From positions 1-58,086 of the forward strand of contig JBHIDO010000002.1 of NCBI GenBank assembly GCA_046760145.1: a stretch of DNA of 58,086 nt, in the 5' to 3' direction. Within the stretch, counting starts at the first letter, position 1. The number at the start of each line of letters is the position of its first letter. Shown piece after piece: positions 1 to 58,086 of this stretch. The notes beneath the pieces are model-generated. The model did not search any database. It had not been told where the DNA came from and worked only from the letters and a program-made list of their open reading frames with translations. Made by a program: the position numbers and the translations under genes. Source of the DNA: Candidatus Aenigmatarchaeota archaeon (GTDB lineage: Archaea > Aenigmatarchaeota > Aenigmatarchaeia > Aenigmatarchaeales > Aenigmatarchaeaceae).

Positions 1-311
1 TCAAAGAAATAAAAAATAATTTAGAAAGAGATTGGTTAGTAAAAAATGTTAAAGGGTTTGGGATGAAAGAATCATCTCATTTCTTAAGAAATATTGGTTT
101 TAGAAATGTAGCAATTATCGATACTCATATCTTGAAATTTTTCAAAAAGATTGGTTTATTCAAAGGGAAAAAGGGTTCAATAACAAAAAAGCAATATTTG
201 AATTTAGAGAAAAAATTTTTCAGGTTATCTAAAGAATTGAATATTCCACCAGAAGAATTAGACATAGTTATTTGGCTTTATCAATCAGGAGAAAAACAAT
301 TTTACGGTTAA
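1..311 (+). CDS. 8-oxoguanine DNA glycosylase/AP lyase, archaeal Ogg (HhH-GPD) family, C-terminal part; the gene starts upstream of the window
   Basis: The frame of the 63..311 ORF stays open back to base 3. VKGFGMKESSHFLRNIGFRNVAIIDTHI resembles the helix-hairpin-helix/catalytic region of archaeal Ogg. Confidence 0.6.
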   Translation, partial: KEIKNNLERDWLVKNVKGFGMKESSHFLRNIGFRNVAIIDTHILKFFKKIGLFKGKKGSITKKQYLNLEKKFFRLSKELNIPPEELDIVIWLYQSGEKQFYG

Positions 312-739
312 CCTCCTATGCTCTTGAAAGGTGAAACAATTAAAGCTTTTGCAATCATTTCTATAAGTTCTTTTTCATATGCAATTAGATCACTGGCTGT
401 AATAATTCCAATCAATTTTCCATTTTCTATAACTGGCAATTTCTTTATTTTATTTTTTGTCATTATTTCTGCCGCATCTTCTAAAGTTTTATCTGGGGAT
501 ATTGTTATAGGGTCTTTTGTCATTATTTCTTCTATTTTAACTTCTTTAGAATTTCTACCAGTAGCAACCACACTATTCAAAATATTTCTTTCAGTTACTA
601 TACCTATTACTTTTCCAGCACCCGATACAACAACAAGAGAACCTATCCTGTAAGATGTCATTGTTTTTGCTGCATTTTTAACCGTATCATCAGCCCTAGT
701 TATTTTCACGTTTCTATTCATAGCATCTTTAACTAGCAT
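308..739 (-). CDS. CBS domain pair protein
   Basis: Two CBS repeats (VVVSGAGKVIGIVTERNI and LPVIENGKLIGIITASDL); 143 aa. Confidence 0.8.
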   Translation of the reverse strand: MLVKDAMNRNVKITRADDTVKNAAKTMTSYRIGSLVVVSGAGKVIGIVTERNILNSVVATGRNSKEVKIEEIMTKDPITISPDKTLEDAAEIMTKNKIKKLPVIENGKLIGIITASDLIAYEKELIEMIAKALIVSPFKSIGG

Positions 740-792
740 ATTATTCTTTAGATATTTATTATTTATAAACTTAAAAAAGAAGAAAAGAGGCT

Positions 793-1416
793 TTATCTTT
801 TGAATTTTCGTGCATATTTCTTTGCTGACTCTGCAACAACGTCCTTAAGACCAAGTCCAATTGCAATTGCTAGTCCTAGGCCTATCGAAGCAATTATAAC
901 TAGTAATATCCAGTTAATCAAAGTTGGATCAATTCCTACAAATGGCAATGCTAATGCAATTGATATGTAAACTATCAAGAAGAAAATTACATTGCCTATT
1001 ATGTCACCATAAATTGTTTTAGAGCTAACTACTTTTTCCTTTATATACATTGCTAAACTGTAACCAACTATTATTAAGGTAGCTGCTTCTATTGCTCCTA
1101 ACAAGAAAGTTATTGCACTATTAATGAATCCTATTATAGTAGCTACTCCTAAAGCTTCTGCTGCTATTTGTATGAATATAAGATATATAACCCATTTAGC
1201 AATAACTGAAAATATATCTGATAATTTAACTTTTAATTTCTCTTTTTCAACTACATACTGATCTAATTTTATTCTAATCAGAATCTCTTTAACAACCATA
1301 CCCACTGCTCTACCTACTATGAAACCTATTACTAGCCATATCAAAGCTGTTACTAATGCTGGTAAACTGATAAGAAAATTATTCCAAAGTGTTATTAGGA
1401 CATCTTGCCAAGCCAT
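793..1416 (-). CDS. Integral membrane protein of unknown function (repeated TM helices, MscS N-terminal-like)
   Basis: Several long hydrophobic helices and a basic C-terminal tail (KKYARKFKR). Confidence 0.5.
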   Translation of the reverse strand: MAWQDVLITLWNNFLISLPALVTALIWLVIGFIVGRAVGMVVKEILIRIKLDQYVVEKEKLKVKLSDIFSVIAKWVIYLIFIQIAAEALGVATIIGFINSAITFLLGAIEAATLIIVGYSLAMYIKEKVVSSKTIYGDIIGNVIFFLIVYISIALALPFVGIDPTLINWILLVIIASIGLGLAIAIGLGLKDVVAESAKKYARKFKR

Positions 1417-1468
1417 GATTTCACCTAAAACTTTATTTACTTCCTTATTTATAAATTAATCGGTAAAA

Positions 1469-2833
1469 ATGTTAAGAAATGTTTTAGAGAAAATAAGACC
1501 TTCTAAAGAAGAAAAGAATAAGATGAAGAACTTTGCTGAAAGGGTTTTAAAAATATCTAAAATAATTCTGAAAGAATCTGCAAAACCTTTATTATGTGGA
1601 TCAGTTGCCAAAGGAACTTGGATATCAAATAAAAATGAATTAGATTTGTTTTTGTTATTTAGTCCAGCAACTTCTAGAAAAGATTTAGAAAAAAAGGGAT
1701 TAGACTTTGCAAAAAATATAATAAAAAAACTTAAAGGTAAGTATGAAATTGCATATGCTGAACATCCCTATCTTAGAGGGTGGGTTGGGAAATATCAAAT
1801 TGACATAGTTCCTTGTTACTCAATAGAAGACCCTGAAAAAATAAAATCTGCAGTAGACAGAACCCCCCATCATGTAAAATATGTAATTAATAATCTGAAA
1901 AATCCTGATGAAGTTATGTTATTAAAGCAGTTTTGTGAAGCAAATGAATGTTATGGAGCTGATGTTAAAACTCAAGGATTTTCTGGATACCTTTGTGAAT
2001 TATTAATAATATATTATAAAAGTTTTGAGAATTGTATAAAAAAGGCCTCTAAATGGAGGGCAGGAACTTTAATTACATTTGATAAAATAGATAAAGAATT
2101 TGCATTAAAAAAATTCAGAACTCCATTAATAACAATAGATCCTGTTGATAAAAATAGAAATGTTGCAGCAGCTGTTTCAATAGAAACATTCTATAGATTT
2201 GTCAAAGCTTGTAATGATTTTCTTAAAAATAAGAAAATGAAGTTTTTCTTTCCTGAAAAAATAAAACCCTATTCAATTCAAGAAATATCAAAGGAAATAA
2301 AGAAAAGAGGAACTCGTTGGTATTTGATAAAGTTCAAAAGACCTGATGTAATCGATGATACTTTATATCCTCAATTAAGAAGATGTATAAAATCTTTAGA
2401 AAAGATTTTAAAAGAAAATGGATTTAGAGTCTTTAGAAAAGATTTTTGGTGTAATGATATTTGTGTTCTAGTTTTTGAAATGGATATATGGCAAGTTCCA
2501 AAGATATCTAAACATATTGGACCAAATGTCTTTAGTAGACATGCAGAAGAATTTCTAAAGCATTATAAACAATATAGAATTTTTATTGATGGTGAAAACT
2601 GGGTTGTTGAAAAAGAAAGAAAATTCCAAACAGTTCTTCCTTTGCTAAAGAATCTTATTAGAAGATCTAATAAAGAATTATTAGAAAGTGGTATTCCAAA
2701 TAAAATAGTGTCACAATTTAGAAAAGCTAGAGTTTATTCTGGAGGAGAATCAGTAAAGGTTATTTCTAAATTGCCAAAAGAATTTAAGGTATTTATGCGT
2801 AAATGGTTTGAGAAAGATTTGAATGTTATTTAA
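1469..2833 (+). CDS. cca: CCA-adding enzyme (archaeal class I tRNA nucleotidyltransferase)
   Basis: GSVAKGTWISNKNELDLFLLF nucleotidyltransferase motif, AEHPYLRG, DIVPCY, RTPHHV; 454 aa. Confidence 0.9.
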   Translation: MLRNVLEKIRPSKEEKNKMKNFAERVLKISKIILKESAKPLLCGSVAKGTWISNKNELDLFLLFSPATSRKDLEKKGLDFAKNIIKKLKGKYEIAYAEHPYLRGWVGKYQIDIVPCYSIEDPEKIKSAVDRTPHHVKYVINNLKNPDEVMLLKQFCEANECYGADVKTQGFSGYLCELLIIYYKSFENCIKKASKWRAGTLITFDKIDKEFALKKFRTPLITIDPVDKNRNVAAAVSIETFYRFVKACNDFLKNKKMKFFFPEKIKPYSIQEISKEIKKRGTRWYLIKFKRPDVIDDTLYPQLRRCIKSLEKILKENGFRVFRKDFWCNDICVLVFEMDIWQVPKISKHIGPNVFSRHAEEFLKHYKQYRIFIDGENWVVEKERKFQTVLPLLKNLIRRSNKELLESGIPNKIVSQFRKARVYSGGESVKVISKLPKEFKVFMRKWFEKDLNVI

Positions 2834-2954
2834 TCTTATATGCTGAACCCTGATAGACTGTAGGTTCTATTGAAGTATCACATCCCATGTAATTGTAGTA
2901 TTCTTCCCAGCTACAATCCAAATCAAGTGCAGATCCATCTTTACATTCAGGCAT
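2826..2954 (-). CDS. Possible 42-aa acidic Cys-containing small protein (MPECKDGSALDLDCSWEEYYNYMGCDTSIEPTVYQGSAYKIK)
   Basis: ATG preceded by AGTGATAACA (GTGAT SD-like) and a TTATATAG box. It lies in an otherwise empty 180-nt spacer and is not in the ORF track because it is under 60 aa. No recognisable family. Confidence 0.25.
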   Translation of the reverse strand: MPECKDGSALDLDCSWEEYYNYMGCDTSIEPTVYQGSAYKIK

Positions 2955-3013
2955 TGTTATCACTATATAATAGTTAAATTATACTAATATATAAAGCTAA
3001 CTATTTTATTAAC

Positions 3014-3907
3014 ATGCCTGAACCAATAAATATAATTTTTTTAGGAACAGGAGCTGCCGTTCCAAGCCTGAAAAGACATCACCCAGCGATTTTATTACGT
3101 TATGGACCTGATTATATTCTTTGGGATTGTGGAGAAGGAACGCAATTAAGACTAGAAAAAGCCAAAGTTTCTCCATTAAAGATTTCTAAAATATTTATAA
3201 CTCATTGGCATGCTGATCATTTTGCAGGATTACTACCATTAATAGAAACATTACATATTTCAAGAAGAGAAAAACCTTTAGAAATTTATGGTCCTGAAGC
3301 TTCTAGATTTGTTGATGATTTAATAGAATTAAGCTATTGGGGAATTGGATTTGGATTAACCCCAATAAATTGTGGGAAAAAAGATATAGAAAAAATCTTT
3401 GAAACAGAGGGATATGAAATCTATTCGTTAAAGGTTAAACACTCTGTCCCTGCTGTTGGATATTGTTTTAAAGAAAAAGATCACTGGAAAATAGATGTTA
3501 ATAAAGCAAAGAAATTTGGATTAGTTGGAAAACAATTAAAAGAAATTAAAAGAAAGGGAAAATTGAAGATGAAAAATAAAATTATTAAAATAAGTGATAT
3601 TGCAAGATTAATTAAAGGTAGAAAAATTGTTTATTCTGGAGATACAATACCTTGTAAGAATTTATTTGAGTTCTCTAAAGAAGCAGATTTATTAATACAT
3701 GATGCAACATTTATAGAAGAATTTCCAGAAAGACCACATTCATCTGCAATAGAAATAGCAAAACTATCAAAAAAATATAAAATAAAAAAATTAATATTGA
3801 CACATTTAAGTAGGAGGTATAGAACCTCCAAAGAAATTTTAAATGTAGTTAAACCAATTTTTAAGAATGTGAGAATTGCTGAAGATTTAATGAGAGTGAA
3901 ATTATGA
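3014..3907 (+). CDS. rnz: Ribonuclease Z (tRNA 3' endonuclease)
   Basis: Metallo-beta-lactamase HxHxDH motif (ITHWHADH); short-form length of 297 aa. Confidence 0.9.
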   Translation: MPEPINIIFLGTGAAVPSLKRHHPAILLRYGPDYILWDCGEGTQLRLEKAKVSPLKISKIFITHWHADHFAGLLPLIETLHISRREKPLEIYGPEASRFVDDLIELSYWGIGFGLTPINCGKKDIEKIFETEGYEIYSLKVKHSVPAVGYCFKEKDHWKIDVNKAKKFGLVGKQLKEIKRKGKLKMKNKIIKISDIARLIKGRKIVYSGDTIPCKNLFEFSKEADLLIHDATFIEEFPERPHSSAIEIAKLSKKYKIKKLILTHLSRRYRTSKEILNVVKPIFKNVRIAEDLMRVKL

Positions 3908-4734
3908 TAATAAAATTAGGTCCTGCTGGAATTCCAAGCATATGTAAAGGAAATTCTATTGAAGGGATAAAAGCTGTTAGAAAACTAGGACTAAGTGCAA
4001 TGGAGGTTGAATTTGTTAGAGGGGTAAAAATGAAGAATGAAACTGCAAAGGAATTGGGAAAAGTAGCAAAGGAAAATGATGTAGAATTATCAATTCATGC
4101 CCCTTATTATATAAATCTTGCAAGTAAAGAAAAAATTAAAATAAAGGAAAGTAAGAAAAGAATTCTTGATTCTATAGAAAGAGGACATCATATGGGAGCT
4201 ACAGTAGCAGTTGTGCACGCAGGATATTATGGGAAAGATAAAGAAAAGGCTAATAAAATGATATTTGATGCTTGCGAAGATATGAATAAAATTATAAAAA
4301 AGAAAAAATGGAAAACTCTGATTGGTTTAGAAACAACTGGAAAACAAGGTGCATGGGGGACTATAGATGAAATAATTGATTTATGTAAGAAAATTAAGAA
4401 ATGTGTTCCGGTTTTAGATTCTGCTCATATTTATGCAAGGAAAGGAGGAAATATAAATTATAAAGAAATTTTTAATAAATTAAAGAAATTAAGATTAAAA
4501 CATTTGCATTGTCATTTTTCTGGAATGAAATATTCTGTAGTTGGAATCGGAAAAGGAAATGAAAGATATCATTTACCATTGAAAATAGCAAGAGGTCCTG
4601 ATTTTAAAGGATTCGCAAAAGAAGTTTTGAAAAGCAAAAGAGATACAACAATAATTTCTGAATCTCCAATTCTAGAAAAAGATTCATTATATATGAAAAG
4701 TATTTTTAAAAAATTAGGATATAAATTCAAATAA
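3904..4734 (+). CDS. nfo: Endonuclease IV-like AP endonuclease (TIM-barrel, AP endonuclease family 2)
   Basis: LSIHAPYYINL, AVVHAGYYG and HCHFS metal-ligand-like motifs; 4-nt overlap with rnz. Confidence 0.7.
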   Translation: MIIKLGPAGIPSICKGNSIEGIKAVRKLGLSAMEVEFVRGVKMKNETAKELGKVAKENDVELSIHAPYYINLASKEKIKIKESKKRILDSIERGHHMGATVAVVHAGYYGKDKEKANKMIFDACEDMNKIIKKKKWKTLIGLETTGKQGAWGTIDEIIDLCKKIKKCVPVLDSAHIYARKGGNINYKEIFNKLKKLRLKHLHCHFSGMKYSVVGIGKGNERYHLPLKIARGPDFKGFAKEVLKSKRDTTIISESPILEKDSLYMKSIFKKLGYKFK

Positions 4735-5121
4735 CTACTTTTTCTCAATTAAGATACCATTAACAATTCCATTTTGACCTGGTCTAGAAGTTATTTTTAC
4801 TAATCCTAATTCAGTTTCAACAATAGCCCCTTTAGAAATAATATTCATTCTAACAAAATGGGGATTTGCAGGGTTATCCTTAACAGTTATTATTTTAGTT
4901 AATTGAGTTTTTCCTGTTTTAGGATCTGTTACATTAATTTTGTTTGTTTGCAAAATTACTTGCTTTTTTGATCCTCCTAAACTTCTAACAAACTTTTTTC
5001 TATTCTCTCCAATTTTTATTGGAATAAAATCTCTACCAAAGTTTCTTTTTTTCTTTTTTCTAAATTTTTTATATCTTCCACCAGTTTTTTTTACCCTACT
5101 TCTAAATTGAGTCAATGCCAT
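4735..5121 (-). CDS. rps8e: 30S ribosomal protein S8e
   Basis: Basic N-terminus SRVKKTGGRYKKFRKKKKRNFG and the conserved C-terminal SRPGQNG. Confidence 0.9.
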   Translation of the reverse strand: MALTQFRSRVKKTGGRYKKFRKKKKRNFGRDFIPIKIGENRKKFVRSLGGSKKQVILQTNKINVTDPKTGKTQLTKIITVKDNPANPHFVRMNIISKGAIVETELGLVKITSRPGQNGIVNGILIEKK

Positions 5122-5185
5122 AGTATCACTAAATTAATTAAAAGTTATATTTATATATATTAACATAATATGTTAAGTGATTAAT

Positions 5186-5404
5186 ATGACAACAAGACCA
5201 TTAGATGTACTAGATAAGGCAAAGGGGAAAAGAGTAATTATTAAATTAAAGAATGGTTCAGAAGTAACAGGAGTTTTACAAGCATTTGATCTACATTTAA
5301 ATCTATGGTTAGAAGAAGCACAAGAAAGAAAAGATGATACTCAAATAAAGCTTGGCTCAACTCTTGTTAGAGGAGATACAATAATATTCGTATCACCTGA
5401 GTGA
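5186..5404 (+). CDS. Sm-like archaeal protein (LSm/SmAP)
   Basis: [39 protein letters not shown] is an Sm1/Sm2 fold signature. I prefer the ATG at 5186 over the GTG at 5177. Confidence 0.85.
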
Positions 5405-5409
5405 TTGAA

Positions 5410-5595
5410 ATGGTTGGAAAAGGAACACCTTCTTTTGGTAAACATCAAAAAATCACACATATAAGATGTAGACGTTGTGGTAGACATAGTTATCATATTC
5501 GAAAGAAAAAATGTTCTGCTTGTGGATTTCCTATTTCTAAAATAAGGAAATTCAATTGGGCTTGGAAAGATATCAACAGAAATAGAAAAAAATAG
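5410..5595 (+). CDS. rpl37e: 50S ribosomal protein L37e
   Basis: [10 protein letters not shown] plus the C4 zinc ribbon [20 protein letters not shown]. This is the conserved Sm-L37e gene pair. I prefer the in-frame ATG at 5410. Confidence 0.9.
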
Positions 5596-5637
5596 ACTAA
5601 ATATTAATTATTTAAAAGTGAAAAAGAAATTAAAAAT

Positions 5638-6090
5638 ATGAAAGAAGATTATAATATATTAAAAACAATTGCTAAAGGTACAATAGAAGTTGATAGAATT
5701 GATATTGAAATTAGAAAGTTAACCGGATTCTTGATAAGAAAATTGACAATATTTTCTGTTGATAAAGGATTTGATGAGAAAATAAGTGAATTAAGTTCTT
5801 TACTATTAAGGTTAGAAGAACTAAAAGAAAGGTTGGTTAGAAATATTGAAAATATTGATAAGGTAAGAGAAGATATTGTTGATAAATTAAAAGAAAAGCA
5901 TCAAGTTCAATTTGTAGAGTTAGATGTTAGATCAACAAAATGTATAGGAAAAATAGATAATCTTCTAAATGTTATTGAAGACTCTCTCGAAGTATTTAAA
6001 GAAACAAAAAACATAACAAAAGAACAAAAAGATGAAATTACAAAAATAGAGAAAAAATTAAAGGATATCAAGGAAAAGTGGTTTAAATAA
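5638..6090 (+). CDS. Hypothetical coiled-coil protein
   Basis: 150 aa, heptad-like K/E/L-rich sequence, no recognised motif. Confidence 0.5.
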   Translation: MKEDYNILKTIAKGTIEVDRIDIEIRKLTGFLIRKLTIFSVDKGFDEKISELSSLLLRLEELKERLVRNIENIDKVREDIVDKLKEKHQVQFVELDVRSTKCIGKIDNLLNVIEDSLEVFKETKNITKEQKDEITKIEKKLKDIKEKWFK

Positions 6091-6094
6091 ACAT

Positions 6095-6104
6095 TTTTAT
6101 AAAT
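6095..6104 (+). promoter_or_regulatory. TATA-like box upstream of tRNA-Lys(CUU)
   Basis: TTTTTATAAA lies 22-31 nt upstream of tRNA position 1 (6126), the usual archaeal spacing. Confidence 0.45.
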
Positions 6105-6148
6105 TCCTTTCTTTAATTCTAAATTGGGCCCATAGCTCAGTCTGGTAG

Positions 6149-6822
6149 AAAGGAGGAACAAAAATGATTAATAAAGATGTAGCAGAATTGGTTGGCGTAC
6201 ATCTGGGAGATGGACGTATGTCCCATTATTTTGCTAGATCTGAGGATATCTTTAGATTTGAAATTTTGTTCACAGGAGATTGGGACAAAGACTCTAGATA
6301 TTATAAAGAAGTTTTACAACCCATAGTAATTAGAAACTTTGGAATTAAAGGTCATATAAAACATAGAAGAGACGATGATACAGTTAGATACGTGATTAAA
6401 AGCAAGAAACTTGCAACGTTTTTTGTACGACTTGAAATACCTGTTGGGAAAAAAGCAGAGATATGTAAAATACCCTCTGAAGTAATTTGTGACATAGATT
6501 TATCTATCGCTTGTATTAGAGGTATTTTCAATAGTGACGGCAGTATTTATAGAAGATATAATAAACGTTATAAAAATACGCCTGAAGACTATTACAAATA
6601 TGCAGTTGTACAGTTCAAAATGAAAAGCAAAGATTTGATTAAGCAAATAAAAGACGTTTTGAATAGCCTCCATATTAGAACAACTAAAATAAGCAGAAAC
6701 TGTAATAGTTGGGTATTAAGAATAACGCATCAGAAATCTATTGACATCTTTTTTGATTTATTTAAAATAAACCACAATTATCACTTGAAAAGGTATAATG
6801 ATATTCGTTCCTCTTTGCCAAA
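6149..6822 (+). mobile_element. ORF-bearing bulge-helix-bulge (BHB) intron of tRNA-Lys(CUU)
   Basis: A 10-bp intron helix pairs AAGGAGGAAC (6150-6159) with GTTCCTCTTT (6807-6816). A 4-bp central helix pairs TGGT (6143-6146) with GCCA (6817-6820). It is flanked by 3-nt bulges AG|A (6147-6149) and AA|A (6821-6823). The exon-side outer helix is weak. Confidence 0.8.
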
Positions 6823-6838
6823 AGCAACTGGCTCTTAA
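6164..6838 (+). CDS. Double-motif LAGLIDADG homing endonuclease-like protein (intron-encoded)
   Basis: Motif 1 is LVGVHLGDGRM and motif 2 is CIRGIFNSDGSIY. A GGAGG SD lies 8 nt upstream of the ATG. The last 5 codons and the TAA lie in the 3' exon; the TAA is anticodon-loop positions 36-38. Confidence 0.85.
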   Translation: MINKDVAELVGVHLGDGRMSHYFARSEDIFRFEILFTGDWDKDSRYYKEVLQPIVIRNFGIKGHIKHRRDDDTVRYVIKSKKLATFFVRLEIPVGKKAEICKIPSEVICDIDLSIACIRGIFNSDGSIYRRYNKRYKNTPEDYYKYAVVQFKMKSKDLIKQIKDVLNSLHIRTTKISRNCNSWVLRITHQKSIDIFFDLFKINHNYHLKRYNDIRSSLPKATGS

Positions 6839-6909
6839 CCAGTAGGTCGCGGGTTCGAATCCCGTTGGGCCCACCAATCTTTTTAAAGAACATTCAACAT
6901 AATTTAGTT

Positions 6910-7161
6910 ATGATGACAAGAACAGCTTCATATAGTTTATCTTTAATATTATTACTAATAGGAATAATCATAATAATCTGGAATCCCTTTGATGTAATAA
7001 TTATTTCAATTGGAATGTTTTTGATAGCAGTTGCAATAATAAATTCAGCTATAATGATTAACTTCCCTAAGAAAAGACGAAAACCTGTTGAATTAAAGAT
7101 AGTAAAGACAAAGCCTTCTACGAAAAAGCTTAAAAAAGCGGTTAGAAAAAAGAGGAAATAA
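6910..7161 (+). CDS. Small membrane protein with a lysine-rich tail
   Basis: Two hydrophobic helices followed by KKRRKPVELKIVKTKPSTKKLKKAVRKKRK. The start is moved to the ATG at 6910 because 6865-6876 is tRNA. Confidence 0.5.
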   Translation: MMTRTASYSLSLILLLIGIIIIIWNPFDVIIISIGMFLIAVAIINSAIMINFPKKRRKPVELKIVKTKPSTKKLKKAVRKKRK

Positions 7162-7276
7162 CTTCAGAGGAAAAATATACGTCAAACAGTAAACTTTATA
7201 AAGGATTAGATATAAACATAAAAAAGCCCTCTTTTGCATTTTAACTCAGTAGAGAGAGTAATCTATAGGTGGTTGA

Positions 7277-7516
7277 TTGGGAGAAATAAATGTTCTTAAA
7301 CATATCTTAGTTCCAAAGCATGTAATTCTTAAAGATGAGGAAAAGAAAAAATTACTTGAAAAATTAAAAGTAGTTCCTGAACAATTACCTAAGATATATA
7401 CAAAGGATCCAATCTCTAAAGCACTTGGAGCAAAAGAAGGTGACATAATTAAAATAATAAGAAAATCTCCAACAGCTGGTGTAACAACATATTATAGACT
7501 AGTTGTAAAAGGGTAA
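7277..7516 (+). CDS. rpoH: DNA-directed RNA polymerase subunit H (Rpo5)
   Basis: HILVPKHVILKDEEKKKLLEKLKV..LPKI...DPISKALGAKEGDIIKIIRKSPTAG; it sits directly upstream of rpoB. The start is a non-ATG (TTG) and is uncertain. Confidence 0.85.
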   Translation: MGEINVLKHILVPKHVILKDEEKKKLLEKLKVVPEQLPKIYTKDPISKALGAKEGDIIKIIRKSPTAGVTTYYRLVVKG

Positions 7517-7520
7517 TTTT

Positions 7521-10500
7521 ATGAGTTTATTAGAAGCATTTAAAAATGATGTTGGTTTTGTTAGATTTCAAATTGATAGTTTTAATGATTTTATTGATAA
7601 TAGATTACAAAAAATTATAGATGAAATTGAAGAGATAAAACCAGAGGTTCCTGAAATTGGAGAACTAGTAATAAAATTTGGAAAGGTTTCTGTTGGAAAG
7701 CCTTGTGTAAAAGAAGCAGAAGGAGCAATAAGAAATATTTTGCCTTTAGAAGCAAGATTAAGAGATTTATCATACACCGCTACAGTCTATGTAGAAGCTA
7801 CACCAATAGTTAACAAAGTTGAACAAGAACCTGTACAGGTTTTAATTGGCGAATTACCAATAATGATCAAATCTAAGATATGCCCTTTAAGTAAAATGTC
7901 AAGAGAAGAATTAGAAAGAGTTGGTGAAGATCCTGATGATCCAGGTGGATATTTCATAATAAATGGAACTGAACGTGTTCTGGTTCTAATAGAAGAAATT
8001 GCTCAAAACAGGATGATATTAAAAAAAATAAGTATTGGGAATTTTACAGAATTGATGAGGATAAATTCTGAACATAATGGTTATGTTCAAAGACATGTTA
8101 TTGAAAGGAAGAATGATGGTTCAATTTATATTTCCTTTGCAAATATTAGAAGATTACCAATTGTTGTTTTATTAAAATTACTAGGATTAGAAAAAGATAA
8201 AGATATAATTGAAAATTTAGGAGATGAACAAATAATAAATGAATTTTATGGAAATCTTTATGAAACTGATGTCCAAACTGCCAAAGAGGCATTAGATTTT
8301 ATTGGTAAACATCTGAAAATTGTTCAAAAAGAATATAGGAAAAAAAGAGTTGAACAAATAATTAATAAATATTTATTACCACATTTAGGACAATCACCTA
8401 AAAATCGAATAGACAAAGCAAATTATTTATTAAAAGCAATTAAAAAAATCATTCAATTATCATTAGATATAATTCCTGAAGATGATTTGGATCATTATGG
8501 TAACAAGAGAATAAAACTTGCTGGAGATTTATTGGAATTATTATTTAGGTCGATTCTTGTTGGAAGATGGGGATTGATTGCGAGAGTAAAATATAATTAT
8601 CAAAAAATGGCTAAAAGAGGAAAATTACCACCTATTCAAACAATTGTTGAGGCAAATGTTGTAACAAATCAACTAGCATCTGCAATGGCAACAGGAGCAT
8701 GGGTTGGAGGAAGAACAGGAGTTTCACAAAGACTAGAAAGAAAAAATTATGCTGATTCTCTTTCACATTTAAGATTAGTCTTATCACCATTAACTTCTAC
8801 TCAAGAGCATTTTGAAGCTAGAGAACTTCACTCAACACATTGGGGGAGGTTTTGTCCAGCAGAAACTCCAGAAGGTCCAACAATTGGATTGAGAAAACAT
8901 TTAGCATTATTTGCAGAAATAACAGATGGTATTTCAAAAACAGAAATGAAAAGATTAATTTCTAGTATTAAATTAGATAAAGAAGGTACAGACGTTTATT
9001 TAGATGGGGTACCAATTGGTTATACTTCTAATCCTGAAGATATTATTAAAACCCTTAAAGAAAAAAGAATGCAGGGAAAAATATCAAAAAAAATAAATTT
9101 TGTTTATTATCCTAAGTTAAATGAAATAAAAATTAATACAGATGCAGGAAGAGTTAGAAGACCTTTAGTTGTTATAGAAAATGGTAGACCGAAATTAACA
9201 GAAGAACACTTGAAAAAATTAAAAAACAAAGAAATTAGCTGGTATGATTTGGTAAATGAGGGTATTATAGAGTATTTAGATCCAGAAGAAGAAGACTCTG
9301 TATTAGTTGCATTAAATAAAGAAGATATAACATCATCTCATACTCATTTAGAATTAATGCCATTAGCTATTTTAGGGATTTCTGCTAGTTTGGTTGTATT
9401 TCCAGAACATAATAGAGGAGACAGAGTCAATTATGGAGCAAAAATGGTAGGGCAATCTATTGGAATGTATCAGAGTAACTTCTTTTTGAGAACAGATACA
9501 AAATCAAATATTTTGGTTTATCCACAAAAACCATTGGTTGTAACAGATACAATACCGGTTGTTGGTTTAAATCACCATCCAGCAGGACAAAATGTTGTAA
9601 TAGGGCTAATTAGTTATAAAGGATATAACATGGAAGATGCAGTTATTTTTAATAAGTCTTCAATAGAAAGAGGCTTATTTAGATCATTTTTCTATAGAAT
9701 ATATCCTGCTGAAGAAAAAAGATATTGGGGAGGTCAAGAGGATACAATTGGAATACCAAGTAAAGATGTTCGTGGTTATAGATCTGAAGAAGATTATGCA
9801 AACTTAGCAGAAGATGGCGTATTACCATTAGAAACTGCTGTTAAAAGTGATGATGTTTTAGTTGGAAGAATCTCTCCATTAAGATTTCTATCTGCGAATG
9901 AATTGATGTCAGGAATTGCAAACATGAGAGAAAGTTCTATTTTATTAAGACATGGAGAAACAGGGATCGTTGATAGGGTTTTCTTTACAGAAACAACTAA
10001 TGGTAACAAATTGATTAAAGTTGCAATAAGAGATTTAAGAATTCCAGAATTAGGAGATAAGTTTGCTTCAAGACATGGACAAAAATCTGTTATTGGTTTG
10101 ATTACAAATGAAGAAGATATGCCTTTCACGTCTCAAGGAATAATTCCAGATATTATTTTAAATCCACATTCTATTCCTTCAAGACAAACTATAGGACAGT
10201 TATTAGAAATGATAGCTGGAAAAACCGCAGCACTAAATGGAAAAGAAATTAATGCGTCTGGTTTTACCGGGTCAAATGAAAGTGAAATAAGAAAATTACT
10301 ACACGAATTAGGATTTAGAAGTGATGGAAAAGAAGTTATGTATAATGGAATAACAGGAGAAAAATTTGAAATAGAAATATTTATTGGGATGATGTATTAC
10401 CAGAAACTGGACCATATGGTTGCAAATAAATTGCAAGCAAGATCTAGAGGACCTGTCACATTATTAACCAGACAACCAACCGAAGGAAAAGCAAAAGAAG

Positions 10501-10775
10501 GTGGACTAAGATTAGGAGAAATGGAAAAAGACTGTTTAATTGCACATGGTGCAGTTTTAACATTAAAGGAAAGATTTGACTCTGATAAAGTTGTTGTTCC
10601 AATATGTAAGAAATGTGGTATGGTAGCTGTTTGGGATCGAACAAAGGATAAAAATGTTTGTCCTGTTTGTAAAGACTCTGATGTAATTAATACAGAAATG
10701 TCTTATGCTTTCAAATTATTATTAGATGAATTAAAATCAATGATGATTTATCCAAAGTTAAATGTAAGTGGTTAA
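7521..10775 (+). CDS. rpoB: DNA-directed RNA polymerase subunit B (unsplit Rpo2)
   Basis: 1084 aa; GDKFASRHGQKSV, PDIILNPHSIPSRQTIGQ, and the C-terminal zinc ribbon CKKCG...CPVC. Confidence 0.97.
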   Translation: MSLLEAFKNDVGFVRFQIDSFNDFIDNRLQKIIDEIEEIKPEVPEIGELVIKFGKVSVGKPCVKEAEGAIRNILPLEARLRDLSYTATVYVEATPIVNKVEQEPVQVLIGELPIMIKSKICPLSKMSREELERVGEDPDDPGGYFIINGTERVLVLIEEIAQNRMILKKISIGNFTELMRINSEHNGYVQRHVIERKNDGSIYISFANIRRLPIVVLLKLLGLEKDKDIIENLGDEQIINEFYGNLYETDVQTAKEALDFIGKHLKIVQKEYRKKRVEQIINKYLLPHLGQSPKNRIDKANYLLKAIKKIIQLSLDIIPEDDLDHYGNKRIKLAGDLLELLFRSILVGRWGLIARVKYNYQKMAKRGKLPPIQTIVEANVVTNQLASAMATGAWVGGRTGVSQRLERKNYADSLSHLRLVLSPLTSTQEHFEARELHSTHWGRFCPAETPEGPTIGLRKHLALFAEITDGISKTEMKRLISSIKLDKEGTDVYLDGVPIGYTSNPEDIIKTLKEKRMQGKISKKINFVYYPKLNEIKINTDAGRVRRPLVVIENGRPKLTEEHLKKLKNKEISWYDLVNEGIIEYLDPEEEDSVLVALNKEDITSSHTHLELMPLAILGISASLVVFPEHNRGDRVNYGAKMVGQSIGMYQSNFFLRTDTKSNILVYPQKPLVVTDTIPVVGLNHHPAGQNVVIGLISYKGYNMEDAVIFNKSSIERGLFRSFFYRIYPAEEKRYWGGQEDTIGIPSKDVRGYRSEEDYANLAEDGVLPLETAVKSDDVLVGRISPLRFLSANELMSGIANMRESSILLRHGETGIVDRVFFTETTNGNKLIKVAIRDLRIPELGDKFASRHGQKSVIGLITNEEDMPFTSQGIIPDIILNPHSIPSRQTIGQLLEMIAGKTAALNGKEINASGFTGSNESEIRKLLHELGFRSDGKEVMYNGITGEKFEIEIFIGMMYYQKLDHMVANKLQARSRGPVTLLTRQPTEGKAKEGGLRLGEMEKDCLIAHGAVLTLKERFDSDKVVVPICKKCGMVAVWDRTKDKNVCPVCKDSDVINTEMSYAFKLLLDELKSMMIYPKLNVSG

Positions 10776-10776
10776 G

Positions 10777-10946
10777 ATGATACCAAAAGATATCAAGAAA
10801 AATATTGAAAATATGGCAAGAACAGGAGAATTATTTCCCAATGAGATACAGATAGAACTTGGAAGTGGTAGAGTAGCTATCATGGAAAAAAGAGAAATAA
10901 GAAATTATGGAGATAGTGTTTTCATATACGAAAGGCGTGATAAATT

Positions 10947-10950
<4 letters not shown>
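10777..10950 (+). CDS. Hypothetical 57-aa protein wedged between rpoB and rpoA1
   Basis: The ATG is 2 nt after the rpoB stop (an in-frame GTG at 10768 overlaps rpoB). Its stop overlaps the rpoA1 ATG (ATGA). No recognised family. Confidence 0.45.
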
Positions 10951-14550
<3,600 letters not shown>

Positions 14551-14554
14551 TAAT

Positions 14555-14824
14555 GTGACATTAGAAGAATTAAAAGATGCATTAACCAAAAATAATGTTA
14601 TTATCGGTAGTAAGAGAACAATTAAATATTTAAAAACAAAGAATGTAAAATTAGTTATGATTGCTAGTAATTGTCCTGAAAATATTAAGAATGATATTAA
14701 TCATTACTCAAAAATTTCTAAAATAAAAGTAGAAAAATTTGATGGTACAGCAAAACAATTAGGAATATTTTGTGGTAAACCATTTCCAATAGCAACTCTA
14801 GCAATAAAGAGTGAAGTAAAATGA
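14555..14824 (+). CDS. rpl30e: 50S ribosomal protein L30e
   Basis: VIIGSKRTIKYLKTKNVKLVMIASNCP and the conserved position after rpoA2; GTG start. Confidence 0.85.
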   Translation: MTLEELKDALTKNNVIIGSKRTIKYLKTKNVKLVMIASNCPENIKNDINHYSKISKIKVEKFDGTAKQLGIFCGKPFPIATLAIKSEVK

Positions 14825-15219
14825 GAGACTTTGATACAGATACAATAAGAGTTATAACTGCTTTTGAAAATATAACTGGAACTGAAGTTAGAGATTGTAT
14901 TATTTATGATACTATTTATTTCTTAGTTAACCCTGGAAAGGTTGCAATTGCAATTGGAAAAAATGGACAAACTATTAGAACTGCAGAAAAAATGTTAAAA
15001 AAACCTATAAAAATTTTTGAATGGTCTGAAAATGATTTGGAATTTATAAAGAATATGATTCCCCAATCTCAAAAAATAGAAATTAATGATGATAATGCAA
15101 TTGTTTCTTTAGATTCCAAAGACAGAGGTGCTGTTATTGGAAGAGAAGGAAGTAACATAAACGTTATCAGAGAATTCTTATTAAGAAATTCAAATATAAA
15201 AAAATTGAAAATAATCTAA
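14821..15219 (+). CDS. nusA: NusA-like KH-domain transcription termination/antitermination factor
   Basis: Two KH GxxG motifs (GKNGQTIRTAEKML, GREGSNINVIREFL) and the conserved position after L30e. Confidence 0.8.
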   Translation: MRDFDTDTIRVITAFENITGTEVRDCIIYDTIYFLVNPGKVAIAIGKNGQTIRTAEKMLKKPIKIFEWSENDLEFIKNMIPQSQKIEINDDNAIVSLDSKDRGAVIGREGSNINVIREFLLRNSNIKKLKII

Positions 15220-15220
15220 T

Positions 15221-16357
15221 TCATAAGAATGGACCAACAAAATCATAAATTAAGATTAATAAAATAACATAAGTTATTGCTTTAACAATTGCTTTTGATC
15301 TTTTCTTGAAAAATCTATCTGTTAGAGCCTGTATTATTAATCCTCCATCTAAAGGATAAATTGGTAATATATTGATTATTCCAACTGCTAATGAAAACAA
15401 AGATATCATTGTTAACAGTGGAATTAGAATTCCTATAAAAAAGGCTGTATTTACTTTAAAAACAGGAGAATAGGTTATACCCATATAAGTTGTATTAGTT
15501 TCTTCATCAAATGCTAAAGCTATGTTATAATTGTTTCCATTTGACTTTACTGTTATAGTTTCATTGGGTTGTACATAACCTATTTCTTCATAAAAATACC
15601 CTCTACCAGCTAAATATTCATTATAACTGGTTGTTATAGGAATCCCATTAATTTCTGTTAATATCATTCCTCCCTTTAATCCAGCTATTTCAGCAGGACT
15701 AGAAGAATTAACGCTTATTAATTGGATTCCTGGGCTAACAGCCATTGGCCAAATTACATATAATGTTAAAAGAAAGACAACAAATGAAACTAGGAAATTT
15801 GCAAATGAACCAGCAGAAAATATCCTTAGTTTTGTTAAGGTTTTTGCCTTTTTTATTTGTTTTTCTTGAGGTTCAACAAATGCACCTGGAAATATTGCTA
15901 AAAGTAATAGACCAACTGATTTTAACTTTATTTTCTCTGCTCTTGCAATAATTCCATGAGATAATTCATGTGGAACTAGTATACAAAAGATTGTAATTAT
16001 CCAGAACCAAAACGGAATTAAAATATAACCTGGTCCTGTAGAGCCCGTAGCACTTGGGGTTGGTAAAATAAATTGTAATGCTGGCTCTTTGATAACTCCT
16101 ACTGATATATTGTAACTTAAAACTGATAAAAGATATAATCCCTGTAACATATAATAGAAACAAACTATTATTCCTATAGTTGAAACAATTTTCCAGAATA
16201 AAGGTGATTTTTGAGCCATTTTATCTATAAATTTTCTAAACTTTTTAGTTCTACGCATTAAAAGAATGTATTTGAATTCAATATTTTTTCTATCCTTATA
16301 TATCAAAATGCCAAGTATAATAAAAAACGCAATTATTGATAATGTATAAACATCCAT
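15221..16357 (-). CDS. Site-2 protease family (M50) membrane metalloprotease with PDZ domain
   Basis: HELSHG zinc motif, a central PDZ-like segment (PAEIAGLKGGMILTEINGIPI), and the distal LPIYPLDGG motif. Confidence 0.85.
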   Translation of the reverse strand: MDVYTLSIIAFFIILGILIYKDRKNIEFKYILLMRRTKKFRKFIDKMAQKSPLFWKIVSTIGIIVCFYYMLQGLYLLSVLSYNISVGVIKEPALQFILPTPSATGSTGPGYILIPFWFWIITIFCILVPHELSHGIIARAEKIKLKSVGLLLLAIFPGAFVEPQEKQIKKAKTLTKLRIFSAGSFANFLVSFVVFLLTLYVIWPMAVSPGIQLISVNSSSPAEIAGLKGGMILTEINGIPITTSYNEYLAGRGYFYEEIGYVQPNETITVKSNGNNYNIALAFDEETNTTYMGITYSPVFKVNTAFFIGILIPLLTMISLFSLAVGIINILPIYPLDGGLIIQALTDRFFKKRSKAIVKAITYVILLILIYDFVGPFL

Positions 16358-16411
16358 AAGCTCTTTTTGTATGGCTATAATTTAAATATTTAGGTAATAC
16401 TAAGTGATAGT

Positions 16412-17977
16412 ATGGAGGTACATTGGGCAGATAAAACTGCTAAAGAGTTGGAAAAAGAAAAGCAACCCATTCATCTAAGTGCTGGATTATCTATGAGAGG
16501 ATTACAACACATAGGAAGACTAAGAGGAGAATTAATAGTAGATGATGTAATAAAAAGAATTTTAGAGAAAAAGAAAATAAAAACAATTCAATATTTAATT
16601 CAATATGATCATGATCCGCAAAAAGAAAAACCATTAAAAATAGTTTTAAAAGATCCTAAATTAGTTAAAAAATATACTGGTATGAGATTAAATGATATCC
16701 CTTGTCCTGACAAATGTTGCTCTAGTTGGAATGAACATTTTTGGAAAGATTTTGGAAATTATTTGAAAGATTTTGGACTGAAACCTAAGATAGTAAAAAC
16801 ATCTGAAATTTATAAGAAAAAAGAGTTTAAAGAAATAATTAAAAAATGTTTAACTGGAAGAGAAAAATTAAGATTATTAGTAAATAAGTACAGGAAAAGA
16901 AATCCTTATCCTAAAGGTTGGATCCCTTATAATCCAATTTGTAACAAATGTAAAAAAATAACAGATGCTGAACCTATCTCATTTGATTTGGAAAAATTTA
17001 CAATTAAGTATAAATGTAAATGTGGAAATATGGGAGAATCTTCTTTAACAGAAGGGAAGTTGAATTGGCGTATTGAGTGGGCAGCTTTATGGAAATTTTT
17101 ACATATTGAATTTGAACCATATGGAAAAGATCATGCAGCTGCTGGTGGAAGTAGGGAAAGTTGCTCTTATATTGCAAAAAATTTCTTTAACATAGAACCT
17201 CCAAAAGGTTTTCCGTATGAATGGGTAGCATTATCTAAAGGTGGAAAAGAAATAGGTGAAATGACTGCTTCTGGTTTTATAGGTATTTCACCAAAAGAAT
17301 GGTTAGAAATTGGTGAACCAGAAGTTTTAAGATATTGGTTCATAAAATCAAAGCCAATGAAAAGATTAGTATTAGATTTGACTAATATTCATGTTCTGTT
17401 TGATGAGTACGATGAAGGAGAATTGGTTTATTTTGGAGAGAAAAAAATAGAAAATGAAACTGATAGAGAACATATTAAAAGAAGCTATGAATTATCTCAG
17501 ATAAAAATACCAAAAAGATCATTAGTGATTCCATATAATTTTGCTGCAATAGTTTCTCAACTCATGAATCTAGATAGTGCAATAAAATTGTTTAGGACAA
17601 CTGGTCATATAAAGGGAAAAATAAGCAAAGATGAAGAAAAGAGAATTGAAAAAAGACTAAAATCAGCAAAGAATTGGGTAGAAAAATATGCTCCTGAATT
17701 TAAAATAAAATTAATTGAGAAACCTGACTCTAGTAAATTAAATGAAAAACAAAAAAAAGCATTGAAAGATTTATCAAAAGAATTAAAAAAGAAATTAAGT
17801 GAAAAGGAACTTTACACAAAATTTTTTGAAATAGCTAGAAATAATGATTTAGAATCCAAAATATTTTTCAGAGGAGCATATCTAATTTTATTAGGAAAAC
17901 CATTCGGACCAAGATTGGCTCCACTTATTCTATCAATAGGAAAAGAAAGGGTTAAAAAAATATTTGAAAGTATTTAA
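16412..17977 (+). CDS. lysS: Lysine--tRNA ligase, class I
   Basis: N-terminal HWAD, an HIGH-like LQHIGRLRGE, GKDHAAAGGS, and 521 aa, typical of archaeal class I LysRS. Confidence 0.8.
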   Translation: MEVHWADKTAKELEKEKQPIHLSAGLSMRGLQHIGRLRGELIVDDVIKRILEKKKIKTIQYLIQYDHDPQKEKPLKIVLKDPKLVKKYTGMRLNDIPCPDKCCSSWNEHFWKDFGNYLKDFGLKPKIVKTSEIYKKKEFKEIIKKCLTGREKLRLLVNKYRKRNPYPKGWIPYNPICNKCKKITDAEPISFDLEKFTIKYKCKCGNMGESSLTEGKLNWRIEWAALWKFLHIEFEPYGKDHAAAGGSRESCSYIAKNFFNIEPPKGFPYEWVALSKGGKEIGEMTASGFIGISPKEWLEIGEPEVLRYWFIKSKPMKRLVLDLTNIHVLFDEYDEGELVYFGEKKIENETDREHIKRSYELSQIKIPKRSLVIPYNFAAIVSQLMNLDSAIKLFRTTGHIKGKISKDEEKRIEKRLKSAKNWVEKYAPEFKIKLIEKPDSSKLNEKQKKALKDLSKELKKKLSEKELYTKFFEIARNNDLESKIFFRGAYLILLGKPFGPRLAPLILSIGKERVKKIFESI

Positions 17978-18678
17978 TGCCCGAATCTTCTTTTCCTTTC
18001 TTGAAATTCCTTAATACAATTTTTAAAATCTTCTTTTTCAAATTCTGGCCACATCTTATCTACAAATACCAATTCAGAGTATGCAGATTGCCATAACAAG
18101 AAATTACTTAATCTCTTTTCACCACCAGTTCTTATTATCAAATCAGGATAAGGTGTACCATCTGTGTATAAAGAATTTTTAACTAAATCTTCATTAATAT
18201 CCTTAATATCAATTATTCCTTTAGAAACCTTTTTTGCAATATCAATTATTGCATCTGTTATTTCTTCTTGTCCCCCATATGCAACTGCTATATTTAAAAA
18301 ATATTTATCATAATTCTCTGTTGCTTTTTCTGCTTTTCTAATTGCATCTTGAACATCCTTAGGTAGCCTATGAATTCTTCCAATTGCCTTAACTCTAATT
18401 TTATATTTGTGAACATCATGTTCTGGATCTAATATTTCTAATGCTTCTTTTTTGAATAGTTTCATAAGAAAATCAAATTCTTTTTTTGGTCTTGAAAAAT
18501 TTTGAATAGAAAATGAATATAATGTAACATACTTAACTCCGCATTCTTTGCACCATTCTAAGACTTTTCTAACCTTTTTAACCCCCCATTCATGACCTTT
18601 CCATGGTTGCTTCATTAAACGCTTTGCAAACCTTCTATTTCCGTCCAGAATAATTCCAATATGCTTAGGAACCTTCAT
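17974..18678 (-). CDS. uppS: cis-prenyltransferase (undecaprenyl diphosphate synthase family)
   Basis: HIGIILDGNRRFA, RTGGEKRLSNFLLWQSAYSELVF. Confidence 0.9.
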   Translation of the reverse strand: MKVPKHIGIILDGNRRFAKRLMKQPWKGHEWGVKKVRKVLEWCKECGVKYVTLYSFSIQNFSRPKKEFDFLMKLFKKEALEILDPEHDVHKYKIRVKAIGRIHRLPKDVQDAIRKAEKATENYDKYFLNIAVAYGGQEEITDAIIDIAKKVSKGIIDIKDINEDLVKNSLYTDGTPYPDLIIRTGGEKRLSNFLLWQSAYSELVFVDKMWPEFEKEDFKNCIKEFQERKRRFGH

Positions 18679-18924
18679 TTAACCACTTTAAAAGTTTATA
18701 ATAAAATTGATATTTAAATATTTTTCTAAGTATGGTAAGTGGATTCTATAAGATTTTCTGAATATATTCTTCAATCCAATGCCCTAAATAAGAAATTAAG
18801 TTCAAGTATATCGAAAATATATGTACCATACTACTTTATATACCTATTAACATTACTTTAAGCAGTATACAGATGATTATGTTATAATAATCAAATGTAT
18901 AACTAATAATAAGGTGAAAAAATA

Positions 18925-19092
18925 ATGAGACATAACGAAAGGTCTGGAAGATTCAGAAGAAACTTTGGACCTAGAAAGATGCATAAAGCGGTATGTTCTG
19001 AGTGTGGAAAGGAATGTGAAGTTCCTTTCAAACCAACAGAGGGCAAGCCTGTCTTTTGTAAAGAGTGTTTTGCTAAAAGAAGAAGATTTTAG
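18925..19092 (+). CDS. 55-aa zinc-ribbon protein (CxxC...CxxC), basic termini
   Basis: MRHNERSGRFRRNFGPRKMHKAVCSECGKECEVPFKPTEGKPVFCKECFAKRRRF; GGTGA SD 8-12 nt upstream. Absent from the ORF track because it is under 60 aa. Confidence 0.6.
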   Translation: MRHNERSGRFRRNFGPRKMHKAVCSECGKECEVPFKPTEGKPVFCKECFAKRRRF

Positions 19093-19146
19093 TAAATTCT
19101 AAGAAATTAGATTACTATGCTTAGTGTGAACTATAATCTATAAAAG

Positions 19147-19232
19147 TGCGGGGAGTGAGATTTGAACTCACGAAGCCACTAAGGCACAAGGCCCTCAACC
19201 TTGCACGTTTGACCAGACTCCGCCATCCCCGC
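19147..19232 (-). tRNA. tRNA-Leu(GAG), class II, no intron, no encoded CCA
   Basis: GCGGGGA TG GCGG AGTCTGGTCAAA CGT G CAAGG TTGAGGG CCTTG, then a long variable arm, GTGAG TTCAAAT CTCAC TCCCCGC A. Confidence 0.9.
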
Positions 19233-19636
19233 TATTTTATTTTTTCTTTAGAAAGTTTAATAGCTTTCTTAATATCACTAAATGTTTTAAAACTATTTAA
19301 TTTATTTAAAGGTAACCATAAAAATTCACTGTGGTCTGATAATTTTATATTTTCCTTTCCAATCAGTCTAACAAGATAATTTATTTGAATCGCATGTCTG
19401 TTTTCTTTTTCCACAAAGAAATGATGAATATTAACTGGCCTTATTATTTTAATATTCAGATTTGTTTCTTCTTTAAATTCTCGTATCAATGCTTTATTTG
19501 GATCTTCTTTAAATTTTACCTTTCCACTAGGTAGTTCCCATTCACCAGGATAAATTTCTTCATCATCTTTTCTTTTCAATAATAGGACTTTATCATTTTT
19601 TATCAAAACTCCAGCAACAACTATACTTTGAATCAT
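19232..19636 (-). CDS. NUDIX hydrolase
   Basis: Nudix box GEWELPSGKVKFKEDPNKALIREFKEETNL. The last base of its TAG stop is G1 of tRNA-Leu. Confidence 0.85.
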   Translation of the reverse strand: MIQSIVVAGVLIKNDKVLLLKRKDDEEIYPGEWELPSGKVKFKEDPNKALIREFKEETNLNIKIIRPVNIHHFFVEKENRHAIQINYLVRLIGKENIKLSDHSEFLWLPLNKLNSFKTFSDIKKAIKLSKEKIK

Positions 19637-19660
19637 AAAATAGAATATATAATTGAAATA

Positions 19661-19936
19661 TTAAAGTTTTTTCAAATGTTCTGGTTTTGCAATTATTTTC
19701 TTTAACTTATTCCCGTCTTTTATTTGAACTATATAAGCTCTTCCTCTTTTTCCAATAACTTCTCCAGTTAAACCATAAAATCTTCTAAATGGCATTTTTT
19801 GAACTCCTGATTCTATTTTTATTGCTACCTTATCTCCTTTAGAGAATTTTTTCATAAATTGATTTACAGTCATTCTTTTTGTTTTTCTGAACTTTTCTCT
19901 TGTTCTTCTTCTTGCTCCATGCGATTTTACAACCAT
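19661..19936 (-). CDS. rpl21e: 50S ribosomal protein L21e
   Basis: KSHGARRRTREKFRK... and an SH3-like core GDKVAIKIE. Confidence 0.9.
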   Translation of the reverse strand: MVVKSHGARRRTREKFRKTKRMTVNQFMKKFSKGDKVAIKIESGVQKMPFRRFYGLTGEVIGKRGRAYIVQIKDGNKLKKIIAKPEHLKKL

Positions 19937-19937
19937 A

Positions 19938-20405
19938 TTAATCCTTTTCCTTATCTGGATTTAAGAAAACTAATTCTATTCCTGCTTCTTTTAAAAATTG
20001 TCTTGATAATTCTGCATCATGATAAGGCCTTGCACAAACCACTCTTTTTATTCCTGCATTTATTATCATCTTTGCACAAATAAGACATGGCTCATCTGTT
20101 GTATAGAGGGTTGCACCTTCTGTTGATGCTCCGTGCATTGCTGCCTGTACAATTGCATTTTGTTCTGCATGTGCAGTTCTCCAACAATGTTCTTTAATTT
20201 TTCCCGTATGATCTGTTGATTTTACCATTAAACAACCAACATCATGACAATGTGGTAAACCCTTTGGAGCACCAGAGTATCCTGTTGAAATAATACGTTT
20301 GTCTCTTACAATAATAGATCCTACATTTAATCTTGGACAAGTTCCTCTTTTAGAAACTTCTTTGGCTATACTTAAAAAATATTCATCCCAACTTGGTCTC
20401 TCCAT
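19938..20405 (-). CDS. dCMP deaminase (cytidine/deoxycytidylate deaminase family)
   Basis: HAEQNAI and PCLICAKMI zinc-binding motifs. Confidence 0.85.
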   Translation of the reverse strand: MERPSWDEYFLSIAKEVSKRGTCPRLNVGSIIVRDKRIISTGYSGAPKGLPHCHDVGCLMVKSTDHTGKIKEHCWRTAHAEQNAIVQAAMHGASTEGATLYTTDEPCLICAKMIINAGIKRVVCARPYHDAELSRQFLKEAGIELVFLNPDKEKD

Positions 20406-20423
20406 AAAATCCCTTATAAATAA

Positions 20424-21752
20424 TTATTTAAAACCTTTAAATCTTTTAGCTAATTTGGCAAACATTCCTCTTTTGCTAGTAACCATTTTCATCATCCTCT
20501 TCATTTGTTTATAATTCTTTAGTAATTCTCTAACTTCTGACTCATTTGTTCCAGAACCCTTAGCAATTCTTTTTATTCTAGAAGGGTTTATAATATCTGG
20601 ATTCTCTTTTTCTTCCTTTGTCATGGACTCTATAATAAATTTCCATTTTTTCATTTTAGATTCTTGTTTAGAAATATCAAATTTCTTTGGTAATTTAATC
20701 ATACCCATTCCAGGCATCATATCAAGAACATTTTTTAATGATCCCATTTTACCCATTCCCTTTAATTGTTCATAAAAATCATCCATTGTAAATTTTCCTG
20801 TTGTTATTCTTTCTGCAACTTTCTTAGCTTTTTCTGGTTTAATAGCTTCTTTTGCTTTTTCTAGTAATGATTGCAAATCTCCAAACCCAATTAATCTTGA
20901 AATAAATCTTTCAGGGTCAAAAATTTCTAATGCTTCAATTTTTTCTCCTGTTCCGATAAATTTAACTGGAGCCCCTGTAACTGCGCAAGCTGTTAATGCT
21001 CCACCTCCTTTAGCGGTTCCATCCATTTTTGTTAAGAATATACCGGTTATTCCTACTAATCTATTAAATTCTTTTGCTTGTGTACCTGCTGCTTGTCCCA
21101 AATCAGCTGGTATTGTTAGTAAAACTTCATCTGATTTTATAAATTCTCCTAATTTTTTTAATTCATTTGCTAATTCTTTATCTAATGCATCTCTTCCTGC
21201 AGAATCGAATATCAAAATATCATATTTTTTGAATTTTTCAATTCCATTTTTTGCAATCTCTAATGGATCTTTAATTTCTCTAGAAATATAATATGGAATG
21301 TTATTTTTCTTTGCTAATTGCTCTATTTGATCCATGGCAGCTGGTCTGTGAATATCACAACCAATAATTGCTGGTCTTAGCCCCCCTTTCTGATAATATT
21401 TTGATAACTTTGCGATAGAGGTTGTTTTGCCTGACCCAAACAAACCTATAAATAAGATTTTTCCTGGTTTCATTATTATTTCAGGTTTTTTTCCAACAAA
21501 TTTTACTAGTTCATCATAAACGATTTTAACTAGATGTTCTTTTGGCGTCATACCAGCAGGAGGTTTTTCATTTAATGCTCTATTTTTTATTCTTTCTATT
21601 AGTTGTTTAGCCAGTTCAACATTAACGTCTGCAGCTAACAAAGTTCTTTGCATATCATTTCCTAGCTCTTCAACTACCTCTTTATCAATATAACCTGCTT
21701 TGGTTATTTTCCTTAATGCTTTTTTTAAACCTGAAGATAATTTTTCAAGCAT
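20424..21752 (-). CDS. srp54: Signal recognition particle protein SRP54
   Basis: GLFGSGKTTS, DSAGR, TKMDGTAKGG, and a Met-rich M domain. Confidence 0.95.
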   Translation of the reverse strand: MLEKLSSGLKKALRKITKAGYIDKEVVEELGNDMQRTLLAADVNVELAKQLIERIKNRALNEKPPAGMTPKEHLVKIVYDELVKFVGKKPEIIMKPGKILFIGLFGSGKTTSIAKLSKYYQKGGLRPAIIGCDIHRPAAMDQIEQLAKKNNIPYYISREIKDPLEIAKNGIEKFKKYDILIFDSAGRDALDKELANELKKLGEFIKSDEVLLTIPADLGQAAGTQAKEFNRLVGITGIFLTKMDGTAKGGGALTACAVTGAPVKFIGTGEKIEALEIFDPERFISRLIGFGDLQSLLEKAKEAIKPEKAKKVAERITTGKFTMDDFYEQLKGMGKMGSLKNVLDMMPGMGMIKLPKKFDISKQESKMKKWKFIIESMTKEEKENPDIINPSRIKRIAKGSGTNESEVRELLKNYKQMKRMMKMVTSKRGMFAKLAKRFKGFK

Positions 21753-21789
21753 AGAAAGAGTTTAATTTTTAATGTTTTTAAATATTATT

Positions 21790-22266
21790 ATGAAAGTTGT
21801 TGGAATTGATTTAGCTGGAAAACCTAAAAATCCAACTGGTTTCTGTTTATTAACAAAGCATGGAGCTGAAACCAAGGTATTATACACAGACCTTGATATT
21901 TTAAAGGAAATTGAAAATATTAAACCCAAATGTATAGCAATTGATGGACCATTCTGGTCTCCTAGGATTGGTGCATGGAGACCTTGTGATGAAAAATTAT
22001 TAAAAAGAGGTTTCAGACCTCTTTCTCCTTTATTACCAACAATGAAATTGTTAACAATGAGAGCTTCTCATTTAATGAGAGTTTTAAAGGAAAGAAAGTA
22101 TAAAGTAATAGAAGTTTTTCCGCAAGCAACTGAAAGAATTCTAGGACTAACAAAAGAACCAAGAAAAAATGAACATGAATATGATGCATTATTATGTGCA
22201 CTAACAGCTAAGGCTTATTTAGAAGGAAAATATGAGAATCTGGACGGAATCATAATACCGAAATAA
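21790..22266 (+). CDS. DUF429-like predicted RNase H-fold protein
   Basis: MKVVGIDLAGKPKNPTGFCLL N-terminus; assignment from motif memory only. Confidence 0.45.
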   Translation: MKVVGIDLAGKPKNPTGFCLLTKHGAETKVLYTDLDILKEIENIKPKCIAIDGPFWSPRIGAWRPCDEKLLKRGFRPLSPLLPTMKLLTMRASHLMRVLKERKYKVIEVFPQATERILGLTKEPRKNEHEYDALLCALTAKAYLEGKYENLDGIIIPK

Positions 22267-22296
22267 ATATAAAGTTATTAATGCAATTGAAATTCT

Positions 22297-22584
22297 ATGA
22301 AAGATAAAATTATAAAGTTATTAATAAAAACATTGAAAGAATGTAATTCTATTTGTGAAGATTGTAACTATAAAAAAGGGAGTATTCTTTCTTATGAATG
22401 TGAGCTAGGAATAAGAACAGTAGAGAAAGTAAAATCTGAAAAAGAAATAACTCATAATACAATTACTAATTTTAATTATGGTACGTATTATGTGAACAGT
22501 TTATATGATGCATCAAAAGAAATTAATCCTATAGGTGTACAAGCTAACATTAGAAATTTAATAAGATTAGCAAAATCATTATAA
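22297..22584 (+). CDS. Hypothetical Cys-containing protein
   Basis: 95 aa, CNSICEDCNYKKGSILSYEC; no recognised family. Confidence 0.4.
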   Translation: MKDKIIKLLIKTLKECNSICEDCNYKKGSILSYECELGIRTVEKVKSEKEITHNTITNFNYGTYYVNSLYDASKEINPIGVQANIRNLIRLAKSL

Positions 22585-23640
22585 TAAGTTCTTAACAACT
22601 TTATCAGCATTAAATTTCTCTAAATCATCATAACCTTGACCAACTCCTAAATATAACAAAGGTTTTTTTATTGTATAGGCAGCAGAAATAGCTGCTCCAC
22701 CTTTTTCATATACATCTACCTTTGTTATTATTAATCCATCAACTCCAACTGCGTCATTAAACATTTTACATTGGTCATAAATATCATTTCCAGTTAGTGC
22801 ATCCAAAACAAGAATCTTCAAATCAGGTTTATTAACTCTTATTATTTTCTTTAATTCATCCATAAGATTTATGTTGGTATGAGATCTTCCAGCTGTATCA
22901 GCCAATATAACATCAATGTCCTTTGCCTCTGCATGTTTAACTGCATCAAAAACAACTGCTGCAGGATCAGCCAGATATTTTTGTTTAATAACCTCTATTC
23001 CTAACTTCCTTCCATGTTCTTCTAGTTGTTCAATACTTGCAGCTCTCCATGTATCAGCTGCAGCAAAAACACATTTTAAATTATTTTTATTTAGTAATTT
23101 CCCAATTCTAGCAATAGTTGTGGTTTTACCAGATCCATTAAAACCTAAAAATACTATCAAAAATGGTTTTTTTGATTTAACCTTTTTTAAGAAATCATAT
23201 CCATCTACGTTCAAAATTTCTGTTATTGATTTTTTAAATGAATTATTAATTATTTTTTCAATTTCCCTTCTCTTTACAGATTTTCCTATTAATTCTTTTT
23301 TTAAATCTTTAATTATTTTTTCTGCAACTTCAACTGCAACATCTGACTGAATTAAAGAAATTTCTAAATCTTTCATAACTTCATTCAAGTCTTCGTCTTT
23401 CAATTCTTTTTCTGTAATAGCTTTTTTTATTTTTCTAATTAAACCCTTTTTCTTCTCTGGTTTTTTCTTTACCTCTTTAATTTCTTCCTTCAACTTAGGT
23501 TCTATTTTCTCAATTTCTTCAGGAATTTTATCTTCTTTTATTTCTTTTTCGATCTTTTCTATAACTTCTTCTTTTTTCTTAGCTACATTTTTTATTTTAT
23601 TAACACTTTCTTTTAGTTTCTTCTTTAAGAATCCAAACAT
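22579..23640 (-). CDS. ftsY: Signal recognition particle receptor FtsY
   Basis: GFNGSGKTTT, DTAGR, TKVDVYEKGGAA, and a K/E-rich N-terminal region. Confidence 0.93.
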   Translation of the reverse strand: MFGFLKKKLKESVNKIKNVAKKKEEVIEKIEKEIKEDKIPEEIEKIEPKLKEEIKEVKKKPEKKKGLIRKIKKAITEKELKDEDLNEVMKDLEISLIQSDVAVEVAEKIIKDLKKELIGKSVKRREIEKIINNSFKKSITEILNVDGYDFLKKVKSKKPFLIVFLGFNGSGKTTTIARIGKLLNKNNLKCVFAAADTWRAASIEQLEEHGRKLGIEVIKQKYLADPAAVVFDAVKHAEAKDIDVILADTAGRSHTNINLMDELKKIIRVNKPDLKILVLDALTGNDIYDQCKMFNDAVGVDGLIITKVDVYEKGGAAISAAYTIKKPLLYLGVGQGYDDLEKFNADKVVKNLL

Positions 23641-23644
23641 TTTA

Positions 23645-24037
23645 TCACTTTTGTACTTCTAATTCTATTTTTCTCATTTGATCAATTATTATTTGTGCTT
23701 GATTAGAAAGATCATCAAGAACATTTTCCACTTCATTTATTTTCTTTTCCAGAATTTCAATTGCATCTTTTCTTTTTTTCTTTATTGCAACCCCACTACC
23801 AATTCCAACTATAATATTATTACTATCTAATATTCTTCCAAAAACAAAGTTGCCACTACCAATTGGAATCAATGCATCACTGGGTTTAATATTCTTTAAT
23901 TCTTCTGTTGCAAGTTTTGTACTCCTTAATTCTTCTAGCCTTCTTGTTATTAATGTTTCTCTTTCTTGAATTATTCTTAAATTATTTTGTAACATTTGAT
24001 GTTGTATTACTTTCTTCTCCATTTCTTCCTTTTTCAT
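23645..24037 (-). CDS. pfdA: Prefoldin subunit alpha
   Basis: Coiled coil, then a beta hairpin (LIPIGSGNFVFGRI...VGIGSGVAIKK), then coiled coil. It has the conserved neighbourhood with ftsY and aIF6. Confidence 0.8.
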   Translation of the reverse strand: MKKEEMEKKVIQHQMLQNNLRIIQERETLITRRLEELRSTKLATEELKNIKPSDALIPIGSGNFVFGRILDSNNIIVGIGSGVAIKKKRKDAIEILEKKINEVENVLDDLSNQAQIIIDQMRKIELEVQK

Positions 24038-24690
24038 TTAAACACCTCATCTATCCTTCCTAATTCTGGACCTGTAGTCTGTTCTGAAAAAATAATTCCT
24101 TTGTTATTAACTATTATTCCAGACTTTACAAAAGGACTTCCATAATTTACAGTTCCTATATCAACTTTTACATTTAAAAGTTCTTCTATTTTTCGAATCT
24201 CATCTTTCTTTGAATTCATATGACATAAACAACCTTTATTATTAGCAATAGCAGTTGAACCAACTATTTCTAAACCAGCTATTGTCCCTGTTACTATTTC
24301 ACAATTTAAAACATCTTTTATTTGTTTTTTGAATTTTTTCAAATTCTTTGATATCAAACAACCATAATCATTGCATAATATTAAATTTCCCAAAGCAGTT
24401 TTTCTTGAATTAATTATTTCGAAATTTAAATCTAGTTTTTTCAAATTTCTAATTTCTTGTTTTTCGATTATTTTAGGTAATAAGATGCCATTTTTATTAC
24501 CAGTAGAAAATATTCCAACCAATTCTGTTCCAGCTATTTTTATTATTTTTATTTTTACATTTAGAGTATGTTTTATTTTTTTTAATATTTTTTTACTAGG
24601 TTCTAAACCTAACAAACAATATTTATCAGTAGAAAAACCATACAAACCAATATTTGGGTCTCCGTAAAAACTTGTTTTAAGGAATTTCAT
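24034..24690 (-). CDS. eif6: Translation initiation factor 6 (aIF6)
   Basis: Pentein repeats, FYGDPNIGLYGFSTDKYCLLG, 218 aa. Confidence 0.9.
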   Translation of the reverse strand: MKFLKTSFYGDPNIGLYGFSTDKYCLLGLEPSKKILKKIKHTLNVKIKIIKIAGTELVGIFSTGNKNGILLPKIIEKQEIRNLKKLDLNFEIINSRKTALGNLILCNDYGCLISKNLKKFKKQIKDVLNCEIVTGTIAGLEIVGSTAIANNKGCLCHMNSKKDEIRKIEELLNVKVDIGTVNYGSPFVKSGIIVNNKGIIFSEQTTGPELGRIDEVFK

Positions 24691-24721
24691 GATTTTTATT
24701 GATTAAATAAGAACTTAAAGT

Positions 24722-25201
24722 TTACACAGGATGTTCAGGAGTTTCTTTTTTAATTTCGGTTTTATCTTCTTTAATCTCTTTTTCTATTTCTTCTTTTGGT
24801 TCTGGTTCCTTCTTTTTTCCTGATTCTTCTTCTAATTCTTCTTGAATTGTCATTTTTCTTCTTTCCTTTCTTTCTTTTTTTATTTTCTCTTTTCTTGCTT
24901 TTTTCTTTTTCTCTTTCTTCTTTAATTCTTTTTTAGAAGGAGTTACAATATCAACTCCAATTAGTTCAGCATAAACAATATCTTCTTCTTTTATTGCATG
25001 AATTCTTATTTTTCTTGGAGGTTTTTTTGCTCCTCTTTTCCAAATATTTTCATTAATAGATTTTCCAATTTTAATTTTTTCAGCTTTCATATGCCTTTTC
25101 AAATAATTTCTAACAATATTTGCAGCTTTTTTCGATCTTCTTATTCTTTGTTTTCCATAAGCATCTCTTAACGGAATGTTAAAAATTCTTTCTTCTGGCA
25201 T
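24722..25201 (-). CDS. rpl31e: 50S ribosomal protein L31e with a roughly 70-aa K/E-rich C-terminal extension
   Basis: ERIFNIPLRDAY...INENIWKRGAKKPPRKIRIHA core, followed by a low-complexity KKELKKKEKKKKARKEKIKKERKERRK...EPKEEIEKEIKEDK tail. Confidence 0.85.
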   Translation of the reverse strand: MPEERIFNIPLRDAYGKQRIRRSKKAANIVRNYLKRHMKAEKIKIGKSINENIWKRGAKKPPRKIRIHAIKEEDIVYAELIGVDIVTPSKKELKKKEKKKKARKEKIKKERKERRKMTIQEELEEESGKKKEPEPKEEIEKEIKEDKTEIKKETPEHPV

Positions 25202-25205
25202 AAGA

Positions 25206-25406
25206 TCATCTCTGAGTTTCTATGAACCTCTCTATTGATCTGTCAAATGTTTTTTCTACATCTTTAGGAAAAAAACACGCTGGTAATTCTCCTCTTTTCC
25301 AATGAGACTTAATACATTCACAACATATACCCTTTTTTGAGCAAGGTTCGTATGTACATGGGCAGTTTTGCTTATTTATCTCAATGTTAGAACAAGGTTT
25401 TCTCAT
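25206..25406 (-). CDS. Small Cys-rich protein (8 Cys + His), unknown function
   Basis: [46 protein letters not shown]. The start is moved to the ATG at 25406, which overlaps the L39e stop (ATGA). Confidence 0.55.
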
Positions 25407-25564
25407 TTTTTCAACCTTCCTCTTCTCCAATTCTTTGTTCTATGAACTTGAATTCTTCTTGTTCTTGCACGTTTTCCATATCTTTTAAGATCAGCCCATC
25501 TAGGAGCTCTCTTCTTTTTTGAAGCCTTTATTAATCTTAACTTTTTAGGTAATTTTTTAGGCAT
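25403..25564 (-). CDS. rpl39e: 50S ribosomal protein L39e (53 aa; missing from the ORF track)
   Basis: Manual translation gives [53 protein letters not shown]. It has the conserved position upstream of L31e. Confidence 0.85.
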
Positions 25565-25568
25565 CTAA

Positions 25569-25823
25569 TCACTTTCTTTTTATTTTTGTTTTTCTCTTTT
25601 TAGGAATTAAAAGGTTTAATATCTGTTTTAATTTTTTATCATCAATTACCTTTTTTAATTGACCTGATTGATGAAGTTGAATCAAATACATTTCCAATTG
25701 TGAAGCAATTATAGGATTTACCATTTTAATTCTTCCTAATCTTTCGTAAGCTTTTTTTGATAAAATTTTTCCTAAAATTTTCTTTTTTTCATTTTCTAAT
25801 TCTATCATGTCTGGTTCTGTCAT
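25569..25823 (-). CDS. PDCD5-like dsDNA-binding protein
   Basis: ILSKKAYERLGRIKMVNP..A.QLE.YLIQL.QSGQL; conserved neighbour of S19e. Confidence 0.75.
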   Translation of the reverse strand: MTEPDMIELENEKKKILGKILSKKAYERLGRIKMVNPIIASQLEMYLIQLHQSGQLKKVIDDKKLKQILNLLIPKKRKTKIKRK

Positions 25824-26236
25824 TTAATCAACTTATCAACAAATCTTTGACCTTGAGGTGTTATTTTTCTTCCCTTTCTTGGTTTTTCAACCTTTTCGAT
25901 ATATCCTGCTGCTTCTAATTGTTGCAATATTAATCTTATTATTTTTCCACCAGCTTTTCTATGATGAGCAGGTTTATGACCCCTTCTCTTTCTTGATCCA
26001 AATGCTGTTCTAAGTCTTTGAACACCTATTGGACCTTTTAAGTAAATTTTTCTTAAAATTGCTGCTGACCTCATATACCACCAGTCTTTTTGAATAGGAG
26101 GTTTTTCTGCATTTACTCCTGTTTTCACAAATCTAGACCAATCTGGAGGTTTTATATTTTCATTTTTCTTTAATTCTTCTGATAATTTCTTTATTAATTC
26201 TGATGGTGGGATATCTCGCATTTTATCACATAACAC
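25820..26236 (-). CDS. rps19e: 30S ribosomal protein S19e
   Basis: PDWSRFVKTGVNAEKPPIQKDWWYMRSAAILRKIYL...GGKIIR.ILQQLE.AGY. Confidence 0.92.
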   Translation of the reverse strand: MLCDKMRDIPPSELIKKLSEELKKNENIKPPDWSRFVKTGVNAEKPPIQKDWWYMRSAAILRKIYLKGPIGVQRLRTAFGSRKRRGHKPAHHRKAGGKIIRLILQQLEAAGYIEKVEKPRKGRKITPQGQRFVDKLIK

Positions 26237-26244
26237 TTTGTTAT

Positions 26245-26406
26245 TTAAATATTTAATCTATACTTCTTTACTATTTTATTTATTAATTCTTTATATCTTT
26301 TAGAATACTTAGGGTATTTCTTAATCATTTTCTTTAAAATTTCTATTCTTTCCTTTGCTATTTTGATTTGTTGATTTCTAATTTGTAGCCTTTTTTTGTA
26401 TTTCAT
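26245..26406 (-). CDS. RNase P protein component Rpp21-like, N-terminal helical domain only (53 aa, no zinc ribbon)
   Basis: IAKERIEIL....YPKYSKRYKELINKIVKKYRLNI resembles the two N-terminal helices of archaeal Rpp21. The ORF stops before the CxxC ribbon would begin. The start is trimmed to 26406 because 26416-26448 is tRNA. Confidence 0.5.
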   Translation of the reverse strand: MKYKKRLQIRNQQIKIAKERIEILKKMIKKYPKYSKRYKELINKIVKKYRLNI

Positions 26407-26453
26407 AAAAACACTTGGTGCGGCCGCTGGGATTTGAACCCAGGTCATCAGCT

Positions 26454-26467
26454 TTCTTCATAGTCTA
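26454..26467 (-). other. tRNA-Gly intron 2 (14 nt, canonical 37/38)
   Basis: TAGACTATGAAGAA. The central helix pairs CTTC (positions 32-35) with GAAG, and the bulges are CA|T and AA|A. Confidence 0.8.
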
Positions 26468-26475
26468 TGGAAGGC

Positions 26476-26492
26476 TTACCCACATAAATGTT
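26476..26492 (-). other. tRNA-Gly intron 1 (17 nt, position 29/30)
   Basis: AACATTTATGTGGGTAA. The central helix pairs ACCT with GGGT, the bulges are CA|A and AA|G, and 3-bp helices lie on both sides. Confidence 0.8.
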
Positions 26493-26508
26493 TGAGGTCC
26501 TAACCAGA

Positions 26509-27360
26509 CTAGACTACGGCCGCATTATCAAATAATTTCAATAGTTTCTCTATTTCTTGATTATTGAACATTGCTAGTGCCCAAGAGTTCATAGTTCTAT
26601 CTGGATATATTTTAGCTTTGATATTTGCCTTATTTAAGATATCAAGAACGTCCTTTAAAAGTATTTTAGTACTCTGTTTTATTGCTAGTGTTCTTCTACC
26701 ATCTTTACGCATACTTAATGAACCATCAGAATCGTAAAGACCACGTATAAAATTTATCTGAAGTAATAGTGGAGCATCTTTTATAATTTTCGGAACTCGT
26801 ATATTATTCTTTTTCTTTCCTTCTGGTAAATCAAATACATACATCAAAAATTGTTTAATAGGAATTGAGGTAAAGGATAGAACAGAATAATTCCTGTAGT
26901 TTATAATTTTAGATTCAACATTGAAGGTATTATCAACTATAGTTTTTATTACTCTTAAATCTTTACTTGATATTGTAATAGTAGCTCTTTCAGTTGTAAT
27001 TCCACCATCACCAATAATAACACCTATTAAGTAAGCTAATTTATTATTTAATCTTCTTGGTAATTGTATTATTTTACCATTTCTAGAAGAAAATCCACTC
27101 ATTATTTTGTATGCTTCATCAATATATTTTGTATTTGATAGTCTTTTACATAAATAAATAAAATTTCTAATTGAAATTGGAGTAGATTTCTTCCATTTGT
27201 AAATAAGTGATTTATGTACACTAAGTTCTTTAGATAAATCTGAAATAGAAATTTTTAACTTTAACATTTCTAAGATTTCAGAAACTAGAGATGTTATCCC
27301 ATGAATGTAAATATTTTGATTTGTTTTTCCTAGTTTTATTAAATAATTTCTTATTTCCAT
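26509..27360 (-). CDS. LAGLIDADG homing endonuclease-like protein with an N-terminal HTH extension
   Basis: HTH-like ISISDLSKELSVHKSLIYKWKK; motif 1 LIGVIIGDGGI; motif 2 FIRGLYDSDGSL. The last 5 codons and the TAG (GCG GCC GTA GTC TAG) are positions 1-15 of tRNA-Gly. Confidence 0.85.
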   Translation of the reverse strand: MEIRNYLIKLGKTNQNIYIHGITSLVSEILEMLKLKISISDLSKELSVHKSLIYKWKKSTPISIRNFIYLCKRLSNTKYIDEAYKIMSGFSSRNGKIIQLPRRLNNKLAYLIGVIIGDGGITTERATITISSKDLRVIKTIVDNTFNVESKIINYRNYSVLSFTSIPIKQFLMYVFDLPEGKKKNNIRVPKIIKDAPLLLQINFIRGLYDSDGSLSMRKDGRRTLAIKQSTKILLKDVLDILNKANIKAKIYPDRTMNSWALAMFNNQEIEKLLKLFDNAAVV

Positions 27361-27406
27361 AATAATTCACCTAGACTGGTGCATAAGATAATTAAACTAG
27401 AATTAT

Positions 27407-27802
27407 TTAAAAAGACTCTCTTATTTTTCTAGCAATATTTTTCATTTCTTCATCAGATAATTTTTTAACATTCTCTACATTAATTGATCCTCCATGTCCA
27501 TCATTCGAAAATCTAGGAACTAACCAAATATGTGCATGTTCTACTTCTTCTCCAAATATCATCGAAACAACCCATTCTGTATTAAAAGCTTTCCTAATTG
27601 CATTTGCAATTTTACTTACAACTTCGAAATATTCTCCAACATTTGGTACATCCCAAACCCATCTATAATGCTTTTTTGGAATAACCATTGTGTGTCCTGG
27701 ATTTAATGGTCTTATATCTAGAAATGCTAAAAAATTATCACTCTCATAAACTTTATAACTAGGTATTTCTCCCTTTACAATTTTACAAAATATACAATTC
27801 AT
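27407..27802 (-). CDS. HIT family (histidine triad) nucleotide hydrolase
   Basis: CIFCKIV N-terminus, FLDIRPLNPGHTMVIPKKH, and the HAHIWLVPR histidine triad. The start is trimmed to 27802 because the upstream part of the ORF is tRNA-Trp. Confidence 0.9.
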   Translation of the reverse strand: MNCIFCKIVKGEIPSYKVYESDNFLAFLDIRPLNPGHTMVIPKKHYRWVWDVPNVGEYFEVVSKIANAIRKAFNTEWVVSMIFGEEVEHAHIWLVPRFSNDGHGGSINVENVKKLSDEEMKNIARKIRESF

Positions 27803-27851
27803 GTTATCACCAATGGTGGGGTCGCCCGGATTCGAACCGGGATCAGCTGGT

Positions 27852-27918
27852 ATCACCATGGCACCAGAGCCACATACCAACTTTTTTATCATCTTTTCAT
27901 CAAAGCTCCAGCAAAATT
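27852..27918 (-). other. tRNA-Trp intron 2 (67 nt, 37/38)
   Basis: A near-canonical BHB. CTCC (32-35) pairs with GGTG with one T-T mismatch, and the bulges are AG|A and AT|A. It contains a perfect TGATGA. Confidence 0.6.
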
Positions 27919-27953
27919 CTGGAGCCAGCCATCTTAACCTGGTTGGACCACGA

Positions 27954-27971
27954 TTCTGGTTTTAAAAAAAT
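27954..27971 (-). other. tRNA-Trp intron 1 (18 nt, position 4/5 in the acceptor stem)
   Basis: ATTTTTTTAAAACCAGAA. The central helix pairs CTGG with CCAG, and the bulges are GG|A and AA|T. The inner helix pairs TTTT with AAAA. A 7-bp outer helix pairs leader GACCATG (27978-27984) with CGTGGTC (27946-27952). Confidence 0.8.
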
Positions 27972-27989
27972 CCCCAGCATGGTCGCCCT

Positions 27990-28727
27990 TCAACGACCCC
28001 ATTTTATTAATTTATTCCTTTTATTTATATTATTAAAACCTATTTGTTCTTTATATGATTCCAAACTCTTTGTCTTTATGTCAAAAACTAAACCTTTGGT
28101 TTTATAACCGTCTTTTCTTAGATTACCATTGATTATCCAGGTTTTTGTAGTTTCTATGTTAAATCTTTTAAGCATATCCTTCATATCTTTCATAAATAAT
28201 TTTCCATTTTCTAATTTTTCTTCAATCTTATGTAATTTAAATCTTATTTTCATTCTATTTGGTTCTTTCCAAATACTACCCTCACAATCAAATGCGATTT
28301 TTAAATATAATCTAGCAAATTCTAGATTATTTTTTATCCATGTTGGAACTAAAAATGTTTGTTTTACTTTACTTCCTGTTGGAGTATCCAAAAGTTTTAG
28401 AATTCTAGAAATTGGAGCAGAAATTATTCTATATTCGTAACATGTCCCAAAATTACTTTTTATTTTTCTATATTTTCCAATTAAATTAAATTCTTTTTTA
28501 ACCAATCTTTCAATTTCTTTCAACTCAGATAATAGAGAGCTAGTAAATAGAAATGCCTTTTCAGATAAGTATAGATGCCCATTAAAAGTTAAAAATGAAA
28601 TAATCTTTACTAGATCCTCATTTCCATAAATAGGAAAATTAATTTTATATTTTTCCATTGATTTTAATGCAAATTTCTTAAGTTTATATGAATTAAGAAA
28701 TTGTGTTTTAGTTAATATTGGCTTCAT
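27990..28727 (-). CDS. LAGLIDADG homing endonuclease-like protein (first motif degenerate)
   Basis: Motif 1 is ISFLTFNGHLY, with Asn where the catalytic Asp is expected. Motif 2 is YLKIAFDCEGSIW. It shares the PTGSK...VP linker with the other three. Its stop region GGGGTCGTTGA copies the first 8 nt of mature tRNA-Trp. Confidence 0.75.
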   Translation of the reverse strand: MKPILTKTQFLNSYKLKKFALKSMEKYKINFPIYGNEDLVKIISFLTFNGHLYLSEKAFLFTSSLLSELKEIERLVKKEFNLIGKYRKIKSNFGTCYEYRIISAPISRILKLLDTPTGSKVKQTFLVPTWIKNNLEFARLYLKIAFDCEGSIWKEPNRMKIRFKLHKIEEKLENGKLFMKDMKDMLKRFNIETTKTWIINGNLRKDGYKTKGLVFDIKTKSLESYKEQIGFNNINKRNKLIKWGR

Positions 28728-28747
28728 AATTAAAAATTATGTTATCA

Positions 28748-28755
28748 AATATAAA
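28748..28755 (-). promoter_or_regulatory. TATA-like box upstream of the LAGLIDADG/tRNA-Trp gene string
   Basis: TTTATATT on the minus strand, 21-28 nt upstream of the ATG at 28727. Confidence 0.35.
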
Positions 28756-29041
28756 TAGTTGGTAGATGACCCCTTGTTTAGAATAGAATATTTGTTAGTG
28801 AAGAAATAAAAATATCTATAATGGGACATTATTCTGATAAGGGAAGTGTACCATAGTCTCAAATGGAGAAGAAGAATTTATAAAGGGAGTAAAAATTGAA
28901 AATGAAAACGATGTTAAAGACGCCGCATATGCATTAAAAATGGTGATAGAAAAAGCATTAGAAACAAAACAATATATAGAAGTTCATTAAATAATTTTAC
29001 TTAGATTCTTAGAATACATTTTCTAAATATTAATTTTATAA

Positions 29042-29114
29042 AGCCTCGGGAGGGTCTCGAACCCCCGACCTGCGGTTTACAAGACCGCCGCTCTTCCAAC
29101 TGAGCTACCGAGGC
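29042..29114 (-). tRNA. tRNA-Thr(UGU), no intron, no encoded CCA
   Basis: GCCTCGG TA GCTC AGTTGGAA GAGC G GCGGT CTTGTAA ACCGC AGGTC GGGGG TTCGAGA CCCTC CCGAGGC T. Confidence 0.95.
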
Positions 29115-29153
29115 ATAATCAAATTTTATATTAACATTTTTTAAATATATCTT

Positions 29154-29498
29154 ATGCTTGGAGAAGTGATTTTAGCAATAATTGCTGCTGTTATTGGTGG
29201 CTTATCTTTATCTATTCAGAAACTCGGTCTAGACAAAGTTAAAAAAATAAGACCAAAAGATTTGATTAAATCTAAGACATGGATAGCTGGAATTTTACTT
29301 GCCTTAACAGGATTTACTATTTATATATATGCATTAAGTGTAGGGAAGATTGCAATAATACAACCTTTAATGGAAACAGCAATGGTTTTCTCAATTATTT
29401 TCAATTATTTATTATTTAGAGAAAAATTGAGTCGGTTCGAAGGTTTTTGTTTTATTTTGGTATTTATAGGAATAATACTAATTGCGTTTGGTGGTTGA
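29154..29498 (+). CDS. 4-TM DMT-superfamily (EamA/SMR-like) half transporter
   Basis: 114 aa, four hydrophobic helices; paired with the adjacent similar gene. Confidence 0.55.
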   Translation: MLGEVILAIIAAVIGGLSLSIQKLGLDKVKKIRPKDLIKSKTWIAGILLALTGFTIYIYALSVGKIAIIQPLMETAMVFSIIFNYLLFREKLSRFEGFCFILVFIGIILIAFGG

Positions 29499-29834
29499 AT
29501 GAATTATAAAGTATACGCAATAATAACTGGAATATTTTTTGGAACAGGTGCTTTATTGATAAAAGTTTTTCTAAATGATTCTTATTGGTTTATTTTGTTA
29601 TTAGCACTAATTCTTGGTTTAACTGGTTATGGATTTCTGCAATTTGCATTGAAAAAAGGTAGAGGAAACATTACATTAGTTTTAGCATTAGGAATTTCAA
29701 GTGTTATTGCAATTTTGGGAGGAATATTCCTATTATCAGAAATTTTATCACTCCTAGAAATAACTGGAGTTATTCTTATCTTATTAGGACTTATTTTGTT
29801 AAAGTTTAAGAAGAGATTTATAAATATTTTCTAA
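29499..29834 (+). CDS. 4-TM DMT-superfamily (EamA/SMR-like) half transporter, second subunit
   Basis: 111 aa, four hydrophobic helices; it starts at the base after the previous stop. Confidence 0.55.
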   Translation: MNYKVYAIITGIFFGTGALLIKVFLNDSYWFILLLALILGLTGYGFLQFALKKGRGNITLVLALGISSVIAILGGIFLLSEILSLLEITGVILILLGLILLKFKKRFINIF

Positions 29835-30920
29835 ATCTTTAGAACAATTTTGAATTGAATATTTCTTTACCGTTTCTAATCCATTCTTTATTAATTTATT
29901 TCTTAATTTTTTATTATTTAATATTTTCAAAATATGTTTATGAATTTCATTATCATTATTAAATAAAATTCCGTTGTAATTGTTTATTACAAAATCCTTA
30001 AAACCTAAAGCATTTTTAACAATAACCGGGCATTTGGATGCAAATGCTTCTAAAGCAACAACACCTTGAGTTTCCGTTTTAGAAGCACAAGCAAAAACAT
30101 CAGAAGTTTTATAATATTTTATTAAACTTTTTGGTTGAACCTTTTTATGAGAAATATAACCTGTAAATTCAACATTTTTTAATTTCATTTTTTTAACCAA
30201 ATTCTCTAATTCTTTTCTATATGGTCCATCAGAAGTTATTATTAATTTGGCATCAATTTTTTTGAGAAGTTTTTTAAATTCTCTTAAAATAACATCAATC
30301 CTTTTTTCTTTTGTTATTCTACCAACATGTAAAATTACTGGAACTTTATTTTTCTTTTTAACTTTAATGTTAAACTCTTCTAATTTCAAACCTGTTGGTA
30401 GAACTTTTATTGGTTTTCTAATTCCATAACTTTTTAATAATTTTTTTATTGGATTGCTAGGAACAGTTATTATATCGGCTCTATTAAAGAACCATTTTGT
30501 ATACTTTCTTATTGCTCTTTTATTTATCTTTTTTAAGAACTTTCTTTTTGTCAAATAATGAACATAATCTGTAAGAAATGTATGATATGTCATTACAATT
30601 GGTATTTTCAAAAATTTTGCTATTGACAAACCGATCAAACCAATAGAGGCAGGAGATTGTAAATGAATTATATCTGGTCTTATTTTTCTAATTATCCTTA
30701 AAACTTTTAGAGATGGTAATCCAATTCTATATTCAGGATAAGGTCTGAAACTAAAGGATCGTAAAGCATATACATTTTTTTCTTTTCTTAACTTCTTATC
30801 ATAAGGACAGACAATATATACTTTATGCCTTTTTCTCAATTGTTCTGAAAATAACTTTATAGAAGTAACAACACCATTTACTTGAGGGGTATAGGTATCT
30901 GTAAAGAATACAATTTTCAT
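29799..30920 (-). CDS. Glycosyltransferase family 4 (GT-B fold)
   Basis: N-terminal KIVFFTDTYTPQVNGV and C-terminal ASKTETQGVVALEAFASKCPVIV (E-x7-E-like). Confidence 0.85.
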   Translation of the reverse strand: MKIVFFTDTYTPQVNGVVTSIKLFSEQLRKRHKVYIVCPYDKKLRKEKNVYALRSFSFRPYPEYRIGLPSLKVLRIIRKIRPDIIHLQSPASIGLIGLSIAKFLKIPIVMTYHTFLTDYVHYLTKRKFLKKINKRAIRKYTKWFFNRADIITVPSNPIKKLLKSYGIRKPIKVLPTGLKLEEFNIKVKKKNKVPVILHVGRITKEKRIDVILREFKKLLKKIDAKLIITSDGPYRKELENLVKKMKLKNVEFTGYISHKKVQPKSLIKYYKTSDVFACASKTETQGVVALEAFASKCPVIVKNALGFKDFVINNYNGILFNNDNEIHKHILKILNNKKLRNKLIKNGLETVKKYSIQNCSKDLENIYKSLLKL

Positions 30921-30927
30921 TATCTCA

Positions 30928-31629
30928 CTAGTTATAATCTTCTCTAATATACTTTATATCTTTTAATTTCTTTCCTAACAATAATCTCATATCTCCTTTG
31001 AACCATGTCCATAATGTTTTTAAATAACCATGCTTTTCCATTCTTCTTGTTGAAACTTTAACATTTAACCTCTTGTCATAAGTTATTTTTCCTAATTTTC
31101 TGAATCTAAAACTCAAATCTGCATCGTCAGAATGCGGTAAAATTCTATAACCTCCTATTTTTTGAAAAACATCTTTTTTAAAAGCAGAATTTGTTCCACC
31201 TAAACAATAATACTTGAATAAACTAGATATTCTTATTAAATATCTTAAAAAGAAAAAGGTTATTTTTGATTTTCTAGTTTTTTCTATTGGCTCATCAGGA
31301 CCACAAACAGCAATTGAACCATTATTTAGGTGATATAAAATGTTTTCTAACCAATCTTTTGGAACGATAACATCTGCATCTGTTGTTGCAACAAAATCAT
31401 ACTTTGCAATTCTTATTCCATCATTTCTTGCACCGGCAACACCTTTGCTTTTCTGAATAATAACCTTATCTGCATATTTTTTTGCAATTTCCCTTGTTCT
31501 ATCATTAGAATTTCCATCCACAACTATTACTTCATAAGAATTTCTAGGAATTGTTTGATTTGTTAATTTTTTCAATGTTCTTTCTATAAATTTTTCTTCA
31601 TTATAGGTTGGTATTATCACTGATATCAT
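30928..31629 (-). CDS. Glycosyltransferase family 2
   Basis: ISVIIPTYNEE, VVDGNSNDRT, TDADV (DxD). Confidence 0.85.
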   Translation of the reverse strand: MISVIIPTYNEEKFIERTLKKLTNQTIPRNSYEVIVVDGNSNDRTREIAKKYADKVIIQKSKGVAGARNDGIRIAKYDFVATTDADVIVPKDWLENILYHLNNGSIAVCGPDEPIEKTRKSKITFFFLRYLIRISSLFKYYCLGGTNSAFKKDVFQKIGGYRILPHSDDADLSFRFRKLGKITYDKRLNVKVSTRRMEKHGYLKTLWTWFKGDMRLLLGKKLKDIKYIREDYN

Positions 31630-31669
31630 TTTATCACCTGGTGCCTGGGGTGGGATTTGAACCCACGAC

Positions 31670-31697
31670 TTCTAGCCTCTTTTTTGTATTTAGAGGT
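31670..31697 (-). other. tRNA(CAU) intron 3 (28 nt, 45/46 in the variable loop)
   Basis: The central helix pairs CTAG with CTAG, the bulges are AG|A and AA|G, and the intron helix pairs CCTCT with AGAGG. Removal creates the variable loop AGGTC. Confidence 0.75.
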
Positions 31698-31705
31698 CTC
31701 TAGAT

Positions 31706-31759
31706 CTCTCAGCTGACTAAGTTTTCAGTCATGCCTTAAGGTCATAACTCATAACAACT
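31706..31759 (-). other. tRNA(CAU) intron 2 (54 nt, canonical 37/38)
   Basis: The central helix pairs CTCA (32-35) with TGAG, and the bulges are TA|A and AG|A. It is flanked by the 5-bp anticodon stem CTAGA/TCTAG and the intron helix GTTG/CAGC. Confidence 0.8.
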
Positions 31760-31766
31760 TATGAGT

Positions 31767-31779
31767 TTCGCCAATTTTT
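31767..31779 (-). other. tRNA(CAU) intron 1 (13 nt, 30/31)
   Basis: AAAAATTGGCGAA. The central helix pairs CGCT with GGCG, the bulges are AG|A and AA|A, and the exon helix pairs GAG with CTC. Confidence 0.8.
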
Positions 31780-31787
31780 CTAGCGCT

Positions 31788-32411
31788 CTAACCAGCTGAG
31801 CCACCCAGGCTCATTTTTTCATTCAACCAATTTTTATATTTTGTTTGATGTTTAGGATTTATAAATCCTACCTCTTTATAAAATATTTTGGTATTTCTAT
31901 ATCCATTAAATTGTAGACGTGTGAATTTTGGATATAAACCGCCTTTCATACCAATACTTTCTAATTTTTGTTTTATTTGTTCTAATAATGGAATAGAAAT
32001 ACTTCTAAATTCTATTCTTGGATACATTATACCATTATTATTAGTAATAACTAGAGAACCATCAGTTGCAAAAATTCCGGATATAATATCTTTCTCTAAA
32101 TTATGATCGAAGAATATTTTAGGAATAGATATATTTTTCTTTTTACCAACAGGAAAGCCCAAAGATTTTATGTACTCAAAAAGTTCTTTATCAGAGAAAT
32201 TTATTTCTATTTTCCCATGTTTGGACCTTTTCTTATATACAACTTTCTTTTTTCTAATCTTAGCCAAAATTGGGATAACTATCTTGTCAAAGAAAGGTTG
32301 GTCATTATAATAATTACAGGTTATAACTATGGCTCTTGCTCTAGAATATCTAGAGAGACAACCATCACCAATTAGTATTCCATAAAGATTTGCTAAATCT
32401 TTGTTAATCAT
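31788..32411 (-). CDS. Double-motif LAGLIDADG homing endonuclease-like protein
   Basis: Motif 1 is LYGILIGDGCL and motif 2 is IISGIFATDGSL. Its N-terminus MINKDLANL parallels the intron-encoded paralog. Its last 7 codons and the TAG are positions 1-23 of the tRNA(CAU). Its start overlaps the DUF362 stop. Confidence 0.85.
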   Translation of the reverse strand: MINKDLANLYGILIGDGCLSRYSRARAIVITCNYYNDQPFFDKIVIPILAKIRKKKVVYKKRSKHGKIEINFSDKELFEYIKSLGFPVGKKKNISIPKIFFDHNLEKDIISGIFATDGSLVITNNNGIMYPRIEFRSISIPLLEQIKQKLESIGMKGGLYPKFTRLQFNGYRNTKIFYKEVGFINPKHQTKYKNWLNEKMSLGGSAG

Positions 32412-33213
32412 ATCTATTTACTCCGACTTTAATTTTTTTAACTAATGTTGGTTTATTACCTATTTTCATTTGTATTGCTTTATCTATATAAAAAACTTTA
32501 TCATAACCCAAAATCTTTGCACCAACACAATCTACAGCTACAGGATCTTCTCCAACTATTGTGATATCAAATTCTTTTAATTTCCCATATAAATGAGAAC
32601 CATACATACCTGTTGTACCATCTATAACTCCTAAATTAGGTTTAATCTTTTTTAAAATATCACACATTCTTTGTGTCCAAATTTCATAAGAATCTTCTTT
32701 ATGCATAAAGGATTTATTAGGGTAACTTCCTTTTGGTTTTAAAATACCCATCATATTTTTTAATGTAAGAGTTACTTCAAATGCATGTTCTTTTAGAGGT
32801 ACTGCTGATATCAAATAATCTGTTTTCAAAATGAATTTTGTTACCTCAATATTTTTCCATAATTCTCCATTTAGTTTTATGGTTACAAATTCAAAATCAT
32901 CAAAGTTTATCAATTCAACATTATAATTTTCAGTTAAGTAACGATATCCAGCTTTTTCAAAACATTTATCAGTATAATAACCAGCCGAGCTCTCTCCTAT
33001 TAATATTTTATACTTATTATCATCTAAGAATTTTATTATTCCTTCTAATAATTCTGGTCTCGTGACTGCTCCAGAATCTTTTTTCATTGGTTCAACCAAA
33101 TTTGGTTTTATTAATATTTTAGAATTAACCTTGGGTAAACTCGGTGAAAGTTCTTTCAATGCGTTTTCAGTTCTTTTTATTATATCCTTTCCTTCACATA
33201 TTACAACTTTCAT
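32404..33213 (-). CDS. DUF362-like protein
   Basis: KILIKPNLVEPMKKDSGAVTRPELLEGIIKFL and GESSAGYYTDKCFEKAGY. Assignment is from motif memory. Confidence 0.55.
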   Translation of the reverse strand: MKVVICEGKDIIKRTENALKELSPSLPKVNSKILIKPNLVEPMKKDSGAVTRPELLEGIIKFLDDNKYKILIGESSAGYYTDKCFEKAGYRYLTENYNVELINFDDFEFVTIKLNGELWKNIEVTKFILKTDYLISAVPLKEHAFEVTLTLKNMMGILKPKGSYPNKSFMHKEDSYEIWTQRMCDILKKIKPNLGVIDGTTGMYGSHLYGKLKEFDITIVGEDPVAVDCVGAKILGYDKVFYIDKAIQMKIGNKPTLVKKIKVGVNRYD

Positions 33214-33222
33214 CTAATCACA

Positions 33223-33376
33223 TGGTGGGCCCGACGGGATTCGAACCCGCGACTCCCGGGTTTAAAGACCGAGACTAACAGTCTGCAGGTTTTCTTCCTG
33301 TCATTGCTAAAAGCTCAACATGCTTTTATCCTGACGGATAAAAGCCCGGTACTCTACCAGACTGAGTTACGGGCCC
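33223..33376 (-). tRNA. tRNA-Lys (probably UUU) with a 77-nt insertion in the anticodon loop; splice junctions unresolved; CCA encoded
   Basis: GGGCCCG TA ACTC AGTCTGGTA GAGT A CCGGG CTTTTA [77 nt] A CCCGG GAGTC GCGGG TTCGAAT CCCGT CGGGCCC A CCA. All four arms pair perfectly. Confidence 0.7.
33262..33338 (-). other. Intervening sequence of tRNA-Lys(UUU), drawn at 37/38; no BHB found by eye
   Basis: It begins with a perfect 10-bp hairpin GCTTTTATCC-GTCA-GGATAAAAGC (33322-33345) that buries the anticodon loop. It ends in ...CTCGGTCTTTAA. Confidence 0.5.
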
Positions 33377-33624
33377 CTTGTAATTCTTTTTAATTTATCA
33401 AATTTATCTTTTGTTAAATCTATCCATAATCCAAAACTTCCATTAATATCCGATATTTCTAACATTTTCTTTCTCTTATCTTTATGAAGTTCTATTACTA
33501 CTTCTCTACTTCTTAGTTCTAAAGATAATTCCTTTCCTGCTAAATTTCTTGGTTGATCTAACCGAATATCTTTCCATTCGATTAATCTTTGTGCAACACC
33601 CTTGTCTAATTTCAATATTATCAT
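33367..33624 (-). CDS. 85-aa hypothetical protein, possible decayed single-motif LAGLIDADG remnant
   Basis: MLEISDINGSFGLWI resembles a LAGLIDADG motif with Asn replacing the second acidic residue. The start is trimmed to 33624 (upstream is tRNA-Asp). The TAA stop is positions 8-10 of tRNA-Lys(UUU). Confidence 0.4.
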   Translation of the reverse strand: MIILKLDKGVAQRLIEWKDIRLDQPRNLAGKELSLELRSREVVIELHKDKRKKMLEISDINGSFGLWIDLTKDKFDKLKRITRGP

Positions 33625-33635
33625 ATTATCACAGG

Positions 33636-33709
33636 CGCCCGAGTGGGGATTTGAACCCCAGTCACAAGCTCGACAGGCTCGCATACTAACCAGACTATAC
33701 TACCCGGGC
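33636..33709 (-). tRNA. tRNA-Asp(GUC), no intron, only CC encoded after the discriminator
   Basis: GCCCGGG TA GTAT AGTCTGGTTA GTAT G CGAGC CTGTCGA GCTTG TGAC TGGGG TTCAAAT CCCCA CTCGGGC G. Confidence 0.95.
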
Positions 33710-33863
33710 ATAAATTAGAATTATTTGTAACTATATTTAAATGCTTTTAAGTTGAGGTAAAAGCAAAACCGAAATCTCACAACCCATGTTCAATGATGAA
33801 TAAAGTGAAATAAAAAATATTTGATTTTTGCGGAGTTGCAGATTTTTTGGGGGAATATACCTA

Positions 33864-34385
33864 CTAACCAAAAGGATTACTGAGGTCTAATCCAAAAATA
33901 TTCTGAGATTTGTCTCTTAATTTTCTTATTTTATTATTTGATTTATTTATCAATTTAATTCTAAATTGTTGTAACCCAAAACCAGGAGATTTATCCAGTT
34001 TTTTTTGAAGTTTATGTTTCAATTCGTTCTCTACATATTTATTAACATTTCCGACCAGAACAACAATAACTCCTTCTTCGTAATCATCTTCATAATCATC
34101 TATCTGCCCTTGTAATCGATTAATTTGAGATTTAGATTTTAGATCTTTTTTGAGTTCAATTCCAACTTTTCTATTCCCTACTGCAATATCACAAAGACCT
34201 CTACCATCTTCTTTCCTAATCAAAATATTTTTAGTTCCAAAAAGCATATTTGTAGAACTACTAAGTCTATCGTGGATAAAGTTCATTAAGTCATCCCTAT
34301 ATTTTAATTCATTGGGATATTTCTGTTGTGGTTTCCACTGATTTATTATTTCAACAACTTCATCAAATAGACTCATTCCAAACAT
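33864..34385 (-). CDS. Hypothetical protein with a PD-(D/E)xK-like nuclease motif
   Basis: GRGLCDIAVGNRKVGIELKKD fits D-x10-E-x-K. An acidic DDYEDDYEE segment follows. No family recognised. Confidence 0.4.
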   Translation of the reverse strand: MFGMSLFDEVVEIINQWKPQQKYPNELKYRDDLMNFIHDRLSSSTNMLFGTKNILIRKEDGRGLCDIAVGNRKVGIELKKDLKSKSQINRLQGQIDDYEDDYEEGVIVVLVGNVNKYVENELKHKLQKKLDKSPGFGLQQFRIKLINKSNNKIRKLRDKSQNIFGLDLSNPFG

Positions 34386-34468
34386 AATAAAATATTAAAT
34401 TTCTTATATTTATTAAGTTTCCCCTTTTAGCACACATCTCTAAGGTTGGTAAGAATAAAGTTTAAAAA

Positions 34469-34581
34469 TCGCCAGCGTCCTGGGCTTCCCGTGTTTTCCA
34501 CAGTACAACCCAGATCGATGGAGCGATTCACTACCGTGTTCGAATGGGAACGGGTCTTTCCACTCCTCTTTGACCGGCGAC
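34469..34581 (-). rRNA. 5S ribosomal RNA (free-standing)
   Basis: On the minus strand, TCGCCGG...CCCGTTCCCATTCGAACACGGTAGTGAATCGC...GGGAAGCCCAGGACGCTGGCGA. The terminal helix pairs TCGCCGG with CTGGCGA. It is a GC-rich island in AT-rich DNA. The ends are accurate to a few nt. Confidence 0.85.
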
Positions 34582-34584
34582 AAA

Positions 34585-34866
34585 TTAGAATAGCCCTCTA
34601 GAATATTTAAAGTTTATAGAATCACTAAATTCTGGTTTTCCTATATCTCTTAAATTATAACTATCTAAAATAGAACTTACTGAACTTATTTGTCCTTCTA
34701 TAATAGTTTCTAAATCTATCATATTTTTAGGTGGAATTGGAAAAATAGCATCATTATTATTTTTATATAAATCGTGCTCTAATTCAATTACTATATAATT
34801 ATGCGTTAGTTCTTCTTCATCTCTTTTTATAGTTTTTGTAACCGATCTTAGTTCTGATACACTCAT
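34585..34866 (-). CDS. Hypothetical 93-aa protein, paralog of the upstream ORF
   Basis: IVIELEHDLYKNNNDAIFPIPPKNMI shares an EHDL-x2-NNN-x2-I-x2-IP motif with the 34863..35195 ORF. Its stop lies 3 nt before the 5S rRNA 5' end. Confidence 0.5.
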   Translation of the reverse strand: MSVSELRSVTKTIKRDEEELTHNYIVIELEHDLYKNNNDAIFPIPPKNMIDLETIIEGQISSVSSILDSYNLRDIGKPEFSDSINFKYSRGLF

Positions 34867-35195
34867 TGTTTACACCTTTCAATATCTAAATAAATAAAAA
34901 CATTACGTGAAGTTGTTTCTCTAAGACCTTCGTATCTTGTTTCTCTTAAAAGGATATCATCTCCTCTATAATTGTTTGATTCTTCAAACCCTCTTAAAAT
35001 ATAATTTCCTTGCTCAAATCTGGTTAACATATCTGTTAAACATTCTAATTGTTCACCAGTAAAACCACACTCTCCTTTTGAAGAATAAAGAGAACCTTGT
35101 AATCTACGTAATACATTCTGTGGTATAGTTAAAATTGTTCCATTATTATTTAGCACAAGATCATGCTCCTCATCAAATATAACTCTTTGGTTCAT
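34863..35195 (-). CDS. Hypothetical 110-aa protein
   Basis: VIFDEEHDLVLNNNGTILTIPQNVL; 4-nt ATGA overlap with the downstream paralog. Its residue usage is not lysine-rich, unlike the host genes. Confidence 0.5.
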   Translation of the reverse strand: MNQRVIFDEEHDLVLNNNGTILTIPQNVLRRLQGSLYSSKGECGFTGEQLECLTDMLTRFEQGNYILRGFEESNNYRGDDILLRETRYEGLRETTSRNVFIYLDIERCKQ

Positions 35196-35221
35196 AGGAT
35201 TTATAATTAATAAATAATATA

Positions 35222-35334
35222 TTTAAAGCTTACGGTATACGTAAAGAAATAGTAAAAAAATAACAATAATCGTTAAATTTATATACTAATTCGTATAATG
35301 AATACTACTATATCATTAGATAGAAAGATTTAAG
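35222..35334 (+). repeat. Degenerate direct-repeat copy of the lysC-lrp intergenic region plus the first ~12 codons of lrp
   Basis: Aligns with 42147-42259 at roughly three quarters identity by eye. It contains the exact 17-mer TCGTATAATGAATACTA (35291-35307 = 42216-42232) and a truncated ORF, MNTTISLDRKI*. Confidence 0.75.
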
Positions 35335-35335
35335 T

Positions 35336-35704
35336 TTAGATTTTGATTTTTTCCTCTATATAATCTTCATCATCAGACGGAATCTCTATTACAAGAAATT
35401 CTAACATTTCTGATCCAATATTTTTTACTCTATGTGCTACCCCTTCGGGTATAGGAATAACTGATGGGGCTTCTATTTTGAATCTTTCTCCGTCTAGAAT
35501 TATCTCTCCCATACCTCTAGAGAAATGATAAACATGTTTTGTTTTTTCATGGGAGTGATAGGGCACAAATTTTTCTGATTCTAGAAAAACATAAGAAACA
35601 GAGAGTTCAGTTTCCTCTACTATTGGAATATATCTTACTCCTTCTGTTTCGTGCACAATACTTTGGGAAAAATCTAATTCTGTAAAAGAATTTGATCCTG
35701 TCAT
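35336..35704 (-). CDS. Cupin domain protein (last gene of the lysine operon)
   Basis: HSHEKTKHVYHFSRGMGEI...GVAHRVKN is a cupin metal motif; ATGA overlap with the aminotransferase gene. Confidence 0.7.
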   Translation of the reverse strand: MTGSNSFTELDFSQSIVHETEGVRYIPIVEETELSVSYVFLESEKFVPYHSHEKTKHVYHFSRGMGEIILDGERFKIEAPSVIPIPEGVAHRVKNIGSEMLEFLVIEIPSDDEDYIEEKIKI

Positions 35705-36867
35705 AAAGACATTCTCCCTATGGCTTCTTCTATTATAGACTCAGGCTGAATTAATGATAATCTTATATAATTTGTTGCATAATCTCCGAAAGCCAAACCA
35801 TGAGTTACTACAACACCCTTTCTTATCATTTCTTTTGTGAAATCAACAGAATTCATACCACAATCAAACCAAAGATAAAATGTAGCTTTTGGGTTTTCTA
35901 CTTTATATCCTATTTCATTCAAACCCTTAACTGCAACATCTCTTCTTTTTCTATAAGTATCAACAATCTCTTCTATCTCCGGGGGTCTCTGGGAACTCTC
36001 ATAACTATCCAGAGCAGCAGCTGCTGCAGCTTGAATATAAGTTGGAGAAGCCATATCAACCTGAGACTTAACTTTTACCATCCCCCCAATCACATCTTGG
36101 TTTCCAACGGCAAACCCTATTCTATCCCCGCCCATTGAAAAGGTTTTAGAGAAACTATTCATTTCAACATGATCCATTCCCCCGTCAAATTGGAGTAAGG
36201 AAGGTGCCATATAACCATCAAAAGTTATTTCTGAGTAAGCATTGTCAAATGCTATGACTATCCCATTATCTTCTGCAAAATTCAAAGATTCTTTCAAGAA
36301 TTCATTGCTAGCTATAGCAGTAGTAGGATTGTTGGGATAATTTAGATACATTAATTTTGCCTTTTTTACAATTTCAGTAGGTATAGAGTCAAACAATGGA
36401 AGATAGCCATTTTCCTTTTCGAGATTCATATAATAAGGAACCCCCTCGTTCAAAATTGCTCCACCCTTTGCATAAACCGGATATCCTGGATCAGGAACTA
36501 AAACAAAATCTCCTGGGTCTACAAGAGTTTTAGCAATAACACCCAAACCTTCTTTAGACCCAATCAAATTAGTAACATTTTCTTCTTCTAAACTAACCCC
36601 GAATCTGTTTTGCATCCAATTTGCAACAGATTCTCTAAAGAAAGGTTCTCCCCCACTTGAGTTAAGTGTATATCTGTGATGTTTTTGTTTTTGTGTTTCT
36701 TTTGCCAATACATCTAAAATAAACTGTGGGGTTGGTACATCTGGTATTCCTACCCCAAGTCTTATTAAGTCTACACCTTTGTTTTCTTGTTCCTTTATCA
36801 AATCCTCTATGTAAACAAATGCGTATTTTGGAACCCTCTTGACCCTTTCAGCTAACTTTACTTTCAT
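35701..36867 (-). CDS. Class I PLP aminotransferase, LL-diaminopimelate aminotransferase (DapL)-like
   Basis: VPKYAFVYIEDL...IRLGVGIPDVPTP N-terminus, YPNNPTT, and the SFSKTFSMGGDRIG PLP-lysine motif, in an operon context with dapA/dapB/lysA. Confidence 0.6.
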   Translation of the reverse strand: MKVKLAERVKRVPKYAFVYIEDLIKEQENKGVDLIRLGVGIPDVPTPQFILDVLAKETQKQKHHRYTLNSSGGEPFFRESVANWMQNRFGVSLEEENVTNLIGSKEGLGVIAKTLVDPGDFVLVPDPGYPVYAKGGAILNEGVPYYMNLEKENGYLPLFDSIPTEIVKKAKLMYLNYPNNPTTAIASNEFLKESLNFAEDNGIVIAFDNAYSEITFDGYMAPSLLQFDGGMDHVEMNSFSKTFSMGGDRIGFAVGNQDVIGGMVKVKSQVDMASPTYIQAAAAAALDSYESSQRPPEIEEIVDTYRKRRDVAVKGLNEIGYKVENPKATFYLWFDCGMNSVDFTKEMIRKGVVVTHGLAFGDYATNYIRLSLIQPESIIEEAIGRMSL

Positions 36868-38114
36868 GTTATCGTCCTTGCAATATCTTTGTAAGTTTCT
36901 CTTCTTCTTATCAATGTAGATTTTTCTTTGTCAATCAAAACTTCTGCAGGCCTTAATCTTGAATTGTAGTTTGAGCTCATTGAAAATCCATATGCACCTG
37001 CATTTAGAATTGCTAAAATATCATCTTTTCTTGGTTTTGGTATTTCTCTTTCTTTAATTCCATTCTTGTCTCGTGTAAAAACATCTCCAGATTCACAAAC
37101 ATTTCCAGTAATAAGAACTTCTTCTTTTTCTCCGTAAGGGTTTGACAAATTTACAATTTCATGATAAGCTCCATAAAGAACAGGTCTTATTAAATGATTA
37201 AAGCCTGTATCGGTTCCAATGAAGGTATAACATGGAGTCAATTTTCTATCTGTAACCATTGTTAAAAGAGAACCTGAATCTGCAACATAATATCTTCCAT
37301 TTTCTAAGATAAGGTCAAGATCCCTCCCATAATTTTCACACCATTGTTCAAAAATTTCACTGAGACCAACACCAAAATTGTTTAAATCAATTTCATTTTC
37401 ATTCGGACCGTAAGGAATTCCAACCCCACCTCCAAAATTTACATATTCCAAATCTGGAAAATTCTCAGCTGTTCTTAGCAAAGATTTTGAAGCCTTTAGA
37501 AATGGCTCACTTGTTAAAAATCTAGATCCTATATGCATATGAAGTCCTACTATTTCCAATTCGCAATCTTTTGCTGTTTGGATTATTTCATTAACTTGAG
37601 TGTAAGGAATTCCAAATTTACTTTTTTCATCACCTGTAATAACATATTCATGATGACCTGCCCCTATACCAGGATTTATTCTAACTGAGATTCCATTAAG
37701 TCTTTCTTCAAGACTTGCATAGGTTTCTATTTGTTCCAAAGAGTCTGCATTAAAATTAATATTTTCTGCTCCAACAATTTCTAAATCTTTTTGAGAGGCG
37801 CTATTAGATGTGAAAAACATTTCTTTAGAATTAAAACCAGCAAGTTTTGAAAATTCAATTTCCCCAGGACTAGCAACATCAATACCGTGACAACCAGCTT
37901 CTTTTAAAACTTTCATTATGTGAGGATTTGCATTAGCCTTACATGCATAAAGAAGTTTTTTTGGTTCATAAATCACAGCCTCAGCAACCTCTGAGAATCT
38001 TTCCACTATCTTACTTTTTTCATAAACATAAAGAGGAGTTTCAAATTCATCTACAAATTCTCTAAACCCAACATCCTCAAAAAGGAAATTTCCATTATCA
38101 AAATTCATAAGCAA
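36864..38114 (-). CDS. lysA: Diaminopimelate decarboxylase
   Basis: YACKANANPHI (PLP Lys), HMHIGS, CESGD, 416 aa. Confidence 0.88.
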   Translation of the reverse strand: MLMNFDNGNFLFEDVGFREFVDEFETPLYVYEKSKIVERFSEVAEAVIYEPKKLLYACKANANPHIMKVLKEAGCHGIDVASPGEIEFSKLAGFNSKEMFFTSNSASQKDLEIVGAENINFNADSLEQIETYASLEERLNGISVRINPGIGAGHHEYVITGDEKSKFGIPYTQVNEIIQTAKDCELEIVGLHMHIGSRFLTSEPFLKASKSLLRTAENFPDLEYVNFGGGVGIPYGPNENEIDLNNFGVGLSEIFEQWCENYGRDLDLILENGRYYVADSGSLLTMVTDRKLTPCYTFIGTDTGFNHLIRPVLYGAYHEIVNLSNPYGEKEEVLITGNVCESGDVFTRDKNGIKEREIPKPRKDDILAILNAGAYGFSMSSNYNSRLRPAEVLIDKEKSTLIRRRETYKDIARTIT

Positions 38115-39003
38115 TCCCCAAATTTTTCATAACTTTATCAACTTCTATTCTAGACTCTTCTGTCAATGGTGTAAGTGGTAATCTAGGAACCCCAGCATCT
38201 ATTCCTACTTTGGTTAGCATATAATGTGCTGGTATTGGATTAGTTTCTATAAATAATGCTTCGTACAAGTCCCTTAATTGTTCATCAATTGCAATGGCAG
38301 ATTCATATTGTCCTTCAAGAGCATAATGTACCATATCAGAAGTTTTTTTAGGATCAATATTTGCTGATACAGAAATTACTCCATAACCTCCATTTTTTAT
38401 TATTTCGTATGTTAGTCCATCATCTCCAGAAAGAACACTGAAATTTTCTAAATCAGAAGTTTCGTCAATGATTTTTTTTATTTTATCAATATCACCAGAT
38501 GCTTCTTTTACAGCAATTATGTTACTATATTCCCTTGCCAATCTCACAACAGTATCTGGTTCAATACTTCTAGCAGTTCTACCAGGAACATTATAAATAA
38601 TTAATTCTCCTTGAATTGCATTTGCAATTCTTCCATAGTGCATAAACAATCCTTCTTGCATTGGTTTGTTCTGATATGGACTTATTTGCAGATGCGTTTT
38701 AATCCCAAAATCCTCAAAACATAAAGCATCTTCTATAGCTTGTTTTGTATAGTTCGAACCATCACCCACTATAACTTCTTTTCCCTTTGCTATATCCAAA
38801 ACAGTCTGAACTATTTGTTCTTGCTCTTCCATGTCAAAAGAATTTGCATGACCTGTACAGCCTAAAGGTACTACACCGTCTACACCACCACTTATTACAT
38901 ATTCAACCAAATTTTCTAGAGCTTCAAAATTTACAGGACTATCTAAATTTTCTTTATCCGAAGTTATCGGAGTTACCAATGCTGGAAAACAACCTTTTAA
39001 CAT
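38098..39003 (-). CDS. dapA: 4-hydroxy-tetrahydrodipicolinate synthase
   Basis: GVDGVVPLGCTGH, IYNVPGRT, AVKEASGD (Schiff-base Lys). Confidence 0.9.
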   Translation of the reverse strand: MLKGCFPALVTPITSDKENLDSPVNFEALENLVEYVISGGVDGVVPLGCTGHANSFDMEEQEQIVQTVLDIAKGKEVIVGDGSNYTKQAIEDALCFEDFGIKTHLQISPYQNKPMQEGLFMHYGRIANAIQGELIIYNVPGRTARSIEPDTVVRLAREYSNIIAVKEASGDIDKIKKIIDETSDLENFSVLSGDDGLTYEIIKNGGYGVISVSANIDPKKTSDMVHYALEGQYESAIAIDEQLRDLYEALFIETNPIPAHYMLTKVGIDAGVPRLPLTPLTEESRIEVDKVMKNLGIAYEF

Positions 39004-40044
39004 TCAATCACCCAATCCTAATTTATAAAATAGTTCAGCATTTAAGACTGAACCACCCGCAGCACCTCTTATTGTATTATGTGAGAGCGAAAAGAATTTA
39101 TAATTAAAAATATTGTCTGTTCTCAATCTACCAACACTAACAGTCATACCATTACCACGCATTCTATCTAATCTAGGTTGTGGTCTATCTTCTTCCTCAA
39201 AAATATATAAAACATCTTTTGGAGACGAATACAAACCATATTCTTTCAAAGGATTGAAACTCTGTATATATTGTTTTAATTCTTCCACATCTTTCTGATT
39301 TTTAACTCTAACCTGAATATGTTCTGTATGACCGTCTATGACAGGAACTCTAGAGCAGGATACAGAATAAATTACATCGGGATTGTGCATCATTTTTTTA
39401 GATTCTATTTCAATTTTTTCTTCTTCCTGTCTTATAAATGGAATAACATTTGATACCATAACTCCACCCGGATATGCACCTTTGCCTGCTCCAGATAATG
39501 CCTGATAAGTTGTAACATTTACTTCTTCCAAACCACACAAATCATCTATAGGTTTTAATGGTAAAAGCAAACCTGTTGCAGAGCAATTGGGATTCTTAAT
39601 AATACAACCACCATTATTTTCATACCATGCCTGACCTCTTACAAGTTCTAAATCTGAACCATTTACTTCAGGGATAACAAGTGGGATATCTGATTCCATT
39701 CTCATTGCACTTGAATTTGAAAAAACTTTTACTCCCTGTTCAGCAAGTGAAATTTCTAATTCTTTTGGAACTTCACCGCTTGGCAAAGCAGAAAAAGCAA
39801 GATCAATTCTTTCTGCAATATATTTTATATCATCCAGCCCACCTCTTTCTATTTCCATATCTTCTAATTCTTCTGGTACAACAAAATCATCTAATCCCCA
39901 TATATCTTTTAATTTCTTACCAGCAGTAGAATTTCCTGTTATTATTTCTAAATTAAAATATGGATGTTCATAAAGCATTTGCACAAATCTCTGTCCCACA
40001 AATCCTCCGCCCAAGATTCCAACTTTTTTCATTTTATTCACCAA
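39004..40044 (-). CDS. asd: Aspartate-semialdehyde dehydrogenase
   Basis: VGILGGGFVGQ Rossmann motif, NPNCSATG active-site Cys, and SHNTIRGAAG. Confidence 0.9.
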   Translation of the reverse strand: MVNKMKKVGILGGGFVGQRFVQMLYEHPYFNLEIITGNSTAGKKLKDIWGLDDFVVPEELEDMEIERGGLDDIKYIAERIDLAFSALPSGEVPKELEISLAEQGVKVFSNSSAMRMESDIPLVIPEVNGSDLELVRGQAWYENNGGCIIKNPNCSATGLLLPLKPIDDLCGLEEVNVTTYQALSGAGKGAYPGGVMVSNVIPFIRQEEEKIEIESKKMMHNPDVIYSVSCSRVPVIDGHTEHIQVRVKNQKDVEELKQYIQSFNPLKEYGLYSSPKDVLYIFEEEDRPQPRLDRMRGNGMTVSVGRLRTDNIFNYKFFSLSHNTIRGAAGGSVLNAELFYKLGLGD

Positions 40045-40735
40045 ATATATCTTCTAACATTTGATCAAAGGTATAAAGGCCCTTTTTATTTCTAATCCAA
40101 CGTGCAGCTTCTAATGCACCCTTTGCAAAACCTTCTCTACTTTTTGCAGCATGTGTAATTTCTATCGAATCTCCCTGAGAATCAAAAATTGTTGTATGGG
40201 TTCCTACAATACTTCCTACTCTTACACTACTAATCGGAATATTCTCATATCCAGATTGTTTTAATATCTCTTTAATTTTTTTAGCAGTTCCAGATGGTGC
40301 ATCAAGTTTTTGATCATGATGCATCTCAATAACAGCTGGATCATAATCTAATCTTTTAAGATCTTTTCCTATTTTTTCCAATATTCTATAATATACATTT
40401 ACTCCCAATGAAAAGTTTGGAGCAAATATAAAACCAACATCAGACTCCATTACAATAGATTTTACCTCATCAAGAGAATCATACCAACCTGTTGTACCAA
40501 CAACAATATCTTTTCCTAAACTACAAACCTTTCTAATATTTTCAACAACAGAATCTGGAGATGTGAAGTCGATACAGACATCCGCTCCTTGAACACTTTC
40601 CTTGTTTATTTCTTTATACAAGGCATCAGTACTGATTGGGTCTATTGTAGAGTAAACTTCAAAATGTTCTGAACTATTTGCTAGACTTTCTACTTCTCTT
40701 CCCATTTTACCGTATCCTATTAAAGATATTTTCAT
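40034..40735 (-). CDS. dapB: 4-hydroxy-tetrahydrodipicolinate reductase
   Basis: KISLIGYGKMG, EMHHDQKLDAPSGTA. Confidence 0.9.
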   Translation of the reverse strand: MKISLIGYGKMGREVESLANSSEHFEVYSTIDPISTDALYKEINKESVQGADVCIDFTSPDSVVENIRKVCSLGKDIVVGTTGWYDSLDEVKSIVMESDVGFIFAPNFSLGVNVYYRILEKIGKDLKRLDYDPAVIEMHHDQKLDAPSGTAKKIKEILKQSGYENIPISSVRVGSIVGTHTTIFDSQGDSIEITHAAKSREGFAKGALEAARWIRNKKGLYTFDQMLEDIFGE

Positions 40736-42123
40736 TTTTTAACCTCCGGAAAAAATTCATCATGAAGCAAATTGACAGCTCTCTGAAGATACTTTTGGTC
40801 CACTACTAAACCTATACTTCTTGATGATGCACCTTCTGACAACATAACGTGATTAACGTCATTATCAGCAAGTGCCTTTAACGTTCTTGCTGTTACACCA
40901 ACTGTTTTACCAATTCCCTCTCCAACAACATTGATACTTGCCATATTCGGTCTGTGAGTAACAGTAGCAAAGGGTTTTAATCTTCTCTTAATTTCACTCA
41001 TGTATATATCATTATCAACAGTTAATGAAATACTAGTTTCTGATGTTGCAAGCATATCAACAGATTTTCCATATTCACTAAATGCTTCAAAAATATGCGC
41101 AAGGTAACCAGGTTGATCGACCATTTTTGTTGATTCAACATTAATAAGAGTTATATCCTCTTTATGAGCAATCGCTTTAACTTGACCATCACCAGCTTCT
41201 GATTCACGAGTTATTTTTGTACTCGAATTGTCAGGCTTGAATGTGTTAAAGATGTAGACAGGTATGTTTTTTTCCATTGCAGGTTCAATCGCTTTTGGAT
41301 ATAAAACTCTTGAACCAAAGTGTGCTAACTGTGCTGCTTCTGCAAAAGATAGATTTTCAGCAGTTTTTGCATTTGAAACCAAGTTTGGGTCTGCAGTCAT
41401 TATACCATTAACATCTGTCCAGATTTCAATGTAATCAGCATCCAAGGCAGCTCCAATAACTGCTGCTGATAGGTCTGAACCACCCCTTCCCAAAGTTGTT
41501 ATCTCTCCTTTTGGTGTCATACCAATAAATCCAGGTGAAACCCAAACCTTATCTTGTTTAAATTCTTCTTTTATATCTTCATCATAACTCCAGTCGGCTG
41601 TTATAGCATTATAAGCATAATCCAAAACTTCTGCATTACCAAAATTCTCATCTGTTATTATATGAAAGAGCCCATACTCTGCATCAATTCCTCTATCTCG
41701 TAAAGTAGCAGTAAATATGTTGGCAGATAATCGTTCTCCATACGAGGTTATTAGATCTTGAAATCTAGCAAAGTTTGAATCCCTATTTTTAAGTGCATGA
41801 TCTAAATCCGTAACAAGTTCTTCCCAAGTTTGTTCTTCAGAATATTTTTTTTTAATGTTACACATTAAATCGTTAGTAAGGTCTTTATGTCTTTTGTAAA
41901 TAGAAGATAAATCTGATTCATAAGAATTACCTTTATGGGCTTGAGTAGCACACTTTATCAACGCATCTGTTACTTTTGTTTCATAGCCTTTTGCAGTACC
42001 AACAGCAGAAGTTACAACAACAAGATCTTTTTCAAATGACTTTCTTTCTTCAACAATGTCAGCAGATTTCCTAATAGCATAAGCATTTCCAAGTGAAGAT
42101 CCACCGAATTTCATTACAATCAT
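40732..42123 (-). CDS. lysC: Aspartate kinase
   Basis: IVMKFGGSSLG, GRGGSDLSAA, and C-terminal ACT-like repeats. Confidence 0.9.
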   Translation of the reverse strand: MIVMKFGGSSLGNAYAIRKSADIVEERKSFEKDLVVVTSAVGTAKGYETKVTDALIKCATQAHKGNSYESDLSSIYKRHKDLTNDLMCNIKKKYSEEQTWEELVTDLDHALKNRDSNFARFQDLITSYGERLSANIFTATLRDRGIDAEYGLFHIITDENFGNAEVLDYAYNAITADWSYDEDIKEEFKQDKVWVSPGFIGMTPKGEITTLGRGGSDLSAAVIGAALDADYIEIWTDVNGIMTADPNLVSNAKTAENLSFAEAAQLAHFGSRVLYPKAIEPAMEKNIPVYIFNTFKPDNSSTKITRESEAGDGQVKAIAHKEDITLINVESTKMVDQPGYLAHIFEAFSEYGKSVDMLATSETSISLTVDNDIYMSEIKRRLKPFATVTHRPNMASINVVGEGIGKTVGVTARTLKALADNDVNHVMLSEGASSRSIGLVVDQKYLQRAVNLLHDEFFPEVKK

Positions 42124-42146
42124 GCTAAAAGTGGATAAGTAAACCT

Positions 42147-42259
42147 TTTAAATCTTACGTATACAGTAAAAATTCAGAAAAATATCTACTAGAAACGTTA
42201 GATTTATATATTAAATCGTATAATGAATACTAATATGTTATTAGACCAAAAAATTTTAG
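42147..42259 (+). repeat. Functional copy of the direct repeat (lysC/lrp divergent control region plus lrp start)
   Basis: See 35222-35334; it contains the lrp ATG at 42223. Confidence 0.75.
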
Positions 42260-42642
42260 ATGAGTTAAGAAAAAACTCAAGAAAATCAAATGTAGAAATA
42301 GCTAAGAAATTAAAAGTATCAGAAGGAACAGTAAGAAAAAGGATACAAAGATTAATTAAAAGAGGTGTGATCAAAAAATTTACAATAGAGATATCCACAA
42401 AAACCGGATTTTCAACAATGGTATTAATAAAAAGCAAACCCCAAGTCAATACTTCTAAAATAGTTGAAAATATTAAAAAAATAAAAGATGTTGAAAGTAT
42501 TTTTGAAACTGCAGGAGATTATGATGTGATTGTAAATATTGTTACAATATCTGCAGAAAGTTTTAATAACATTATTGAAAGGGTAAGAAAAATAGATGGA
42601 ATTTTAGAAACAGAAACACTGACTATTCTAAAAATATCTTAA
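42223..42642 (+). CDS. Lrp/AsnC family transcriptional regulator
   Basis: LDELRKNSRKSNVEIAKKLKVSEGTVRKRIQRL HTH plus a RAM-like C-terminal domain; divergent from lysC. Confidence 0.88.
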   Translation: MNTNMLLDQKILDELRKNSRKSNVEIAKKLKVSEGTVRKRIQRLIKRGVIKKFTIEISTKTGFSTMVLIKSKPQVNTSKIVENIKKIKDVESIFETAGDYDVIVNIVTISAESFNNIIERVRKIDGILETETLTILKIS

Positions 42643-42674
42643 GTATTTAAGTTTTTTTGAACATTAATAAAAGC

Positions 42675-43553
42675 ATGAACTCTATGATAATACCTGGAAG
42701 CGCATCTAAAGAATTAGCAAAACTTTTTTCTGAGAATCTAGGATATCCACTAGCAAATGTAGAATATACAAAATTTCCTAATGGAGAATTTAAAGTTGGA
42801 ATAAAGGAAGATGAATTACCTAAAACAGTTTACATTGTACAATCTACTTATGAACCACAAGGAATGCATTATTTTGAAGCATATTTCTTATCAGAACAAG
42901 CTAGAGATGAATTTTCAGTAGGTGAAGTAATAGGAATTTTTCCATTTATGGGTTTTTCTAGGGAATATTCTTCTATAAAAAGGATTTTTAAACAGCTTAA
43001 AAATTCAGGAATTAATAGGGCAATAACATTTGATGCTCATTTTCATAGGGAAGAGGGGAAATGTGATGATTTTGATATATCCTGCCATACTTTGACTGCA
43101 AGTAAACCATTAATCGACTATGCTATTGAAAGATTCTCTCTTGAAAATCCATTTATAATTAGTCCTGATAAGGGTGGGAAGGAAATAGTTAGTAAATATG
43201 AAGATAAATACGATGCTACATTTTTGATAAAGGAAAGATTGAGTCCTGACAAAGTAAGAATTGTTAGATTAGCAAATGAAGAATTAGATGTAGAAGGTAG
43301 AAATATTATTCTTAATGATGATACTATGGGTACTTGTGATACCATGATAGAGGCTTCAGAATATTTGAAATCTAGGGGTGCAGAAAGAATTATAGCAACT
43401 GCCACACACGCAGAGCTAGTTCATATAAAAGATGCATATAATTCATTAGCGCATGAGGTAAGTGGCATCGTAGTTACTGATACTATTCCTAACTTTTTAA
43501 GTGATGTGGTTTCTGTTTCTAATCTTATTCAAAGAAATAAAGAATTTCTTTAA
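42675..43553 (+). CDS. prs: Ribose-phosphate pyrophosphokinase (PRPP synthase)-like
   Basis: IIPGSASKELAKLFSENLGYPLA..EYTKFPNGE and NDDTMGTCDTM (PRPP loop-like). I prefer the ATG at 42675 over the TTG at 42657. Confidence 0.7.
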   Translation: MNSMIIPGSASKELAKLFSENLGYPLANVEYTKFPNGEFKVGIKEDELPKTVYIVQSTYEPQGMHYFEAYFLSEQARDEFSVGEVIGIFPFMGFSREYSSIKRIFKQLKNSGINRAITFDAHFHREEGKCDDFDISCHTLTASKPLIDYAIERFSLENPFIISPDKGGKEIVSKYEDKYDATFLIKERLSPDKVRIVRLANEELDVEGRNIILNDDTMGTCDTMIEASEYLKSRGAERIIATATHAELVHIKDAYNSLAHEVSGIVVTDTIPNFLSDVVSVSNLIQRNKEFL

Positions 43554-43560
43554 AAAAGAG

Positions 43561-43672
43561 TCCCGTCTGGGAGATTCGAACTCCCGACCTACCGGTTTCT
43601 GAGCAACTGCTAAATGAGCAATACAAATGTAAAGCTCTACAGCCGGTCGCTCTACCACTGAGCTAAGACGGG
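43561..43672 (-). tRNA. tRNA-Tyr(GUA) with one 40-nt intron at 37/38; no encoded CCA
   Basis: CCCGTCT TA GCTC AGTGGTA GAGC G ACCGG CTGTAG [40 nt] A CCGGT AGGTC GGGAG TTCGAAT CTCCC AGACGGG A. It has the C1-G72 pair typical of archaeal tRNA-Tyr. Confidence 0.9.
43597..43636 (-). other. tRNA-Tyr intron (40 nt, 37/38)
   Basis: A near-canonical BHB. CTG of 32-34 pairs with CAG, with one T-T mismatch in the 4-bp helix. The bulges are AG|A and AA|A. Confidence 0.7.
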
Positions 43673-43706
43673 CTAAACAGAAATTAATCCGAGAAGTATT
43701 TATAAT

Positions 43707-45098
43707 TTACTTAACCTTTACAGAAACTGTTCTGGTTTTTCCCAAACCTCTCAAAGGAATTACATTTGATTTTCTTGTTAATAGTCTTCCCCTATGTGCA
43801 GCTTTAACAGAAGCTGATGGTAATACAACTTTTCCTACTATATCTCTTAAGGCTTTAATTTCATAATGTAGCATCCTTTCTTCATGAGCTCTTATTTTAC
43901 CTATTCTCCATACTAATTCTGTTCCTGCTGCAACCTTTCTTATAATTGGTTTTATAGTTGCAAATTTACTAACAATTGTAAAATCTGATGGAACAATATC
44001 TCTTACAATAACTCTTCCCATTTCTCTTCTTCTATTTTTAATATTTAAGGAAATGGAAGTTTGTTTACCCTTTCTAATATTTCTTGTAGTAATATTTTTT
44101 GAAATAGATAATGCAATAAATTGCCAATAAATAAATAAACCAATTGAAACTGCAAATATTATGAAGATGTAAGTTGGCCAATAAATTTCAGAATAACTTA
44201 ATGTTACTGTTTCATCTGGTTCTATTCTTGTTAACCATAAATATTCATTATCTGCAATGAAAGCTGGGGTTGGTCCAGAATATAGAGAATACCATTCTTT
44301 AGAAACTTCTGATCTTATTTCTGCGTCTCCTCCTTTATTTCCTTCGTTTGTAGCCGTGATTGTAATAAAGCTCCCAAATGGTGTTGTTGAAACTTCTTTA
44401 TCATAGACAATATCAACAATTTGAGGAATCACAAAATTTTTGGTGTCGGTATAAAGGTTATTTCCAGCAACATCAAGTACTTTTACCTCAACTGTATAGT
44501 TATGCGGTTCCATATCTTTCAAGGAATATGTTTCCTGAAAATATTCAGTATCATATGGTTCTAGAATTCCAATAGGAATTATTTTTTCTTTATCAAACAT
44601 TGTTAACTTAACATTCAAGTCCAAATCTCTTGTTCCTATGTTTTCAACAGTTCCAGAAACTGTTAATTTATCTTTACAACTTATACAACTTAAACTAAAA
44701 TCTTTTACAATAGCATCTGTTACTTGCTTAACGTATATTAGAAAATCTTCTTCTAGATATTCATTTGTATTACTCTTGGTAATCTTTAATGTATATTGAT
44801 ATGTAGCAGAAGTTGCATCTTTTGCTGGCTTAACATAAATGTTCATTGAACCACTTCCACTAGCAGGAATTTTTATTAGACCAGGATACTCAGGACTTAC
44901 CCATTCTAGTGGAACTCCTACAACAGAAACTTCAAACCATTGCTCAGGTCCAGGATTATTAATATTCAAAGTTATTATTCCTGTCCTTCCAGCATAATAT
45001 TCTTTATCTACATCAAGACTTATTGTAAAATCTTGAGCTTTAACCAATATTATAGAAAATAAGAAAATTATTAAAAAAGTAAAGATTATTTTTTTCAT
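43707..45098 (-). CDS. Secreted/membrane-anchored beta-sandwich repeat protein (putative cell-surface protein)
   Basis: Signal peptide MKKIIFTFLIIFLFSIILVKA, beta-rich repeats, and an internal TM helix YIFIIFAVSIGLFIYWQFIAL. The start is trimmed to 45098 to avoid the aIF2-gamma overlap. Confidence 0.55.
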   Translation of the reverse strand: MKKIIFTFLIIFLFSIILVKAQDFTISLDVDKEYYAGRTGIITLNINNPGPEQWFEVSVVGVPLEWVSPEYPGLIKIPASGSGSMNIYVKPAKDATSATYQYTLKITKSNTNEYLEEDFLIYVKQVTDAIVKDFSLSCISCKDKLTVSGTVENIGTRDLDLNVKLTMFDKEKIIPIGILEPYDTEYFQETYSLKDMEPHNYTVEVKVLDVAGNNLYTDTKNFVIPQIVDIVYDKEVSTTPFGSFITITATNEGNKGGDAEIRSEVSKEWYSLYSGPTPAFIADNEYLWLTRIEPDETVTLSYSEIYWPTYIFIIFAVSIGLFIYWQFIALSISKNITTRNIRKGKQTSISLNIKNRRREMGRVIVRDIVPSDFTIVSKFATIKPIIRKVAAGTELVWRIGKIRAHEERMLHYEIKALRDIVGKVVLPSASVKAAHRGRLLTRKSNVIPLRGLGKTRTVSVKVK

Positions 45099-45130
45099 AC
45101 AAATCATTAGTACTTGCAAGTTTAAATAAT

Positions 45131-46345
45131 TTATTCTATAATTCCCCAACCAATAAGTCTCCATCTATCTGAAATTCTTCTTGATAAAACTACTCTTTCT
45201 CCTTTCTCTGCACATACTGGAATTTTTAAATTAATCTCACATTTTTTATTTTTTATACTTTTTACTATTCCCAATGTTCTAGATGTTCCAATATTCAGCA
45301 TTAACTGCTCTTCCTTTTTTATAGGTTCTATTTCTAAATCTAATATTTTTTCAAATAATTCTACTTTCAGAGAAACATTATATAATATATCTGGTAAGTC
45401 CTTACCAGCTCTTGTTCCTGTCAAGAAATCAGCTTTGGTTAGTGAAGGGTCTAATTCTGTTAACACCCCTAATAAACCTCCAGGACCAACTTCTTTTAAA
45501 TTTTTTCCAGCTTTTTGTAGTCCAATAACCTTTGTTTCTAAGGAAATCCATTTATTTTTAATTTGAATTCCTGGTTTTATTTCTATTTTATCATTAATTT
45601 TTAATTTTCCTTGTAACAGAGCTCCTCCTAGAACTCCACCTTTCAGATTTTTAATTTCAGTTCCTGGTTTATTAATGTCAAATGATCTTACTACGAACAT
45701 TTGAGAAGGTTTTGAAATATCTCTTTCTGGGGTTGGTAAATATTCTTGAATAGCTTCTAAGACTTTATCAATGTTAATCTTTTGTTCAGAAGAAACAGGA
45801 ATTATTGGTGCATTATCAGCTATTGTTCCCTTTATAAATTCTTGGATTTGTTTATAATTTTCTAGAGCTTCTTCTTTTGAAACTAAATCAATTTTATTTT
45901 GAACTATGACTATATTTTTAATTCCTACAATATCTAAGGCCATTAAATGTTCTTTTGTTTGTGGTTGAGGACATTTTTCATTTGCAGCTATTACAAATAA
46001 TACACCATCCATTAAATTTGCACCTGCAAGAACTGTTGCCATTAATGTTTCGTGACCAGGAGCATCTACAAATGATACTGTTCTTACTGGTTCTGCCTTT
46101 TCCATACATTTTCCACACTTATCCTTAGAAATAAATTTTCCGCATTTTTTACATTTATAAATTGTTGCATCTGCATAACCCAATTTTATTGTGATTCCTC
46201 TTTTTAGTTCTTCAGAATGAGTTGCAGGCCATTTTCCAGAAATAGCCTCAACTAAAGTAGATTTACCATGATCAACATGACCAAGAGTACCAATATTAAC
46301 TTCTGGTATTAATTTTGGATCTATTTCTTCTTTGATTTCACTCAC
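45131..46345 (-). CDS. eif2g: Translation initiation factor 2 subunit gamma
   Basis: GHVDHGKSTL, the zinc knuckle CKKCGKFISKDKCGKC, DAPGHE, NKIDL. Confidence 0.95.
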   Translation of the reverse strand: MSEIKEEIDPKLIPEVNIGTLGHVDHGKSTLVEAISGKWPATHSEELKRGITIKLGYADATIYKCKKCGKFISKDKCGKCMEKAEPVRTVSFVDAPGHETLMATVLAGANLMDGVLFVIAANEKCPQPQTKEHLMALDIVGIKNIVIVQNKIDLVSKEEALENYKQIQEFIKGTIADNAPIIPVSSEQKINIDKVLEAIQEYLPTPERDISKPSQMFVVRSFDINKPGTEIKNLKGGVLGGALLQGKLKINDKIEIKPGIQIKNKWISLETKVIGLQKAGKNLKEVGPGGLLGVLTELDPSLTKADFLTGTRAGKDLPDILYNVSLKVELFEKILDLEIEPIKKEEQLMLNIGTSRTLGIVKSIKNKKCEINLKIPVCAEKGERVVLSRRISDRWRLIGWGIIE

Positions 46346-46805
46346 CTTCCCATTGTCTTATTTTCCAAGCTTTTAATTCCTCGGAGTATGGTAAATCTTC
46401 TGGTAATGGGTTTACAGTATAAATTTCAATGTTTTTATTATGACAAATATTTAAACCATAAGCATAAGCTATTTCTGCAAACGTATTACCTCCTATATAA
46501 TTTTTTATTCCATTTTTATCATAATTTAAAACTAAAAGTATATCACTTTCTTTAATTTTTTGAAAATGTTTTTTGGTTGCTATTCTTTTGTATCTTTCAA
46601 ATTCTTCTAGGTTTCCTTCGACATCACGAATAGCATGAAAATCTCCATTATATTTACTATACATAAGAGGGGTTTCAACTTCAAATCCTTGGCTTTCTAA
46701 TTTTTTCTTCCATTCTATAATTTTCTTAGCATGTTTCATACTACTACAAATAACTACTCTTTTGAATTTACTCACCTTCCTTTTTTTCTTCTTTAGGTTT
46801 CTCAA
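46338..46805 (-). CDS. Hypothetical Rossmann-like protein (nucleoside 2-deoxyribosyltransferase-like?)
   Basis: VVICSSMKHAKK...ESDILLVLNYDKNGIKNYIGGNTFAEIAYAYGL pattern. It overlaps both S6e (38 nt) and aIF2-gamma (8 nt). The start is uncertain. Confidence 0.35.
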   Translation of the reverse strand: MRNLKKKKRKVSKFKRVVICSSMKHAKKIIEWKKKLESQGFEVETPLMYSKYNGDFHAIRDVEGNLEEFERYKRIATKKHFQKIKESDILLVLNYDKNGIKNYIGGNTFAEIAYAYGLNICHNKNIEIYTVNPLPEDLPYSEELKAWKIRQWEGE

Positions 46806-47286
46806 TCTTTTTTTCTTCTACTTTCTTTTCTTTAACTTCCTCTTTTGGTTTTTCTTCTTTAACTTCTTCCTTCTTCTCTTCTCCCTTGATTCCTAACATT
46901 GCAGGGATATTACCCTCACCTTCAATAATTTTAACATTAACTTGTGCAATATCATTAGAAATTGTATTTCCTCTAATATATTTTCTTTTTCTCATTCCCT
47001 TTATTTTAACTTTAATTTTCTTTCCTCTCTTCTTTTTTATTTTATAGCCTCTAAAACCTGTTCCTTTAGTTAACAAAGCTTTTCTTCTCATTGTACCTTC
47101 TAAATCTTTTCTCATTGGAACTCCATCCTTATCAGAACCTCCAGTAATTTCTAATTTAAAACCTGTTAAACCTAATGGAGAACCATCAAAAGTATCACCA
47201 ATCTTCATTCCAATTAAGATTGGGAGTTCTTTTTCAATTTGATAAGCTTTTCTTGTTTTAGGATCAGATATTACTATTTTAAACAC
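46768..47286 (-). CDS. rps6e: 30S ribosomal protein S6e with a K/E-rich C-terminal tail
   Basis: FKIVISDPKTRKAYQIE...GFKLEITGGSDKDGVPMR core, then EEKKEEVKEEKPKEEVKEKKVEEKKIEKPKEEKKEGE. Confidence 0.9.
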   Translation of the reverse strand: MFKIVISDPKTRKAYQIEKELPILIGMKIGDTFDGSPLGLTGFKLEITGGSDKDGVPMRKDLEGTMRRKALLTKGTGFRGYKIKKKRGKKIKVKIKGMRKRKYIRGNTISNDIAQVNVKIIEGEGNIPAMLGIKGEEKKEEVKEEKPKEEVKEKKVEEKKIEKPKEEKKEGE

Positions 47287-47363
47287 TTTATCACCCCAGT
47301 TTTGTGGTTAAACCACTCACTACCAGGTTGTTTAATAATTATAAAGAAAGTATTTAAATGTTT

Positions 47364-48065
47364 TTAAAAGTATGGTAATAACATTGAAACTTTATTTTTA
47401 TAATCTAAATATTTTTTACCAAATTTCTTTTCTAGATAAATTTCTTCATATTTCGATAATTTGTAATAAGAAAAGACTAGAATTGGCCACATAATTATTG
47501 TTATTAGGGTTGGCCAAGCAAATAACCAAGCTGTAACAATTAATAGAATTCCAAAATATTGGGGGTGTCTAACAATTTTATAAATTCCATCAGTAACCAA
47601 TCCTTTGGACTTATAAATTTTTTTCCAACCTAAAATTATGAAAATCATTCCTGTTATAGAAAAAATTCCTGCTATTAATGAAGTTAATAACAAATCATAA
47701 TTCACACCAAAGAAATCAAAACTAAATGCTATAACAGGAGAATTCTGAGGAATACTTACAAACGAAGAAAGAAAATAAGCTGTTAAAGGGATACCAAACA
47801 TTTCTGTGAATAATGCAATTATAAAAGCTATGTAAATACTAGTAGATTTTTTCCATGTCCCTTTTTTTAATGGATGATAAATTAAGAAAAACGAAAACAT
47901 GGAAAATATAATTATATAGAATAAAACTAAATCCCATCTATTCTGAAATAAATATAAACTAGATTCTGGATTTAACAACCATGTTATGTTTTGAATAAAA
48001 TAAGGTCCTACAAATACTAAAAATAAAATAAATAATACACTGTATATCAATATACCCTTTCTCAT
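47364..48065 (-). CDS. Isoprenylcysteine carboxyl methyltransferase (ICMT)/phospholipid methyltransferase family membrane protein
   Basis: Multi-TM protein with LVTDGIYKIVRHPQYFGILL. Confidence 0.6.
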   Translation of the reverse strand: MRKGILIYSVLFILFLVFVGPYFIQNITWLLNPESSLYLFQNRWDLVLFYIIIFSMFSFFLIYHPLKKGTWKKSTSIYIAFIIALFTEMFGIPLTAYFLSSFVSIPQNSPVIAFSFDFFGVNYDLLLTSLIAGIFSITGMIFIILGWKKIYKSKGLVTDGIYKIVRHPQYFGILLIVTAWLFAWPTLITIIMWPILVFSYYKLSKYEEIYLEKKFGKKYLDYKNKVSMLLPYF

Positions 48066-49780
48066 TTTAATCCCAAGATTTCTTTAGCTAACTCAACTTC
48101 TTCTTTCATATCCAATTCTTCCAAAACCTTTAAATCATCTTTGGTAATAACAGTTGTTAATTCATCTTCCTCTTTTATTTGTCTACCAACAGTAGGACCA
48201 TCAATAGAAATTGCAACTCTATCTCCTTTTACTGCTTTTTCAATAGAAACATTTTCAGATTGAATCGCTTTTACAACTCCAATTTCTTTTCCTTGTTTTT
48301 GCAATTTAACTCCTGATTTTAAAAAACCTTCCAGAATCTCAACTCCAACTATTGCTGGGTTTGAAGCTCTGAAAACCATCCCTTTTAGTATTAATACCTT
48401 AGCAGGCCTTGTTATTGATTCTAATTTCTTTAATCTTATCTCTTCTTTGGTTTTTTCAATAAATTCTTCATAATCTTCAATCAATTTGTAAATAATATTA
48501 TTTTTTAAAATCTTTATTTTCCTGTCCATAGCTTCTTTTTTAGCAGCATCTTCAATTCCAACGTTAAACGCAATAATTATTCTTTTCAATGGATCTTTAA
48601 TAGTTTCTATCTCTATTACATCTTTTCTTAAAACATTTCCTACTTCTGCTTTTTTAATTTCAACATCTTTCAAAATGTTTATCAAAGCTTCTAAACTTCC
48701 TAATGTATCAGCCTTAAGAATTATTCCTTCACCAGTTTTTTCAAATTCAATTTCTGTTTCAGATATTAATTCTTGTTTTATTTTTTCTATATCTTTTTCA
48801 TTATGAACAGAAGCAATAGGATTTCCTGCAATTGCATTTTCTAAGTCAGGAGCAGATATTTTAATTCCAGCTGCTGCTTCTACTTTATCTACTGATTCAA
48901 ATTGCTTTTCAACTCTGATTTCTCTTAAAACTGGTGGTTTTAACAATGCTTTAATTTTTGTGACAATTGGTTCTTTTCCCCCAATAATTAACCAGTCTCC
49001 TTTTTTTATTTCTCCGTCATATAGAATGACATCAATTGTTGTTCCTAATCCTTTCACTTCTTTTACTTCTAGAATTGATCCTCTGCCAATTCCTTTGGTT
49101 ACTTCTAATTCTTTTTTGAGAAATTGTTGTGATAATCCTGACAATATCATTAATAATTCTGGAATACCTTCACCTGTAATTCCAGAACATGGAACAATTG
49201 CAATTGTTTTCTTAAAGTCTTTTATTTTGTCAAATCTTTCTGTTTCAAATCCTCTTTCAGAGATTTGTCCAATTAATTTGTACAATTCGTTATCTATTCT
49301 TTCTCTTACAAATTCTGGTTGTTTTTTATAACTTTCTAGAAAACATGCATTTTCATTTTTAATCCACCCTTCTATTCTATCGATTTTTGTTGCGGCAATT
49401 AAAAAAGGTGTTTTGAATTCTTTTAGAAATTGTAAAGATTCATCAGTTTGTGGTTTGAATCCCTCATTAATATCAATAACTAGAATTGCTAGGTCTGCAA
49501 TGCTAGTGCCACGTTTGCGTATACTCGTAAATGCAAAATGACCTGGTGTATCTAATAGTAATAATCCTGGAATTTCTATTTTTATTTTAAGTTTTTCTAA
49601 TAAATCTCCGCAAATATCCTTAATTGTTTTGATAGGAATTTCTGTTGCTCCAATATGTTGAGTTATTAATCCTGGTTCTTTTGTTACAACTAAGGTCCCT
49701 CTAATCTTGTCTAGCAAAGTTGTTTTTCCATGGTCCACATGACCTAAAACTGATACTATTGGCTGTCGCATCTTAATCAC
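48062..49780 (-). CDS. infB: Translation initiation factor aIF5B (IF-2)
   Basis: RQPIVSVLGHVDHGKTTLLD, DTPGH, ATKIDR, 572 aa. Confidence 0.95.
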   Translation of the reverse strand: MIKMRQPIVSVLGHVDHGKTTLLDKIRGTLVVTKEPGLITQHIGATEIPIKTIKDICGDLLEKLKIKIEIPGLLLLDTPGHFAFTSIRKRGTSIADLAILVIDINEGFKPQTDESLQFLKEFKTPFLIAATKIDRIEGWIKNENACFLESYKKQPEFVRERIDNELYKLIGQISERGFETERFDKIKDFKKTIAIVPCSGITGEGIPELLMILSGLSQQFLKKELEVTKGIGRGSILEVKEVKGLGTTIDVILYDGEIKKGDWLIIGGKEPIVTKIKALLKPPVLREIRVEKQFESVDKVEAAAGIKISAPDLENAIAGNPIASVHNEKDIEKIKQELISETEIEFEKTGEGIILKADTLGSLEALINILKDVEIKKAEVGNVLRKDVIEIETIKDPLKRIIIAFNVGIEDAAKKEAMDRKIKILKNNIIYKLIEDYEEFIEKTKEEIRLKKLESITRPAKVLILKGMVFRASNPAIVGVEILEGFLKSGVKLQKQGKEIGVVKAIQSENVSIEKAVKGDRVAISIDGPTVGRQIKEEDELTTVITKDDLKVLEELDMKEEVELAKEILGLK

Positions 49781-49805
49781 TAAGAATATTAAAATTTAAG
49801 AGTAT

Positions 49806-50324
49806 TTAAATTGTTTTTATATTTTCTAATACTCTATCAATAGCAATCTTAAACCAAGGGGTATACTTATCAGGATTTTCTTGAATATCTTTTCTTAATT
49901 CTTCAATATTAATCCATTTCCATTCAGAAATTTCTTTAAAATCTGGTTTAACTTCACCGTCATATTTTCCGATAAATACATGATCAAATTCATTTTCTGA
50001 CAAACCATTTTTAAAATCAGCTTTATAAATAAAACTAAATACCTCTTTTAATTCGCAATCAAAACCAAATTCTTCTTTAAGTCTCCTATGAACTGCTTGC
50101 TCTAATGTTTCTCCTTTTCTTGGATGACTACAGCACGTATTAGCCCAGAGATCACCAAAATGATATTTATCTTCTGCTCTTTTCTGAATCAATAATTGTC
50201 CTTTAGAATTAAATACAAAAATTGAAAATGCTCTGTGTAATTTTCCTCCATTCATATGGGCTTTTATCTTTTCTTCAAATCCAATTTCATTATCATTTTC
50301 ATCAACAAGTATTATTTCTTCCAT
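49806..50324 (-). CDS. idi: Isopentenyl-diphosphate delta-isomerase, type 1 (Nudix-like)
   Basis: LHRAFSIFVFNSKGQLLIQKRA..K..FGDLWANTCCSHP..GE...A..RRL.EE.G. Confidence 0.8.
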   Translation of the reverse strand: MEEIILVDENDNEIGFEEKIKAHMNGGKLHRAFSIFVFNSKGQLLIQKRAEDKYHFGDLWANTCCSHPRKGETLEQAVHRRLKEEFGFDCELKEVFSFIYKADFKNGLSENEFDHVFIGKYDGEVKPDFKEISEWKWINIEELRKDIQENPDKYTPWFKIAIDRVLENIKTI

Positions 50325-50325
50325 A

Positions 50326-51111
50326 TCATAACCTTATTATTGTTCCGATTTTTTCTCCCTTAAATGCTTTAATTATATTTTCTGAAACATTAGCATTTAT
50401 AATTTGTGATTCTACTCCAACTTCTAATAATTGTGAAATTTTTCCAAACATCCCCCCAGTAACATCAATATCACTAGAAGTTTTTAACCATTCTCTAACT
50501 TGACTAATATTCTGAGAATTAATTTCAGGAATTAATTTTGCATGTGAATCTTTTTTAGGGTCTCCTGTAAAAATTCCATCAACATTTGTTGCATGAATAA
50601 TTTTTTTAGCATTTAATTTTTTTGCTAAATATGGTGCTAATTGATCTCCTGATAATATAGAACATCCTTGAGATTTATCATAAGCAGGAACACCATATAA
50701 AACTGGAATCATTTTTGCTTGCAATAAACCCTTTATTGCAGTTAAACTCATTTCTTTTATTTTCCCTAAATCCATAACAACAAAAGAAGATGCTTGACAA
50801 GGAATTGCTGGCAAACCTTCATTAATTAAATATTTTGTTACAATAGAATTCAATTCATTTTGTAATCTTTGTGTTTCAGCAAAGGCTTTTAATTGTTCAA
50901 ATGTCTTTATTCCTTTGTTAATTCCTGTTCCCTTAACAATTGGATGACCATAAGAACCTGCACCGTGAATTAAAATCATAGATATTTCTGTATTATAAAC
51001 AGATGCTAATTCTTTTGAGATTCTTTCCAAATTTTCATAATTTACTTTTGGTTTTTTACTACTTTTATCTGTTATAATTGAGCCTCCTATTTTTAGGATA
51101 ACTAGACTCAT
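50326..51111 (-). CDS. Isopentenyl phosphate kinase
   Basis: LVILKIGGSIITDK, HGAGSYGH, and an amino-acid-kinase fold. I prefer the ATG at 51111, which removes the overlap with the GGPPS gene. Confidence 0.8.
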   Translation of the reverse strand: MSLVILKIGGSIITDKSSKKPKVNYENLERISKELASVYNTEISMILIHGAGSYGHPIVKGTGINKGIKTFEQLKAFAETQRLQNELNSIVTKYLINEGLPAIPCQASSFVVMDLGKIKEMSLTAIKGLLQAKMIPVLYGVPAYDKSQGCSILSGDQLAPYLAKKLNAKKIIHATNVDGIFTGDPKKDSHAKLIPEINSQNISQVREWLKTSSDIDVTGGMFGKISQLLEVGVESQIINANVSENIIKAFKGEKIGTIIRL

Positions 51112-51112
51112 A

Positions 51113-52162
51113 TTAAAACTCTCTTTCAACCAAGAAATTTGCAATTGCCTCTAGTTTTTTTCTTCCCTCATTCTCAGGAATTTTATTTTTCAATTCTTCT
51201 ATTGCTTTTTTACACATTTCTCTTGCATAATTTTTTGCATAACTTATTGAGTCATATTTTTTAAAAATATTAATAACTTCTAATTTTTCTTCTAGTGTAA
51301 TATCTTTTTTACCAATTAATTCTCTTAATCTTTTTTTATCATCTTCATTTGCATTCTGAAATGCGTAAACCAAAATTAAGGTTCTTTTTCCTTCTCTGAT
51401 ATCACCTGCAAAATCTTTACCTATTCCACCACCTGCAGTCCCGGGTGCAATTTTTTCTTGTTCTTCAGTCATTGTAACATTCAATATATCATCTTGAATC
51501 TGAAATGCAACACCAACTGCAGTTCCAAAATTCATTAAAGCCTTTCTTTGTTCGTCATTTCCATCTGCAATCACAGCTCCTATTGCACAAGGTGTTCCAC
51601 CAGTATAATAACCTGTTTTATGAAGAGACATTTTTTTATACCAATCAAGGGTTGCATGAGACAAATCTTTATCCCTTTGATCAATCTCAAATGCTTGTCC
51701 TTCTCCTGTTCTCATAAACATTTCATTGAATAATTCTAAAACTTTCATTGTTTTTTCTGGTCCCCAATTATCTTTTCCATTTAGAAGTGCATCATAAACC
51801 TTCATGAAAAGATAATCACCAATATTTATTGCATGGGGGATTCCATATTTAACATGCATTGATGGTCTTCCTCTTCTCATCTCAGAATAATCTTCAATAT
51901 CATCATGAACTAACAAATATGTATGGGCAATTTCTAAAGCTGCACCAGCAGGAATTGTATCATTAGGATTTCCATTTAAAGCTTCGCACGCTAAAGCGAT
52001 TAAAGCTGGTCTAAATCTCTTTCCTCCTGCACCTATGTAATGCCAACATCCCTCGAATAATATTTGTGGTTCTCCTTTTTTTGGGATTACTCTTTCTATT
52101 TCCTTATCAATTAAGGGTTTTATTTCTGTTAATATCCTTTTAATATCCTCCATAAAAATCAC
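51113..52162 (-). CDS. Geranylgeranyl diphosphate synthase (trans-polyprenyl synthase)
   Basis: LVHDDIED (first Asp-rich motif) and QIQDDILN (second). Confidence 0.88.
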   Translation of the reverse strand: MIFMEDIKRILTEIKPLIDKEIERVIPKKGEPQILFEGCWHYIGAGGKRFRPALIALACEALNGNPNDTIPAGAALEIAHTYLLVHDDIEDYSEMRRGRPSMHVKYGIPHAINIGDYLFMKVYDALLNGKDNWGPEKTMKVLELFNEMFMRTGEGQAFEIDQRDKDLSHATLDWYKKMSLHKTGYYTGGTPCAIGAVIADGNDEQRKALMNFGTAVGVAFQIQDDILNVTMTEEQEKIAPGTAGGGIGKDFAGDIREGKRTLILVYAFQNANEDDKKRLRELIGKKDITLEEKLEVINIFKKYDSISYAKNYAREMCKKAIEELKNKIPENEGRKKLEAIANFLVEREF

Positions 52163-52227
52163 TTTATACTCTTTAAAGTATATAAGTTTGTATTATTTTA
52201 TTCCTACTCTCTACATAAGGTAGTTAA

Positions 52228-52989
52228 TCAGAATTTAAATTTTTCTGCATCTTTCCATAAATTTTCAAAATAAGATTTCATAACATTTATGAATGCAGGA
52301 TTATCTGACCAAATAAAATCAGATTCAGATGGTTCATCAATTCTTATACAAACTTCTTTTCCATCAACTAAACAAATTCTTGGTTGAATTTCTAAAGGAG
52401 TCATCCTAACCTCTATTCCTTGTGATGCATACCATTTTGCTCTTGCCAATGCAATTTCATTAATAAATTTTTTTATTCCTAACATTTTAACTTTAATACC
52501 TCTCTTTCTAATTTTAATAACTTCATTATCTAACATAGGAATTCTAGAAAATTCTTTTGTTAAAGCATAGGCATATTTTTTTGTTCTCTTTGCCATTTCA
52601 GTTGATTTTTCTAAAAAAGCTCTTTTCCCTTTAGATAGCCAAATTCCACCTTTAGTTTTAGAAGGTTTTAATTCTTTCAAAATAGAATTTGCTTTAGATT
52701 GTAAATCACTAATATATTTTTTCTTTTGATTAATTATTTTTTTCAATGCAATAACTGGTTCAACAGCTCTATATTTTCTAGGTTTTGCAGAAGAAATTTC
52801 AATTAAAGATTTAGTCACTAATGACCTAACCACTTCATATATTTTTGATTGTGGAATTCCTGTTAAATTACTTATTTTGTAAGCTGTTAATGATCCGTAT
52901 TTAGTTAAAACTAGATAAGTTTTCGCTTCATATTGATTCAAACCAAATTTTGATAAATCATTAATAAGACTTTGATCCATTGTCCTCAA
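52228..52989 (-). CDS. TrmB family transcriptional regulator
   Basis: GLNQYEAKTYLVLTKYGSLTAYKISNLTGIPQSKIYEVVRSLVTKSLI winged helix. Confidence 0.8.
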   Translation of the reverse strand: MRTMDQSLINDLSKFGLNQYEAKTYLVLTKYGSLTAYKISNLTGIPQSKIYEVVRSLVTKSLIEISSAKPRKYRAVEPVIALKKIINQKKKYISDLQSKANSILKELKPSKTKGGIWLSKGKRAFLEKSTEMAKRTKKYAYALTKEFSRIPMLDNEVIKIRKRGIKVKMLGIKKFINEIALARAKWYASQGIEVRMTPLEIQPRICLVDGKEVCIRIDEPSESDFIWSDNPAFINVMKSYFENLWKDAEKFKF

Positions 52990-53491
52990 CCTTGAACTCC
53001 TTAACTACTTCTAAATGACATTTATTATAAATATTATCTTTGCATTTCTCAGGTCTTTTAGGATAAATCGCACATCTTCCATAAGTATTTAAAACAGGAC
53101 ATGCATAACCAATAGAATATTTATCCTTTTCTCTATCATAAAAAATTCTATACCAATTTTTATTTCCTACTAACCACGGTTCTTCTGGTCCTATTATTGG
53201 TTGTGGTGGTATTTCAACCATATTTTTTAAATTATTTTCAAGAATTTCAAATTCTTTCTTATAATATTTTTTAAACTGTTCAGTATTATAAGGGACGCCT
53301 AGAAATTCTTCTGAGTGCTCAAAAAAACAACAATTTCCTTCACAATTTTTACATTCAGAATGACTAAATGAATCTGAAGGAAATTTTACATCTTCTGTAA
53401 TAATCGGAAATGGTTGAATCCAAAATCTCTCTCTTTCTAATTCTTCAATTATTTCTTTTTGTAATTCTTTTGATATTGACATATTATTCAC
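52961..53491 (-). CDS. YkgJ-like Cys-cluster (CxxCxxCC) protein
   Basis: SECKNCEGNCCFF and CPVLNTYGRCAIYPKRPEKC. Confidence 0.55.
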   Translation of the reverse strand: MNNMSISKELQKEIIEELERERFWIQPFPIITEDVKFPSDSFSHSECKNCEGNCCFFEHSEEFLGVPYNTEQFKKYYKKEFEILENNLKNMVEIPPQPIIGPEEPWLVGNKNWYRIFYDREKDKYSIGYACPVLNTYGRCAIYPKRPEKCKDNIYNKCHLEVVKEFKVEDNGSKSY

Positions 53492-53855
53492 TATAAAATT
53501 CTAAAATTAGTTCATTCATAGGATATTTATCTTTAAATTCAACATATTCTTCTTTCATTATACTCAAACCTAATTTCTTCATTAATTTTTGATCTTCAAT
53601 TATTTCATTTATTTTACGTTGGATAATTTCATTCCACCTTCTTTCTAATATGTATTTTTTATCTGATTCTAAGTAAGGACAGTTTTCAATACTTTCATCA
53701 CATATAACATAATCTCGCCTTTCATAATATTCTATCATGAATTTTGGAATGCTGCTTGGTGATATTATATCTTTTCCTTCTATAGGACATGTTTTTACAG
53801 GAAAAACAACTCCTTTCAAGTTTTTACTTTCATCAACATAAGCTAACCTACACAT
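53484..53855 (-). CDS. Hypothetical protein
   Basis: 123 aa, 8-nt overlap with the downstream gene, no recognised motif. Confidence 0.4.
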   Translation of the reverse strand: MCRLAYVDESKNLKGVVFPVKTCPIEGKDIISPSSIPKFMIEYYERRDYVICDESIENCPYLESDKKYILERRWNEIIQRKINEIIEDQKLMKKLGLSIMKEEYVEFKDKYPMNELILEFYSE

Positions 53856-53901
53856 TACAACTATATTCTAAACGACGGAATATAAATATAACTACGTCAG
53901 T

Positions 53902-54573
53902 TCATAAACTCTTTAAATATAAAGGTAGATTCTTTAAATCAGTATATATTATGTTATTTTCAATTTTATGATCTTTACCCAAATAAAATGATAGATTTCC
54001 ATCTCTTAGCATTAGAATATCATTAGGACCATTTCCTATGTTTACTGATTTTCTATTTCCTGTTAATTCTTTTGCTTTTCTAGCTCTGCTTTCAGAATCC
54101 CAAAGATTTAATACATTTCCTGTAATAATTTTCTCACTAGAAAATTCCATTGTAGTTCCATAAACATCTATTTTAGTTTTTGGTATTTGGGGTTGGATTA
54201 TTTTTGATATGTATACATCTGCAGCTTCTGACCCTGAACCTGTAAAAACATTCATTTGAATAGGATAAAGCTCTTCTAAAACAGATTTTAAATATCTACT
54301 AATTCCAGTAACCTTGATAATTCTCTCTGCACTTTCTATATACTCATCAAAAGATATTTCGTGTTTTCCTGCTATTTTAACTAACTCCTCAATCCTTGTT
54401 CTCCAATCTTTTTCAGTCTTAGTCACATCAAGAATTTCATCATATATTCCATAATGCTTTTCATTAAGAATATAAAATTGATCAATACTTAGGTTATCTA
54501 GCGAAGGGAATGGTAAAAATTCTTTCTTATATAAAAATTTATCTAAATCAGTATTGACAACTATATTTCTCAT
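53902..54573 (-). CDS. Hypothetical protein, possibly a HAD-superfamily hydrolase
   Basis: N-terminal VNTDLDKF (DxD-like) and C-terminal IGNGPNDILM (GDGxND-like). Confidence 0.35.
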   Translation of the reverse strand: MRNIVVNTDLDKFLYKKEFLPFPSLDNLSIDQFYILNEKHYGIYDEILDVTKTEKDWRTRIEELVKIAGKHEISFDEYIESAERIIKVTGISRYLKSVLEELYPIQMNVFTGSGSEAADVYISKIIQPQIPKTKIDVYGTTMEFSSEKIITGNVLNLWDSESRARKAKELTGNRKSVNIGNGPNDILMLRDGNLSFYLGKDHKIENNIIYTDLKNLPLYLKSL

Positions 54574-54639
54574 ATTATTACTGATGAGTAATCAAATATT
54601 TAAAGATTATTTTTTATCCTTCAAAACCAATGAATCTTT

Positions 54640-55653
54640 ATGAAATTAAAGAAGGTACAAGAAGGAAAAATAAAATTATGGATTTATCCTGGAAGAATTT
54701 ATGATGTTCCGGTTTTTTATAATCCAGAAATGGAATTATCAAGAGATATTTCTGTTTCTTGTATACAAACCTTTCAAAAACAATCTAAATTAAATCTAAA
54801 TATATGTGATGCCTTAGCAGGAACAGGAATTAGGGGTTTGAGATATGCAAAGGAAATTTCTGGAATTAAAAAAGTAGTGTTAAATGATAAAAATCCAAAG
54901 GCATTTAATCTAATTAAAAAGAGTATTAAATTAAATAAACTTTCTAGAAAATGCATTGCTAAAAAAGGAGATGCAAATGTTCTTTTACATGAGAATGTTT
55001 TTAATGTAATTGATATTGATCCATTTGGTTCACCAAATATCTTTCTAGATTCAGCTGCAAGATCAATCTGGCATAAAGGTTTTTTATGTGTAACAGCAAC
55101 TGATACTGCTCCATTGTCAGGAACTTATCCTCAAACCTGTTTTAAAAAATATGGAATTTTTTCAAAAAAAACTGAATATTATTCTGAATTAGGAATGAGA
55201 ATTCTAATTTCTTATATAATTTTAACACTAGCAAAAAGAGACAGATCATTTATTCCTTTGTTATCACATGCAACTAGACATTACTTCAGGGTCTTTGGAA
55301 AGATTGAACATCTAGGAAAATTAAGAAATATATTGAAGCAATTTAAAATGTTTGACGGAATCGGACCAATATACTTAGGAAAAATAAAAGATAATAAATT
55401 TTGTAAAGAGGTTCTAAAAGATTTACAAAAAAGGGATTTTAAATTAGGAAAACAAGAAGAAAGATTATTAAAATTAATAATAAGTGAAATTGATGTTCCA
55501 TTTTATTATGATTTGCATAGAATGAGAAAAAAACAATTGCCAAAAATAGACGAGGTAATCAAAAAATTAAAGAAAAAAGGATTTAAAGCAAGTAGAACCC
55601 ATTTTTGTTTGACTGGAATAAAAACAAATGCTAATATAAAATTTTTTAAATAA
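54640..55653 (+). CDS. trm1: tRNA (guanine26-N2)-dimethyltransferase Trm1
   Basis: FYNPEMELSRDISV, DALAGTGIRGLRYA, IDIDPFGSP. Confidence 0.88.
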   Translation: MKLKKVQEGKIKLWIYPGRIYDVPVFYNPEMELSRDISVSCIQTFQKQSKLNLNICDALAGTGIRGLRYAKEISGIKKVVLNDKNPKAFNLIKKSIKLNKLSRKCIAKKGDANVLLHENVFNVIDIDPFGSPNIFLDSAARSIWHKGFLCVTATDTAPLSGTYPQTCFKKYGIFSKKTEYYSELGMRILISYIILTLAKRDRSFIPLLSHATRHYFRVFGKIEHLGKLRNILKQFKMFDGIGPIYLGKIKDNKFCKEVLKDLQKRDFKLGKQEERLLKLIISEIDVPFYYDLHRMRKKQLPKIDEVIKKLKKKGFKASRTHFCLTGIKTNANIKFFK

Positions 55654-55662
55654 TTCCTTTAA

Positions 55663-55986
55663 TCAAGATTTTCTATGTTTTTCTCCAATTAATTCCTCAA
55701 GCTCTTCTGTTCTTTTATTAAGGGTTGCTTCAAGGTTATACAAAGTAAATTCTTTAAGTAATGTGGAGTCAGGATTTTCTCTACTTTCCTTTTTTAGAAC
55801 TCTAATCATTCTATTTAAAGCAAGAGTAGCATTGTAAAGTGGTTCAGTTTTATCTTCGTGGGAGTTTAAATTTTCATATAAACTATAATTTTTTAAATAA
55901 TCTTCTCTTTGTTCATTTAAAAATTTTCTTCTTCTTTTTCTAAGAAGAATCAATTTTTCTTCTTTTGTCATTCCCATAAAAATCAC
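55663..55986 (-). CDS. Hypothetical helical protein
   Basis: 107 aa, K/E/L-rich, 4-nt overlap with the upstream small ORF. Confidence 0.4.
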   Translation of the reverse strand: MIFMGMTKEEKLILLRKRRRKFLNEQREDYLKNYSLYENLNSHEDKTEPLYNATLALNRMIRVLKKESRENPDSTLLKEFTLYNLEATLNKRTEELEELIGEKHRKS

Positions 55987-56171
55987 TTTGCTCTTAATTT
56001 TAATCTATTATAAATTGGACATACACCAACTTTTTGCCAAAAACATCTAGATCCTAAACATCTCTTCAAATCCTTGTAATAATAACAAGTTTGAACTCTA
56101 TTCCCTTTTCTAATAACCACTGGTCTTTTTAAACTAAGTCTCCTAAACATTGAACCACCAAGTCTTCTCAT
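55983..56171 (-). CDS. Hypothetical basic 4-Cys protein
   Basis: 62 aa, C-x8-C-x4-C-x8-C spacing, basic. Confidence 0.35.
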   Translation of the reverse strand: MRRLGGSMFRRLSLKRPVVIRKGNRVQTCYYYKDLKRCLGSRCFWQKVGVCPIYNRLKLRAK

Positions 56172-56237
56172 ATAATCACTCTTAGGTAATAAATACTAGG
56201 TTAAAGTAATATTTAAAACTATCGTTCAGTAGTAAAA

Positions 56238-56802
56238 TCAAGAAAATTTGAACAAAAACTTGTTCAAATCTATCCGGTGCTTCTTTATTTCAATTCCATC
56301 TTTTTTAAGTTTTTCTATCTTTTTGTGTATACCTTTTGAATATCCACCTATTCTTCCATTAGAATATATAACTTTATAGCAAGGAATCTCAAGATCTTTA
56401 TTCTTACTCAACAATCTAGCAACAACCCTAGGATGTAGCTTTAGCTTTTTCCCTAATAGCTTGTAGGTAGTTACTCTTCCCTTTGGAATTTTCTTCAAGA
56501 TTCTCAAGATATTTTTTTCTTGCAAATAAAATCAACCCATCAACAGGTATATGGTCTTCTTCAGATTGTGTAATAACTTTATAATCTGAATTTATCTTAT
56601 CATATTTTATTATTACACTTCCCTTAAAACTATACCCTGTTTTTTCATCATAAAGAAAACCTAGTCTAGAAAGTATTCCTATCATAGCATACTCAGTACC
56701 CAATGATTTTAATTTTCTAATAACTTGTAAATCTTCATTTGTGACAAAATCTAAAGATTTTTTTAATTCTTTTCTAAGAGAATTCTTCATAATTATATAC
56801 AT
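56238..56802 (-). pseudogene. ogt: Ogt-like (methylated-DNA-protein-cysteine methyltransferase) gene split into two overlapping frames at an A7 run
   Basis: The 56238..56525 ORF is the MGMT C-terminal domain (GRVTTYKLLG...HPRVVARLL...IPCYKVI), and its first in-frame start is a TTG. The 56428..56802 ORF ends in a different frame. Removing one A from the A7 run (56512-56518) fuses them. Confidence 0.55.
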
Positions 56803-56836
56803 GTTTTGCAGAAAATAACATTAACTACGACAATTA

Positions 56837-57406
56837 CTAAAACCTCTTGACAGGACCTGTTACAAATAATCTGTATCTAATGTTTTCTCCTTCTAATTCT
56901 TCTAAAATTCTCTTAATTACAGCATTCATAGGATCTGGCATTAAATTTATTCTTTTCTTGATATCATCAAAACTTTTAAATGGACCATTTTTTCTTTCTT
57001 TAATAATATCCCACATATGCTTTTTTCCAACCCCAGGCAGTAATTCTAGTTGATGTAAACGAGTAGAGATTGGTCTTGCATTATTAAAGAATTCTACAAA
57101 TCTTGACTCATTCTCTTTAACAATCTTCTCAACCACAAATGGTAATTCGCTTCTTGCAAATGTTGTTAAATCTTTTGTAGTAATTCTTCTTTTAATATGA
57201 TCAACATGATCTCTTTTTCCTTCTCCTATATAAAGTTTATCTCCAGATTTAATAGTAGCATCTTTTCTTACCACAATTTCTAATAATGAGAAATACTTTT
57301 CTCCTATAACTTGAGCTATTGGTTCACTTCTTCCTGTAGCATGACCTCTAGGTAAGAAATCCAGTACTATAACATTTTCATCTTTTAGAAATGGCATAAC
57401 AATCAA
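56837..57406 (-). CDS. DUF655-like nucleic-acid-binding protein (OB fold + HhH)
   Basis: VIVLDFLPRGH...LHQLELLPGVGKKHMWDIIKER; conserved neighbour of rpoF. Confidence 0.7.
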   Translation of the reverse strand: MIVMPFLKDENVIVLDFLPRGHATGRSEPIAQVIGEKYFSLLEIVVRKDATIKSGDKLYIGEGKRDHVDHIKRRITTKDLTTFARSELPFVVEKIVKENESRFVEFFNNARPISTRLHQLELLPGVGKKHMWDIIKERKNGPFKSFDDIKKRINLMPDPMNAVIKRILEELEGENIRYRLFVTGPVKRF

Positions 57407-57732
57407 CTATACCTTTTAATTATATCTAAAATTTTTTTTATTTCATCTTCCTTTAAAGAGAATTTTTCTCTAGAAAATACTATTCTTAATTCATCTGGGT
57501 TTTTTGGCAAAAGATTTAGAATTTGTACCATTGTTTCTGGAGACATTCTTAAAACACCTGATAATTCTTCTAAAAATTTATTAGCTTTTTTTGAATCCTT
57601 AATCTTAGTAAATTTCCTTAAATGCTCTAATGCTAGTTTTTGCTCATATGATAATTCTTTTCCCTTCTCACGACTAACCAAAATATCCCTTGCTTCTGGC
57701 ATGCCTATTGGTTTAATTTTTAAAACTTTCAT
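57403..57732 (-). CDS. rpoF: DNA-directed RNA polymerase subunit F (Rpo4)
   Basis: 109 aa helical protein, SYEQKLALEHLRKF, in the position upstream of the DUF655 gene. Confidence 0.7.
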   Translation of the reverse strand: MKVLKIKPIGMPEARDILVSREKGKELSYEQKLALEHLRKFTKIKDSKKANKFLEELSGVLRMSPETMVQILNLLPKNPDELRIVFSREKFSLKEDEIKKILDIIKRYS

Positions 57733-57772
57733 AAAATCCTCTATTTTAATTTATAATTTAAGATTTAAAAAA

Positions 57773-58057
57773 TCATCTCCTTAAGTGTTTTTTTCTAACA
57801 GATTTTCCTCTTTTTACAACCCTATGAAATCTAGCACAACTAGGACAAATATACATTTTTTGTCTTGACATATGAATTTGAGAACGATCAACCTGCCTTA
57901 GAATTGTTGGGTCTGTTATTCTAAGTCCTTTGTATTTAATAAAAGTTTTGTATCTAGGAACCTTTTTACCACAATAGCCACAGCTAACCATTTGTTCTTT
58001 TCCTCTTGTTTTTGAGTGTGCATAATGTCTTGTATACGGTGCTTTTGAAACTGGCAT
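57773..58057 (-). CDS. rps26e: 30S ribosomal protein S26e
   Basis: Basic N-terminus; VSCGYCGKKVPRYK and YICPSCARFHRVVK zinc-ribbon pairs. Confidence 0.7.
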   Translation of the reverse strand: MPVSKAPYTRHYAHSKTRGKEQMVSCGYCGKKVPRYKTFIKYKGLRITDPTILRQVDRSQIHMSRQKMYICPSCARFHRVVKRGKSVRKKHLRR

Positions 58058-58086
58058 AAATATGATTTAGTTTAGAAGTATTTAAC

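Follow-up and report, generated by a model that had tools for sequence, protein, structure and literature searches.

The four LAGLIDADG genes described here probably belong to a large and varied family of genes for monomeric LAGLIDADG homing endonucleases in DPANN-type archaea, a family whose genomic niche is the tRNA gene, with DNA cutting as a predicted activity. They lie in a window of 58,086 nt from Candidatus Aenigmatarchaeota archaeon (GCA_046760145.1, contig JBHIDO010000002.1, positions 1 to 58,086, forward strand), where each joins one same-strand tRNA gene. Recurrence of the arrangement in more than 100 related archaeal loci points to a large and apparently undescribed family of mobile elements that targets tRNA genes.

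LAGLIDADG genes of the window

The four double-motif ORFs are designated gene A (6164-6838, +), gene B (26509-27360, -), gene C (27990-28727, -) and gene D (31788-32411, -), and each exceeds the gathering cut-off of Pfam LAGLIDADG_3. They are distant paralogues with pairwise identities of 21-30% and blastp E values of 1e-16 to 1e-6 for most pairs (genes C and D match only at E 0.17). The paralogy asserted in the initial annotation is thus borne out by both the profile search and the all-vs-all blastp comparison, and the motifs quoted there were found as well: MINKD..GDG in two of the four ORFs, the P-x-G-(K/S)-K linker and a second (F/Y)xx(D/E)GS motif. The best structural and profile matches of the proteins are to I-Tsp061I (2dch; TM 0.71, profile E 2e-7), followed by I-DmoI. 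Rfam, and ARAGORN allowing introns, located the tRNA genes where they had been annotated. The 58-kb window has just nine tRNA genes, yet each of the four ORFs contacts one, which excludes chance.

Gene A and tRNA-Lys(CUU)

Gene A occupies an intron in the D-loop of tRNA-Lys(CUU), organised as follows.

6126..6148, + strand: tRNA-Lys(CUU) exon 1, nt 1-23 (acceptor 5' strand, D-stem 5' strand, D-loop)
6149..6822, + strand: BHB intron of 674 nt in the D-loop, boundary ambiguous by 1 nt
6164..6838, + strand: LAGLIDADG gene A, 224 aa, inside the intron (Pfam LAGLIDADG_3 E 2.9e-10)
6823..6876, + strand: tRNA-Lys(CUU) exon 2 and encoded CCA (Rfam partial tRNA match 6817-6865; CM R1 match 6807-6873)

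A TATA-like box, TTTTTATAAA, lies about 25-30 nt upstream of exon 1, and ARAGORN calls tRNA-Lys(ctt) when 6126-6148 is joined to 6823-6873. The placement of gene A within the D-arm stands, with tRNA nt 1-23 and the remainder of the gene flanking the intron. The 3-4-3 BHB motif comprises a central helix (U6143-U6146:G6817-A6820) and two 3-nt bulges (A6147-A6149 and A6821-A6823), accompanied by a 10-bp intron stem (6150-6159:6807-6816) that contains a GGAGG Shine-Dalgarno sequence; the complementarity of the intron ends is well beyond that of shuffled sequences (z=-3.5). Gene A takes its stop codon, UAA, from the anticodon loop encoded by exon 2.

Relatives of gene A at 37-47% identity all adjoin tRNA-Lys(CUU), in three geometries, and both catalytic acidic residues are invariant in the Lys/Ile/Val/Ala-linked relatives. 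In three loci (L090, L093 and L094) the A-family gene lies outside the tRNA, which carries an ORF-less intron of 17-28 nt at the same site as in the window and with the same 3' end, UUGCCAAAA immediately before GC. Gene A looks like the final state of such loci, reached when a free-standing gene beside the tRNA entered an ORF-less intron that was already there.

Genes B, C and D

The other three genes read into the 5' ends of their tRNAs, and their upstream regions show no intron-like pairing with the tRNA 5' end (z=+0.3, -0.1 and +0.75 for B, C and D, respectively).

26509..27360, - strand: LAGLIDADG gene B, 283 aa (Pfam LAGLIDADG_3 E 6e-16)
26419..26523, - strand: tRNA-Gly(UCC), introns 26476-26492 (position 29/30) and 26454-26467 (position 37/38); encoded CCA 26416-26418
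27371..27382, - strand: possible remnant, in degenerate form, of the 5' segment of tRNA-Gly (GCACC--AGTCTAG), 10 nt before the start codon of gene B
27990..28727, - strand: LAGLIDADG gene C, 245 aa (Pfam LAGLIDADG_3 E 3e-6)
27817..28000, - strand: tRNA-Trp(CCA), exons 27994-28000, 27918-27950 and 27817-27850, then encoded CCA
27951-27993 and 27851-27917, - strand: tRNA-Trp introns (43 nt at position 7/8, and canonical position)
28758..28773, - strand: upstream copy of the spliced tRNA-Trp 5' segment (GGGGTCATCTACCAAC), 12/16 nt match, p=0.0095
31788..32411, - strand: LAGLIDADG gene D, 207 aa (Pfam match)
31642..31810, - strand: tRNA(CAU), introns 31766-31778, 31705-31758 and 31672-31699, then encoded CCA

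The last 15 nt of gene B are nt 1-15 of tRNA-Gly, the stop codon UAG being nt 13-15, in agreement with the overlap originally reported. Its homologues P0122 and P0123 likewise overlap tRNA-Gly(UCC) in the syntenic loci L081 and L084, and tRNA-Gly has these two introns both in L081, where gene B is present, and in L169, where it is absent. Gene B bears an N-terminal extension resembling a helix-turn-helix (HTH) by weak Pfam matches, and the remnant upstream of it is weak against shuffled sequences (p=0.07).

Gene C had been described as ending 14 nt before tRNA-Trp, with a copy of the first 8 nt of this tRNA at its stop codon. The copy is present in the sequence, but since homologous tRNA-Trp genes in L084 and L169 have the same layout, it (GGGGUCG) is most likely the true start of the tRNA at 28000, followed by a 43-nt intron at position 7/8; gene C would therefore end 11 nt inside the tRNA, its UGA stop falling in that intron. 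An Rfam search at the gathering threshold gave no match to this tRNA. The upstream copy of the 5' segment lies about 30 nt ahead of the gene C start codon, and an equivalent copy exists in L169 (14/17 nt, p=0.002). The first motif of gene C reads FLTFNGHL, in which N replaces the catalytic D, whereas 13/13 homologues have DGH.

Gene D begins within the 3' end of an upstream DUF362 gene, and its residues 201-207 are encoded by nt 1-23 of tRNA(CAU), with the UAG of the D-loop as stop, as the earlier coordinates had it. It has 254 homologues, and its AlphaFold2 model (pLDDT 95.5) has I-Tsp061I as the top Foldseek match (TM 0.71), with bI3 maturase and I-AniI also among the matches. Both catalytic acidic residues, D16 and D117, are invariant in 34 sequences of the family. 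Identities of 40-65% extend across Nanoarchaeota, Aenigmatarchaeota, Woesearchaeota and Pacearchaeota, and the neighbourhood is widely conserved (HIT, GlyRS, Alba, EndA), with a flanking gene common to 680/1128 locus pairs. Such a conserved neighbourhood could equally well reflect long vertical persistence or domestication, which speaks against homing.

The 85-aa ORF and tRNA introns

The initial annotation had counted a fifth ORF as a LAGLIDADG relic.

33367..33624, - strand: 85-aa ORF between tRNA-Asp and tRNA-Lys(UUU), of a conserved small-protein family separate from LAGLIDADG
33226..33376, - strand: tRNA-Lys(UUU), one 77-nt intron at the canonical position (33262-33338), then encoded CCA

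This ORF does end 10 nt inside tRNA-Lys(UUU). Its identification as a relic is ruled out: Pfam, blastp and family HMMs detect no LAGLIDADG similarity, and the ORF belongs to its own family of ~85-aa proteins (14 matches, 8 below 1e-10), which also reads into a tRNA 5' end.

Parsing of the window tRNAs gave 10 introns, of which 9 fall in the tRNAs linked to the five ORFs, as had been counted, and ARAGORN calls the expected tRNA from every spliced product. The proposal that tRNAs with unusual introns are exactly those linked to ORFs holds within the window, where all non-canonical introns are in ORF-linked tRNAs, but not across 169 tRNAs in related loci (119 adjacent to ORFs, 50 not). Long pre-tRNAs are not enriched beside ORFs in this sample (45/119 vs 13/50, p=0.16), anticodon-arm introns are equally common beside genes and away from them (41/119 vs 17/50), and many partner tRNAs are intronless. 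Only D-loop inserts are enriched (20/119 vs 1/50, p=0.009), although the shared phylogeny of the fetched loci means that Fisher and shuffle statistics overstate significance.

Related loci

The tie between this family and tRNA genes extends well beyond the window: in 116/154 related loci the ORF overlaps a tRNA or has one no more than 60 nt away. The tRNA is at the ORF 3' end in 116/119 such cases, 61 of them with both on one strand and 55 with the two on opposite strands, so that the 3' ends of ORF and tRNA face each other. The endonuclease clades follow the type of tRNA, the nearest relative having the same tRNA type in 75/84 cases (mean 18 and maximum 32 with shuffled labels). Since about half of the loci are antisense (55/119), co-transcription is not a general explanation, and the link between ORF and tRNA is therefore at the level of DNA, that is, the target site. 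The earlier idea that the system uses tRNA transcription and BHB splicing survives for gene A, which has a BHB intron, but not for B, C and D or the antisense loci. The exact overlap lengths are likely explained by conserved UAG/UAA triplets at tRNA nt 8-10, 13-16 and 20-23.

The tRNA 5' segment, in many loci its first 15-23 nt, is duplicated upstream of the ORF in 15/59 same-strand loci (p<=0.01), and BRE/TATA-like boxes precede the duplicates; the gene C family shows the same pattern. The segment is constantly 33 nt from the ATG in 8/9 Gln-clade loci where it was located. Such flanking duplicates suggest a cassette located within the tRNA gene that brings along a substitute 5' segment. Among syntenic loci, genes B and C are present or absent in reciprocal fashion: L081 and L084 have B without C, and L169 has C without B. 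Against homing, contigs of the same species all carry the genes, with no polymorphism seen within populations, and no relatives were found on viral contigs as possible vectors. Signs of decay comprise the D to N change in window gene C and copies in L064 and L075 that appear truncated or interrupted. Clades of ~300 aa share the HTH-like N-terminal domain of gene B.

Proposed mechanism and alternatives

In the homing model, each clade would recognise the gene of one tRNA species and most likely cut element-free alleles in or near the D-arm, and repair of the break from an element-carrying allele would copy the cassette in. Three routes, each represented in the window or among relatives, may keep the tRNA functional. 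The cassette may be housed in a BHB intron loop (D-loop position 21/22) and removed by splicing, leaving the tRNA unharmed, as in gene A. Alternatively, it may insert inside the tRNA gene with a 3' end carrying a replacement copy of tRNA nt 1-15 or 1-22, so that an intact tRNA is regenerated downstream and lends the ORF its stop codon, while the displaced promoter and old 5' segment stay upstream, where they may promote transcription of the endonuclease gene; window gene C is consistent with this route, as perhaps is gene B, and the Gln, Val and Ala clades are clear examples. Finally, it may sit flush against the tRNA end without a spacer, as in gene D and the many loci converging on the tRNA 3' end. 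A replacement segment that fully regenerates the tRNA also regenerates the target site, and immunity then needs an extra assumption. Self-cleavage is probably avoided through the linked tRNA allele, by D-stem covariation or by a BHB intron interrupting the site.

It is unlikely, though the strongest of the alternatives, that these are domesticated, vertically inherited host genes acting on the neighbouring tRNA gene or transcript, either as maturase-like helpers in splicing multi-intron pre-tRNAs or as WhiA-like DNA-binding regulators of tRNA transcription. The identity and conserved neighbourhood of the D family across four lineages, the HTH-like domains, the Foldseek matches to bI3 maturase and I-AniI and the catalytic Asp lost in gene C are in keeping with such a role. 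Maturases and WhiA, however, usually lose the catalytic Asp/Glu, which are invariant in these families; presence and absence are reciprocal at syntenic sites, antisense placement rules out co-transcription in about half of the loci, introns are missing from many partner tRNAs, and duplicated flanking tRNA segments are insertion scars unexpected for an ordinary host gene.

Considerably less probable is the original model taken literally, in which all five ORFs are expressed from tRNA transcripts and BHB-processed, and the endonucleases directly produce the non-canonical introns. The well-formed intron of gene A, the distribution of non-canonical introns in the window and the D-loop inserts beside genes speak for it, but the unpaired upstream regions of B, C and D, the separate identity of the fifth ORF, the even spread of anticodon-arm introns, the same two tRNA-Gly introns with or without gene B and the antisense loci all contradict it. 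Mere dense packing, whereby ORFs of a compact AT-rich genome run to the first stop, within a GC-rich tRNA, is very improbable and is rejected as the cause of the association in view of the four of four genes, the 116/154 loci and the clade-to-tRNA specificity; the tight spacing in the window (overlaps or 10-13 nt spacers) and the conserved stop triplets agree with it, and it likely accounts for the exact overlap lengths.

Comparison with known systems

The archaeal rRNA-intron enzymes I-Tsp061I and I-DmoI share the monomeric double-motif fold and, like gene A, reside in a BHB intron within the gene for a stable RNA. Their host is 16S or 23S rRNA, whereas here it is a tRNA and most members lie outside introns. 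A literature search found no report of LAGLIDADG genes within introns of archaeal tRNAs or joined to tRNA genes of archaea.

The free-standing endonucleases of T4-like phages (seg, mob) also lie beside their target gene rather than in an intron, and SegB belongs to the tRNA gene cluster of T4. Phages carry those enzymes, which are of the GIY-YIG or HNH type, whereas here LAGLIDADG proteins are encoded in cellular archaeal genomes, with one clade for each tRNA species and a physical fusion between the ORF and the tRNA end. Intronless homing spreads by break repair with co-conversion of flanking markers (PMC3984707), a course that the present genes would share, and SegB is reported in connection with phage tRNA genes (PMC13096335).

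Collaborative (trans) homing and invasion by endonuclease genes have been described as a route to mobile introns (F-CphI/psbA; Zeng, Bonocora and Shub 2009; Loizos et al.; PMC3984707). L090, L093 and L094 match exactly the proposed intermediate, a free-standing gene beside an ORF-less intron, and window gene A the end state. The introns here are protein-spliced BHB introns instead of self-splicing group I introns, and the predicted target of the enzyme may or may not coincide with the intron site.

Organellar homing-endonuclease insertions (Allomyces atp6, Ophiostoma rps3) duplicate the displaced end of the host gene, and tRNA-targeting integrative elements, which rely on integrases, bring along a copy of the tRNA terminus, in their case a duplicated 3' end. 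As in the present loci, the host gene is kept whole by a replacement terminal segment, with a remnant remaining beyond the element. Here, by contrast, the host is a tRNA, the duplicated part is the 5' 15-23 nt, and the endonuclease gene seems to have taken over the displaced promoter.

Identity and fold of the window genes

The window has a G+C content of about 29%, tightly packed genes and an archaeal 5S rRNA, and the nearest relatives of its proteins belong to metagenome-assembled genomes of Nanoarchaeota, Aenigmatarchaeota, Woesearchaeota and Pacearchaeota, so that its source is most likely an archaeon of DPANN type. All four LAGLIDADG open reading frames (ORFs) of the initial annotation were found, and each exceeds the gathering score of PF14528 (LAGLIDADG_3):

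6164-6838, forward strand: gene A, partner tRNA-Lys(CUU)
26509-27360, reverse strand: gene B, partner tRNA-Gly(UCC)
27990-28727, reverse strand: gene C, partner tRNA-Trp(CCA)
31788-32411, reverse strand: gene D, partner tRNA(CAU)

Their description as paralogues holds at a distant level (21-30% identity), and the motifs quoted for them are present. Genes A, B and D contain GDG and (S/T)DGS catalytic motifs, corresponding to two LAGLIDADG helices that each carry an acidic end. Gene B ends 15 nt within tRNA-Gly and gene D 23 nt within tRNA(CAU), as originally described. Gene D, the only one of the four to be modelled (AlphaFold2, pLDDT 95.5), is predicted to be a double LAGLIDADG protein with a tandem alpha-beta-beta-alpha-beta-beta-alpha fold, in which the fold ends precisely where the tRNA begins, leaving the seven residues encoded by the tRNA as a low-confidence tail. 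Its best structural match in Foldseek is the archaeal rRNA-intron enzyme I-Tsp061I (TM 0.71, E 1e-9), and I-DmoI, another enzyme of this type, is also matched.

Association with tRNA genes and clade specificity

Related loci came from two profile searches: the profile built on gene D homologues gave 80 loci in species-representative genomes, and the one built on gene A relatives gave 80 loci in metagenomes. All fetched loci were annotated with a tRNA covariance model built here. A tRNA gene overlaps the ORF or lies no more than 60 nt away in 116 of the 154 loci with a complete ORF, so that the proposed tie between a LAGLIDADG family and tRNA genes holds widely; the finding is real, more general and mechanistically richer than was initially recognized. 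The tRNA stands at the 3' end of the ORF in 116 of 119 such cases. In 61 cases, ORF and tRNA share a strand and the ORF reads into the 5' end of the tRNA; in 55, the ORF is on the other strand and converges on the 3' end of the tRNA. Because the antisense half of the loci shows the same link, the connection between endonuclease and tRNA must lie at the DNA level and does not derive from co-transcription. Same-strand overlap lengths peak at 10-11, 15-16 and 22-23 nt, matching the UAG/UAA triplets conserved at nt 8-10, 13-16 and 20-23 of the tRNA.

Each endonuclease clade keeps to its own tRNA. About 40 loci have a D-family gene (a homologue of gene D) at tRNA(CAU). For the A family (37-47% identity), nine loci were examined, and the partner is tRNA-Lys(CUU) in each of them. 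The B and C families adjoin tRNA-Gly(UCC) and tRNA-Trp, respectively, and further clades are linked to tRNAs of the types Ile(UAU), Val(UAC), Ala, Gln(UUG), Leu and Thr. For 75 of 84 endonucleases, the nearest relative is linked to the same type of tRNA (with shuffled labels, mean 18 and maximum 32). The closest same-strand genomic relative of gene D (50% identity; locus L006) adjoins tRNA-Ile(GAU) instead of a CAU tRNA. A comparison of L006:3604-3707 with 31759-31810 of the window shows that nt 5-30 of the two tRNAs are nearly identical, which points to the D-arm region as the recognized part. The endonucleases presumably cleave and home at tRNA genes, and their clades offer a ready panel of meganucleases with distinct natural specificities.

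Duplicated tRNA segments and D-stem alleles

Of 59 same-strand loci, 15 carry the first 15-23 nt of the tRNA a second time, about 35-60 nt before the endonuclease start codon (p<=0.01 versus shuffles), with a BRE/TATA-like box ahead of this copy at the customary spacing. The Gln(UUG) clade shows the copy most clearly (9 of 16 loci), including an exact 15-mer in locus L142, and the distance from copy to ATG is a constant 33 nt in eight of the nine Gln-clade loci where it was located. In the gene C family, the copy matches the spliced tRNA-Trp (window, p=0.0095; L169, a related locus, p=0.002). A tRNA 5' remnant upstream of gene B is suggestive only, its match being weak (p=0.07 in the window and p=0.13 in the related locus L081). 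Some antisense loci contain an extra copy of the tRNA 3' segment, equivalent to the 5' duplication.

In the simplest reading, the endonuclease cassette would sit within the tRNA gene and bring a replacement terminal segment, thereby regenerating an intact tRNA, and the original promoter and 5' segment would be left behind ahead of the endonuclease ORF. In the Gln clade, the boundary of the cassette, where the upstream copy ends (nt 21-22), coincides with the site of short D-loop introns in some tRNAs of this clade and with the intron site of gene A in the window. Together with the enrichment of D-loop inserts described below, this lends indirect support to a possible coincidence of the endonuclease target with the site of intron insertion, as collaborative homing would require. 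The D-stem alleles of the upstream copy and the functional tRNA often differ in the Gln clade, and they do so reciprocally between loci, which hints at allele-based immunity and would fit a co-conversion in which a resistant tRNA allele travels with the endonuclease gene. The alleles GUAC..GUAU and GUCU..GGAU are swapped among L150, L165, L103, L131 and other loci of this clade.

The intron of tRNA-Lys(CUU)

Gene A is located within tRNA-Lys(CUU), as proposed, between nt 1-23 and the remainder of the tRNA. The intron ends pair as a 10-bp stem (6150-6159:6807-6816) next to a 3-4-3 bulge-helix-bulge (BHB) motif, with the helix at 6143-6146:6817-6820 and bulges at 6147-6149 and 6821-6823. The outer helix comprises only about 1 bp, a relaxed form of the motif. 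Complementarity of the intron ends is above that of shuffled controls (z=-3.5), and the predicted cuts would yield the exact mature tRNA; the product spliced in silico is called by ARAGORN as tRNA-Lys(ctt). The idea that the ORFs exploit BHB splicing is thus borne out for gene A, with its well-formed BHB, but not for genes B, C and D, where excision of this type from a long leader was rejected since pairing was no better than in shuffled controls.

Gene C and the 5' end of tRNA-Trp

The 8-nt "copy" of tRNA-Trp described at the gene C stop codon is most plausibly the true 5' exon. In the related loci L084 and L169, the acceptor strand of tRNA-Trp is contiguous here, and a homologous intron of 30-40 nt comes after it at position 7/8. 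On this reading, gene C, too, ends within its tRNA, by 11 nt. Homology to L084 and L169 places the tRNA start at 28000, and the starts at 27975 (initial annotation) and 27957 (ARAGORN) were dropped.

A different arrangement is seen in L171 (2300-3400) and L172, where the only tRNA sequence downstream of a gene C homologue is a 3' fragment (T-arm and acceptor strand CAGCCCC) with an insert in the T-loop; GGGGCTA occurs 45 nt upstream of the ATG, and no D-arm or anticodon arm was found. Such a fragment could represent a broken, split or heavily disrupted tRNA-Trp.

tRNA detection, promoters and encoded CCA

The window tRNA genes lie where they had been placed, according to Rfam and intron-allowing ARAGORN; every intron-containing tRNA was parsed by hand. 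The spliced Gly-UCC, Met/CAU, Trp-CCA, Lys-CUU, Lys-UUU and Tyr-GUA products are called as expected by ARAGORN. On the genomic sequence, the Rfam tRNA model, used at its gathering threshold, fails altogether to find tRNA-Trp (27817-28000) and detects tRNA-Lys(CUU) (6126-6876) only in part, and ARAGORN misplaces the tRNA-Trp 5' end and mislabels multi-intron tRNAs. A 2026 preprint (10.64898/2026.05.13.725050) reports 30 of 123 Woesearchaeales without tRNA-Trp and 15 of 54 Pacearchaeales without tRNA-Val, and offers no explanation. Genes misread in this way by the tools would count as missing in genome surveys, which provides a practical explanation for tRNAs overlooked by standard software.

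A TATA-like box is present 22-33 nt upstream of every window tRNA, including those preceded by ORF 3' ends, except that it is indistinct at tRNA-Gly, and the tRNAs have probably retained promoters of their own. All five ORF-linked tRNAs have their 3' CCA in the genomic sequence (6874-6876, 26416-26418, 27814-27816, 31639-31641 and 33223-33225), and none of the four others (Leu, Thr, Asp, Tyr) does. In four of the ORF-linked tRNAs, with tRNA-Lys(CUU) left out, the ATG of the next gene follows 10-13 nt past the CCA, and three of these four junctions contain a Shine-Dalgarno sequence resembling GGTGA; the layout would suit a single transcript of the tRNA and the mRNA after it.

Introns of the linked tRNAs

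As counted originally, the window tRNAs hold ten introns, nine of them in the five ORF-linked genes. The association of introns with ORFs was not significant in general across the fetched loci, and it stood for one class only. Long pre-tRNAs are not significantly enriched beside endonuclease genes (45 of 119 versus 13 of 50 elsewhere, p=0.16) and anticodon-arm inserts are equally common in both settings (41 of 119 versus 17 of 50), whereas D-loop inserts are about tenfold more frequent beside the genes (20 of 119 versus 1 of 50, p=0.009); these p-values are indicative only, as the loci are not independent. tRNA-Gly carries the same two introns with or without gene B, and the intron idea is therefore retained in a narrower form, in which the elements are associated with introns near the presumed target region. 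This would fit introns that interrupt the target site. The elements offer a testable cause of non-canonical tRNA introns.

Evidence on mobility, synteny and possible domestication

Occupied and empty sites at tRNA-Trp and tRNA-Gly, the comparison called for by the initial annotation, were found in a set of syntenic loci that share a methyltransferase, a HIT or adenosine-kinase-like gene and S19e as flanking genes.

Reciprocal occupancy of the tRNA-Trp (gene C) and tRNA-Gly (gene B) sites in the syntenic loci
Window: C present, B present
L081: C absent, B present
L084: C absent, B present
L169: C present, B absent

Apparently truncated or interrupted endonuclease copies occur in L064 and L075. 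Within the species of the window itself, no empty alleles were found, all contigs retrieved through exact-protein look-ups of flanking genes carrying the endonuclease genes. In IMG/VR, no D-family relatives were found on viral contigs, and a profile of gene A and its relatives gave only four weak matches (23-25% identity).

The alternative that the LAGLIDADG genes have been domesticated is considered unlikely, and it is kept mainly because the D family occurs in a widely shared gene neighbourhood. Such a neighbourhood is equally compatible with homing that preserves position and with long vertical inheritance. To weigh vertical against horizontal inheritance, endonuclease identity was compared with that of the neighbouring HIT protein; the correlation was weak (rho 0.15), and with both proteins near saturation it favours neither. 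Domestication of the WhiA or maturase type would usually bring a loss of catalytic acidic residues while the fold is kept, and no such loss is seen in the families: the two catalytic acidic residues are invariant in the D-family alignment and in the alignment of gene A relatives, and they are intact in gene B and in the gene C homologues. The single loss is in window gene C, where the first catalytic site is Asn, compared with Asp in 13 of 13 homologues, a substitution that looks like early decay.

The HIT-family hydrolase gene of the window (27407-27802, reverse strand) lies between tRNA-Trp and gene B. HIT homologues occur in about 46 of 168 fetched loci; in loci of the Met-, Ala- and Trp/Gly-linked clades they are no more than 3 kb away from the endonuclease gene, and HIT is the most commonly shared flank gene of the D family (30 of 48 loci). 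Genes named from sequence only as an EndA-like tRNA-splicing endonuclease, Alba and glycyl-tRNA synthetase also recur near the tRNA(CAU)-endonuclease pair (e.g., L018:5227-5766).

A second family reading into tRNA genes

The 85-aa ORF beside tRNA-Lys(UUU) (33367-33624, reverse strand), initially taken for a LAGLIDADG relic, shows no such relation by Pfam, blastp or family HMMs on all six frames, and it does not reach the PF14528 gathering score. It has its own conserved family of proteins of about 85 aa (14 matches in 1.8 billion representatives), in which E56, D59 and F64 are invariant and many members end in Gly-Pro, the translated GGGCCC of a tRNA 5' end. It is a second, unrelated gene family reading into tRNA genes. 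The predicted fold is beta-alpha-beta4-alpha (pLDDT 73) with no significant match in the PDB; the best match, an Rpp21-like RNase P chain (E 0.04, TM 0.33), was treated as noise. A significant duplex at this ORF was likewise set aside as GC-rich acceptor-stem likeness between tRNA-Asp and tRNA-Lys.

Comparison with known homing systems

Homing endonucleases are established in archaeal rRNA introns and inteins, as free-standing genes with intronless homing, and in collaborative homing; end-duplicating insertions are known in organellar genes. Full-text literature searches, of incomplete coverage, gave no report of a LAGLIDADG gene that lies in a tRNA intron of an archaeon or adjoins one of its tRNA genes. 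tRNA genes emerge as a major, apparently overlooked niche of homing endonucleases in archaea. It is possible, though somewhat doubtful, that homing endonucleases have here a third way of residing in an essential gene, besides introns and inteins, through D-arm insertion of the endonuclease gene, a replacement copy of the tRNA 5' end and takeover of the displaced tRNA promoter, with the resulting conflict driving non-canonical BHB introns and D-stem switching as immunity. If true, this reading would account for the "missing" tRNAs reported in DPANN genomes as well as for how odd tRNA introns arose.

The intron of gene A seems to be the first case of a homing endonuclease encoded in a tRNA BHB intron. 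Collaborative-homing and endonuclease-invasion models predict a series of forms for the birth of a mobile intron (PMC3984707). The arrangement characteristic of collaborative homing, a free-standing endonuclease gene beside a gene with an ORF-less intron, is found in the related loci L090, L093 and L094, where an A-family gene lies outside a tRNA-Lys(CUU) whose 17-28 nt ORF-less intron has the same site and the same 3' end as the 674-nt intron of the window. With free-standing relatives and an ORF-less version of the gene A intron in hand, these loci and the window form a natural series for the origin of a mobile intron that matches the one predicted by these models, but with BHB introns (PMC3984707).

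Follow-up and report, generated by a model that had tools for sequence, protein, structure and literature searches.

How could a tRNA-Lys(CUU) gene that is broken in its D-arm by 674 nt of mostly coding DNA still yield a tRNA, and what kind of element is the insertion? The locus lies at positions 6126 to 6876 of the window, by which we mean the whole stretch of DNA analysed here (58,086 nt). We consider it highly probable, though not certain, that the insertion is a mobile, splicing-endonuclease-dependent (BHB) intron with a LAGLIDADG homing-endonuclease gene inside, its splicing and the cleavage of DNA by its product both being inferred. The host belongs to DPANN, as its RpoA' shares 73-74% identity with sequences from Aenigmatarchaeota and Nanoarchaeota. 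As part of this explanation, the locus is proposed to be a single transcription unit for the tRNA-Lys(CUU) of a DPANN archaeon, made up of the following parts:

5' exon of tRNA-Lys(CUU), 6126..6148, + strand: GGGCCCATAGCTCAGTCTGGTAG; 5' strands of the acceptor and D-stem, D-loop and G22 (ARAGORN; spliced alignment agrees).
Intron at Sprinzl position 22/23, 6149..6822, + strand: 674 nt, a 15-nt leader and then coding sequence through the final base.
3' exon of tRNA-Lys(CUU), 6823..6876, + strand: AGCAACTGG...GGGCCCACCA; A23 to the discriminator base, followed by CCA.
Putative archaeal promoter, 6094..6105, + strand: TATA-like box TTTTTATAAATT centred ~27 nt 5' of tRNA position 1 (inferred by sequence inspection).
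Putative terminator, 6880..6884, + strand: T5 run immediately 3' of the tRNA (likewise inferred by inspection).

According to the original prediction, these exons form a cloverleaf only when joined, and ARAGORN was named as a way to check it. The joined exons (77 nt) are indeed called by ARAGORN as tRNA-Lys(ctt), with the acceptor stem paired 7/7, a D-stem GCTC/GAGC and the anticodon loop CTCTTAA, and the unspliced DNA receives no call from the same program. Rfam recognises the 3' part of the unspliced gene alone (6817-6865, 29.1 bits). The CCA is genome-encoded (6874-6876). Both the predicted position of the intron and its predicted length hold, with the reservation that the splice point can shift by 1 nt, as 6148/6823 and 6149/6824 give an identical product.

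The promoter assignment follows the spacing rule generally known for archaeal promoters. Two T6 runs lie within the intron (6419-6424 and 6749-6754); they could cause premature end of archaeal transcription, which counts against our main explanation. No second tRNA-Lys(CUU) gene is present in the 58-kb window, where the other tRNAs are Leu-GAG, Thr-UGU, Asp-GUC, Tyr-GUA, Lys-UUU (33226-33376), a CAU tRNA, Gly-UCC and one unresolved. An uninterrupted second copy cannot be excluded, since no more than 58 kb of the genome can be seen. A tmRNA-like match at 27814-28060 was rejected, as it consists of the T-arm, acceptor and CCA end of the unresolved, multi-intron tRNA.

Around the two splice sites, the ends of the intron and the 5' exon pair with each other as follows:

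Central BHB helix, 5' strand, 6143..6146, + strand: TGGT, in the exon (D-loop), partner of 6817-6820.
5' splice-site bulge, 6147..6149, + strand: AG^A; AGN in 11 of 11 loci.
Intron-closing helix, 5' strand, 6150..6159, + strand: AAGGAGGAAC, pairing with 6807-6816 and including a Shine-Dalgarno-like GGAGG (6152-6156).
Intron-closing helix, 3' strand, 6807..6816, + strand: GTTCCTCTTT, within the ORF.
Central helix, 3' strand, 6817..6820, + strand: GCCA, in the intron, coding for part of the C-terminal tail 'PKA'.
3' splice-site bulge, 6821..6823, + strand: AA^A; AAA, TAA or TCA across all loci.

All predicted elements of the junction, namely the bulges AG^A and AA^A, the 4-bp helix TGGT/GCCA and the 10-bp closing helix (with one G-U pair), were found. 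In the central helix the 5' exon pairs with the 3' end of the intron, and the cuts would fall after nucleotide 2 of each 3-nt bulge, like in canonical pre-tRNAs. From this we infer, in the absence of transcript data, the junctions ...GGTAG^AGCAAC... for the exons and ...GCCAA^AAAGGAGG for the intron joined end to start. The window taken alone also permits a 6-bp register, TGGTAG/TTGCCA with a bulge AAA; alignment with related loci favours the 4-bp register that had been predicted. In the minimum-energy fold of the 751-nt precursor (z = -3.35) the acceptor, anticodon and T arms are kept and the intron ends are zipped together, so that the intron appears as an outgrowth of the D-arm on the cloverleaf.

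The further claim, that this is the substrate geometry of the archaeal splicing endonuclease, is supported. The layout that defines a BHB, two 3-nt bulges with the splice sites around a 4-bp helix, is there and is the same in 11 of 11 loci; covariation supports it, and no group I or group II signal competes with it. The motif is, however, relaxed rather than strict, and splicing itself is inferred. Between the central helix and the exon-side helix (D-stem pairs G10-C25 and C11-G24) lie six unpaired nucleotides of the D-loop; the 3' bulge faces them, and the exon-side helix is therefore non-contiguous. Judged from sequence, the junction thus appears to be of the relaxed (HBh'-type) kind rather than hBHBh'. 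The 3' bulge really belongs to an internal loop, and this, like the 6-bp register permitted in the window, counts against the main explanation.

The architecture recurs in 10 further independent loci, and the central helix keeps 4/4 pairs in 10 of the 11 loci with a 22/23 intron, the one exception being L018, whose endonuclease is decayed (2/4). When 9 of the 11 loci were aligned and scored against 500 shuffles and slid controls, 94.4% of cells were paired compared to 76.7% in the shuffles, none of which (0/500) reached the observed value; the slid controls gave 31-55%. Cells of the central helix were 100% paired, and all 8 of the 8 scored pairs of the intron-closing helix covary, with both sides changing. 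Recurrence in ten independent loci together with the outcome of the shuffles means that the junction structure is not a product of chance. That removal of the intron restores a tRNA is seen by ARAGORN for the spliced window gene and for 19 of 20 hand-spliced relatives. Since the 15-36-nt mini-introns found at 22/23 hold nothing but the motif, it is the motif itself that must be the splicing signal.

The original prediction also had the intron encode a LAGLIDADG endonuclease. The identity of the protein is supported by Pfam, by structural modelling and by Foldseek, but its gene is not confined to the intron, as the last 5 codons and the stop codon lie in the 3' exon:

Double-motif LAGLIDADG homing-endonuclease ORF, 6164..6838, + strand: 224 aa (Pfam, AlphaFold2, Foldseek).

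Reading begins 15 nt into the intron and ends at the TAA of anticodon-loop positions 36-38 (6836-6838). The product matches LAGLIDADG_3 (PF14528, E 2.9e-10) and PF00961 and, weakly, a WhiA-type Pfam entry. Its two motifs read LVGVHLGDG and IRGIFNSDG, and their catalytic aspartates are kept across the family (D16 ≥90% conserved, D125 invariant). An AlphaFold2 model (pLDDT 91, pTM 0.88) shows the pseudo-dimeric alpha-beta-beta-alpha-beta-beta-alpha fold of monomeric double-motif LAGLIDADG enzymes. Foldseek places I-Tsp061I first (2dch, E 5.7e-12, TM 0.72-0.79), followed by I-DmoI with probability 1.00, at only 18-20% sequence identity to either; I-DmoI was recovered by sequence search as well. 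A phage or viral origin of the endonuclease found no support in a tblastn search against 50,697 phage records, which gave no match.

Three further LAGLIDADG genes in the window abut other tRNA genes, making four LAGLIDADG ORFs per 58 kb, each in contact with an intron-rich tRNA gene. Two arbitrarily chosen members of the larger family also lie within 70 nt of tRNA genes.

Relatives of the endonuclease, which also occur in Micrarchaeota, are exclusively linked to the same tRNA: in 22 of 22 non-redundant loci with enough flanking sequence, the gene lies in or beside tRNA-Lys(CUU). Left out of this count were L013/L030, L019, L035, L037 and L040, where the contig ends within or just past the ORF, and P0005, for which no DNA sequence was retrievable. 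Intron borders in the relatives were placed by hand and verified by ARAGORN, because automated spliced alignment to one reference tRNA proved noisy at exon ends. Three main arrangements can be distinguished: the ORF lies within the 22/23 intron (6 loci), or it stands free upstream of a gene with an ORF-less 22/23 intron of 15-36 nt (6 loci: L016, L017, L018, L028, L036 and L038), or it stands free upstream of a gene that has a 30/31-type intron instead (8 loci). The motif-only mini-introns, likewise 15-36 nt, are those of L036, L016, L017, L028 and L038.

Every endonuclease-linked tRNA-Lys(CUU) gene has an intron at either 22/23 or ~30/31, two sites 8 nt apart; none has both and none has neither. 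Site 22/23 is polymorphic, with an ORF-bearing intron in 6 loci, an ORF-less one in 6 and no intron in at least 8; this is the presence/absence polymorphism among related genomes that is expected of a mobile (homing) intron. Position and orientation of the gene relative to the tRNA also vary (convergent in L031, divergent in L042, downstream in L044), and three copies of the endonuclease are decaying, each with an in-frame stop. The endonuclease tree has intron-borne copies in two or more places. The window copy and that of L015 lie outside a 100%-supported intron-borne clade, and membership of the window copy in this main clade was accordingly rejected; deep nodes have 9-55% bootstrap support, and no host tree is available.

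These observations leave room for other readings of the locus. The LAGLIDADG protein might have been domesticated to act on intron-rich pre-tRNAs, as their maturase or chaperone, or to serve as a regulator, with the intron spliced by the host enzyme and the ORF kept for the benefit of the host. Such proteins have precedents in the LAGLIDADG maturases and the regulator WhiA, which the weak WhiA-type match brings to mind; the ORFs have stayed intact in lineages with copies that share just 36-48% identity with that of the window, and the density of such genes (four in 58 kb, each at an intron-rich tRNA gene) and the two larger-family members within 70 nt of tRNA genes would fit as well. We nevertheless regard domestication as unlikely, if worth keeping in mind: the catalytic Asp is conserved in both motifs, decayed copies exist, placement relative to the tRNA varies (L031, L042, L044), the closest structures are genuine homing enzymes, and no maturase requirement is known for BHB splicing. 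It is very improbable that the insertion simply inactivated the gene, leaving it unspliced and AAG to be decoded by another tRNA. A tRNA-Lys(UUU) is present in the window, there are no expression data, and the T6 runs lie inside the intron; yet the exons are flawless and are also intact in six genomes whose endonucleases are just 37-47% identical to that of the window, and the junction helices covary. In other genomes, moreover, the sole tRNA-Lys(CUU) gene in view has an ORF-less 22/23 intron, which must be removed for that gene to function.

A further possibility is that each half has its own transcript and that the two are ligated in trans, the ORF between them being an independent gene; split and permuted tRNA genes are known in Nanoarchaeota and other archaea (PMC4033280). 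Here 674 nt separate two collinear halves that share a strand, the 3' exon is overlapped by the ORF and has no promoter-like gap before it, and the ORF-less versions are ordinary cis introns, so that a split gene is very improbable indeed. A self-splicing group I (or group II) intron with a homing endonuclease, of the sort seen in some archaeal rRNA genes and in tRNA genes of bacteria, can be practically dismissed. Archaeal group I introns with LAGLIDADG ORFs do exist (PMC6125680), and in bacteria group I introns classically reside in tRNA genes (PMC3984707). There was, however, no group I or group II match, either at gathering score or at E ≤ 10, and the intron sits in the D-arm rather than the anticodon loop. 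With 659 of its 674 nt coding, there is no space for a ribozyme core, and its homologues at the same site are just 15-36 nt long; on the lack of a P3-P9 core match, the lack of non-coding space and the size of these ORF-less homologues, this identity was rejected.

If the locus is a mobile BHB intron, as we prefer, a 751-nt precursor would be made from the tRNA promoter, and its intron ends would pair through the 10-bp helix and TGGT/GCCA so that each splice site is displayed in a 3-nt bulge. These bulges would then be cut by the tRNA-splicing endonuclease of the host (EndA), and an RtcB-type ligase would join the exons into a normal tRNA; splicing, cleavage and ligation are all inferred. There is a precedent for cleavage of a relaxed motif in the broad-specificity epsilon2 endonuclease of the Micrarchaeum (ARMAN-2) lineage, which cuts relaxed BHB motifs at non-canonical sites (PMC3488258), although it can serve only as an analogy here, the EndA type of the window's genome being undetermined. 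Which RNA is translated is likewise an inference. It may be the precursor, where the ORF enters the 3' exon and ends at the TAA of the anticodon loop, or, alternatively, the excised and circularised intron, where a stop would be met 7 codons past the junction. At the DNA level, the enzyme would cleave tRNA-Lys(CUU) genes that are uninterrupted in the region of positions 22-31, and repair from an intron-bearing copy would spread the intron (homing). Current mobility, DNA cleavage and its target are inferred only, and the D-arm sequence is common to many tRNAs, which counts against this explanation; the specificity of the endonuclease must consequently derive from the flanks.

The nearest known systems are the LAGLIDADG introns of archaeal rRNA genes (I-DmoI in Desulfurococcus 23S, I-Tsp061I in Thermoproteus 16S, and those of Pyrobaculum 16S), which are protein-spliced, have a BHB at the junction and encode double-motif enzymes, among them the best structural matches to ours. 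BHB introns with ORFs were correctly taken to be established for rRNA, where endonuclease-bearing ones are described, and short hairpin-only introns and decayed copies are found at the same loci (PMC4496867), just as the family of the window includes both. The differences are that the host gene here encodes a tRNA, that the ORF takes up the whole intron apart from a 15-nt leader, without a trailer, and ends in the 3' exon, that free-standing sister genes adjoin the target gene, and that the host is DPANN rather than Thermoproteota. In the Pyrobaculum oguniense 16S introns Pog.S1213 / Pog.S1205, 8 nt separate an endonuclease-bearing BHB intron from the insertion site of a mini-intron, and the enzyme cuts the neighbouring site, with co-conversion of the hairpin intron (PMC4496867). 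The tRNA-Lys sites 22/23 and 30/31 lie at the same distance from each other, but they are never both occupied and there are no cleavage data for the tRNA-Lys enzyme.

The non-canonical BHB introns of archaeal tRNA genes (Thermoproteales, Thaumarchaeota, Micrarchaeum ARMAN-2, Asgard) share with that of the window a relaxed motif outside the anticodon loop. In the sources consulted none of them is described with an ORF or a mobility engine, whereas the 674-nt intron encodes its own endonuclease; the largest known are of the order of 100 nt. They come as multiple introns per gene and depend on broad-specificity splicing endonucleases (PMC3488258, PMC8450103, PMC11291895), both being points of likeness. 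As the original prediction had supposed, we found no case of a homing-endonuclease ORF in an archaeal tRNA intron in the literature, and the tRNA-intron reviews consulted and the tRNAscan-SE 2.0 paper are silent on homing in this context (PMC4033280 and PMC8450103 among them). Mobile, endonuclease-bearing introns in tRNA genes do have a counterpart in bacteria. There, the introns are of group I, self-splicing ribozymes that sit in the anticodon loop; no ribozyme was found in the window intron. Some of them carry homing endonucleases (PMC3984707).

How archaeal tRNA genes acquire, lose and move non-canonical introns is a long-open question, for which the proposals, among them transposition of introns and a protective role against integrating elements (PMC4090602, PMC3488258), name no mobility engine. 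What our comparison adds is a homing endonuclease whose physical linkage to a single tRNA gene extends over several DPANN phyla and takes three forms, which hint at how such introns spread. Collaborative homing in phage, in which a free-standing endonuclease lies beside a gene with an ORF-less intron at the cut site, and the intron both protects and hitch-hikes (PMC6083498), has the layout of L016, L017, L018, L028, L036 and L038, though not of the window itself. In phage the intron is a group I ribozyme, the enzyme Endo VII-like, the host a phage protein gene and cleavage at the intron site demonstrated; here we have a BHB, a LAGLIDADG enzyme, a cellular tRNA gene and cleavage that is inferred only, and nature also provides the composite end state, an intron that contains the ORF. 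A tentative reading, which we put forward as a possibility short of an even chance, is that non-canonical tRNA introns in DPANN owe both origin and spread to LAGLIDADG endonucleases targeting tRNAs, which would be their engine, that the 22/23 and 30/31 mini-introns are immunity devices hitch-hiking by collaborative homing, and that the element of the window represents the fused end state, reached when the endonuclease gene entered the intron. Evidence for immunity by breaking the recognition site is circumstantial: all linked tRNA-Lys genes have a 22/23 or ~30/31 intron, and endonuclease-free genomes for comparison are lacking.

One class of tRNA genes escapes standard finders, as ARAGORN and Rfam both fail on the gene of the window, and ORFs that extend into tRNA genes lead to mis-annotation of their neighbours. 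The endonuclease family is also a small collection of new meganuclease scaffolds, and for these the natural targets can be guessed. Because the endonuclease is tied to the tRNA gene in three arrangements, the origin of such introns becomes testable with few proteins and synthetic tRNA-gene targets. If the endonuclease-engine reading is true, the three states would form a natural series; it would document in protein-spliced introns how mobile introns arise, along the pathway that has been proposed for group I, and the argument would extend to several tRNA species of one genome.

The feature is real and the original prediction is supported: the tRNA-Lys(CUU) gene (6126–6876) is split by a 674-nt intron (6149–6822) between G22 and A23, given the D-loop numbering A14...U17a G18 G19 U20 A21. 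Joining 6126–6148 to 6823–6876 yields a 77-nt RNA, encoded CCA included, which ARAGORN calls as tRNA-Lys(ctt) with the predicted 7/7 acceptor, D-stem GCTC/GAGC and anticodon loop CTCTTAA, as well as the T-loop TTCGAAT. ARAGORN makes no tRNA call at this locus in the unspliced window DNA. The claim that the cloverleaf is complete only after joining of the 23-nt and 54-nt exons holds; Rfam recovers only the 3′ part of the unspliced gene (29.1 bits). The splice point is ambiguous by one base, with 6148/6823 and 6149/6824 giving the same product. The 58-kb window contains no second tRNA-Lys(CUU) gene; its tRNA-Lys(UUU) gene lies at 33226–33376.

The junction elements are as follows ("^" marks the splice point):
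6143–6146 (exon) with 6817–6820 (intron), central helix, TGGT with GCCA
both junctions, bulges of 3 nt each, AG^A and AA^A
6150–6159 with 6807–6816, intron-closing helix, AAGGAGGAAC with GTTCCTCTTT

The two bulges, the 4-bp helix between them and the 10-bp helix behind are present as predicted. The further claim of a splicing-endonuclease substrate geometry is supported. As in canonical archaeal pre-tRNA, the 5′ exon and the 3′ end of the intron form the central helix and the cut follows the second bulge nucleotide on both sides, but the bulge-helix-bulge (BHB) motif is relaxed: six unpaired D-loop bases separate the central helix from D-stem pairs G10-C25 and C11-G24, so that the exon-side helix is not contiguous with it. 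Taken by itself, the window sequence also allows an alternative register of 6 bp in which the bulge is AAA. Across nine loci with a 22/23 intron (arrangements A and B below), the junction model is 94.4% paired vs 76.7% in shuffles (0/500), with both-sided changes at 8/8 scored pairs of the intron-closing helix; when partners were slid one to three columns, pairing was 31–55%. When the whole 751-nt precursor is folded to minimum energy, the acceptor, anticodon and T arms are retained and the two ends of the intron close on each other (z = −3.35). Searches for a group I or group II intron gave no match, either above the gathering score or with the threshold relaxed to E ≤ 10.

The intron carries a 224-aa ORF (6164–6838, +) that starts 15 nt into the intron after a GGAGG lying within the intron-closing helix, and crosses the 3′ splice site to stop at the TAA of tRNA positions 36–38; in a circularised intron the stop would come seven codons past the junction. 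The prediction that it encodes a LAGLIDADG endonuclease is borne out by Pfam matches to LAGLIDADG_3 (E 2.9e-10) and LAGLIDADG_1, and by an AlphaFold2 model (pLDDT 91, with the exon-encoded tail disordered) for which I-Tsp061I was the best structural match (E 5.7e-12), followed by PI-PfuI, the intein-associated TliVMA endonuclease and many I-DmoI entries; I-DmoI was also found by profile search of PDB sequences. Each motif keeps its acidic residue: D125 is invariant, and D16 is shared by 90% or more of the sequences. Domain match, modelled fold and catalytic residues are evidence that the ORF is a homing endonuclease, its cleavage activity being inferred.

A word-index search returned 11 relatives (38–50% identity), and an exhaustive profile search 51 representatives at E < 1e-30 inside the broad LAGLIDADG_3 superfamily; those with a named source come from Micrarchaeota, Nanoarchaeia or unclassified archaeal MAGs. 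DNA was retrieved for 40 relatives' loci (given L numbers below). At every non-redundant locus with enough flank the gene lies in or beside tRNA-Lys(CUU), confirmed as tRNA-Lys(ctt) by ARAGORN in 19 of 20 hand-spliced loci, in these arrangements:
A, ORF within the 22/23 intron: window, L004, L007, L012, L014, L015
B, ORF free-standing just upstream plus an ORF-less 22/23 intron: L016 (36 nt), L017 (30), L018 (17), L028 (35), L036 (15), L038 (32)
C, free-standing ORF upstream, uninterrupted D-arm, anticodon-stem intron on the 5′ strand (30/31): L001, L009, L010, L020 (at 28/29), L025, L033, L034, L039
Odd, convergent tRNA: L031
Odd, complete tRNA-Lys followed by the ORF and by a second copy of the 3′ part of the tRNA, starting exactly at the anticodon-loop TAA: L026

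The L036 mini-intron reads TGGT AG^A GG GAAA CC GCCA AA^A GC, and because such mini-introns contain hardly anything beyond the junction motif, this motif is the conserved functional unit. No endonuclease-linked tRNA-Lys(CUU) gene has both 22/23 and 30/31-type introns and none has neither. At L026 (1278–2189) the complete tRNA-Lys(CUU) carries 30/31 and T-loop introns, the endonuclease copy after it has a single in-frame stop, and the locus as a whole resembles a scar left where an intron-bearing allele was replaced.

In relatives, further small introns interrupt tRNA-Lys(CUU) genes at 9/10 and within the T-loop, and a single gene can have as many as three introns (L009, 2191–2220; L010, 2068–2098; L015, about 671–697; L039, about 454–492). 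A genome-encoded 3′ CCA, uncommon in archaea, occurs in several of the tRNA genes described here (window 6874–6876 and about 27812–27814; L036 about 2257–2259). A phage-type integrase gene immediately follows the endonuclease-linked tRNA gene at two loci (L012, 1842–2768; L044, about 2600–3018), so that these tRNA genes may also be integration sites for other mobile elements.

A neighbour-joining endonuclease tree (100 bootstraps) gives 100% support to an A clade (L004, L007, L012, L014), a B clade (L013, L016, L017, L028) and a C clade (L001, L009, L010). The window and L015 sequences, both arrangement A, fall outside the A clade with a weak (55%) association with the C clade, and deep nodes are unresolved. 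Apparent repeated moves into or out of the intron, with decaying copies (one in-frame stop each in L018, L020 and L026), agree with a selfish endonuclease's life cycle.

The window (29% G+C) encodes L37e, RpoH, RpoB and RpoA′, the latter 73–74% identical to Aenigmatarchaeota and Nanoarchaeota sequences. In a tRNA-rich stretch at 26–34 kb, which has a 5S rRNA gene and four tRNA genes, lie three further endonuclease genes, LAGLIDADG_3 ORFs that each extend into an intron-rich tRNA gene at its 5′ end:
31788–32411 (−), LAGLIDADG_3 ORF, 207 aa, family-profile E 3.8e-27, into tRNA(CAU) 31642–31810 (−)
26509–27360 (−), LAGLIDADG_3 ORF, 283 aa, N-terminal extension, into tRNA 26419–26523 (−)
27990–28727 (−), LAGLIDADG-like ORF, 245 aa, into an unresolved multi-intron tRNA about 27812–28003 (−)
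34467–34581 (−), 5S rRNA gene, Rfam 71 bits

The last codons of the first ORF (..SLGGSAG*) read into the tRNA(CAU) 5′ end and stop at the D-loop TAG; the second ends (..AAVV*) no more than 15 nt into its tRNA, which we read as Gly(UCC) and which has two introns, near 29/30 and near 37/38. Both tRNAs have an anticodon-stem intron of arrangement-C type, that of tRNA(CAU) ending GGCGAA^A as in arrangement-C tRNA-Lys genes. The third, with a degenerate first motif (FNGH), ends at GGGGTCG, matching the 3′ end ...CGACCCCACCA of its tRNA, where the tools applied detected no tRNA; an Rfam tmRNA match there is spurious. The start of the HIT-family ORF 27407–27892 is probably mis-called, because its N-terminus 'GSNPGDP' is translated tRNA sequence. 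The 31788–32411 family is DPANN-wide (254 matches), and two arbitrary members lie at most 70 nt from intron-bearing tRNA genes, the tRNA being divergent at 62 nt in one (L042, 1042–1821) and upstream on the same strand at 68 nt in the other (L044, 1009–1818). In this larger family tRNA adjacency is conserved and orientation is not.

Endonuclease-bearing BHB introns were correctly predicted to be known from crenarchaeal rRNA genes; these are the closest kind to the window intron, and introns consisting of a hairpin alone, as well as co-conversion of a site 8 nt distant, are documented there too (PMC4496867). Arrangement B resembles the collaborative homing that F-CphI carries out at the psbA group I intron of phage (PMC6083498). 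The reviews of archaeal tRNA introns that were consulted and the tRNAscan-SE 2.0 paper do not speak of tRNA introns with homing endonucleases, and no case was found in openly searchable full text; subscription-only work was outside this scope, so prior description is not fully excluded.

The anatomy, covarying splice motif, endonuclease fold and catalytic residues, exclusive tRNA-Lys(CUU) linkage and one-site polymorphism are established here; the mechanism we propose is inferred. Transcription would start from a TATA-like box (6094–6105), splicing would be by a broad-specificity EndA with subsequent RtcB ligation, and the endonuclease could be translated from the precursor or circular intron. 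It would then cleave uninterrupted tRNA-Lys(CUU) genes near positions 22–31 and home, with introns at 22/23 or 30/31 serving as self-protection. We consider it likely that the locus is a homing-endonuclease BHB intron in a tRNA gene; its novelty is this combination, in a DPANN host, with free-standing and ORF-less sister states. Whether tRNA-targeting LAGLIDADG endonucleases are more broadly an engine of tRNA introns is a tentative reading, to which we give somewhat less than even weight.

Follow-up and report, generated by a model that had tools for sequence, protein, structure and literature searches.

Stable-RNA genes as probable members of short mixed transcription units in an Aenigmatarchaeota archaeon

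Introduction

In a tiny vent archaeon of the Aenigmatarchaeota (DPANN), tRNA and 5S rRNA genes lie among co-directional open reading frames (ORFs), some of which stop inside a tRNA gene or start only a few nucleotides behind one. This arrangement, encountered in a stretch of 58,086 nt (contig JBHIDO010000002.1 of assembly GCA_046760145.1; the window), raises the question of whether stable RNAs and messages are transcribed together and, if so, over what distance. An initial annotation had proposed mRNA-tRNA-mRNA transcripts arranged in long strings without internal promoters. The analysis presented here favours, with reasonable though incomplete confidence, the view that tRNA and 5S genes neither stand alone nor form one long string but belong to short mixed units of transcription, in which a predicted promoter would usually be followed by a tRNA and one to three ORFs.

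Loci and counting basis

The comparison covered 14 Aenigmatarchaeota stretches, namely the window and 13 fetched loci, and the stable-RNA set (n = 33) consists of the RNA genes of the fetched loci together with those on the minus strand of the window. In the 13 fetched loci, the orientation of S19e is matched by 24/24 Rfam RNA genes. Misassembly was ruled out, as positions 26406-33712 are spanned without differences by contigs of three independent runs. The tRNA in front of the HIT ORF, a multi-intron tRNA-Trp (27817-27975), was missed by both default ARAGORN and Rfam. Features of the window are collected in Table 1.

Table 1. Stable-RNA genes, neighbouring ORFs and predicted promoter elements of the window
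Feature	Position	Strand	Remarks
tRNA-Leu(GAG)	19147..19232	-	No encoded CCA; weak TATA-like TATTAAAC at -30..-23; strong TATA at 19302-19311, from which the leader would be ~47 nt long
NUDIX ORF	19232..19636	-	Stop ends on tRNA-Leu G1
53-aa ORF	26245..26406	-	Starts 12 nt past tRNA-Gly discriminator
tRNA-Gly(UCC)	26416..26523	-	Introns; encoded CCA; no TATA at canonical distance
lag1 ORF	26509..27360	-	LAGLIDADG_3, homing-endonuclease-like; GGTGA 7 nt ahead of ATG
TATA box TTTTAAATAA	27403..27412	-	PWM 11.5; overlaps HIT stop codon; predicted start ~20 nt before lag1 ATG
HIT-family ORF	27407..27802	-	ATG 14 nt past tRNA-Trp discriminator; spacer CCATTGGTGATAAC
tRNA-Trp(CCA)	27817..28000	-	Multi-intron; includes leader of ~25 nt; mature 5' end read as 27975; TATA ATATAAATAA at 28021-28030, predicted start near 27998
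lag2 ORF	27990..28727	-	LAGLIDADG_3; ends in tRNA-Trp leader, 14 nt before tRNA-Trp
tRNA-Thr(UGU)	29042..29114	-	TATA of its own at 29137-29146 (start predicted at +1); not followed by an ORF
GT4 ORF	29799..30920	-	7 nt after GT2 ORF
GT2 glycosyltransferase ORF	30928..31629	-	ATG 12 nt past tRNA(CAU) discriminator; spacer CCAGGTGATAAA
tRNA(CAU)	31639..31810	-	Intron-rich; encoded CCA; TATA ATATAAAAAT at 31830-31839 within lag3, predicted start 3 nt inside +1
lag3 ORF	31788..32411	-	LAGLIDADG_3; overlaps DUF362 end by 8 nt
DUF362 ORF	32404..33213	-	ATG 12 nt past tRNA-Lys(UUU) discriminator; spacer CCATGTGATTAG
tRNA-Lys(UUU)	33223..33376	-	77/78-nt intron; encoded CCA; weak TATA-like site, PWM 3.1
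ORF85	33367..33624	-	Conserved 85-aa protein; starts 11 nt after tRNA-Asp
tRNA-Asp(GUC)	33636..33709	-	Intron-less; first cistron of its unit; TATA ATTTAAATAT at 33733-33742, PWM 11.8, predicted start at +1
5S rRNA	34467..34581	-	TATA CTTTAAATAT at 34603-34612, inside 93-aa ORF; predicted start at +1
93-aa ORF	34585..34866	-	Searched for a family match, none found

Junctions between RNA genes and ORFs

The junctions that had drawn attention to the locus are real at the level of coordinates. The G of the NUDIX TAG is G1 of tRNA-Leu, and the claimed overlaps with tRNA-Gly, tRNA(CAU) and tRNA-Lys(UUU) do measure 15, 23 and 10 nt (ORF ends 26509, 31788 and 33367; tRNA starts 26523, 31810 and 33376), and the 93-aa ORF stops 3 nt short of the 5S gene. 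Behind five tRNAs an ATG follows 9-11 nt past CCA or CC, exactly as annotated, and the motif (G)GTGAT is present in four of these five spacers: CCA-TTGGTGATAAC-ATG (HIT, 27802), CCA-GGTGATAAA-ATG (GT2, 31629), CCA-TGTGATTAG-ATG (DUF362, 33213), GCC-TGTGATAAT-ATG (85-aa ORF, 33624) and CCA-AGTGTTTTT-ATG (53-aa ORF, 26406). Pfam confirmed the NUDIX, HIT, GT2 and DUF362 identities, with domains beginning at residues 3-33 counted from the SD-led start. For three downstream ORFs, the starts within the tRNA given by a mechanical ORF list were rejected, the SD-led ATG being better supported. The 53-aa ORF corresponds to the N-terminal helical half of the RNase P subunit Rpp21/Rpr2; its syntenic orthologues, in loci L008 and L011, are full-length proteins that match PF04032.

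Across the 14 stretches, 16/33 stable-RNA genes are followed by a co-directional ORF that starts 4-14 nt from their 3' end, a proportion of about half that does not represent a genome-wide estimate because all loci were picked around one ribosomal-protein gene. Spacings of 10-14 nt occur behind 14/33 RNA genes versus 1.1% of the junctions between co-directional CDSs (binomial p 2e-19), so the frequency of this junction is above chance. Counted from the discriminator, 10-14 nt leaves just enough room for an SD that does not reach into the tRNA. GTGAT is present in 12/16 of the close spacers, and GTGA at -12..-3 precedes 9/12 post-RNA genes versus 31/209 other genes (Fisher p 1e-5). Nine post-RNA genes and 35 others have the start of GTGAT at -8/-9, and -8 is the standard SD position of the lineage, in which SD use is concentrated among tightly linked genes. 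The same junction precedes genes for adenosine kinase, CYTH, MazG-like, Sua5, NUDIX, LD-carboxypeptidase, GT4-GT2 and HIT proteins.

Predicted promoters

For most stable-RNA genes the 10-mer of a canonical archaeal TATA box starts 30-34 nt (about 32) upstream of the mature +1, so most of them would be nearly leaderless. The PWM peak is located at -33..-30 from the tRNA +1 and, in SD-less genes, at -31/-30 relative to the ATG, and in leaderless ORFs of the same genomes the TATA-to-ATG spacing nearly equals the TATA-to-RNA +1 spacing; this shared spacing suggests, on sequence statistics, that transcription would start at the mature RNA 5' end or no more than about 3 nt from it. A gene with its own promoter directly upstream is typically leaderless and without SD in this lineage. 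In relatives, the stops of upstream ORFs are concentrated at -22..-34, within the tRNA TATA box, and the TAA is frequently part of TTTAAAT; the RNA promoter would commonly sit within the final codons of the ORF ahead of it.

Within the window, a TATA is predicted at the canonical distance for 7/10 RNA genes (5S, Asp, Thr, Tyr, Lys(CUU), CAU and Trp, the last counted with its 25-nt leader), although these calls are PWM predictions in 29% GC DNA, where matches scoring at least 8 also occur within genes without an expected start and 18/29 window matches lie at no gene 5' end. For 5S, Asp, CAU and Thr the predicted start falls at most 4 nt from the 5' end, and the same is true of orf110, SRP54, dCMP deaminase and S19e (at Met6), four ORFs outside the PWM training set. 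Thus, the notion of long promoter-less strings is not borne out, and the region reads instead as a chain of short units. For tRNA-Gly and tRNA-Lys(UUU), the TATA PWM scan found no convincing promoter, so these two RNAs would have to derive from mRNA-tRNA read-through, and it is for them alone that the proposed linkage to an upstream message is supported.

The proposed linkage between a tRNA and the ORF behind it fared better, as no usable TATA lies between them, the SD is at -8 and the arrangement recurs in relatives. None of the 16 fused cases, intron-less tRNAs included, has a TATA within tRNA and spacer at a position useful for the downstream ORF. An ORF that begins only 9-11 nt past a tRNA, with an SD alone between, points to one shared transcript, and with neither room for nor sign of a promoter of its own, a tRNA-mRNA co-transcript would be the only economical reading of the sequence for the five downstream ORFs.

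Two tRNAs predicted to be internal to a transcript

Proteins of the LAGLIDADG_3 family account for the ORFs overlapping tRNA-Gly and tRNA(CAU) and for the one ending before tRNA-Trp. The HIT C-terminus and its TATA (AGAGAGTCTTTTTAAAT) are common to the window and locus L007; in L007 this TATA directly abuts tRNA-Gly and is predicted to drive it, whereas in the window lag1 lies in between, and the comparison thereby shows the probable insertion of lag1 between promoter and tRNA. With lag1 in this position, the endonuclease would be expressed from the tRNA promoter, and tRNA-Gly becomes a predicted internal cistron of the lag1 transcript. In the initial annotation lag1 and lag3 went unrecognised as homing-endonuclease genes; their overlaps with tRNA-Gly and tRNA(CAU) are by-products of insertion.

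In the second case, the last two codons and stop of ORF85 (GGC CCG TAA) form positions 2-10 of tRNA-Lys, which is predicted to be internal to an Asp-ORF85 transcript. The order 5S, tRNA-Asp, ORF85, tRNA-Lys is also found in L009, L026, L027, L103 and L054. The first four have the same overlap, GG(G/T)CCG-TAA, and the stop codon lies within the tRNA in 5/6 genomes; in L054, ORF85 has its own TAG 5 nt upstream of the tRNA.

Discussion

Several alternatives need to be weighed against short mixed units. It is conceivable, although unlikely, that one or a few promoters give rise to multi-kb polycistronic strings punctuated by RNase P and RNase Z, as likened to animal mitochondria, with tRNA maturation competing with every upstream ORF. 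The absence of any spacer >12 nt from tRNA-Asp to the GT4 end (33709 to 29799), the two tRNAs without convincing promoters and the stop codons inside four tRNAs all agree with this, as does the lack of clear oligo-T terminators behind fused tRNAs; T5+ runs follow 2/16 fused and 4/17 unfused tRNAs, with no clear separation, and a T5 is present in the fused tRNA-Gly spacer. However, the strong TATA boxes predicted at 7/10 RNA genes and at the internal ORFs S19e, dCMP deaminase and SRP54 match gene 5' ends, and the position of upstream stops within the tRNA TATA in relatives is the layout of abutting units. Very unlikely is independent transcription, in which tRNA and mRNA are separate transcripts and each downstream ORF is read from a promoter within the tRNA gene, perhaps in an AT-rich intron. 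Such introns occur in 4/5 fused window tRNAs, the intron of tRNA(CAU) contains a weak TATA-like CTCTAAATAC (PWM 5.5) at a distance of 66 nt from the GT2 ATG, and a perfect ATTTAAATAT is found in a tRNA intron of L008, 85 nt before the ORF, but the distances of both sites put the start within the 3' exon. Moreover, no TATA-like site (score >=4) exists in gene and spacer of 13/16 fused tRNA genes, and the junction is also seen behind the intron-less tRNA-Asp and intron-less tRNAs of 71-72 nt in L002, L004 and L007.

It has further to be considered that the layout may reflect neutral compaction and insertion debris, with junctions lacking any effect on expression beyond passive read-through and functionless stops within tRNAs. 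This view predicts the same transcripts as short mixed units and differs in the significance given to the layout. Selfish LAGLIDADG genes make up 2/4 overlapping ORFs plus the ORF before tRNA-Trp, the NUDIX-Leu and orf93-5S junctions are absent from the relatives compared, the upstream TAG of L054 implies that the overlap is dispensable, and co-directional CDS-CDS junctions are as tight (median class -5..+9 nt). Yet the genes that follow tRNAs with the SD kept at exactly -8 belong to no fewer than eight unrelated families, and the Asp-ORF85-Lys unit is conserved, with a protein identity of 49-59%; together these argue for selection on the junction and leave the neutral view a slim chance.

Under the preferred reading of short mixed units, the SD and ATG without an intervening promoter strongly suggest that the tRNA serves as 5' leader of the downstream mRNA, and RNase Z-type 3' processing, by analogy with known archaeal enzymology, would set free an mRNA whose 5' UTR of 10-14 nt contains the SD. 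The predicted tRNA-mRNA fusion is a compact variant of an already known arrangement. In T. kodakarensis the 5' UTR of TK0306 contains tRNA-Lys (PMC4247193), while the ValRS 5' UTR of N. equitans is formed by a tRNA half and RNase Z cuts tRNA-sRNA dicistrons (PMC3491384), and in Haloferax an RNA flanked by tRNA-like elements is freed in vivo by RNase P and tRNase Z (PMC4946936).

Comparison shows two routes to stops within or at tRNAs, namely insertion of a homing-endonuclease gene beside the tRNA (lag1-Gly, lag3-CAU and lag2 in the Trp leader) and extension of an ordinary ORF across the promoter and into the tRNA itself (NUDIX-Leu, ORF85-Lys). The internal tRNAs Gly and Lys(UUU) would have to be cut at their 5' ends, presumably by RNase P; a gene derived from Rpp21 is present as well. 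The upstream message would thereby lose its stop codon, and wherever a stop lies in a tRNA, RNase P and translation could in principle compete. For ORF85, loss of the stop codon would be a real consequence if the tRNA 5' end is cleaved.

Sequence reliability and gene identities

The window, with a GC content of about 29%, has as its closest relatives, according to ribosomal protein S19e, Aenigmatarchaeota (DPANN) genome bins that share at most 77% protein identity with it. Its DNA is present in four hydrothermal-vent metagenome runs, and contigs from three of these span positions 26406-33712 with zero differences, indicating that the gene junctions discussed here are real DNA. Queries for RNA runs with window positions 31600-33720, with the 5S gene and with positions 5700-7000 of the locus L004 returned none. 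All statistics rest on the 58-kb window and the fetched comparison loci, including 13 Aenigmatarchaeota loci centred on S19e (the relatives). On the minus strand of the window, Rfam recognised the 5S rRNA gene and seven complete tRNAs; it also gave a partial tRNA match on the plus strand. A multi-intron tRNA-Trp ahead of the HIT gene, missed by default ARAGORN and by Rfam, was found by reading the sequence.

The initial annotation had described an intimate overlap of protein and RNA genes, and the coordinates on which it relied hold on re-reading: the NUDIX stop codon TAG shares its last base with G1 of tRNA-Leu at 19232, ORFs end inside tRNA-Gly(UCC), tRNA(CAU) and tRNA-Lys(UUU) by 15, 23 and 10 nt, respectively, a 93-aa ORF stops 3 nt ahead of the 5S gene, and the five tRNA-to-ATG spacers are identical in sequence to those quoted. 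The NUDIX, HIT, GT2 and DUF362 assignments agree with Pfam, and since these domains begin a few residues past the ATG led by a Shine-Dalgarno (SD) element, the extended ORFs obtained by mechanical listing, which begin inside tRNAs, were rejected as genes. The tRNA/ORF junction pattern is far above chance expectation.

Coordinates of the principal features in the window and in comparison loci
Feature	Locus	Coordinates (strand)	Remark
tRNA-Lys(CUU) with intron-borne LAGLIDADG ORF	window	6126-6877 (+)	224-aa ORF
Partial tRNA match (Rfam)	window	6817-6865 (+)	
ATG of next leaderless ORF	window	6911	
rpoH	window	7277-7516	400 nt downstream of tRNA-Lys(CUU)
NUDIX gene	window	19232-19636	
S19e ATG (Met6)	window	26221-26219 (-)	predicted leaderless start ~26218
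S19e alternative GTG	window	26236	
S19e TATA box	window	26241-26250 (-)	ATTTAAATAA
Rpp21 remnant	window	26245-26406 (-)	53-aa ORF
lag1, last ~40 nt	window	26524-26560 (-)	AGAGAAACTATTGAAAT
HIT-end/TATA region	window	27400-27450	
HIT gene	window	27407-27802	
tRNA-Trp canonical intron	window	27850-27905 (-)	box C/D-like motifs
tRNA-Trp mature 5' end	window	27975	
tRNA-Trp TATA box	window	28021-28030	predicted start near 27998
ORF85	window	33367-33624 (-)	
ORF85 homologue	L009	1673-1933	
ORF85 homologue	L026	2001-2258	
ORF85 homologue	L027	873-1130	
ORF85 homologue	L054	7501-7758	
ORF85 homologue	L103	458-718	
Tandem tRNA pair	L009	1924-2153	
tRNA intron with TATA match	L008	1827-1938	ATTTAAATAT
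tRNA-Lys(UUU)/rpoH junction	L075	1518-1862	

A stereotyped junction between stable-RNA genes and ORFs

In the relatives, all 24 Rfam RNA genes are co-directional with S19e. When these loci are combined with the minus-strand genes of the window, an ORF starts 4-14 nt past the discriminator in 16 of 33 stable-RNA genes (hereafter fused genes), a proportion of about one half that refers to the stable-RNA genes of the window and of the 13 loci around S19e. Fourteen of the 16 have a spacing of 10-14 nt, a class into which only 1.1% of co-directional CDS-CDS junctions fall and which is the smallest spacing able to hold an SD element and its spacer outside the tRNA. The gene behind the junction differs between genomes, being an adenosine-specific kinase, LD-carboxypeptidase or HIT gene behind tRNA-Trp, a CYTH, MazG-like or Sua5/YrdC gene or the Rpp21 remnant behind tRNA-Gly, NUDIX behind 5S and glycosyltransferases behind two further tRNAs, which argues that the design has arisen anew or been kept irrespective of the gene behind it. 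Introns are absent from three of the fused tRNAs.

The translation signals of these genes are those of the lineage at large. Among 314 ORFs called in the window and the 13 Aenigmatarchaeota loci, 302 had enough upstream sequence to be scored. In 35 genes other than those behind RNA genes, the first base of GTGAT lies at -8 or -9 relative to the ATG, and the motif is nearly absent elsewhere upstream, a confined position that identifies it as the Shine-Dalgarno element of the lineage; it is complementary to the AUCACC of 16S rRNA, the gene for which is absent from the window. The same placement is seen in nine post-RNA genes, which thus carry the motif at the distance usual for an SD-led internal cistron. 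GTGA at -12 to -3 occurs in 9 of 12 genes lying at most 20 nt behind an RNA gene, as compared to 36% of tightly linked CDS pairs (Fisher p 0.013) and 15% of other genes (Fisher p 1e-5). Genes with some SD are mostly those at most 20 nt behind a co-directional gene (55/81), and SD elements are rare in divergent genes and in genes spaced 21-60 nt. In SD-less genes with upstream room, TATA matches peak sharply, starting at -31/-30 from the ATG, which is a leaderless-mRNA signature.

Because the downstream ORF needs a 5' untranslated region for its SD element, it would have to be transcribed through the tRNA. Matches to the TATA matrix (score at least 4) are absent from tRNA and spacer in 13 of the 16 junctions, and none is usably placed in any of the 16; tRNA and ORF lie on one strand with no promoter between them, as in a mixed tRNA-mRNA unit whose promoter-proximal cistron is the tRNA. 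Oligo-T terminators were considered as a feature separating fused from unfused genes and were dropped, since runs of five or more T in the trailers (2/16 fused versus 4/17 unfused) differ too little; one such T5 run lies in the tRNA-Gly spacer itself.

Metagenome contigs were also scanned for a T-arm followed by GTGAT and an ATG, and 121 matches in at least 120 loci were listed; a long ORF is present at the ATG in 48 of these listed matches, and at least 32 of the 48 lie in contigs whose GC content is at most about 45%. These counts, which carry neither denominator nor taxonomy, show the presence of the module only. In an unrelated metagenome contig of 38% GC (L075), tRNA-Lys(UUU) is followed, after 14 nt containing a GGTGAT SD, by rpoH. 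ARAGORN found no tRNAs near S19e in the methanogen loci meant as an outgroup, which hence provide no control. In the literature searched, no description was found of an archaeal lineage in which a stereotyped tRNA/SD/ORF junction is general, an absence that is no proof of novelty.

Two further observations concern these loci. Many of the genes behind or beside a tRNA or 5S gene encode small nucleotide-handling enzymes (HIT and NUDIX in the window, together with MazG-like, CYTH and adenosine-specific kinase) or the tRNA-modification protein Sua5/YrdC, which could reflect a functional link or coincidence. In the relative L008, a tRNA intron contains a perfect TATA match (PWM 11.8) located 85 nt ahead of a GT4-GT2 ORF; it may be either a promoter carried by the intron or a coincidental match.

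Predicted promoters and transcription units

A TATA matrix trained on the sequence upstream of RNA genes has the consensus ATTTAAATAC. Its score exceeds the 99th percentile of the coding background at start positions -36 to -30 in 17 of 33 RNA genes, and the TATA 10-mer starts at -30 to -34 in 18 of 33, comparable to the -31/-30 from the ATG of leaderless ORFs. The promoter distance is therefore fixed and the predicted start falls at mature +1, the arrangement of the leaderless tRNAs of Nanoarchaeum equitans; the base most often found at -1 is T (58%), and the tRNA 5' end beside it is G in nearly all cases. In the window, no more than 4 nt separate the predicted start from the mature 5' end in 5S, tRNA-Asp, tRNA(CAU) and tRNA-Thr, the TATA boxes of tRNA-Tyr and tRNA-Lys(CUU) are found at the same distance as in other RNA genes, and for four ORFs outside the training set (orf110, SRP54, dCMP deaminase and S19e, the latter if read from Met6) the predicted start is at most 4 nt from the ATG. 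In relatives, the stop codon of the upstream ORF clusters at -22 to -34, TAA frequently lying within TTTAAAT, and tRNA promoters would thus often be located inside the upstream ORF.

No TATA-like site occurs at the right distance from tRNA-Gly, tRNA-Lys(UUU) has a weak promoter candidate only, tRNA-Leu is ambiguous, and the TATA box of tRNA-Trp sits 25 nt farther out than in other RNA genes. For tRNA-Trp, a reading that put the 5' end at 28000, with an insert of 43 nt, was given up in favour of a 25-nt leader, with which the start predicted from the TATA box (near 27998) agrees. Its canonical intron contains the box C/D-like motifs TGATGA, GATGAT and CTGA, and thereby resembles the intron with a guide RNA that tRNA-Trp has in other archaea. 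As to S19e, translation probably starts at Met6 rather than at the upstream GTG; homology to relatives likewise starts at residue 6, and the TATA box, which overlaps the stop codon of the Rpp21 remnant, predicts a leaderless start.

With predicted TATA boxes at canonical distance for 7 of 10 window RNA genes and several ORFs within 18 kb, the region would be a chain of short promoter-led units and not one long string. The putative units are 5S; tRNA-Asp, ORF85, tRNA-Lys(UUU), DUF362, lag3 and onwards; tRNA(CAU), GT2 and GT4; tRNA-Thr; lag2; leader, tRNA-Trp and HIT; lag1, tRNA-Gly and the Rpp21 remnant; and S19e and onwards (lag1, lag2 and lag3 being the LAGLIDADG_3 ORFs at tRNA-Gly, the tRNA-Trp leader and tRNA(CAU)). 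The long mRNA-tRNA-mRNA transcripts initially proposed are in consequence to be divided: comparative reasoning strongly supports the tRNA-to-mRNA half, the mRNA-to-tRNA half is supported for two tRNAs, and the long strings give way to short units.

The tRNA-Asp/ORF85/tRNA-Lys(UUU) unit

The 85-aa ORF85 starts 11 nt behind tRNA-Asp, and its last codons and stop, GGC CCG TAA, constitute positions 2-10 of tRNA-Lys(UUU), an overlap of 10 nt. Six homologues, at 49-59% identity and with 24 invariant columns, establish it as a real gene; the product is 85-86 aa long and is always encoded between tRNA-Asp and tRNA-Lys(UUU). The unit is kept in six genomes, and the order 5S, tRNA-Asp, SD, ORF85 and tRNA-Lys(UUU) recurs with the same overlap in four comparison loci (L009, L026, L027 and L103). 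In geometry, this is an mRNA directly flanked by tRNAs, as in mitochondrial punctuation. The stop codon lies inside the tRNA in five of the six genomes, while in L054 the homologue stops at its own TAG 5 nt ahead of the tRNA, showing that the unit can do without the overlap. Ahead of tRNA-Lys(UUU), none of the genomes with the unit has a convincing promoter. The unit is the strongest candidate for a true tRNA-mRNA-tRNA transcript and for removal of a stop codon by tRNA 5' cleavage.

ORF85 has no match in Pfam, NCBIfam or PDB sequences, and a metagenome search with its alignment gave no confirmed match. The AlphaFold model is poor (pLDDT 65, with predicted beta-strands flanked by helices), and Foldseek returned nothing below E = 1.

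Homing-endonuclease ORFs at tRNA genes

The ORFs entering tRNA-Gly and tRNA(CAU), as well as the ORF ending in the tRNA-Trp leader, are LAGLIDADG_3 homing-endonuclease-like according to Pfam, so that two of the four stops inside a tRNA are stops of selfish genes. A fourth paralogue is located in a D-arm intron of about 680 nt in tRNA-Lys(CUU). In this intron, AGGAGG precedes the ATG of the paralogue, and the tRNA has its own TATA box at -32 to -23; a T5/TATA element directly after CCA seemingly serves the next leaderless ORF.

The history of lag1 can be read by comparison with the relative L007, in which the HIT gene ends (...IRESF-TAA) within the TATA box AGAGAGTCTTTTTAAAT and tRNA-Gly starts 25 nt later. 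The window has the same HIT end and TATA box, followed about 20 nt on by GGTGA, an ATG, the 852-nt lag1 and then tRNA-Gly. Given this position of lag1, between the HIT-end TATA box and a tRNA-Gly that has none of its own, lag1 appears to have captured the tRNA promoter, tRNA-Gly now being an internal cistron. The end of lag1 loosely aligns with the HIT-end/TATA region (AGAGAAACTATTGAAAT versus AGAGAGTCTTTTTAAAT), which could be a decayed promoter duplicate from the insertion or an AT-rich chance similarity that is perhaps spurious.

It had also been proposed that RNase P cleavage competes with translation of the upstream ORF. Such competition is a plausible predicted consequence of the gene order that would mainly concern ORF85 and would be trivial for the endonuclease genes.

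A remnant of an RNase P subunit

Immediately upstream of S19e, 11 of the 13 relatives have a small gene, to which the 53-aa ORF behind tRNA-Gly corresponds by synteny. The L008 and L011 copies are complete, at 106-110 aa, have a zinc ribbon and match Pfam Rpr2/Rpp21 (PF04032) above threshold, implying that an RNA-protein RNase P is or was recently present; in the window and most relatives the gene is cut to its helical N-terminal half (49-67 aa) and lacks the zinc ribbon. Together with near-leaderless tRNA promoters, the truncation may point to a reduced RNase P in this lineage. At least tRNA-Gly, tRNA-Lys(UUU) and a tandem pair in L009 would need 5' cleavage. In the L009 pair, tRNA-Lys(UUU) is separated by the 8-nt CCACCATC from a second, intron-containing tRNA with no promoter between, and judging by this arrangement the two must be separated by processing.

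Relation to known systems

Several systems combine tRNAs with other transcripts. In Thermococcus kodakarensis, RNA-seq places tRNA-Lys within the 159-nt 5' UTR of TK0306 (PMC4247193), and in N. equitans, a DPANN archaeon like the window organism, the 5' tRNA-His half forms the 5' UTR of the valyl-tRNA synthetase (ValRS), again from RNA-seq (PMC3491384). As predicted for the present junctions, a tRNA or tRNA half with its own promoter is the 5' part of a protein-coding transcript. These are, however, isolated cases known at the RNA level, whereas the Aenigmatarchaeota junction, known from sequence, is stereotyped (10-14 nt, GTGAT at -8), is found at about one in two stable-RNA genes of the sample and recurs across Aenigmatarchaeota before unrelated genes. 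N. equitans also has tRNA-C/D sRNA dicistrons cut by RNase Z, and plants have tRNA-snoRNA genes (PMC3491384); there the 3' cut of the tRNA by RNase Z automatically creates the 5' end of the downstream RNA, as predicted for the present junctions, but the partner is a small guide RNA instead of an SD-led mRNA. In vivo in Haloferax, an RNA flanked by tRNA-like elements is precisely freed by RNase P and tRNase Z (PMC4946936).

N. equitans transcribes leaderless tRNAs (Randau et al. 2008, cited through PMC10941002 and PMC3491384) and has no RNase P at all. Besides the fixed promoter distance, the present tRNAs share with these the predicted start at or next to +1, the usual pyrimidine at -1 and G at +1, and the Rpp21 remnant with near-leaderless promoters recalls that organism, although the window lineage keeps an Rpp21-derived gene and tRNAs predicted to need 5' cleavage.

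tRNA punctuation of animal mitochondrial transcripts was reportedly described by Ojala and colleagues in 1981. Mitochondrial mRNAs similarly abut tRNAs with few or no spacer bases, cuts by RNase P and RNase Z would similarly make the mRNA ends, and stop codons share bases with the following tRNA or fall within it, the TA/G of NUDIX resembling the incomplete mitochondrial stops. Mitochondria, on the other hand, use one to three promoters per genome and complete stops by polyadenylation, whereas most units of the window have their own predicted promoter and SD-led initiation; the predicted TATA boxes at 7 of 10 RNA genes and at ORFs do not fit few promoters with genome-scale precursors. Mitochondrial punctuation and the leaderless tRNAs of N. 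equitans are reviewed together (PMC10941002), and plant mitochondria additionally possess t-elements (PMC1920247). The Aenigmatarchaeota junctions resemble bacterial mixed operons in having tRNAs as promoter-proximal cistrons before a protein gene, but such operons have longer spacers, sigma-70 promoters and leaders removed by RNase P, and represent one conserved locus rather than a general junction design. The Escherichia coli thrU-tyrU-glyT-thrT-tufB operon is of this kind, its protein gene being the last.

Implications for Aenigmatarchaeota

It is conceivable, though improbable at present, that Aenigmatarchaeota, and perhaps other low-GC DPANN, possess a cellular analogue of tRNA punctuation, in which strong tRNA promoters double as mRNA promoters, tRNA 3' processing makes translatable mRNA 5' ends, and transcripts with a stop codon inside a tRNA give either the mature tRNA or a terminable message, coupling a conserved small protein (ORF85) to processing of the most-used tRNA in an AT-rich genome. 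The tRNA-Asp/ORF85/tRNA-Lys unit is a compact, synthesisable substrate for asking whether tRNA maturation excludes translation termination, and lag1 offers selfish-element biology a concrete example of a tRNA promoter captured by a homing-endonuclease gene. For annotation, fused ORFs are missed or begun inside tRNAs by gene callers, and tRNAs are ignored by operon predictors. With respect to genome reduction, promoters, stop codons, tRNAs and ribosome-binding sites are found at their theoretical minimum spacing. If this reading is true, mRNA ends would be shaped by RNase Z and RNase P, and, if confirmed, tRNA genes in a major DPANN group would routinely serve protein genes as promoter and leader modules instead of being stand-alone units.

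What the first reader, a model, noticed from the sequence alone, without database searches (positions are those of the whole stretch)
27814..28773. tRNA-Trp has an acceptor-stem intron (4/5) whose BHB is built with the 5' leader, and copies of the tRNA's first 8 nt flank the upstream endonuclease gene
Reading GGGGTCG at 27994-28000 as the tRNA 5' end requires a 43-nt insertion for which I found no BHB. Starting the tRNA at 27975 instead gives a complete motif. The central helix pairs CTGG with CCAG. The bulges are GG|A and AA|T. The inner helix pairs TTTT with AAAA. A 7-bp outer helix pairs leader GACCATG with tRNA positions 6-12. Splicing then joins GGGG to TCGTGGTCC and creates the acceptor strand GGGGTCG. 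The same octamer also occurs unspliced at the stop codon of the LAGLIDADG ORF (GGGGTCGT, 27993-28000). It occurs again as GGGGTCAT just upstream of that ORF's TATA box (28766-28773). A GGGGTC hexamer is very unlikely by chance in DNA this AT-rich. This looks like a footprint of endonuclease-cassette insertion into the tRNA 5' end. Because the BHB needs the leader, splicing would have to precede RNase P cleavage.
Basis: partly seen in the sequence, partly recalled or inferred. Interest (0 to 1): 0.75.

Follow-up and report, generated by a model that had tools for sequence, protein, structure and literature searches.

The report
Endonuclease cassette inside a spliced tRNA-Trp gene
A DPANN archaeon's tryptophan tRNA gene was invaded by a homing-endonuclease-type gene, which left the gene's old 5' end stranded upstream and a working copy downstream that needs an unusual splice four bases from its start; this gives a testable lead on how archaeal tRNA introns spread.

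Summary
Both parts of the observation hold.

**The intron.** The tRNA-Trp(CCA) gene (27814-27975, minus strand) has an 18-nt intron between positions 4 and 5. Its bulge-helix-bulge (BHB) motif is built with the 5' leader. In 16 related DPANN loci the same motif sits at 3/4 or 4/5. The central helix always pairs, using nine different sequence combinations.

**The flanking copies.** Both 5'-end copies around the LAGLIDADG gene are conserved in relatives. The upstream copy is 16 nt long. In one relative it lies behind the same promoter-like sequence that precedes intact tRNA-Trp genes, so it is the original 5' end of the gene.

**Co-occurrence.** Four syntenic loci without the ORF also lack the 5' intron and the extra copies.

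**Supporting case.** The window also holds a tRNA-Lys(CUU) gene with a 674-nt BHB intron that encodes a paralogous LAGLIDADG protein. The same arrangement recurs in another genome.

**Inferred, not shown.**
- The endonuclease is or was mobile.
- The mini-intron protects the rebuilt gene from cleavage, as in collaborative homing.

**What is already known.** 3/4 tRNA introns and mobile-element relics in tRNA genes have both been described. I found no report linking LAGLIDADG genes to archaeal tRNA BHB introns.

The parts
27972..27975 (-). tRNA-Trp exon 1 (GGGG, positions 1-4)
   Evidence: Joined to exon 2 it gives GGGGTCG, the complement of CGACCCC at 27818-27824. ARAGORN accepts the spliced product.
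27954..27971 (-). 18-nt BHB intron at position 4/5 (inner hairpin UUUU-UUU-AAAA, central 3' strand CCAG, bulge AA|U)
   Evidence: Top solution of the unbiased BHB scan. The equivalent motif is present in 16 of 16 ORF-linked loci. Covariation.
27976..27984 (-). 5' leader segment needed for the BHB: GACCAUG (27978-27984) pairs with tRNA positions 6-12, and CU (27976-27977) plus G1 and G2 pair with CCAG
   Evidence: Present in the minimum-energy fold. The outer helix varies on both sides at all 7 pairs across loci.
27919..27953 (-). tRNA-Trp exon 2 (positions 5-37, ending with anticodon-loop positions 32-37, CTCCAG)
27852..27918 (-). Canonical 37/38 intron, 67 nt. It carries a UGAUGA box and CUGGAGC, which is complementary to the anticodon loop.
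   Evidence: ARAGORN in intron mode places a 67-nt intron here. Weak C/D-box snoRNA hit.
27814..27851 (-). tRNA-Trp exon 3 (position 38 to the encoded CCA)
27993..28000 (-). Copy B: GGGGTCGT, a copy of tRNA positions 1-8 lying in the last codons of the ORF
   Evidence: Matches at least 6 of 7 positions in 11 of 16 loci, 18-25 nt 5' of the functional G1 in the loci where spacing was counted by eye, in two reading frames. It cannot serve as the real 5' end.
27990..28727 (-). LAGLIDADG-type ORF, 245 aa
   Evidence: Pfam LAGLIDADG_3. AlphaFold2 model with pLDDT 92.5. Closest folds are intein endonuclease domains, I-DmoI and I-Tsp061I. Motifs LTF(D/N)GH and AFDCEGS.
28748..28755 (-). TATA-like TTTATATT, 21-28 nt before the ORF start codon
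   Evidence: Read from the sequence. Similar A/T-rich elements are present in relatives. Function not tested.
28758..28773 (-). Copy A: GGGGTCATCTACCAAC, a relic of the original tRNA-Trp positions 1-16
   Evidence: 12 of 16 matches to the mature tRNA. Its first 8 nt are identical to the 5' end of ORF-less alleles L024, L025 and L027. Conserved at -36 to -50 from the start codon in five loci, the window included (L007 carries it at -155). Shares promoter-like upstream sequence with an intact tRNA-Trp.

Best explanation
**What the locus is.** The locus is a working tRNA-Trp(CCA) gene that was rebuilt after invasion by a cassette carrying a LAGLIDADG homing-endonuclease-type gene.

**RNA level.** The precursor must carry at least 11 nt of leader. 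The leader pairs with tRNA positions 6-12 and, together with G1 and G2, with the 3' end of an 18-nt insert. This forms a canonical helix-bulge-helix-bulge-helix motif. The splicing endonuclease cuts after G4 and before U5, and the ligase joins the ends. Only then can the 7-bp acceptor stem form and RNase P remove the leader. A second, canonical 37/38 intron is also removed.

**DNA level.** The 16-nt copy upstream of the ORF is the displaced original 5' end of the gene, probably still behind the native promoter. The ORF and a replacement 5' part now lie between that relic and the rest of the tRNA.

**Inferred.** The endonuclease cuts, or once cut, ORF-less and intron-less tRNA-Trp alleles, so that repair copies the cassette in. 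The mini-intron interrupts the target in the rebuilt gene and protects it. This would be an archaeal BHB counterpart of collaborative homing.

**Shown computationally:** the motif, its covariation, the relics, and the co-occurrence of ORF and intron.

**Not shown:** splicing, endonuclease activity and mobility.
For: **BHB geometry and ranking.**

**Splicing gives a valid tRNA.**

**Recurrence.** In 16 of 16 ORF-linked loci a 13-43 nt insert sits at 3/4 or 4/5, the central helix is 4 of 4 pairs in nine sequence variants, and the acceptor stem is restored.

**Covariation.** 86% of cells are paired, against 31-44% when partners are slid. No shuffle out of 500 reaches the observed score. The central helix is 100% paired, with changes on both sides at 3 of its 4 pairs.

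**L001 discriminates the two candidate 5' ends**.

**Copy A.** It is conserved. In L002 it shares AATATATAAAAATACT...ATTTCTTACA with the region upstream of the intact tRNA-Trp in L028 and L027.

**ORF-less loci.** Four syntenic loci (L024, L025, L027, L028) have contiguous 5' ends, no intron and no copies.

**Specificity.** Strong split-acceptor BHBs occur only downstream of this ORF family among 69 tRNA-like 3' ends.

**The protein.** LAGLIDADG fold.

**Patchy, incongruent distribution.** The ORF is 68% identical to that of L001, whose host proteins are 61% (S19e) and 49% (HIT) identical. The ORF-less locus L028 is closer on host proteins, at 68% and 66%.

**Other cases in the window.**
- A paralogue lies inside a 674-nt BHB intron of tRNA-Lys, and the same arrangement recurs in L044.
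- Another paralogue, next to tRNA-Gly, is absent in L001, L002 and L024.

**RNase P in the lineage.** A relative carries an Rpr2 gene, an RNase P protein subunit.
Against: - There are no RNA data, so splicing, the order of processing and the transcription start are all inferred.
- The window's ORF has N where 14 of 15 family members have the first-motif D, so this copy may be impaired.
- The family is old and well conserved (140 clusters at E <= 1e-30), which also fits a domesticated protein.
- The cassette boundary (about position 16-17) does not coincide with the mini-intron (4/5), so the simple rule that the intron site equals the insertion site does not hold.
- Copy B is not explained by the model.
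- The 16 ORF-linked loci are related, so 16 of 16 is not 16 independent events.
- The promoter match for copy A is clear in L002 but weak in the window itself.
- Two contigs of the same strain show no presence/absence polymorphism.
- One ORF-linked locus (L004) has only a 3' tRNA fragment downstream.
Confidence: 0.7

Rival explanations
1. The LAGLIDADG protein is no longer a mobile endonuclease. It is a domesticated DNA- or RNA-binding protein, for example a WhiA-like regulator or a helper for processing the unusual precursor. It has been inherited vertically with the tRNA, and the copies are very old relics.
For: - The family is conserved down to 31-50% identity with intact motifs.
- It is large.
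- WhiA is among the fold matches, and one source names an orthologue WhiA.
- The window's copy has N49 in place of D.
- Synteny near S19e holds in four loci.
Against: - Synteny is expected anyway if a homing element always targets the same tRNA gene.
- ORF presence is patchy among close hosts, and ORF identity does not track host identity.
- A paralogue next to tRNA-Gly is present or absent among relatives.
- Four paralogues sit at four different tRNA genes in 58 kb.
- Both acidic motif residues are kept in 14 of 15 members.
Confidence: 0.2
2. The cassette arrived by site-specific integration of a larger element whose attachment site matched the tRNA 5' part, as in the Caldiarchaeum tRNA-Thr model. 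The LAGLIDADG gene is cargo or what remains of that element.
For: A direct repeat of the tRNA 5' part bounds the insert, and the rebuilt tRNA has a new intron. That is the pattern described in PMC3293823.
Against: - The insert between copy A and the tRNA is under 800 nt and holds only the LAGLIDADG ORF. There is no integrase or recombinase.
- The same small unit recurs in 16 loci.
- Only one weak hit was found on viral contigs.
Confidence: 0.06
3. The tRNA starts at 28000 (GGGGTCG) and carries a 43-nt insert at 7/8 or a neighbouring register.
For: GGGGTCG at 28000 is complementary to the acceptor 3' strand. A full-length fold pairs the two, and an Rfam tmRNA-type alignment uses that pairing.
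Against: - No BHB forms in any of the five registers.
- In L001 this copy mismatches the acceptor strand.
- In L014, L015, L018, L019 and L020 the copy is degenerate while the split solution stays perfect.
Confidence: 0.03
4. The locus is a decaying, non-functional tRNA gene, and the BHB and the copies are accidental.
For: ARAGORN in default mode and Rfam at its gathering threshold do not call the gene. Only 58 kb of the genome is visible.
Against: - The acceptor stem is restored perfectly in 16 loci, with compensatory changes.
- The mature sequence is a clean cloverleaf.
- Chance is excluded for both copies.
Confidence: 0.03

Closest known systems
Acceptor-stem (3/4) BHB introns of Thermoproteales tRNAs (Sugahara et al. 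2008, as cited in PMC4090602)
   Same: A short BHB intron only three or four bases from the tRNA 5' end, at a non-canonical position.
   Different: Here the lineage is DPANN (Woesearchaeota/Nanoarchaeota). The position is 4/5 in the window and L001 and 3/4 in the other loci. The intron is strictly linked to an adjacent LAGLIDADG gene and to relic 5' copies. I could not read the 2008 paper to check whether leader pairing was described there.
Split and permuted tRNA genes whose BHB is formed by leader and trailer sequences (Nanoarchaeum equitans, Cyanidioschyzon merolae, Thermofilum pendens; PMC4090602, PMC4033280)
   Same: The splicing motif is built from sequence outside the mature tRNA, so end processing by RNase P has to follow splicing.
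   Different: Here the parts are in cis and in the normal order, and the 5' exon is only 3-4 nt.
Caldiarchaeum subterraneum tRNA-Thr(GGU) heterogeneity (Sugahara et al. 2012, PMC3293823)
   Same: A 5' fragment of the tRNA lies upstream of an inserted element, and the rebuilt tRNA downstream has an extra intron. That paper proposes that the added intron blocks further invasion.
   Different: That element is 1.8 kb, encodes a recombinase, and is thought to integrate by site-specific recombination. Here the only gene is a LAGLIDADG endonuclease homologue, which points to repair-based homing.
Collaborative homing: the free-standing endonuclease F-CphI beside the intron-containing psbA gene of cyanophage S-PM2 (Zeng, Bonocora and Shub 2009, as described in PMC6083498)
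   Same: A free-standing endonuclease gene lies next to a gene whose intron would shield it from the endonuclease. Intron and endonuclease gene co-occur.
   Different: That case involves a self-splicing group I intron, a phage and an Endo VII-type enzyme, and cleavage was demonstrated. Here the intron is a protein-spliced BHB intron in a cellular tRNA gene and cleavage is untested.
LAGLIDADG endonucleases encoded in archaeal rRNA BHB introns (I-DmoI, I-Tsp061I)
   Same: The same protein fold. In the window's tRNA-Lys gene the ORF lies inside a BHB intron, as it does in those rRNA introns.
   Different: The host gene is a tRNA. I found no report of an ORF-bearing BHB intron in a tRNA gene. In the tRNA-Trp locus the ORF lies outside the intron.

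Membership tests
Archaeal BHB (hBHBh') tRNA intron | Two 3-nt bulges on opposite strands separated by a 4-bp helix | tested here: met
   CUGG/CCAG with bulges GG|A and AA|U. The central helix is 4 of 4 pairs in all 16 loci.
Archaeal BHB (hBHBh') tRNA intron | Flanking outer and inner helices | tested here: met
   Outer helix 7 bp and inner helix 4 bp in the window. Across loci 79% and 85% of cells are paired.
Archaeal BHB (hBHBh') tRNA intron | Excision restores a canonical cloverleaf | tested here: met
   ARAGORN calls a 77-nt tRNA-Trp(cca) with a 7-bp acceptor stem.
Archaeal BHB (hBHBh') tRNA intron | Structure kept by compensatory change in relatives | tested here: met
   13 of 14 pairs show changes on both sides, and 0 of 500 shuffles reach the observed score. 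Caveat: the rows were put in register by structure, although each splice site was fixed independently by the requirement to restore the acceptor stem.
Archaeal BHB (hBHBh') tRNA intron | Cleavage by the splicing endonuclease and ligation in vivo | not testable with these tools
   Needs RNA sequencing or an in vitro assay. A relative encodes a 189-aa tRNA intron endonuclease.
Active LAGLIDADG homing endonuclease gene | Two-domain LAGLIDADG fold with two motifs | tested here: met
Active LAGLIDADG homing endonuclease gene | An acidic catalytic residue in each motif | tested here: inconclusive
   Both are present in 14 of 15 members. The window's copy has N49 in motif 1 and keeps E149 in motif 2.
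Active LAGLIDADG homing endonuclease gene | Presence/absence at a conserved target among related genomes | tested here: met
   ORF-linked loci compared with four ORF-less syntenic loci. The distribution does not track host relatedness.
Active LAGLIDADG homing endonuclease gene | Site-specific cleavage of the allele that lacks the gene | not testable with these tools
   Needs purified protein and synthetic target DNA.
Collaborative homing (free-standing endonuclease plus protective intron) | [quoted passage not shown] | tested here: met
   16 of 16 loci with the ORF have the 5' intron and 0 of 4 without the ORF have it. There are no strong split-acceptor BHBs elsewhere.
Collaborative homing (free-standing endonuclease plus protective intron) | The enzyme cuts the intron-less allele at the intron site, and the intron blocks cutting | not testable with these tools
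   Inference only.
Integrase-mediated integration into a tRNA gene (SSV/pNOB8 type) | Direct repeat of part of the tRNA at both borders of the insert | tested here: met
   Copy A compared with the functional 5' part, 12 of 16 matches.
Integrase-mediated integration into a tRNA gene (SSV/pNOB8 type) | An integrase or recombinase gene within the insert | tested here: not met
   The only ORF between the repeats is the LAGLIDADG gene.
ORF-bearing BHB intron (applies to tRNA-Lys, 6126-6876) | A BHB at the intron borders, the ORF inside, and a valid spliced product | tested here: met
   UGGU/GCCA central helix, bulges AG|A and AA|A, a 10-bp inner helix, and a spliced tRNA-Lys(ctt). The same architecture is present in L044. 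The outer helix is weak (1 bp).

The most novel reading that the evidence does not exclude
In DPANN archaea, LAGLIDADG homing endonuclease genes and BHB introns of tRNA genes form mobile units. The endonuclease gene lies either inside the intron (tRNA-Lys here) or beside a mini-intron that shields the target (tRNA-Trp and tRNA-Pro). Homing of these units would be a DNA-level mechanism for gain of tRNA introns. It would also be a route to fragmented tRNA genes, since it leaves stranded 5' exons behind their own promoters, as a split tRNA gene would have.
Probability: 0.4. Interest if true: 0.88.

Novelty: new variant of a known kind. Interest (0 to 1): 0.78.

Why it matters
How protein-spliced (BHB) introns enter and move between archaeal tRNA genes is an open question. 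[quoted passage not shown] The main ideas so far are protection against integrating elements and one population-level case involving a recombinase element.

These loci tie tRNA BHB introns to a well-understood class of mobile gene. They also offer a series of states:
- the ORF inside the intron (tRNA-Lys);
- the ORF beside a mini-intron, with a stranded 5' exon upstream (tRNA-Trp);
- ORF-less and intron-less alleles in close relatives.

That makes the question testable with one protein, a few synthetic DNA targets and small-RNA sequencing.

The result is also relevant to the origin of split tRNA genes in the same superphylum. On the practical side, standard tRNA finders miss such genes and gene callers run ORFs through them.

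Tried and rejected
- **Default tRNA finders.** ARAGORN in default mode and Rfam at its gathering threshold miss the gene. Rfam at a relaxed E-value gave only a tmRNA-type alignment that pairs 28000-27994 with the 3' end.
- **Starting the tRNA at 28000.** Five registers were tested and none gives a BHB.
- **Copy A as a live 5' exon.** The bases before its GGGG are ACAA, so a central helix with CCAG cannot form (read). Its positions 10-11 are changed in all Trp-group loci, which would break the D-stem.
- **Protein coding as the reason copy B is conserved.** Rejected, because two different reading frames are used.
- **First MAFFT alignment of the motif strings.** It shifted the two 4/5 rows by one column. 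I redid it with constant anchor blocks.
- **Viral contigs as a vector.** Only one weak hit.
- **Strain-level presence/absence.** Tried by exact look-up of the downstream HIT protein. The 131-aa form is not on record. The 161-aa form gave two contigs of the same strain with the same arrangement.
- **A rule that the relic ends where the mini-intron sits.** It holds in L043 (tRNA-Lys, 30/31) but not for tRNA-Trp (relic ends at 16-17, intron at 4/5) or for tRNA-Gly (relic ends at 18-19, introns at 29/30 and 37/38).
- **The promoter scan tool.** Not used, because it models bacterial sigma-70 sites.
Full report
**1. Setting**

The window is 29% G+C and archaeal, with S19e, 5S rRNA and many intron-bearing tRNAs. 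Relatives found through the ORF are DPANN archaea labelled Woesearchaeota, Nanoarchaeota or Nanoarchaeia, plus one labelled Micrarchaeota. Everything at this locus lies on the minus strand.

**2. Checking the observation**

The tRNA body is clear:
- T arm CCCGG-TTCGAAT-CCGGG
- acceptor 3' strand CGACCCC
- discriminator A
- encoded CCA ending at 27814
- anticodon loop CTCCAG(A), split by a 67-nt canonical intron

ARAGORN in default mode and Rfam at its gathering threshold miss the gene.

There are two candidate 5' ends: GGGGTCG at 28000, and GGGG at 27975 followed by an 18-nt insert and then TCG.
- I scanned all splice-site pairs using helix-bulge-helix geometry alone.
- The outer and central helices appear in the minimum-energy fold.
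- I tested the five registers that would use the 28000 copy. None gives a BHB.
- In-silico removal of both introns gives a 77-nt tRNA-Trp(CCA) with a full acceptor stem.

**3. Comparative test of the intron**

The ORF has orthologues at 31-68% identity. I collected 16 distinct loci in which a member of this family is followed by a tRNA.

In all 16:
- the tRNA (Trp-CCA, or Pro-UGG or Pro-GGG) has a 13-43 nt insert after position 3, or after position 4 in the window and L001;
- the bulges have the form GG|N and (A/U)(A/U)|N;
- the central helix is a perfect 4 bp;
- splicing restores a 7-bp acceptor stem.

The central helix appears in nine sequence variants: CUGG/CCAG, CACG/CGUG, UGUG/CACA, AGCG/CGCU, AAUG/CAUU, AGUG/CGCU, CAUG/CAUG, UAUG/CAUA and GAUG/CAUU.

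The formal pair count gave:
- 86% of cells paired, against 31-44% when partners are slid by 1-3 columns;
- 13 of 14 pairs with changes on both sides;
- 0 of 500 shuffles reaching the observed score.

Locus L001 separates the two candidate 5' ends. Its acceptor 3' strand is TAACCCC. The split solution GGGG+TTA pairs perfectly, while the ORF-end copy GGGGTCA does not.

The intron and its dependence on the leader are therefore well supported. A relative encodes an RNase P protein subunit (Rpr2) and another encodes a 189-aa splicing endonuclease.

The idea that splicing comes before RNase P cleavage follows from the structure:
- before splicing, only 3-4 bp of acceptor stem can form;
- after RNase P cleavage, the BHB could no longer form.

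This order has not been observed directly.

**4. The two extra copies**

*Copy B* (27993-28000, at the end of the ORF):
- It matches at least 6 of 7 acceptor positions in 11 of 16 loci.
- In the loci where I counted the spacing by eye, it lies 18-25 nt upstream of the functional G1.
- It is read in two different frames (W-G-R-stop in the window, N-G-V-E-stop in L002), so coding does not explain it.

- It is 16 nt long, with 12 of 16 matches to the mature tRNA.
- In five loci, the window included, it lies 36-50 nt before the ORF start codon (L007 carries it at -155).
- All Trp-group copies share the same change at positions 10-11 (GT to TA), which points to a single origin.

The hexamer count alone would not have been convincing.

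**5. What the copies are**

I anchored a metagenome scan on S19e, which lies 1-2 kb downstream in four loci. It returned 20 syntenic loci, none of which contains a member of this ORF family. Positive controls for the search worked.

Four of these loci (L024, L025, L027, L028) keep the order tRNA-Trp, HIT, tRNA-Gly, S19e. In them:
- there is no ORF, no 5' intron and no extra copies;
- the tRNA starts contiguously (GGGGTCATGGTCCAACC... or GGGGTCGTCGTCTAACC...).

Two further observations place copy A:
- The sequence upstream of copy A in L002 (AATATATAAAAATACT...ATTTCTTACA) is the same as that upstream of the intact tRNA-Trp in L028 and L027.
- The window's copy A (GGGGTCAT) is identical over 8 nt to the 5' ends of L024, L025 and L027. 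The window's functional copy reads GGGGTCGT.

Copy A is therefore the original 5' end of the gene, probably still behind the native promoter. The ORF and a replacement 5' part lie inside the old gene from about position 17.

A generic scan of about 280 kb, covering 69 tRNA-like 3' ends, found strong split-acceptor BHBs only downstream of this ORF family.

**6. The protein**

| Evidence | Result |
|---|---|
| Pfam | LAGLIDADG_3 |
| Profile search of solved structures | V-ATPase intein endonuclease domains |
| AlphaFold2 model | mean pLDDT 92.5 |
| Closest folds | TliVMA and PI-PfuI intein endonucleases, I-DmoI, I-Tsp061I; WhiA also matches |
| Conserved motifs | LTFDGH and AFDCEGS; the window's copy alone has N for the first D |
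| Family size | 140 clusters at E <= 1e-30, 855 at E <= 1e-10 |
| Viral contigs | essentially absent |

**7. Hints of mobility**

The ORF's closest relative (L001, 68% identity) is in a host whose S19e and HIT are 61% and 49% identical to the window's. The ORF-less locus L028 is closer on both, at 68% and 66%. This rests on two short proteins and is only suggestive.

Paralogues sit at four different tRNA genes in this one window.
- **tRNA-Gly.** The ORF next to tRNA-Gly (26509-27360) is absent from L001, L002 and L024. It has its own degenerate 5' relic at 27368-27382.
- **tRNA-Lys(CUU), the most informative case.**
  - Layout: exon 1 is 6126-6148, a 674-nt intron spans 6149-6822 and holds almost the whole ORF (6164-6838), and exon 2 is 6823-6876.
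  - Its BHB has a UGGU/GCCA central helix, bulges AG|A and AA|A, and a 10-bp inner helix.
  - The spliced product is a clean tRNA-Lys.
  - The same architecture occurs in a different genome at 41% protein identity (L044).
- **L043.** Here the orthologue lies upstream of a complete tRNA-Lys that has a mini-intron at 30/31, with a degenerate relic upstream.

**8. Mechanism**

*Shown computationally:*
- the leader-dependent BHB;
- restoration of the tRNA by splicing;
- the relic status of copy A;
- co-occurrence of the ORF and the 5' intron.

*Inferred from what is known of the families:*
- The splicing endonuclease and ligase remove the insert, and RNase P then trims the leader.
- The LAGLIDADG protein cuts, or once cut, ORF-less and intron-less alleles, and repair copies the cassette in.
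- The mini-intron interrupts the target in the rebuilt gene. This matches the logic of collaborative homing (PMC6083498). It also matches the suggestion that an added intron protects an integrated element (PMC3293823).

*Weak points:*
- The cassette boundary and the intron position differ.
- Copy B has no assigned role. It may be an earlier 5' end, or the start region of the precursor transcript; A/T-rich elements lie about 20-30 nt upstream of it in several loci.
- The window's copy may be catalytically impaired.

**9. Comparison with what is known**

- 3/4 introns are known in Thermoproteales.
- BHBs built with leader or trailer sequence are known from split and permuted tRNAs.
- A stranded 5' fragment plus a new intron next to a mobile element is known from Caldiarchaeum, where the element encodes a recombinase.
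- LAGLIDADG genes inside BHB introns are known for rRNA genes.

Five full-text searches found no report of LAGLIDADG genes inside or beside archaeal tRNA BHB introns. The library covers open-access papers only, so this is not proof of absence.

**10. Verdict**

I file it as a new variant of known kinds. Interest is high, because it links tRNA BHB introns to a homing-endonuclease family and makes the mechanism of intron gain testable.

Noticed in passing
window 6126-6876 (+): A tRNA-Lys(CUU) gene is split at position 22/23 by a 674-nt BHB intron (6149-6822) that holds a 224-aa LAGLIDADG ORF (6164-6838). The ORF's stop codon is U36-A37-A38 of the anticodon loop. An SD-like AAGGAGG forms part of the 10-bp inner helix. 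The same architecture is present in L044.
   Followed up: yes
window 26419-27382 (-): A LAGLIDADG ORF (26509-27360) reads 15 nt into tRNA-Gly(UCC) (26419-26523), which has introns at 29/30 (26476-26492) and 37/38 (26454-26467). A degenerate tRNA-Gly 5' relic, GCACCAGTCTAGGTG, lies at 27368-27382. The ORF is absent from L001 (intron-less tRNA-Gly), from L002 (which has introns) and from L024.
   Followed up: partly
window 31642-32411 (-): A third LAGLIDADG ORF (31788-32411) reads 23 nt into a tRNA (31642-31810). That tRNA can be assembled into a CAU-anticodon tRNA after removing about 95 nt in three inserts. No upstream relic is visible, because the ORF abuts a DUF362 gene.
   Followed up: partly
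window 27852-27918 (-): The canonical tRNA-Trp intron carries UGAUGA and GAUGAU boxes and CUGGAGC, which is complementary to the anticodon loop (GCUCCAG). This resembles the known C/D-box guide in archaeal tRNA-Trp introns (from my own knowledge). In the simple register its BHB central helix pairs at only 3 of 4 positions, by inspection of the sequence, both here and in L001 and L024.
   Followed up: no
window 27407-27892 (-); L007 3001-3903; L009 3001-3768: Gene callers run ORFs through tRNA genes. The HIT gene is on record as 161 aa starting inside the tRNA-Trp. Orthologous LAGLIDADG ORFs are called at 300 aa and 255 aa by reading through the tRNA or its leader.
   Followed up: no
L004 3745-3800: Here the orthologous ORF is followed only by a 3' tRNA piece (T arm with a 14-nt T-loop insert and acceptor strand CAGCCCC), then by an intact tRNA-Pro(UGG). 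This may be a decayed or a split tRNA gene. A GGGGCTA element still lies upstream of the ORF.
   Followed up: no
L043 490-1460: The orthologue of the tRNA-Lys intron ORF lies upstream of a complete tRNA-Lys(CUU) that has a 20-nt BHB intron at 30/31. The review PMC4090602 gives 30/31 as the position where the tRNA-Lys(CUU) gene of Nanoarchaeum equitans is split. A relic (positions 7-14 and 26-30) lies upstream of the ORF and ends at position 30.
   Followed up: partly
L014-L017 and L020, 30-80 nt upstream of the ORF start: In the tRNA-Pro group the ORF is preceded not by a tRNA 5' copy but by one or two copies of a conserved CACTGG(A/T)CA motif, just upstream of a TATA-like box. This may be a regulator binding site.
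   Followed up: no
L010 3760-3900: Downstream of the ORF-linked tRNA-Pro there is a second copy of the tRNA 3' end (TAGCCCCACTT) and repeated hairpins containing TTCCTAACG, a sequence that also occurs in the 3/4 intron.
   Followed up: no
window, whole: ARAGORN in default mode finds 3 tRNA genes. Rfam finds 8 tRNA matches at its gathering threshold, and at least 2 more genes (Trp, Lys) are only partly detected or missed. Most of the tRNA genes are interrupted and several carry more than one intron.
   Followed up: partly
window 28581-28583 (-), residue 49 of the ORF: The window's endonuclease homologue has N where 14 of 15 family members have the first-motif aspartate. This copy may be a nickase or inactive.
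   Followed up: no
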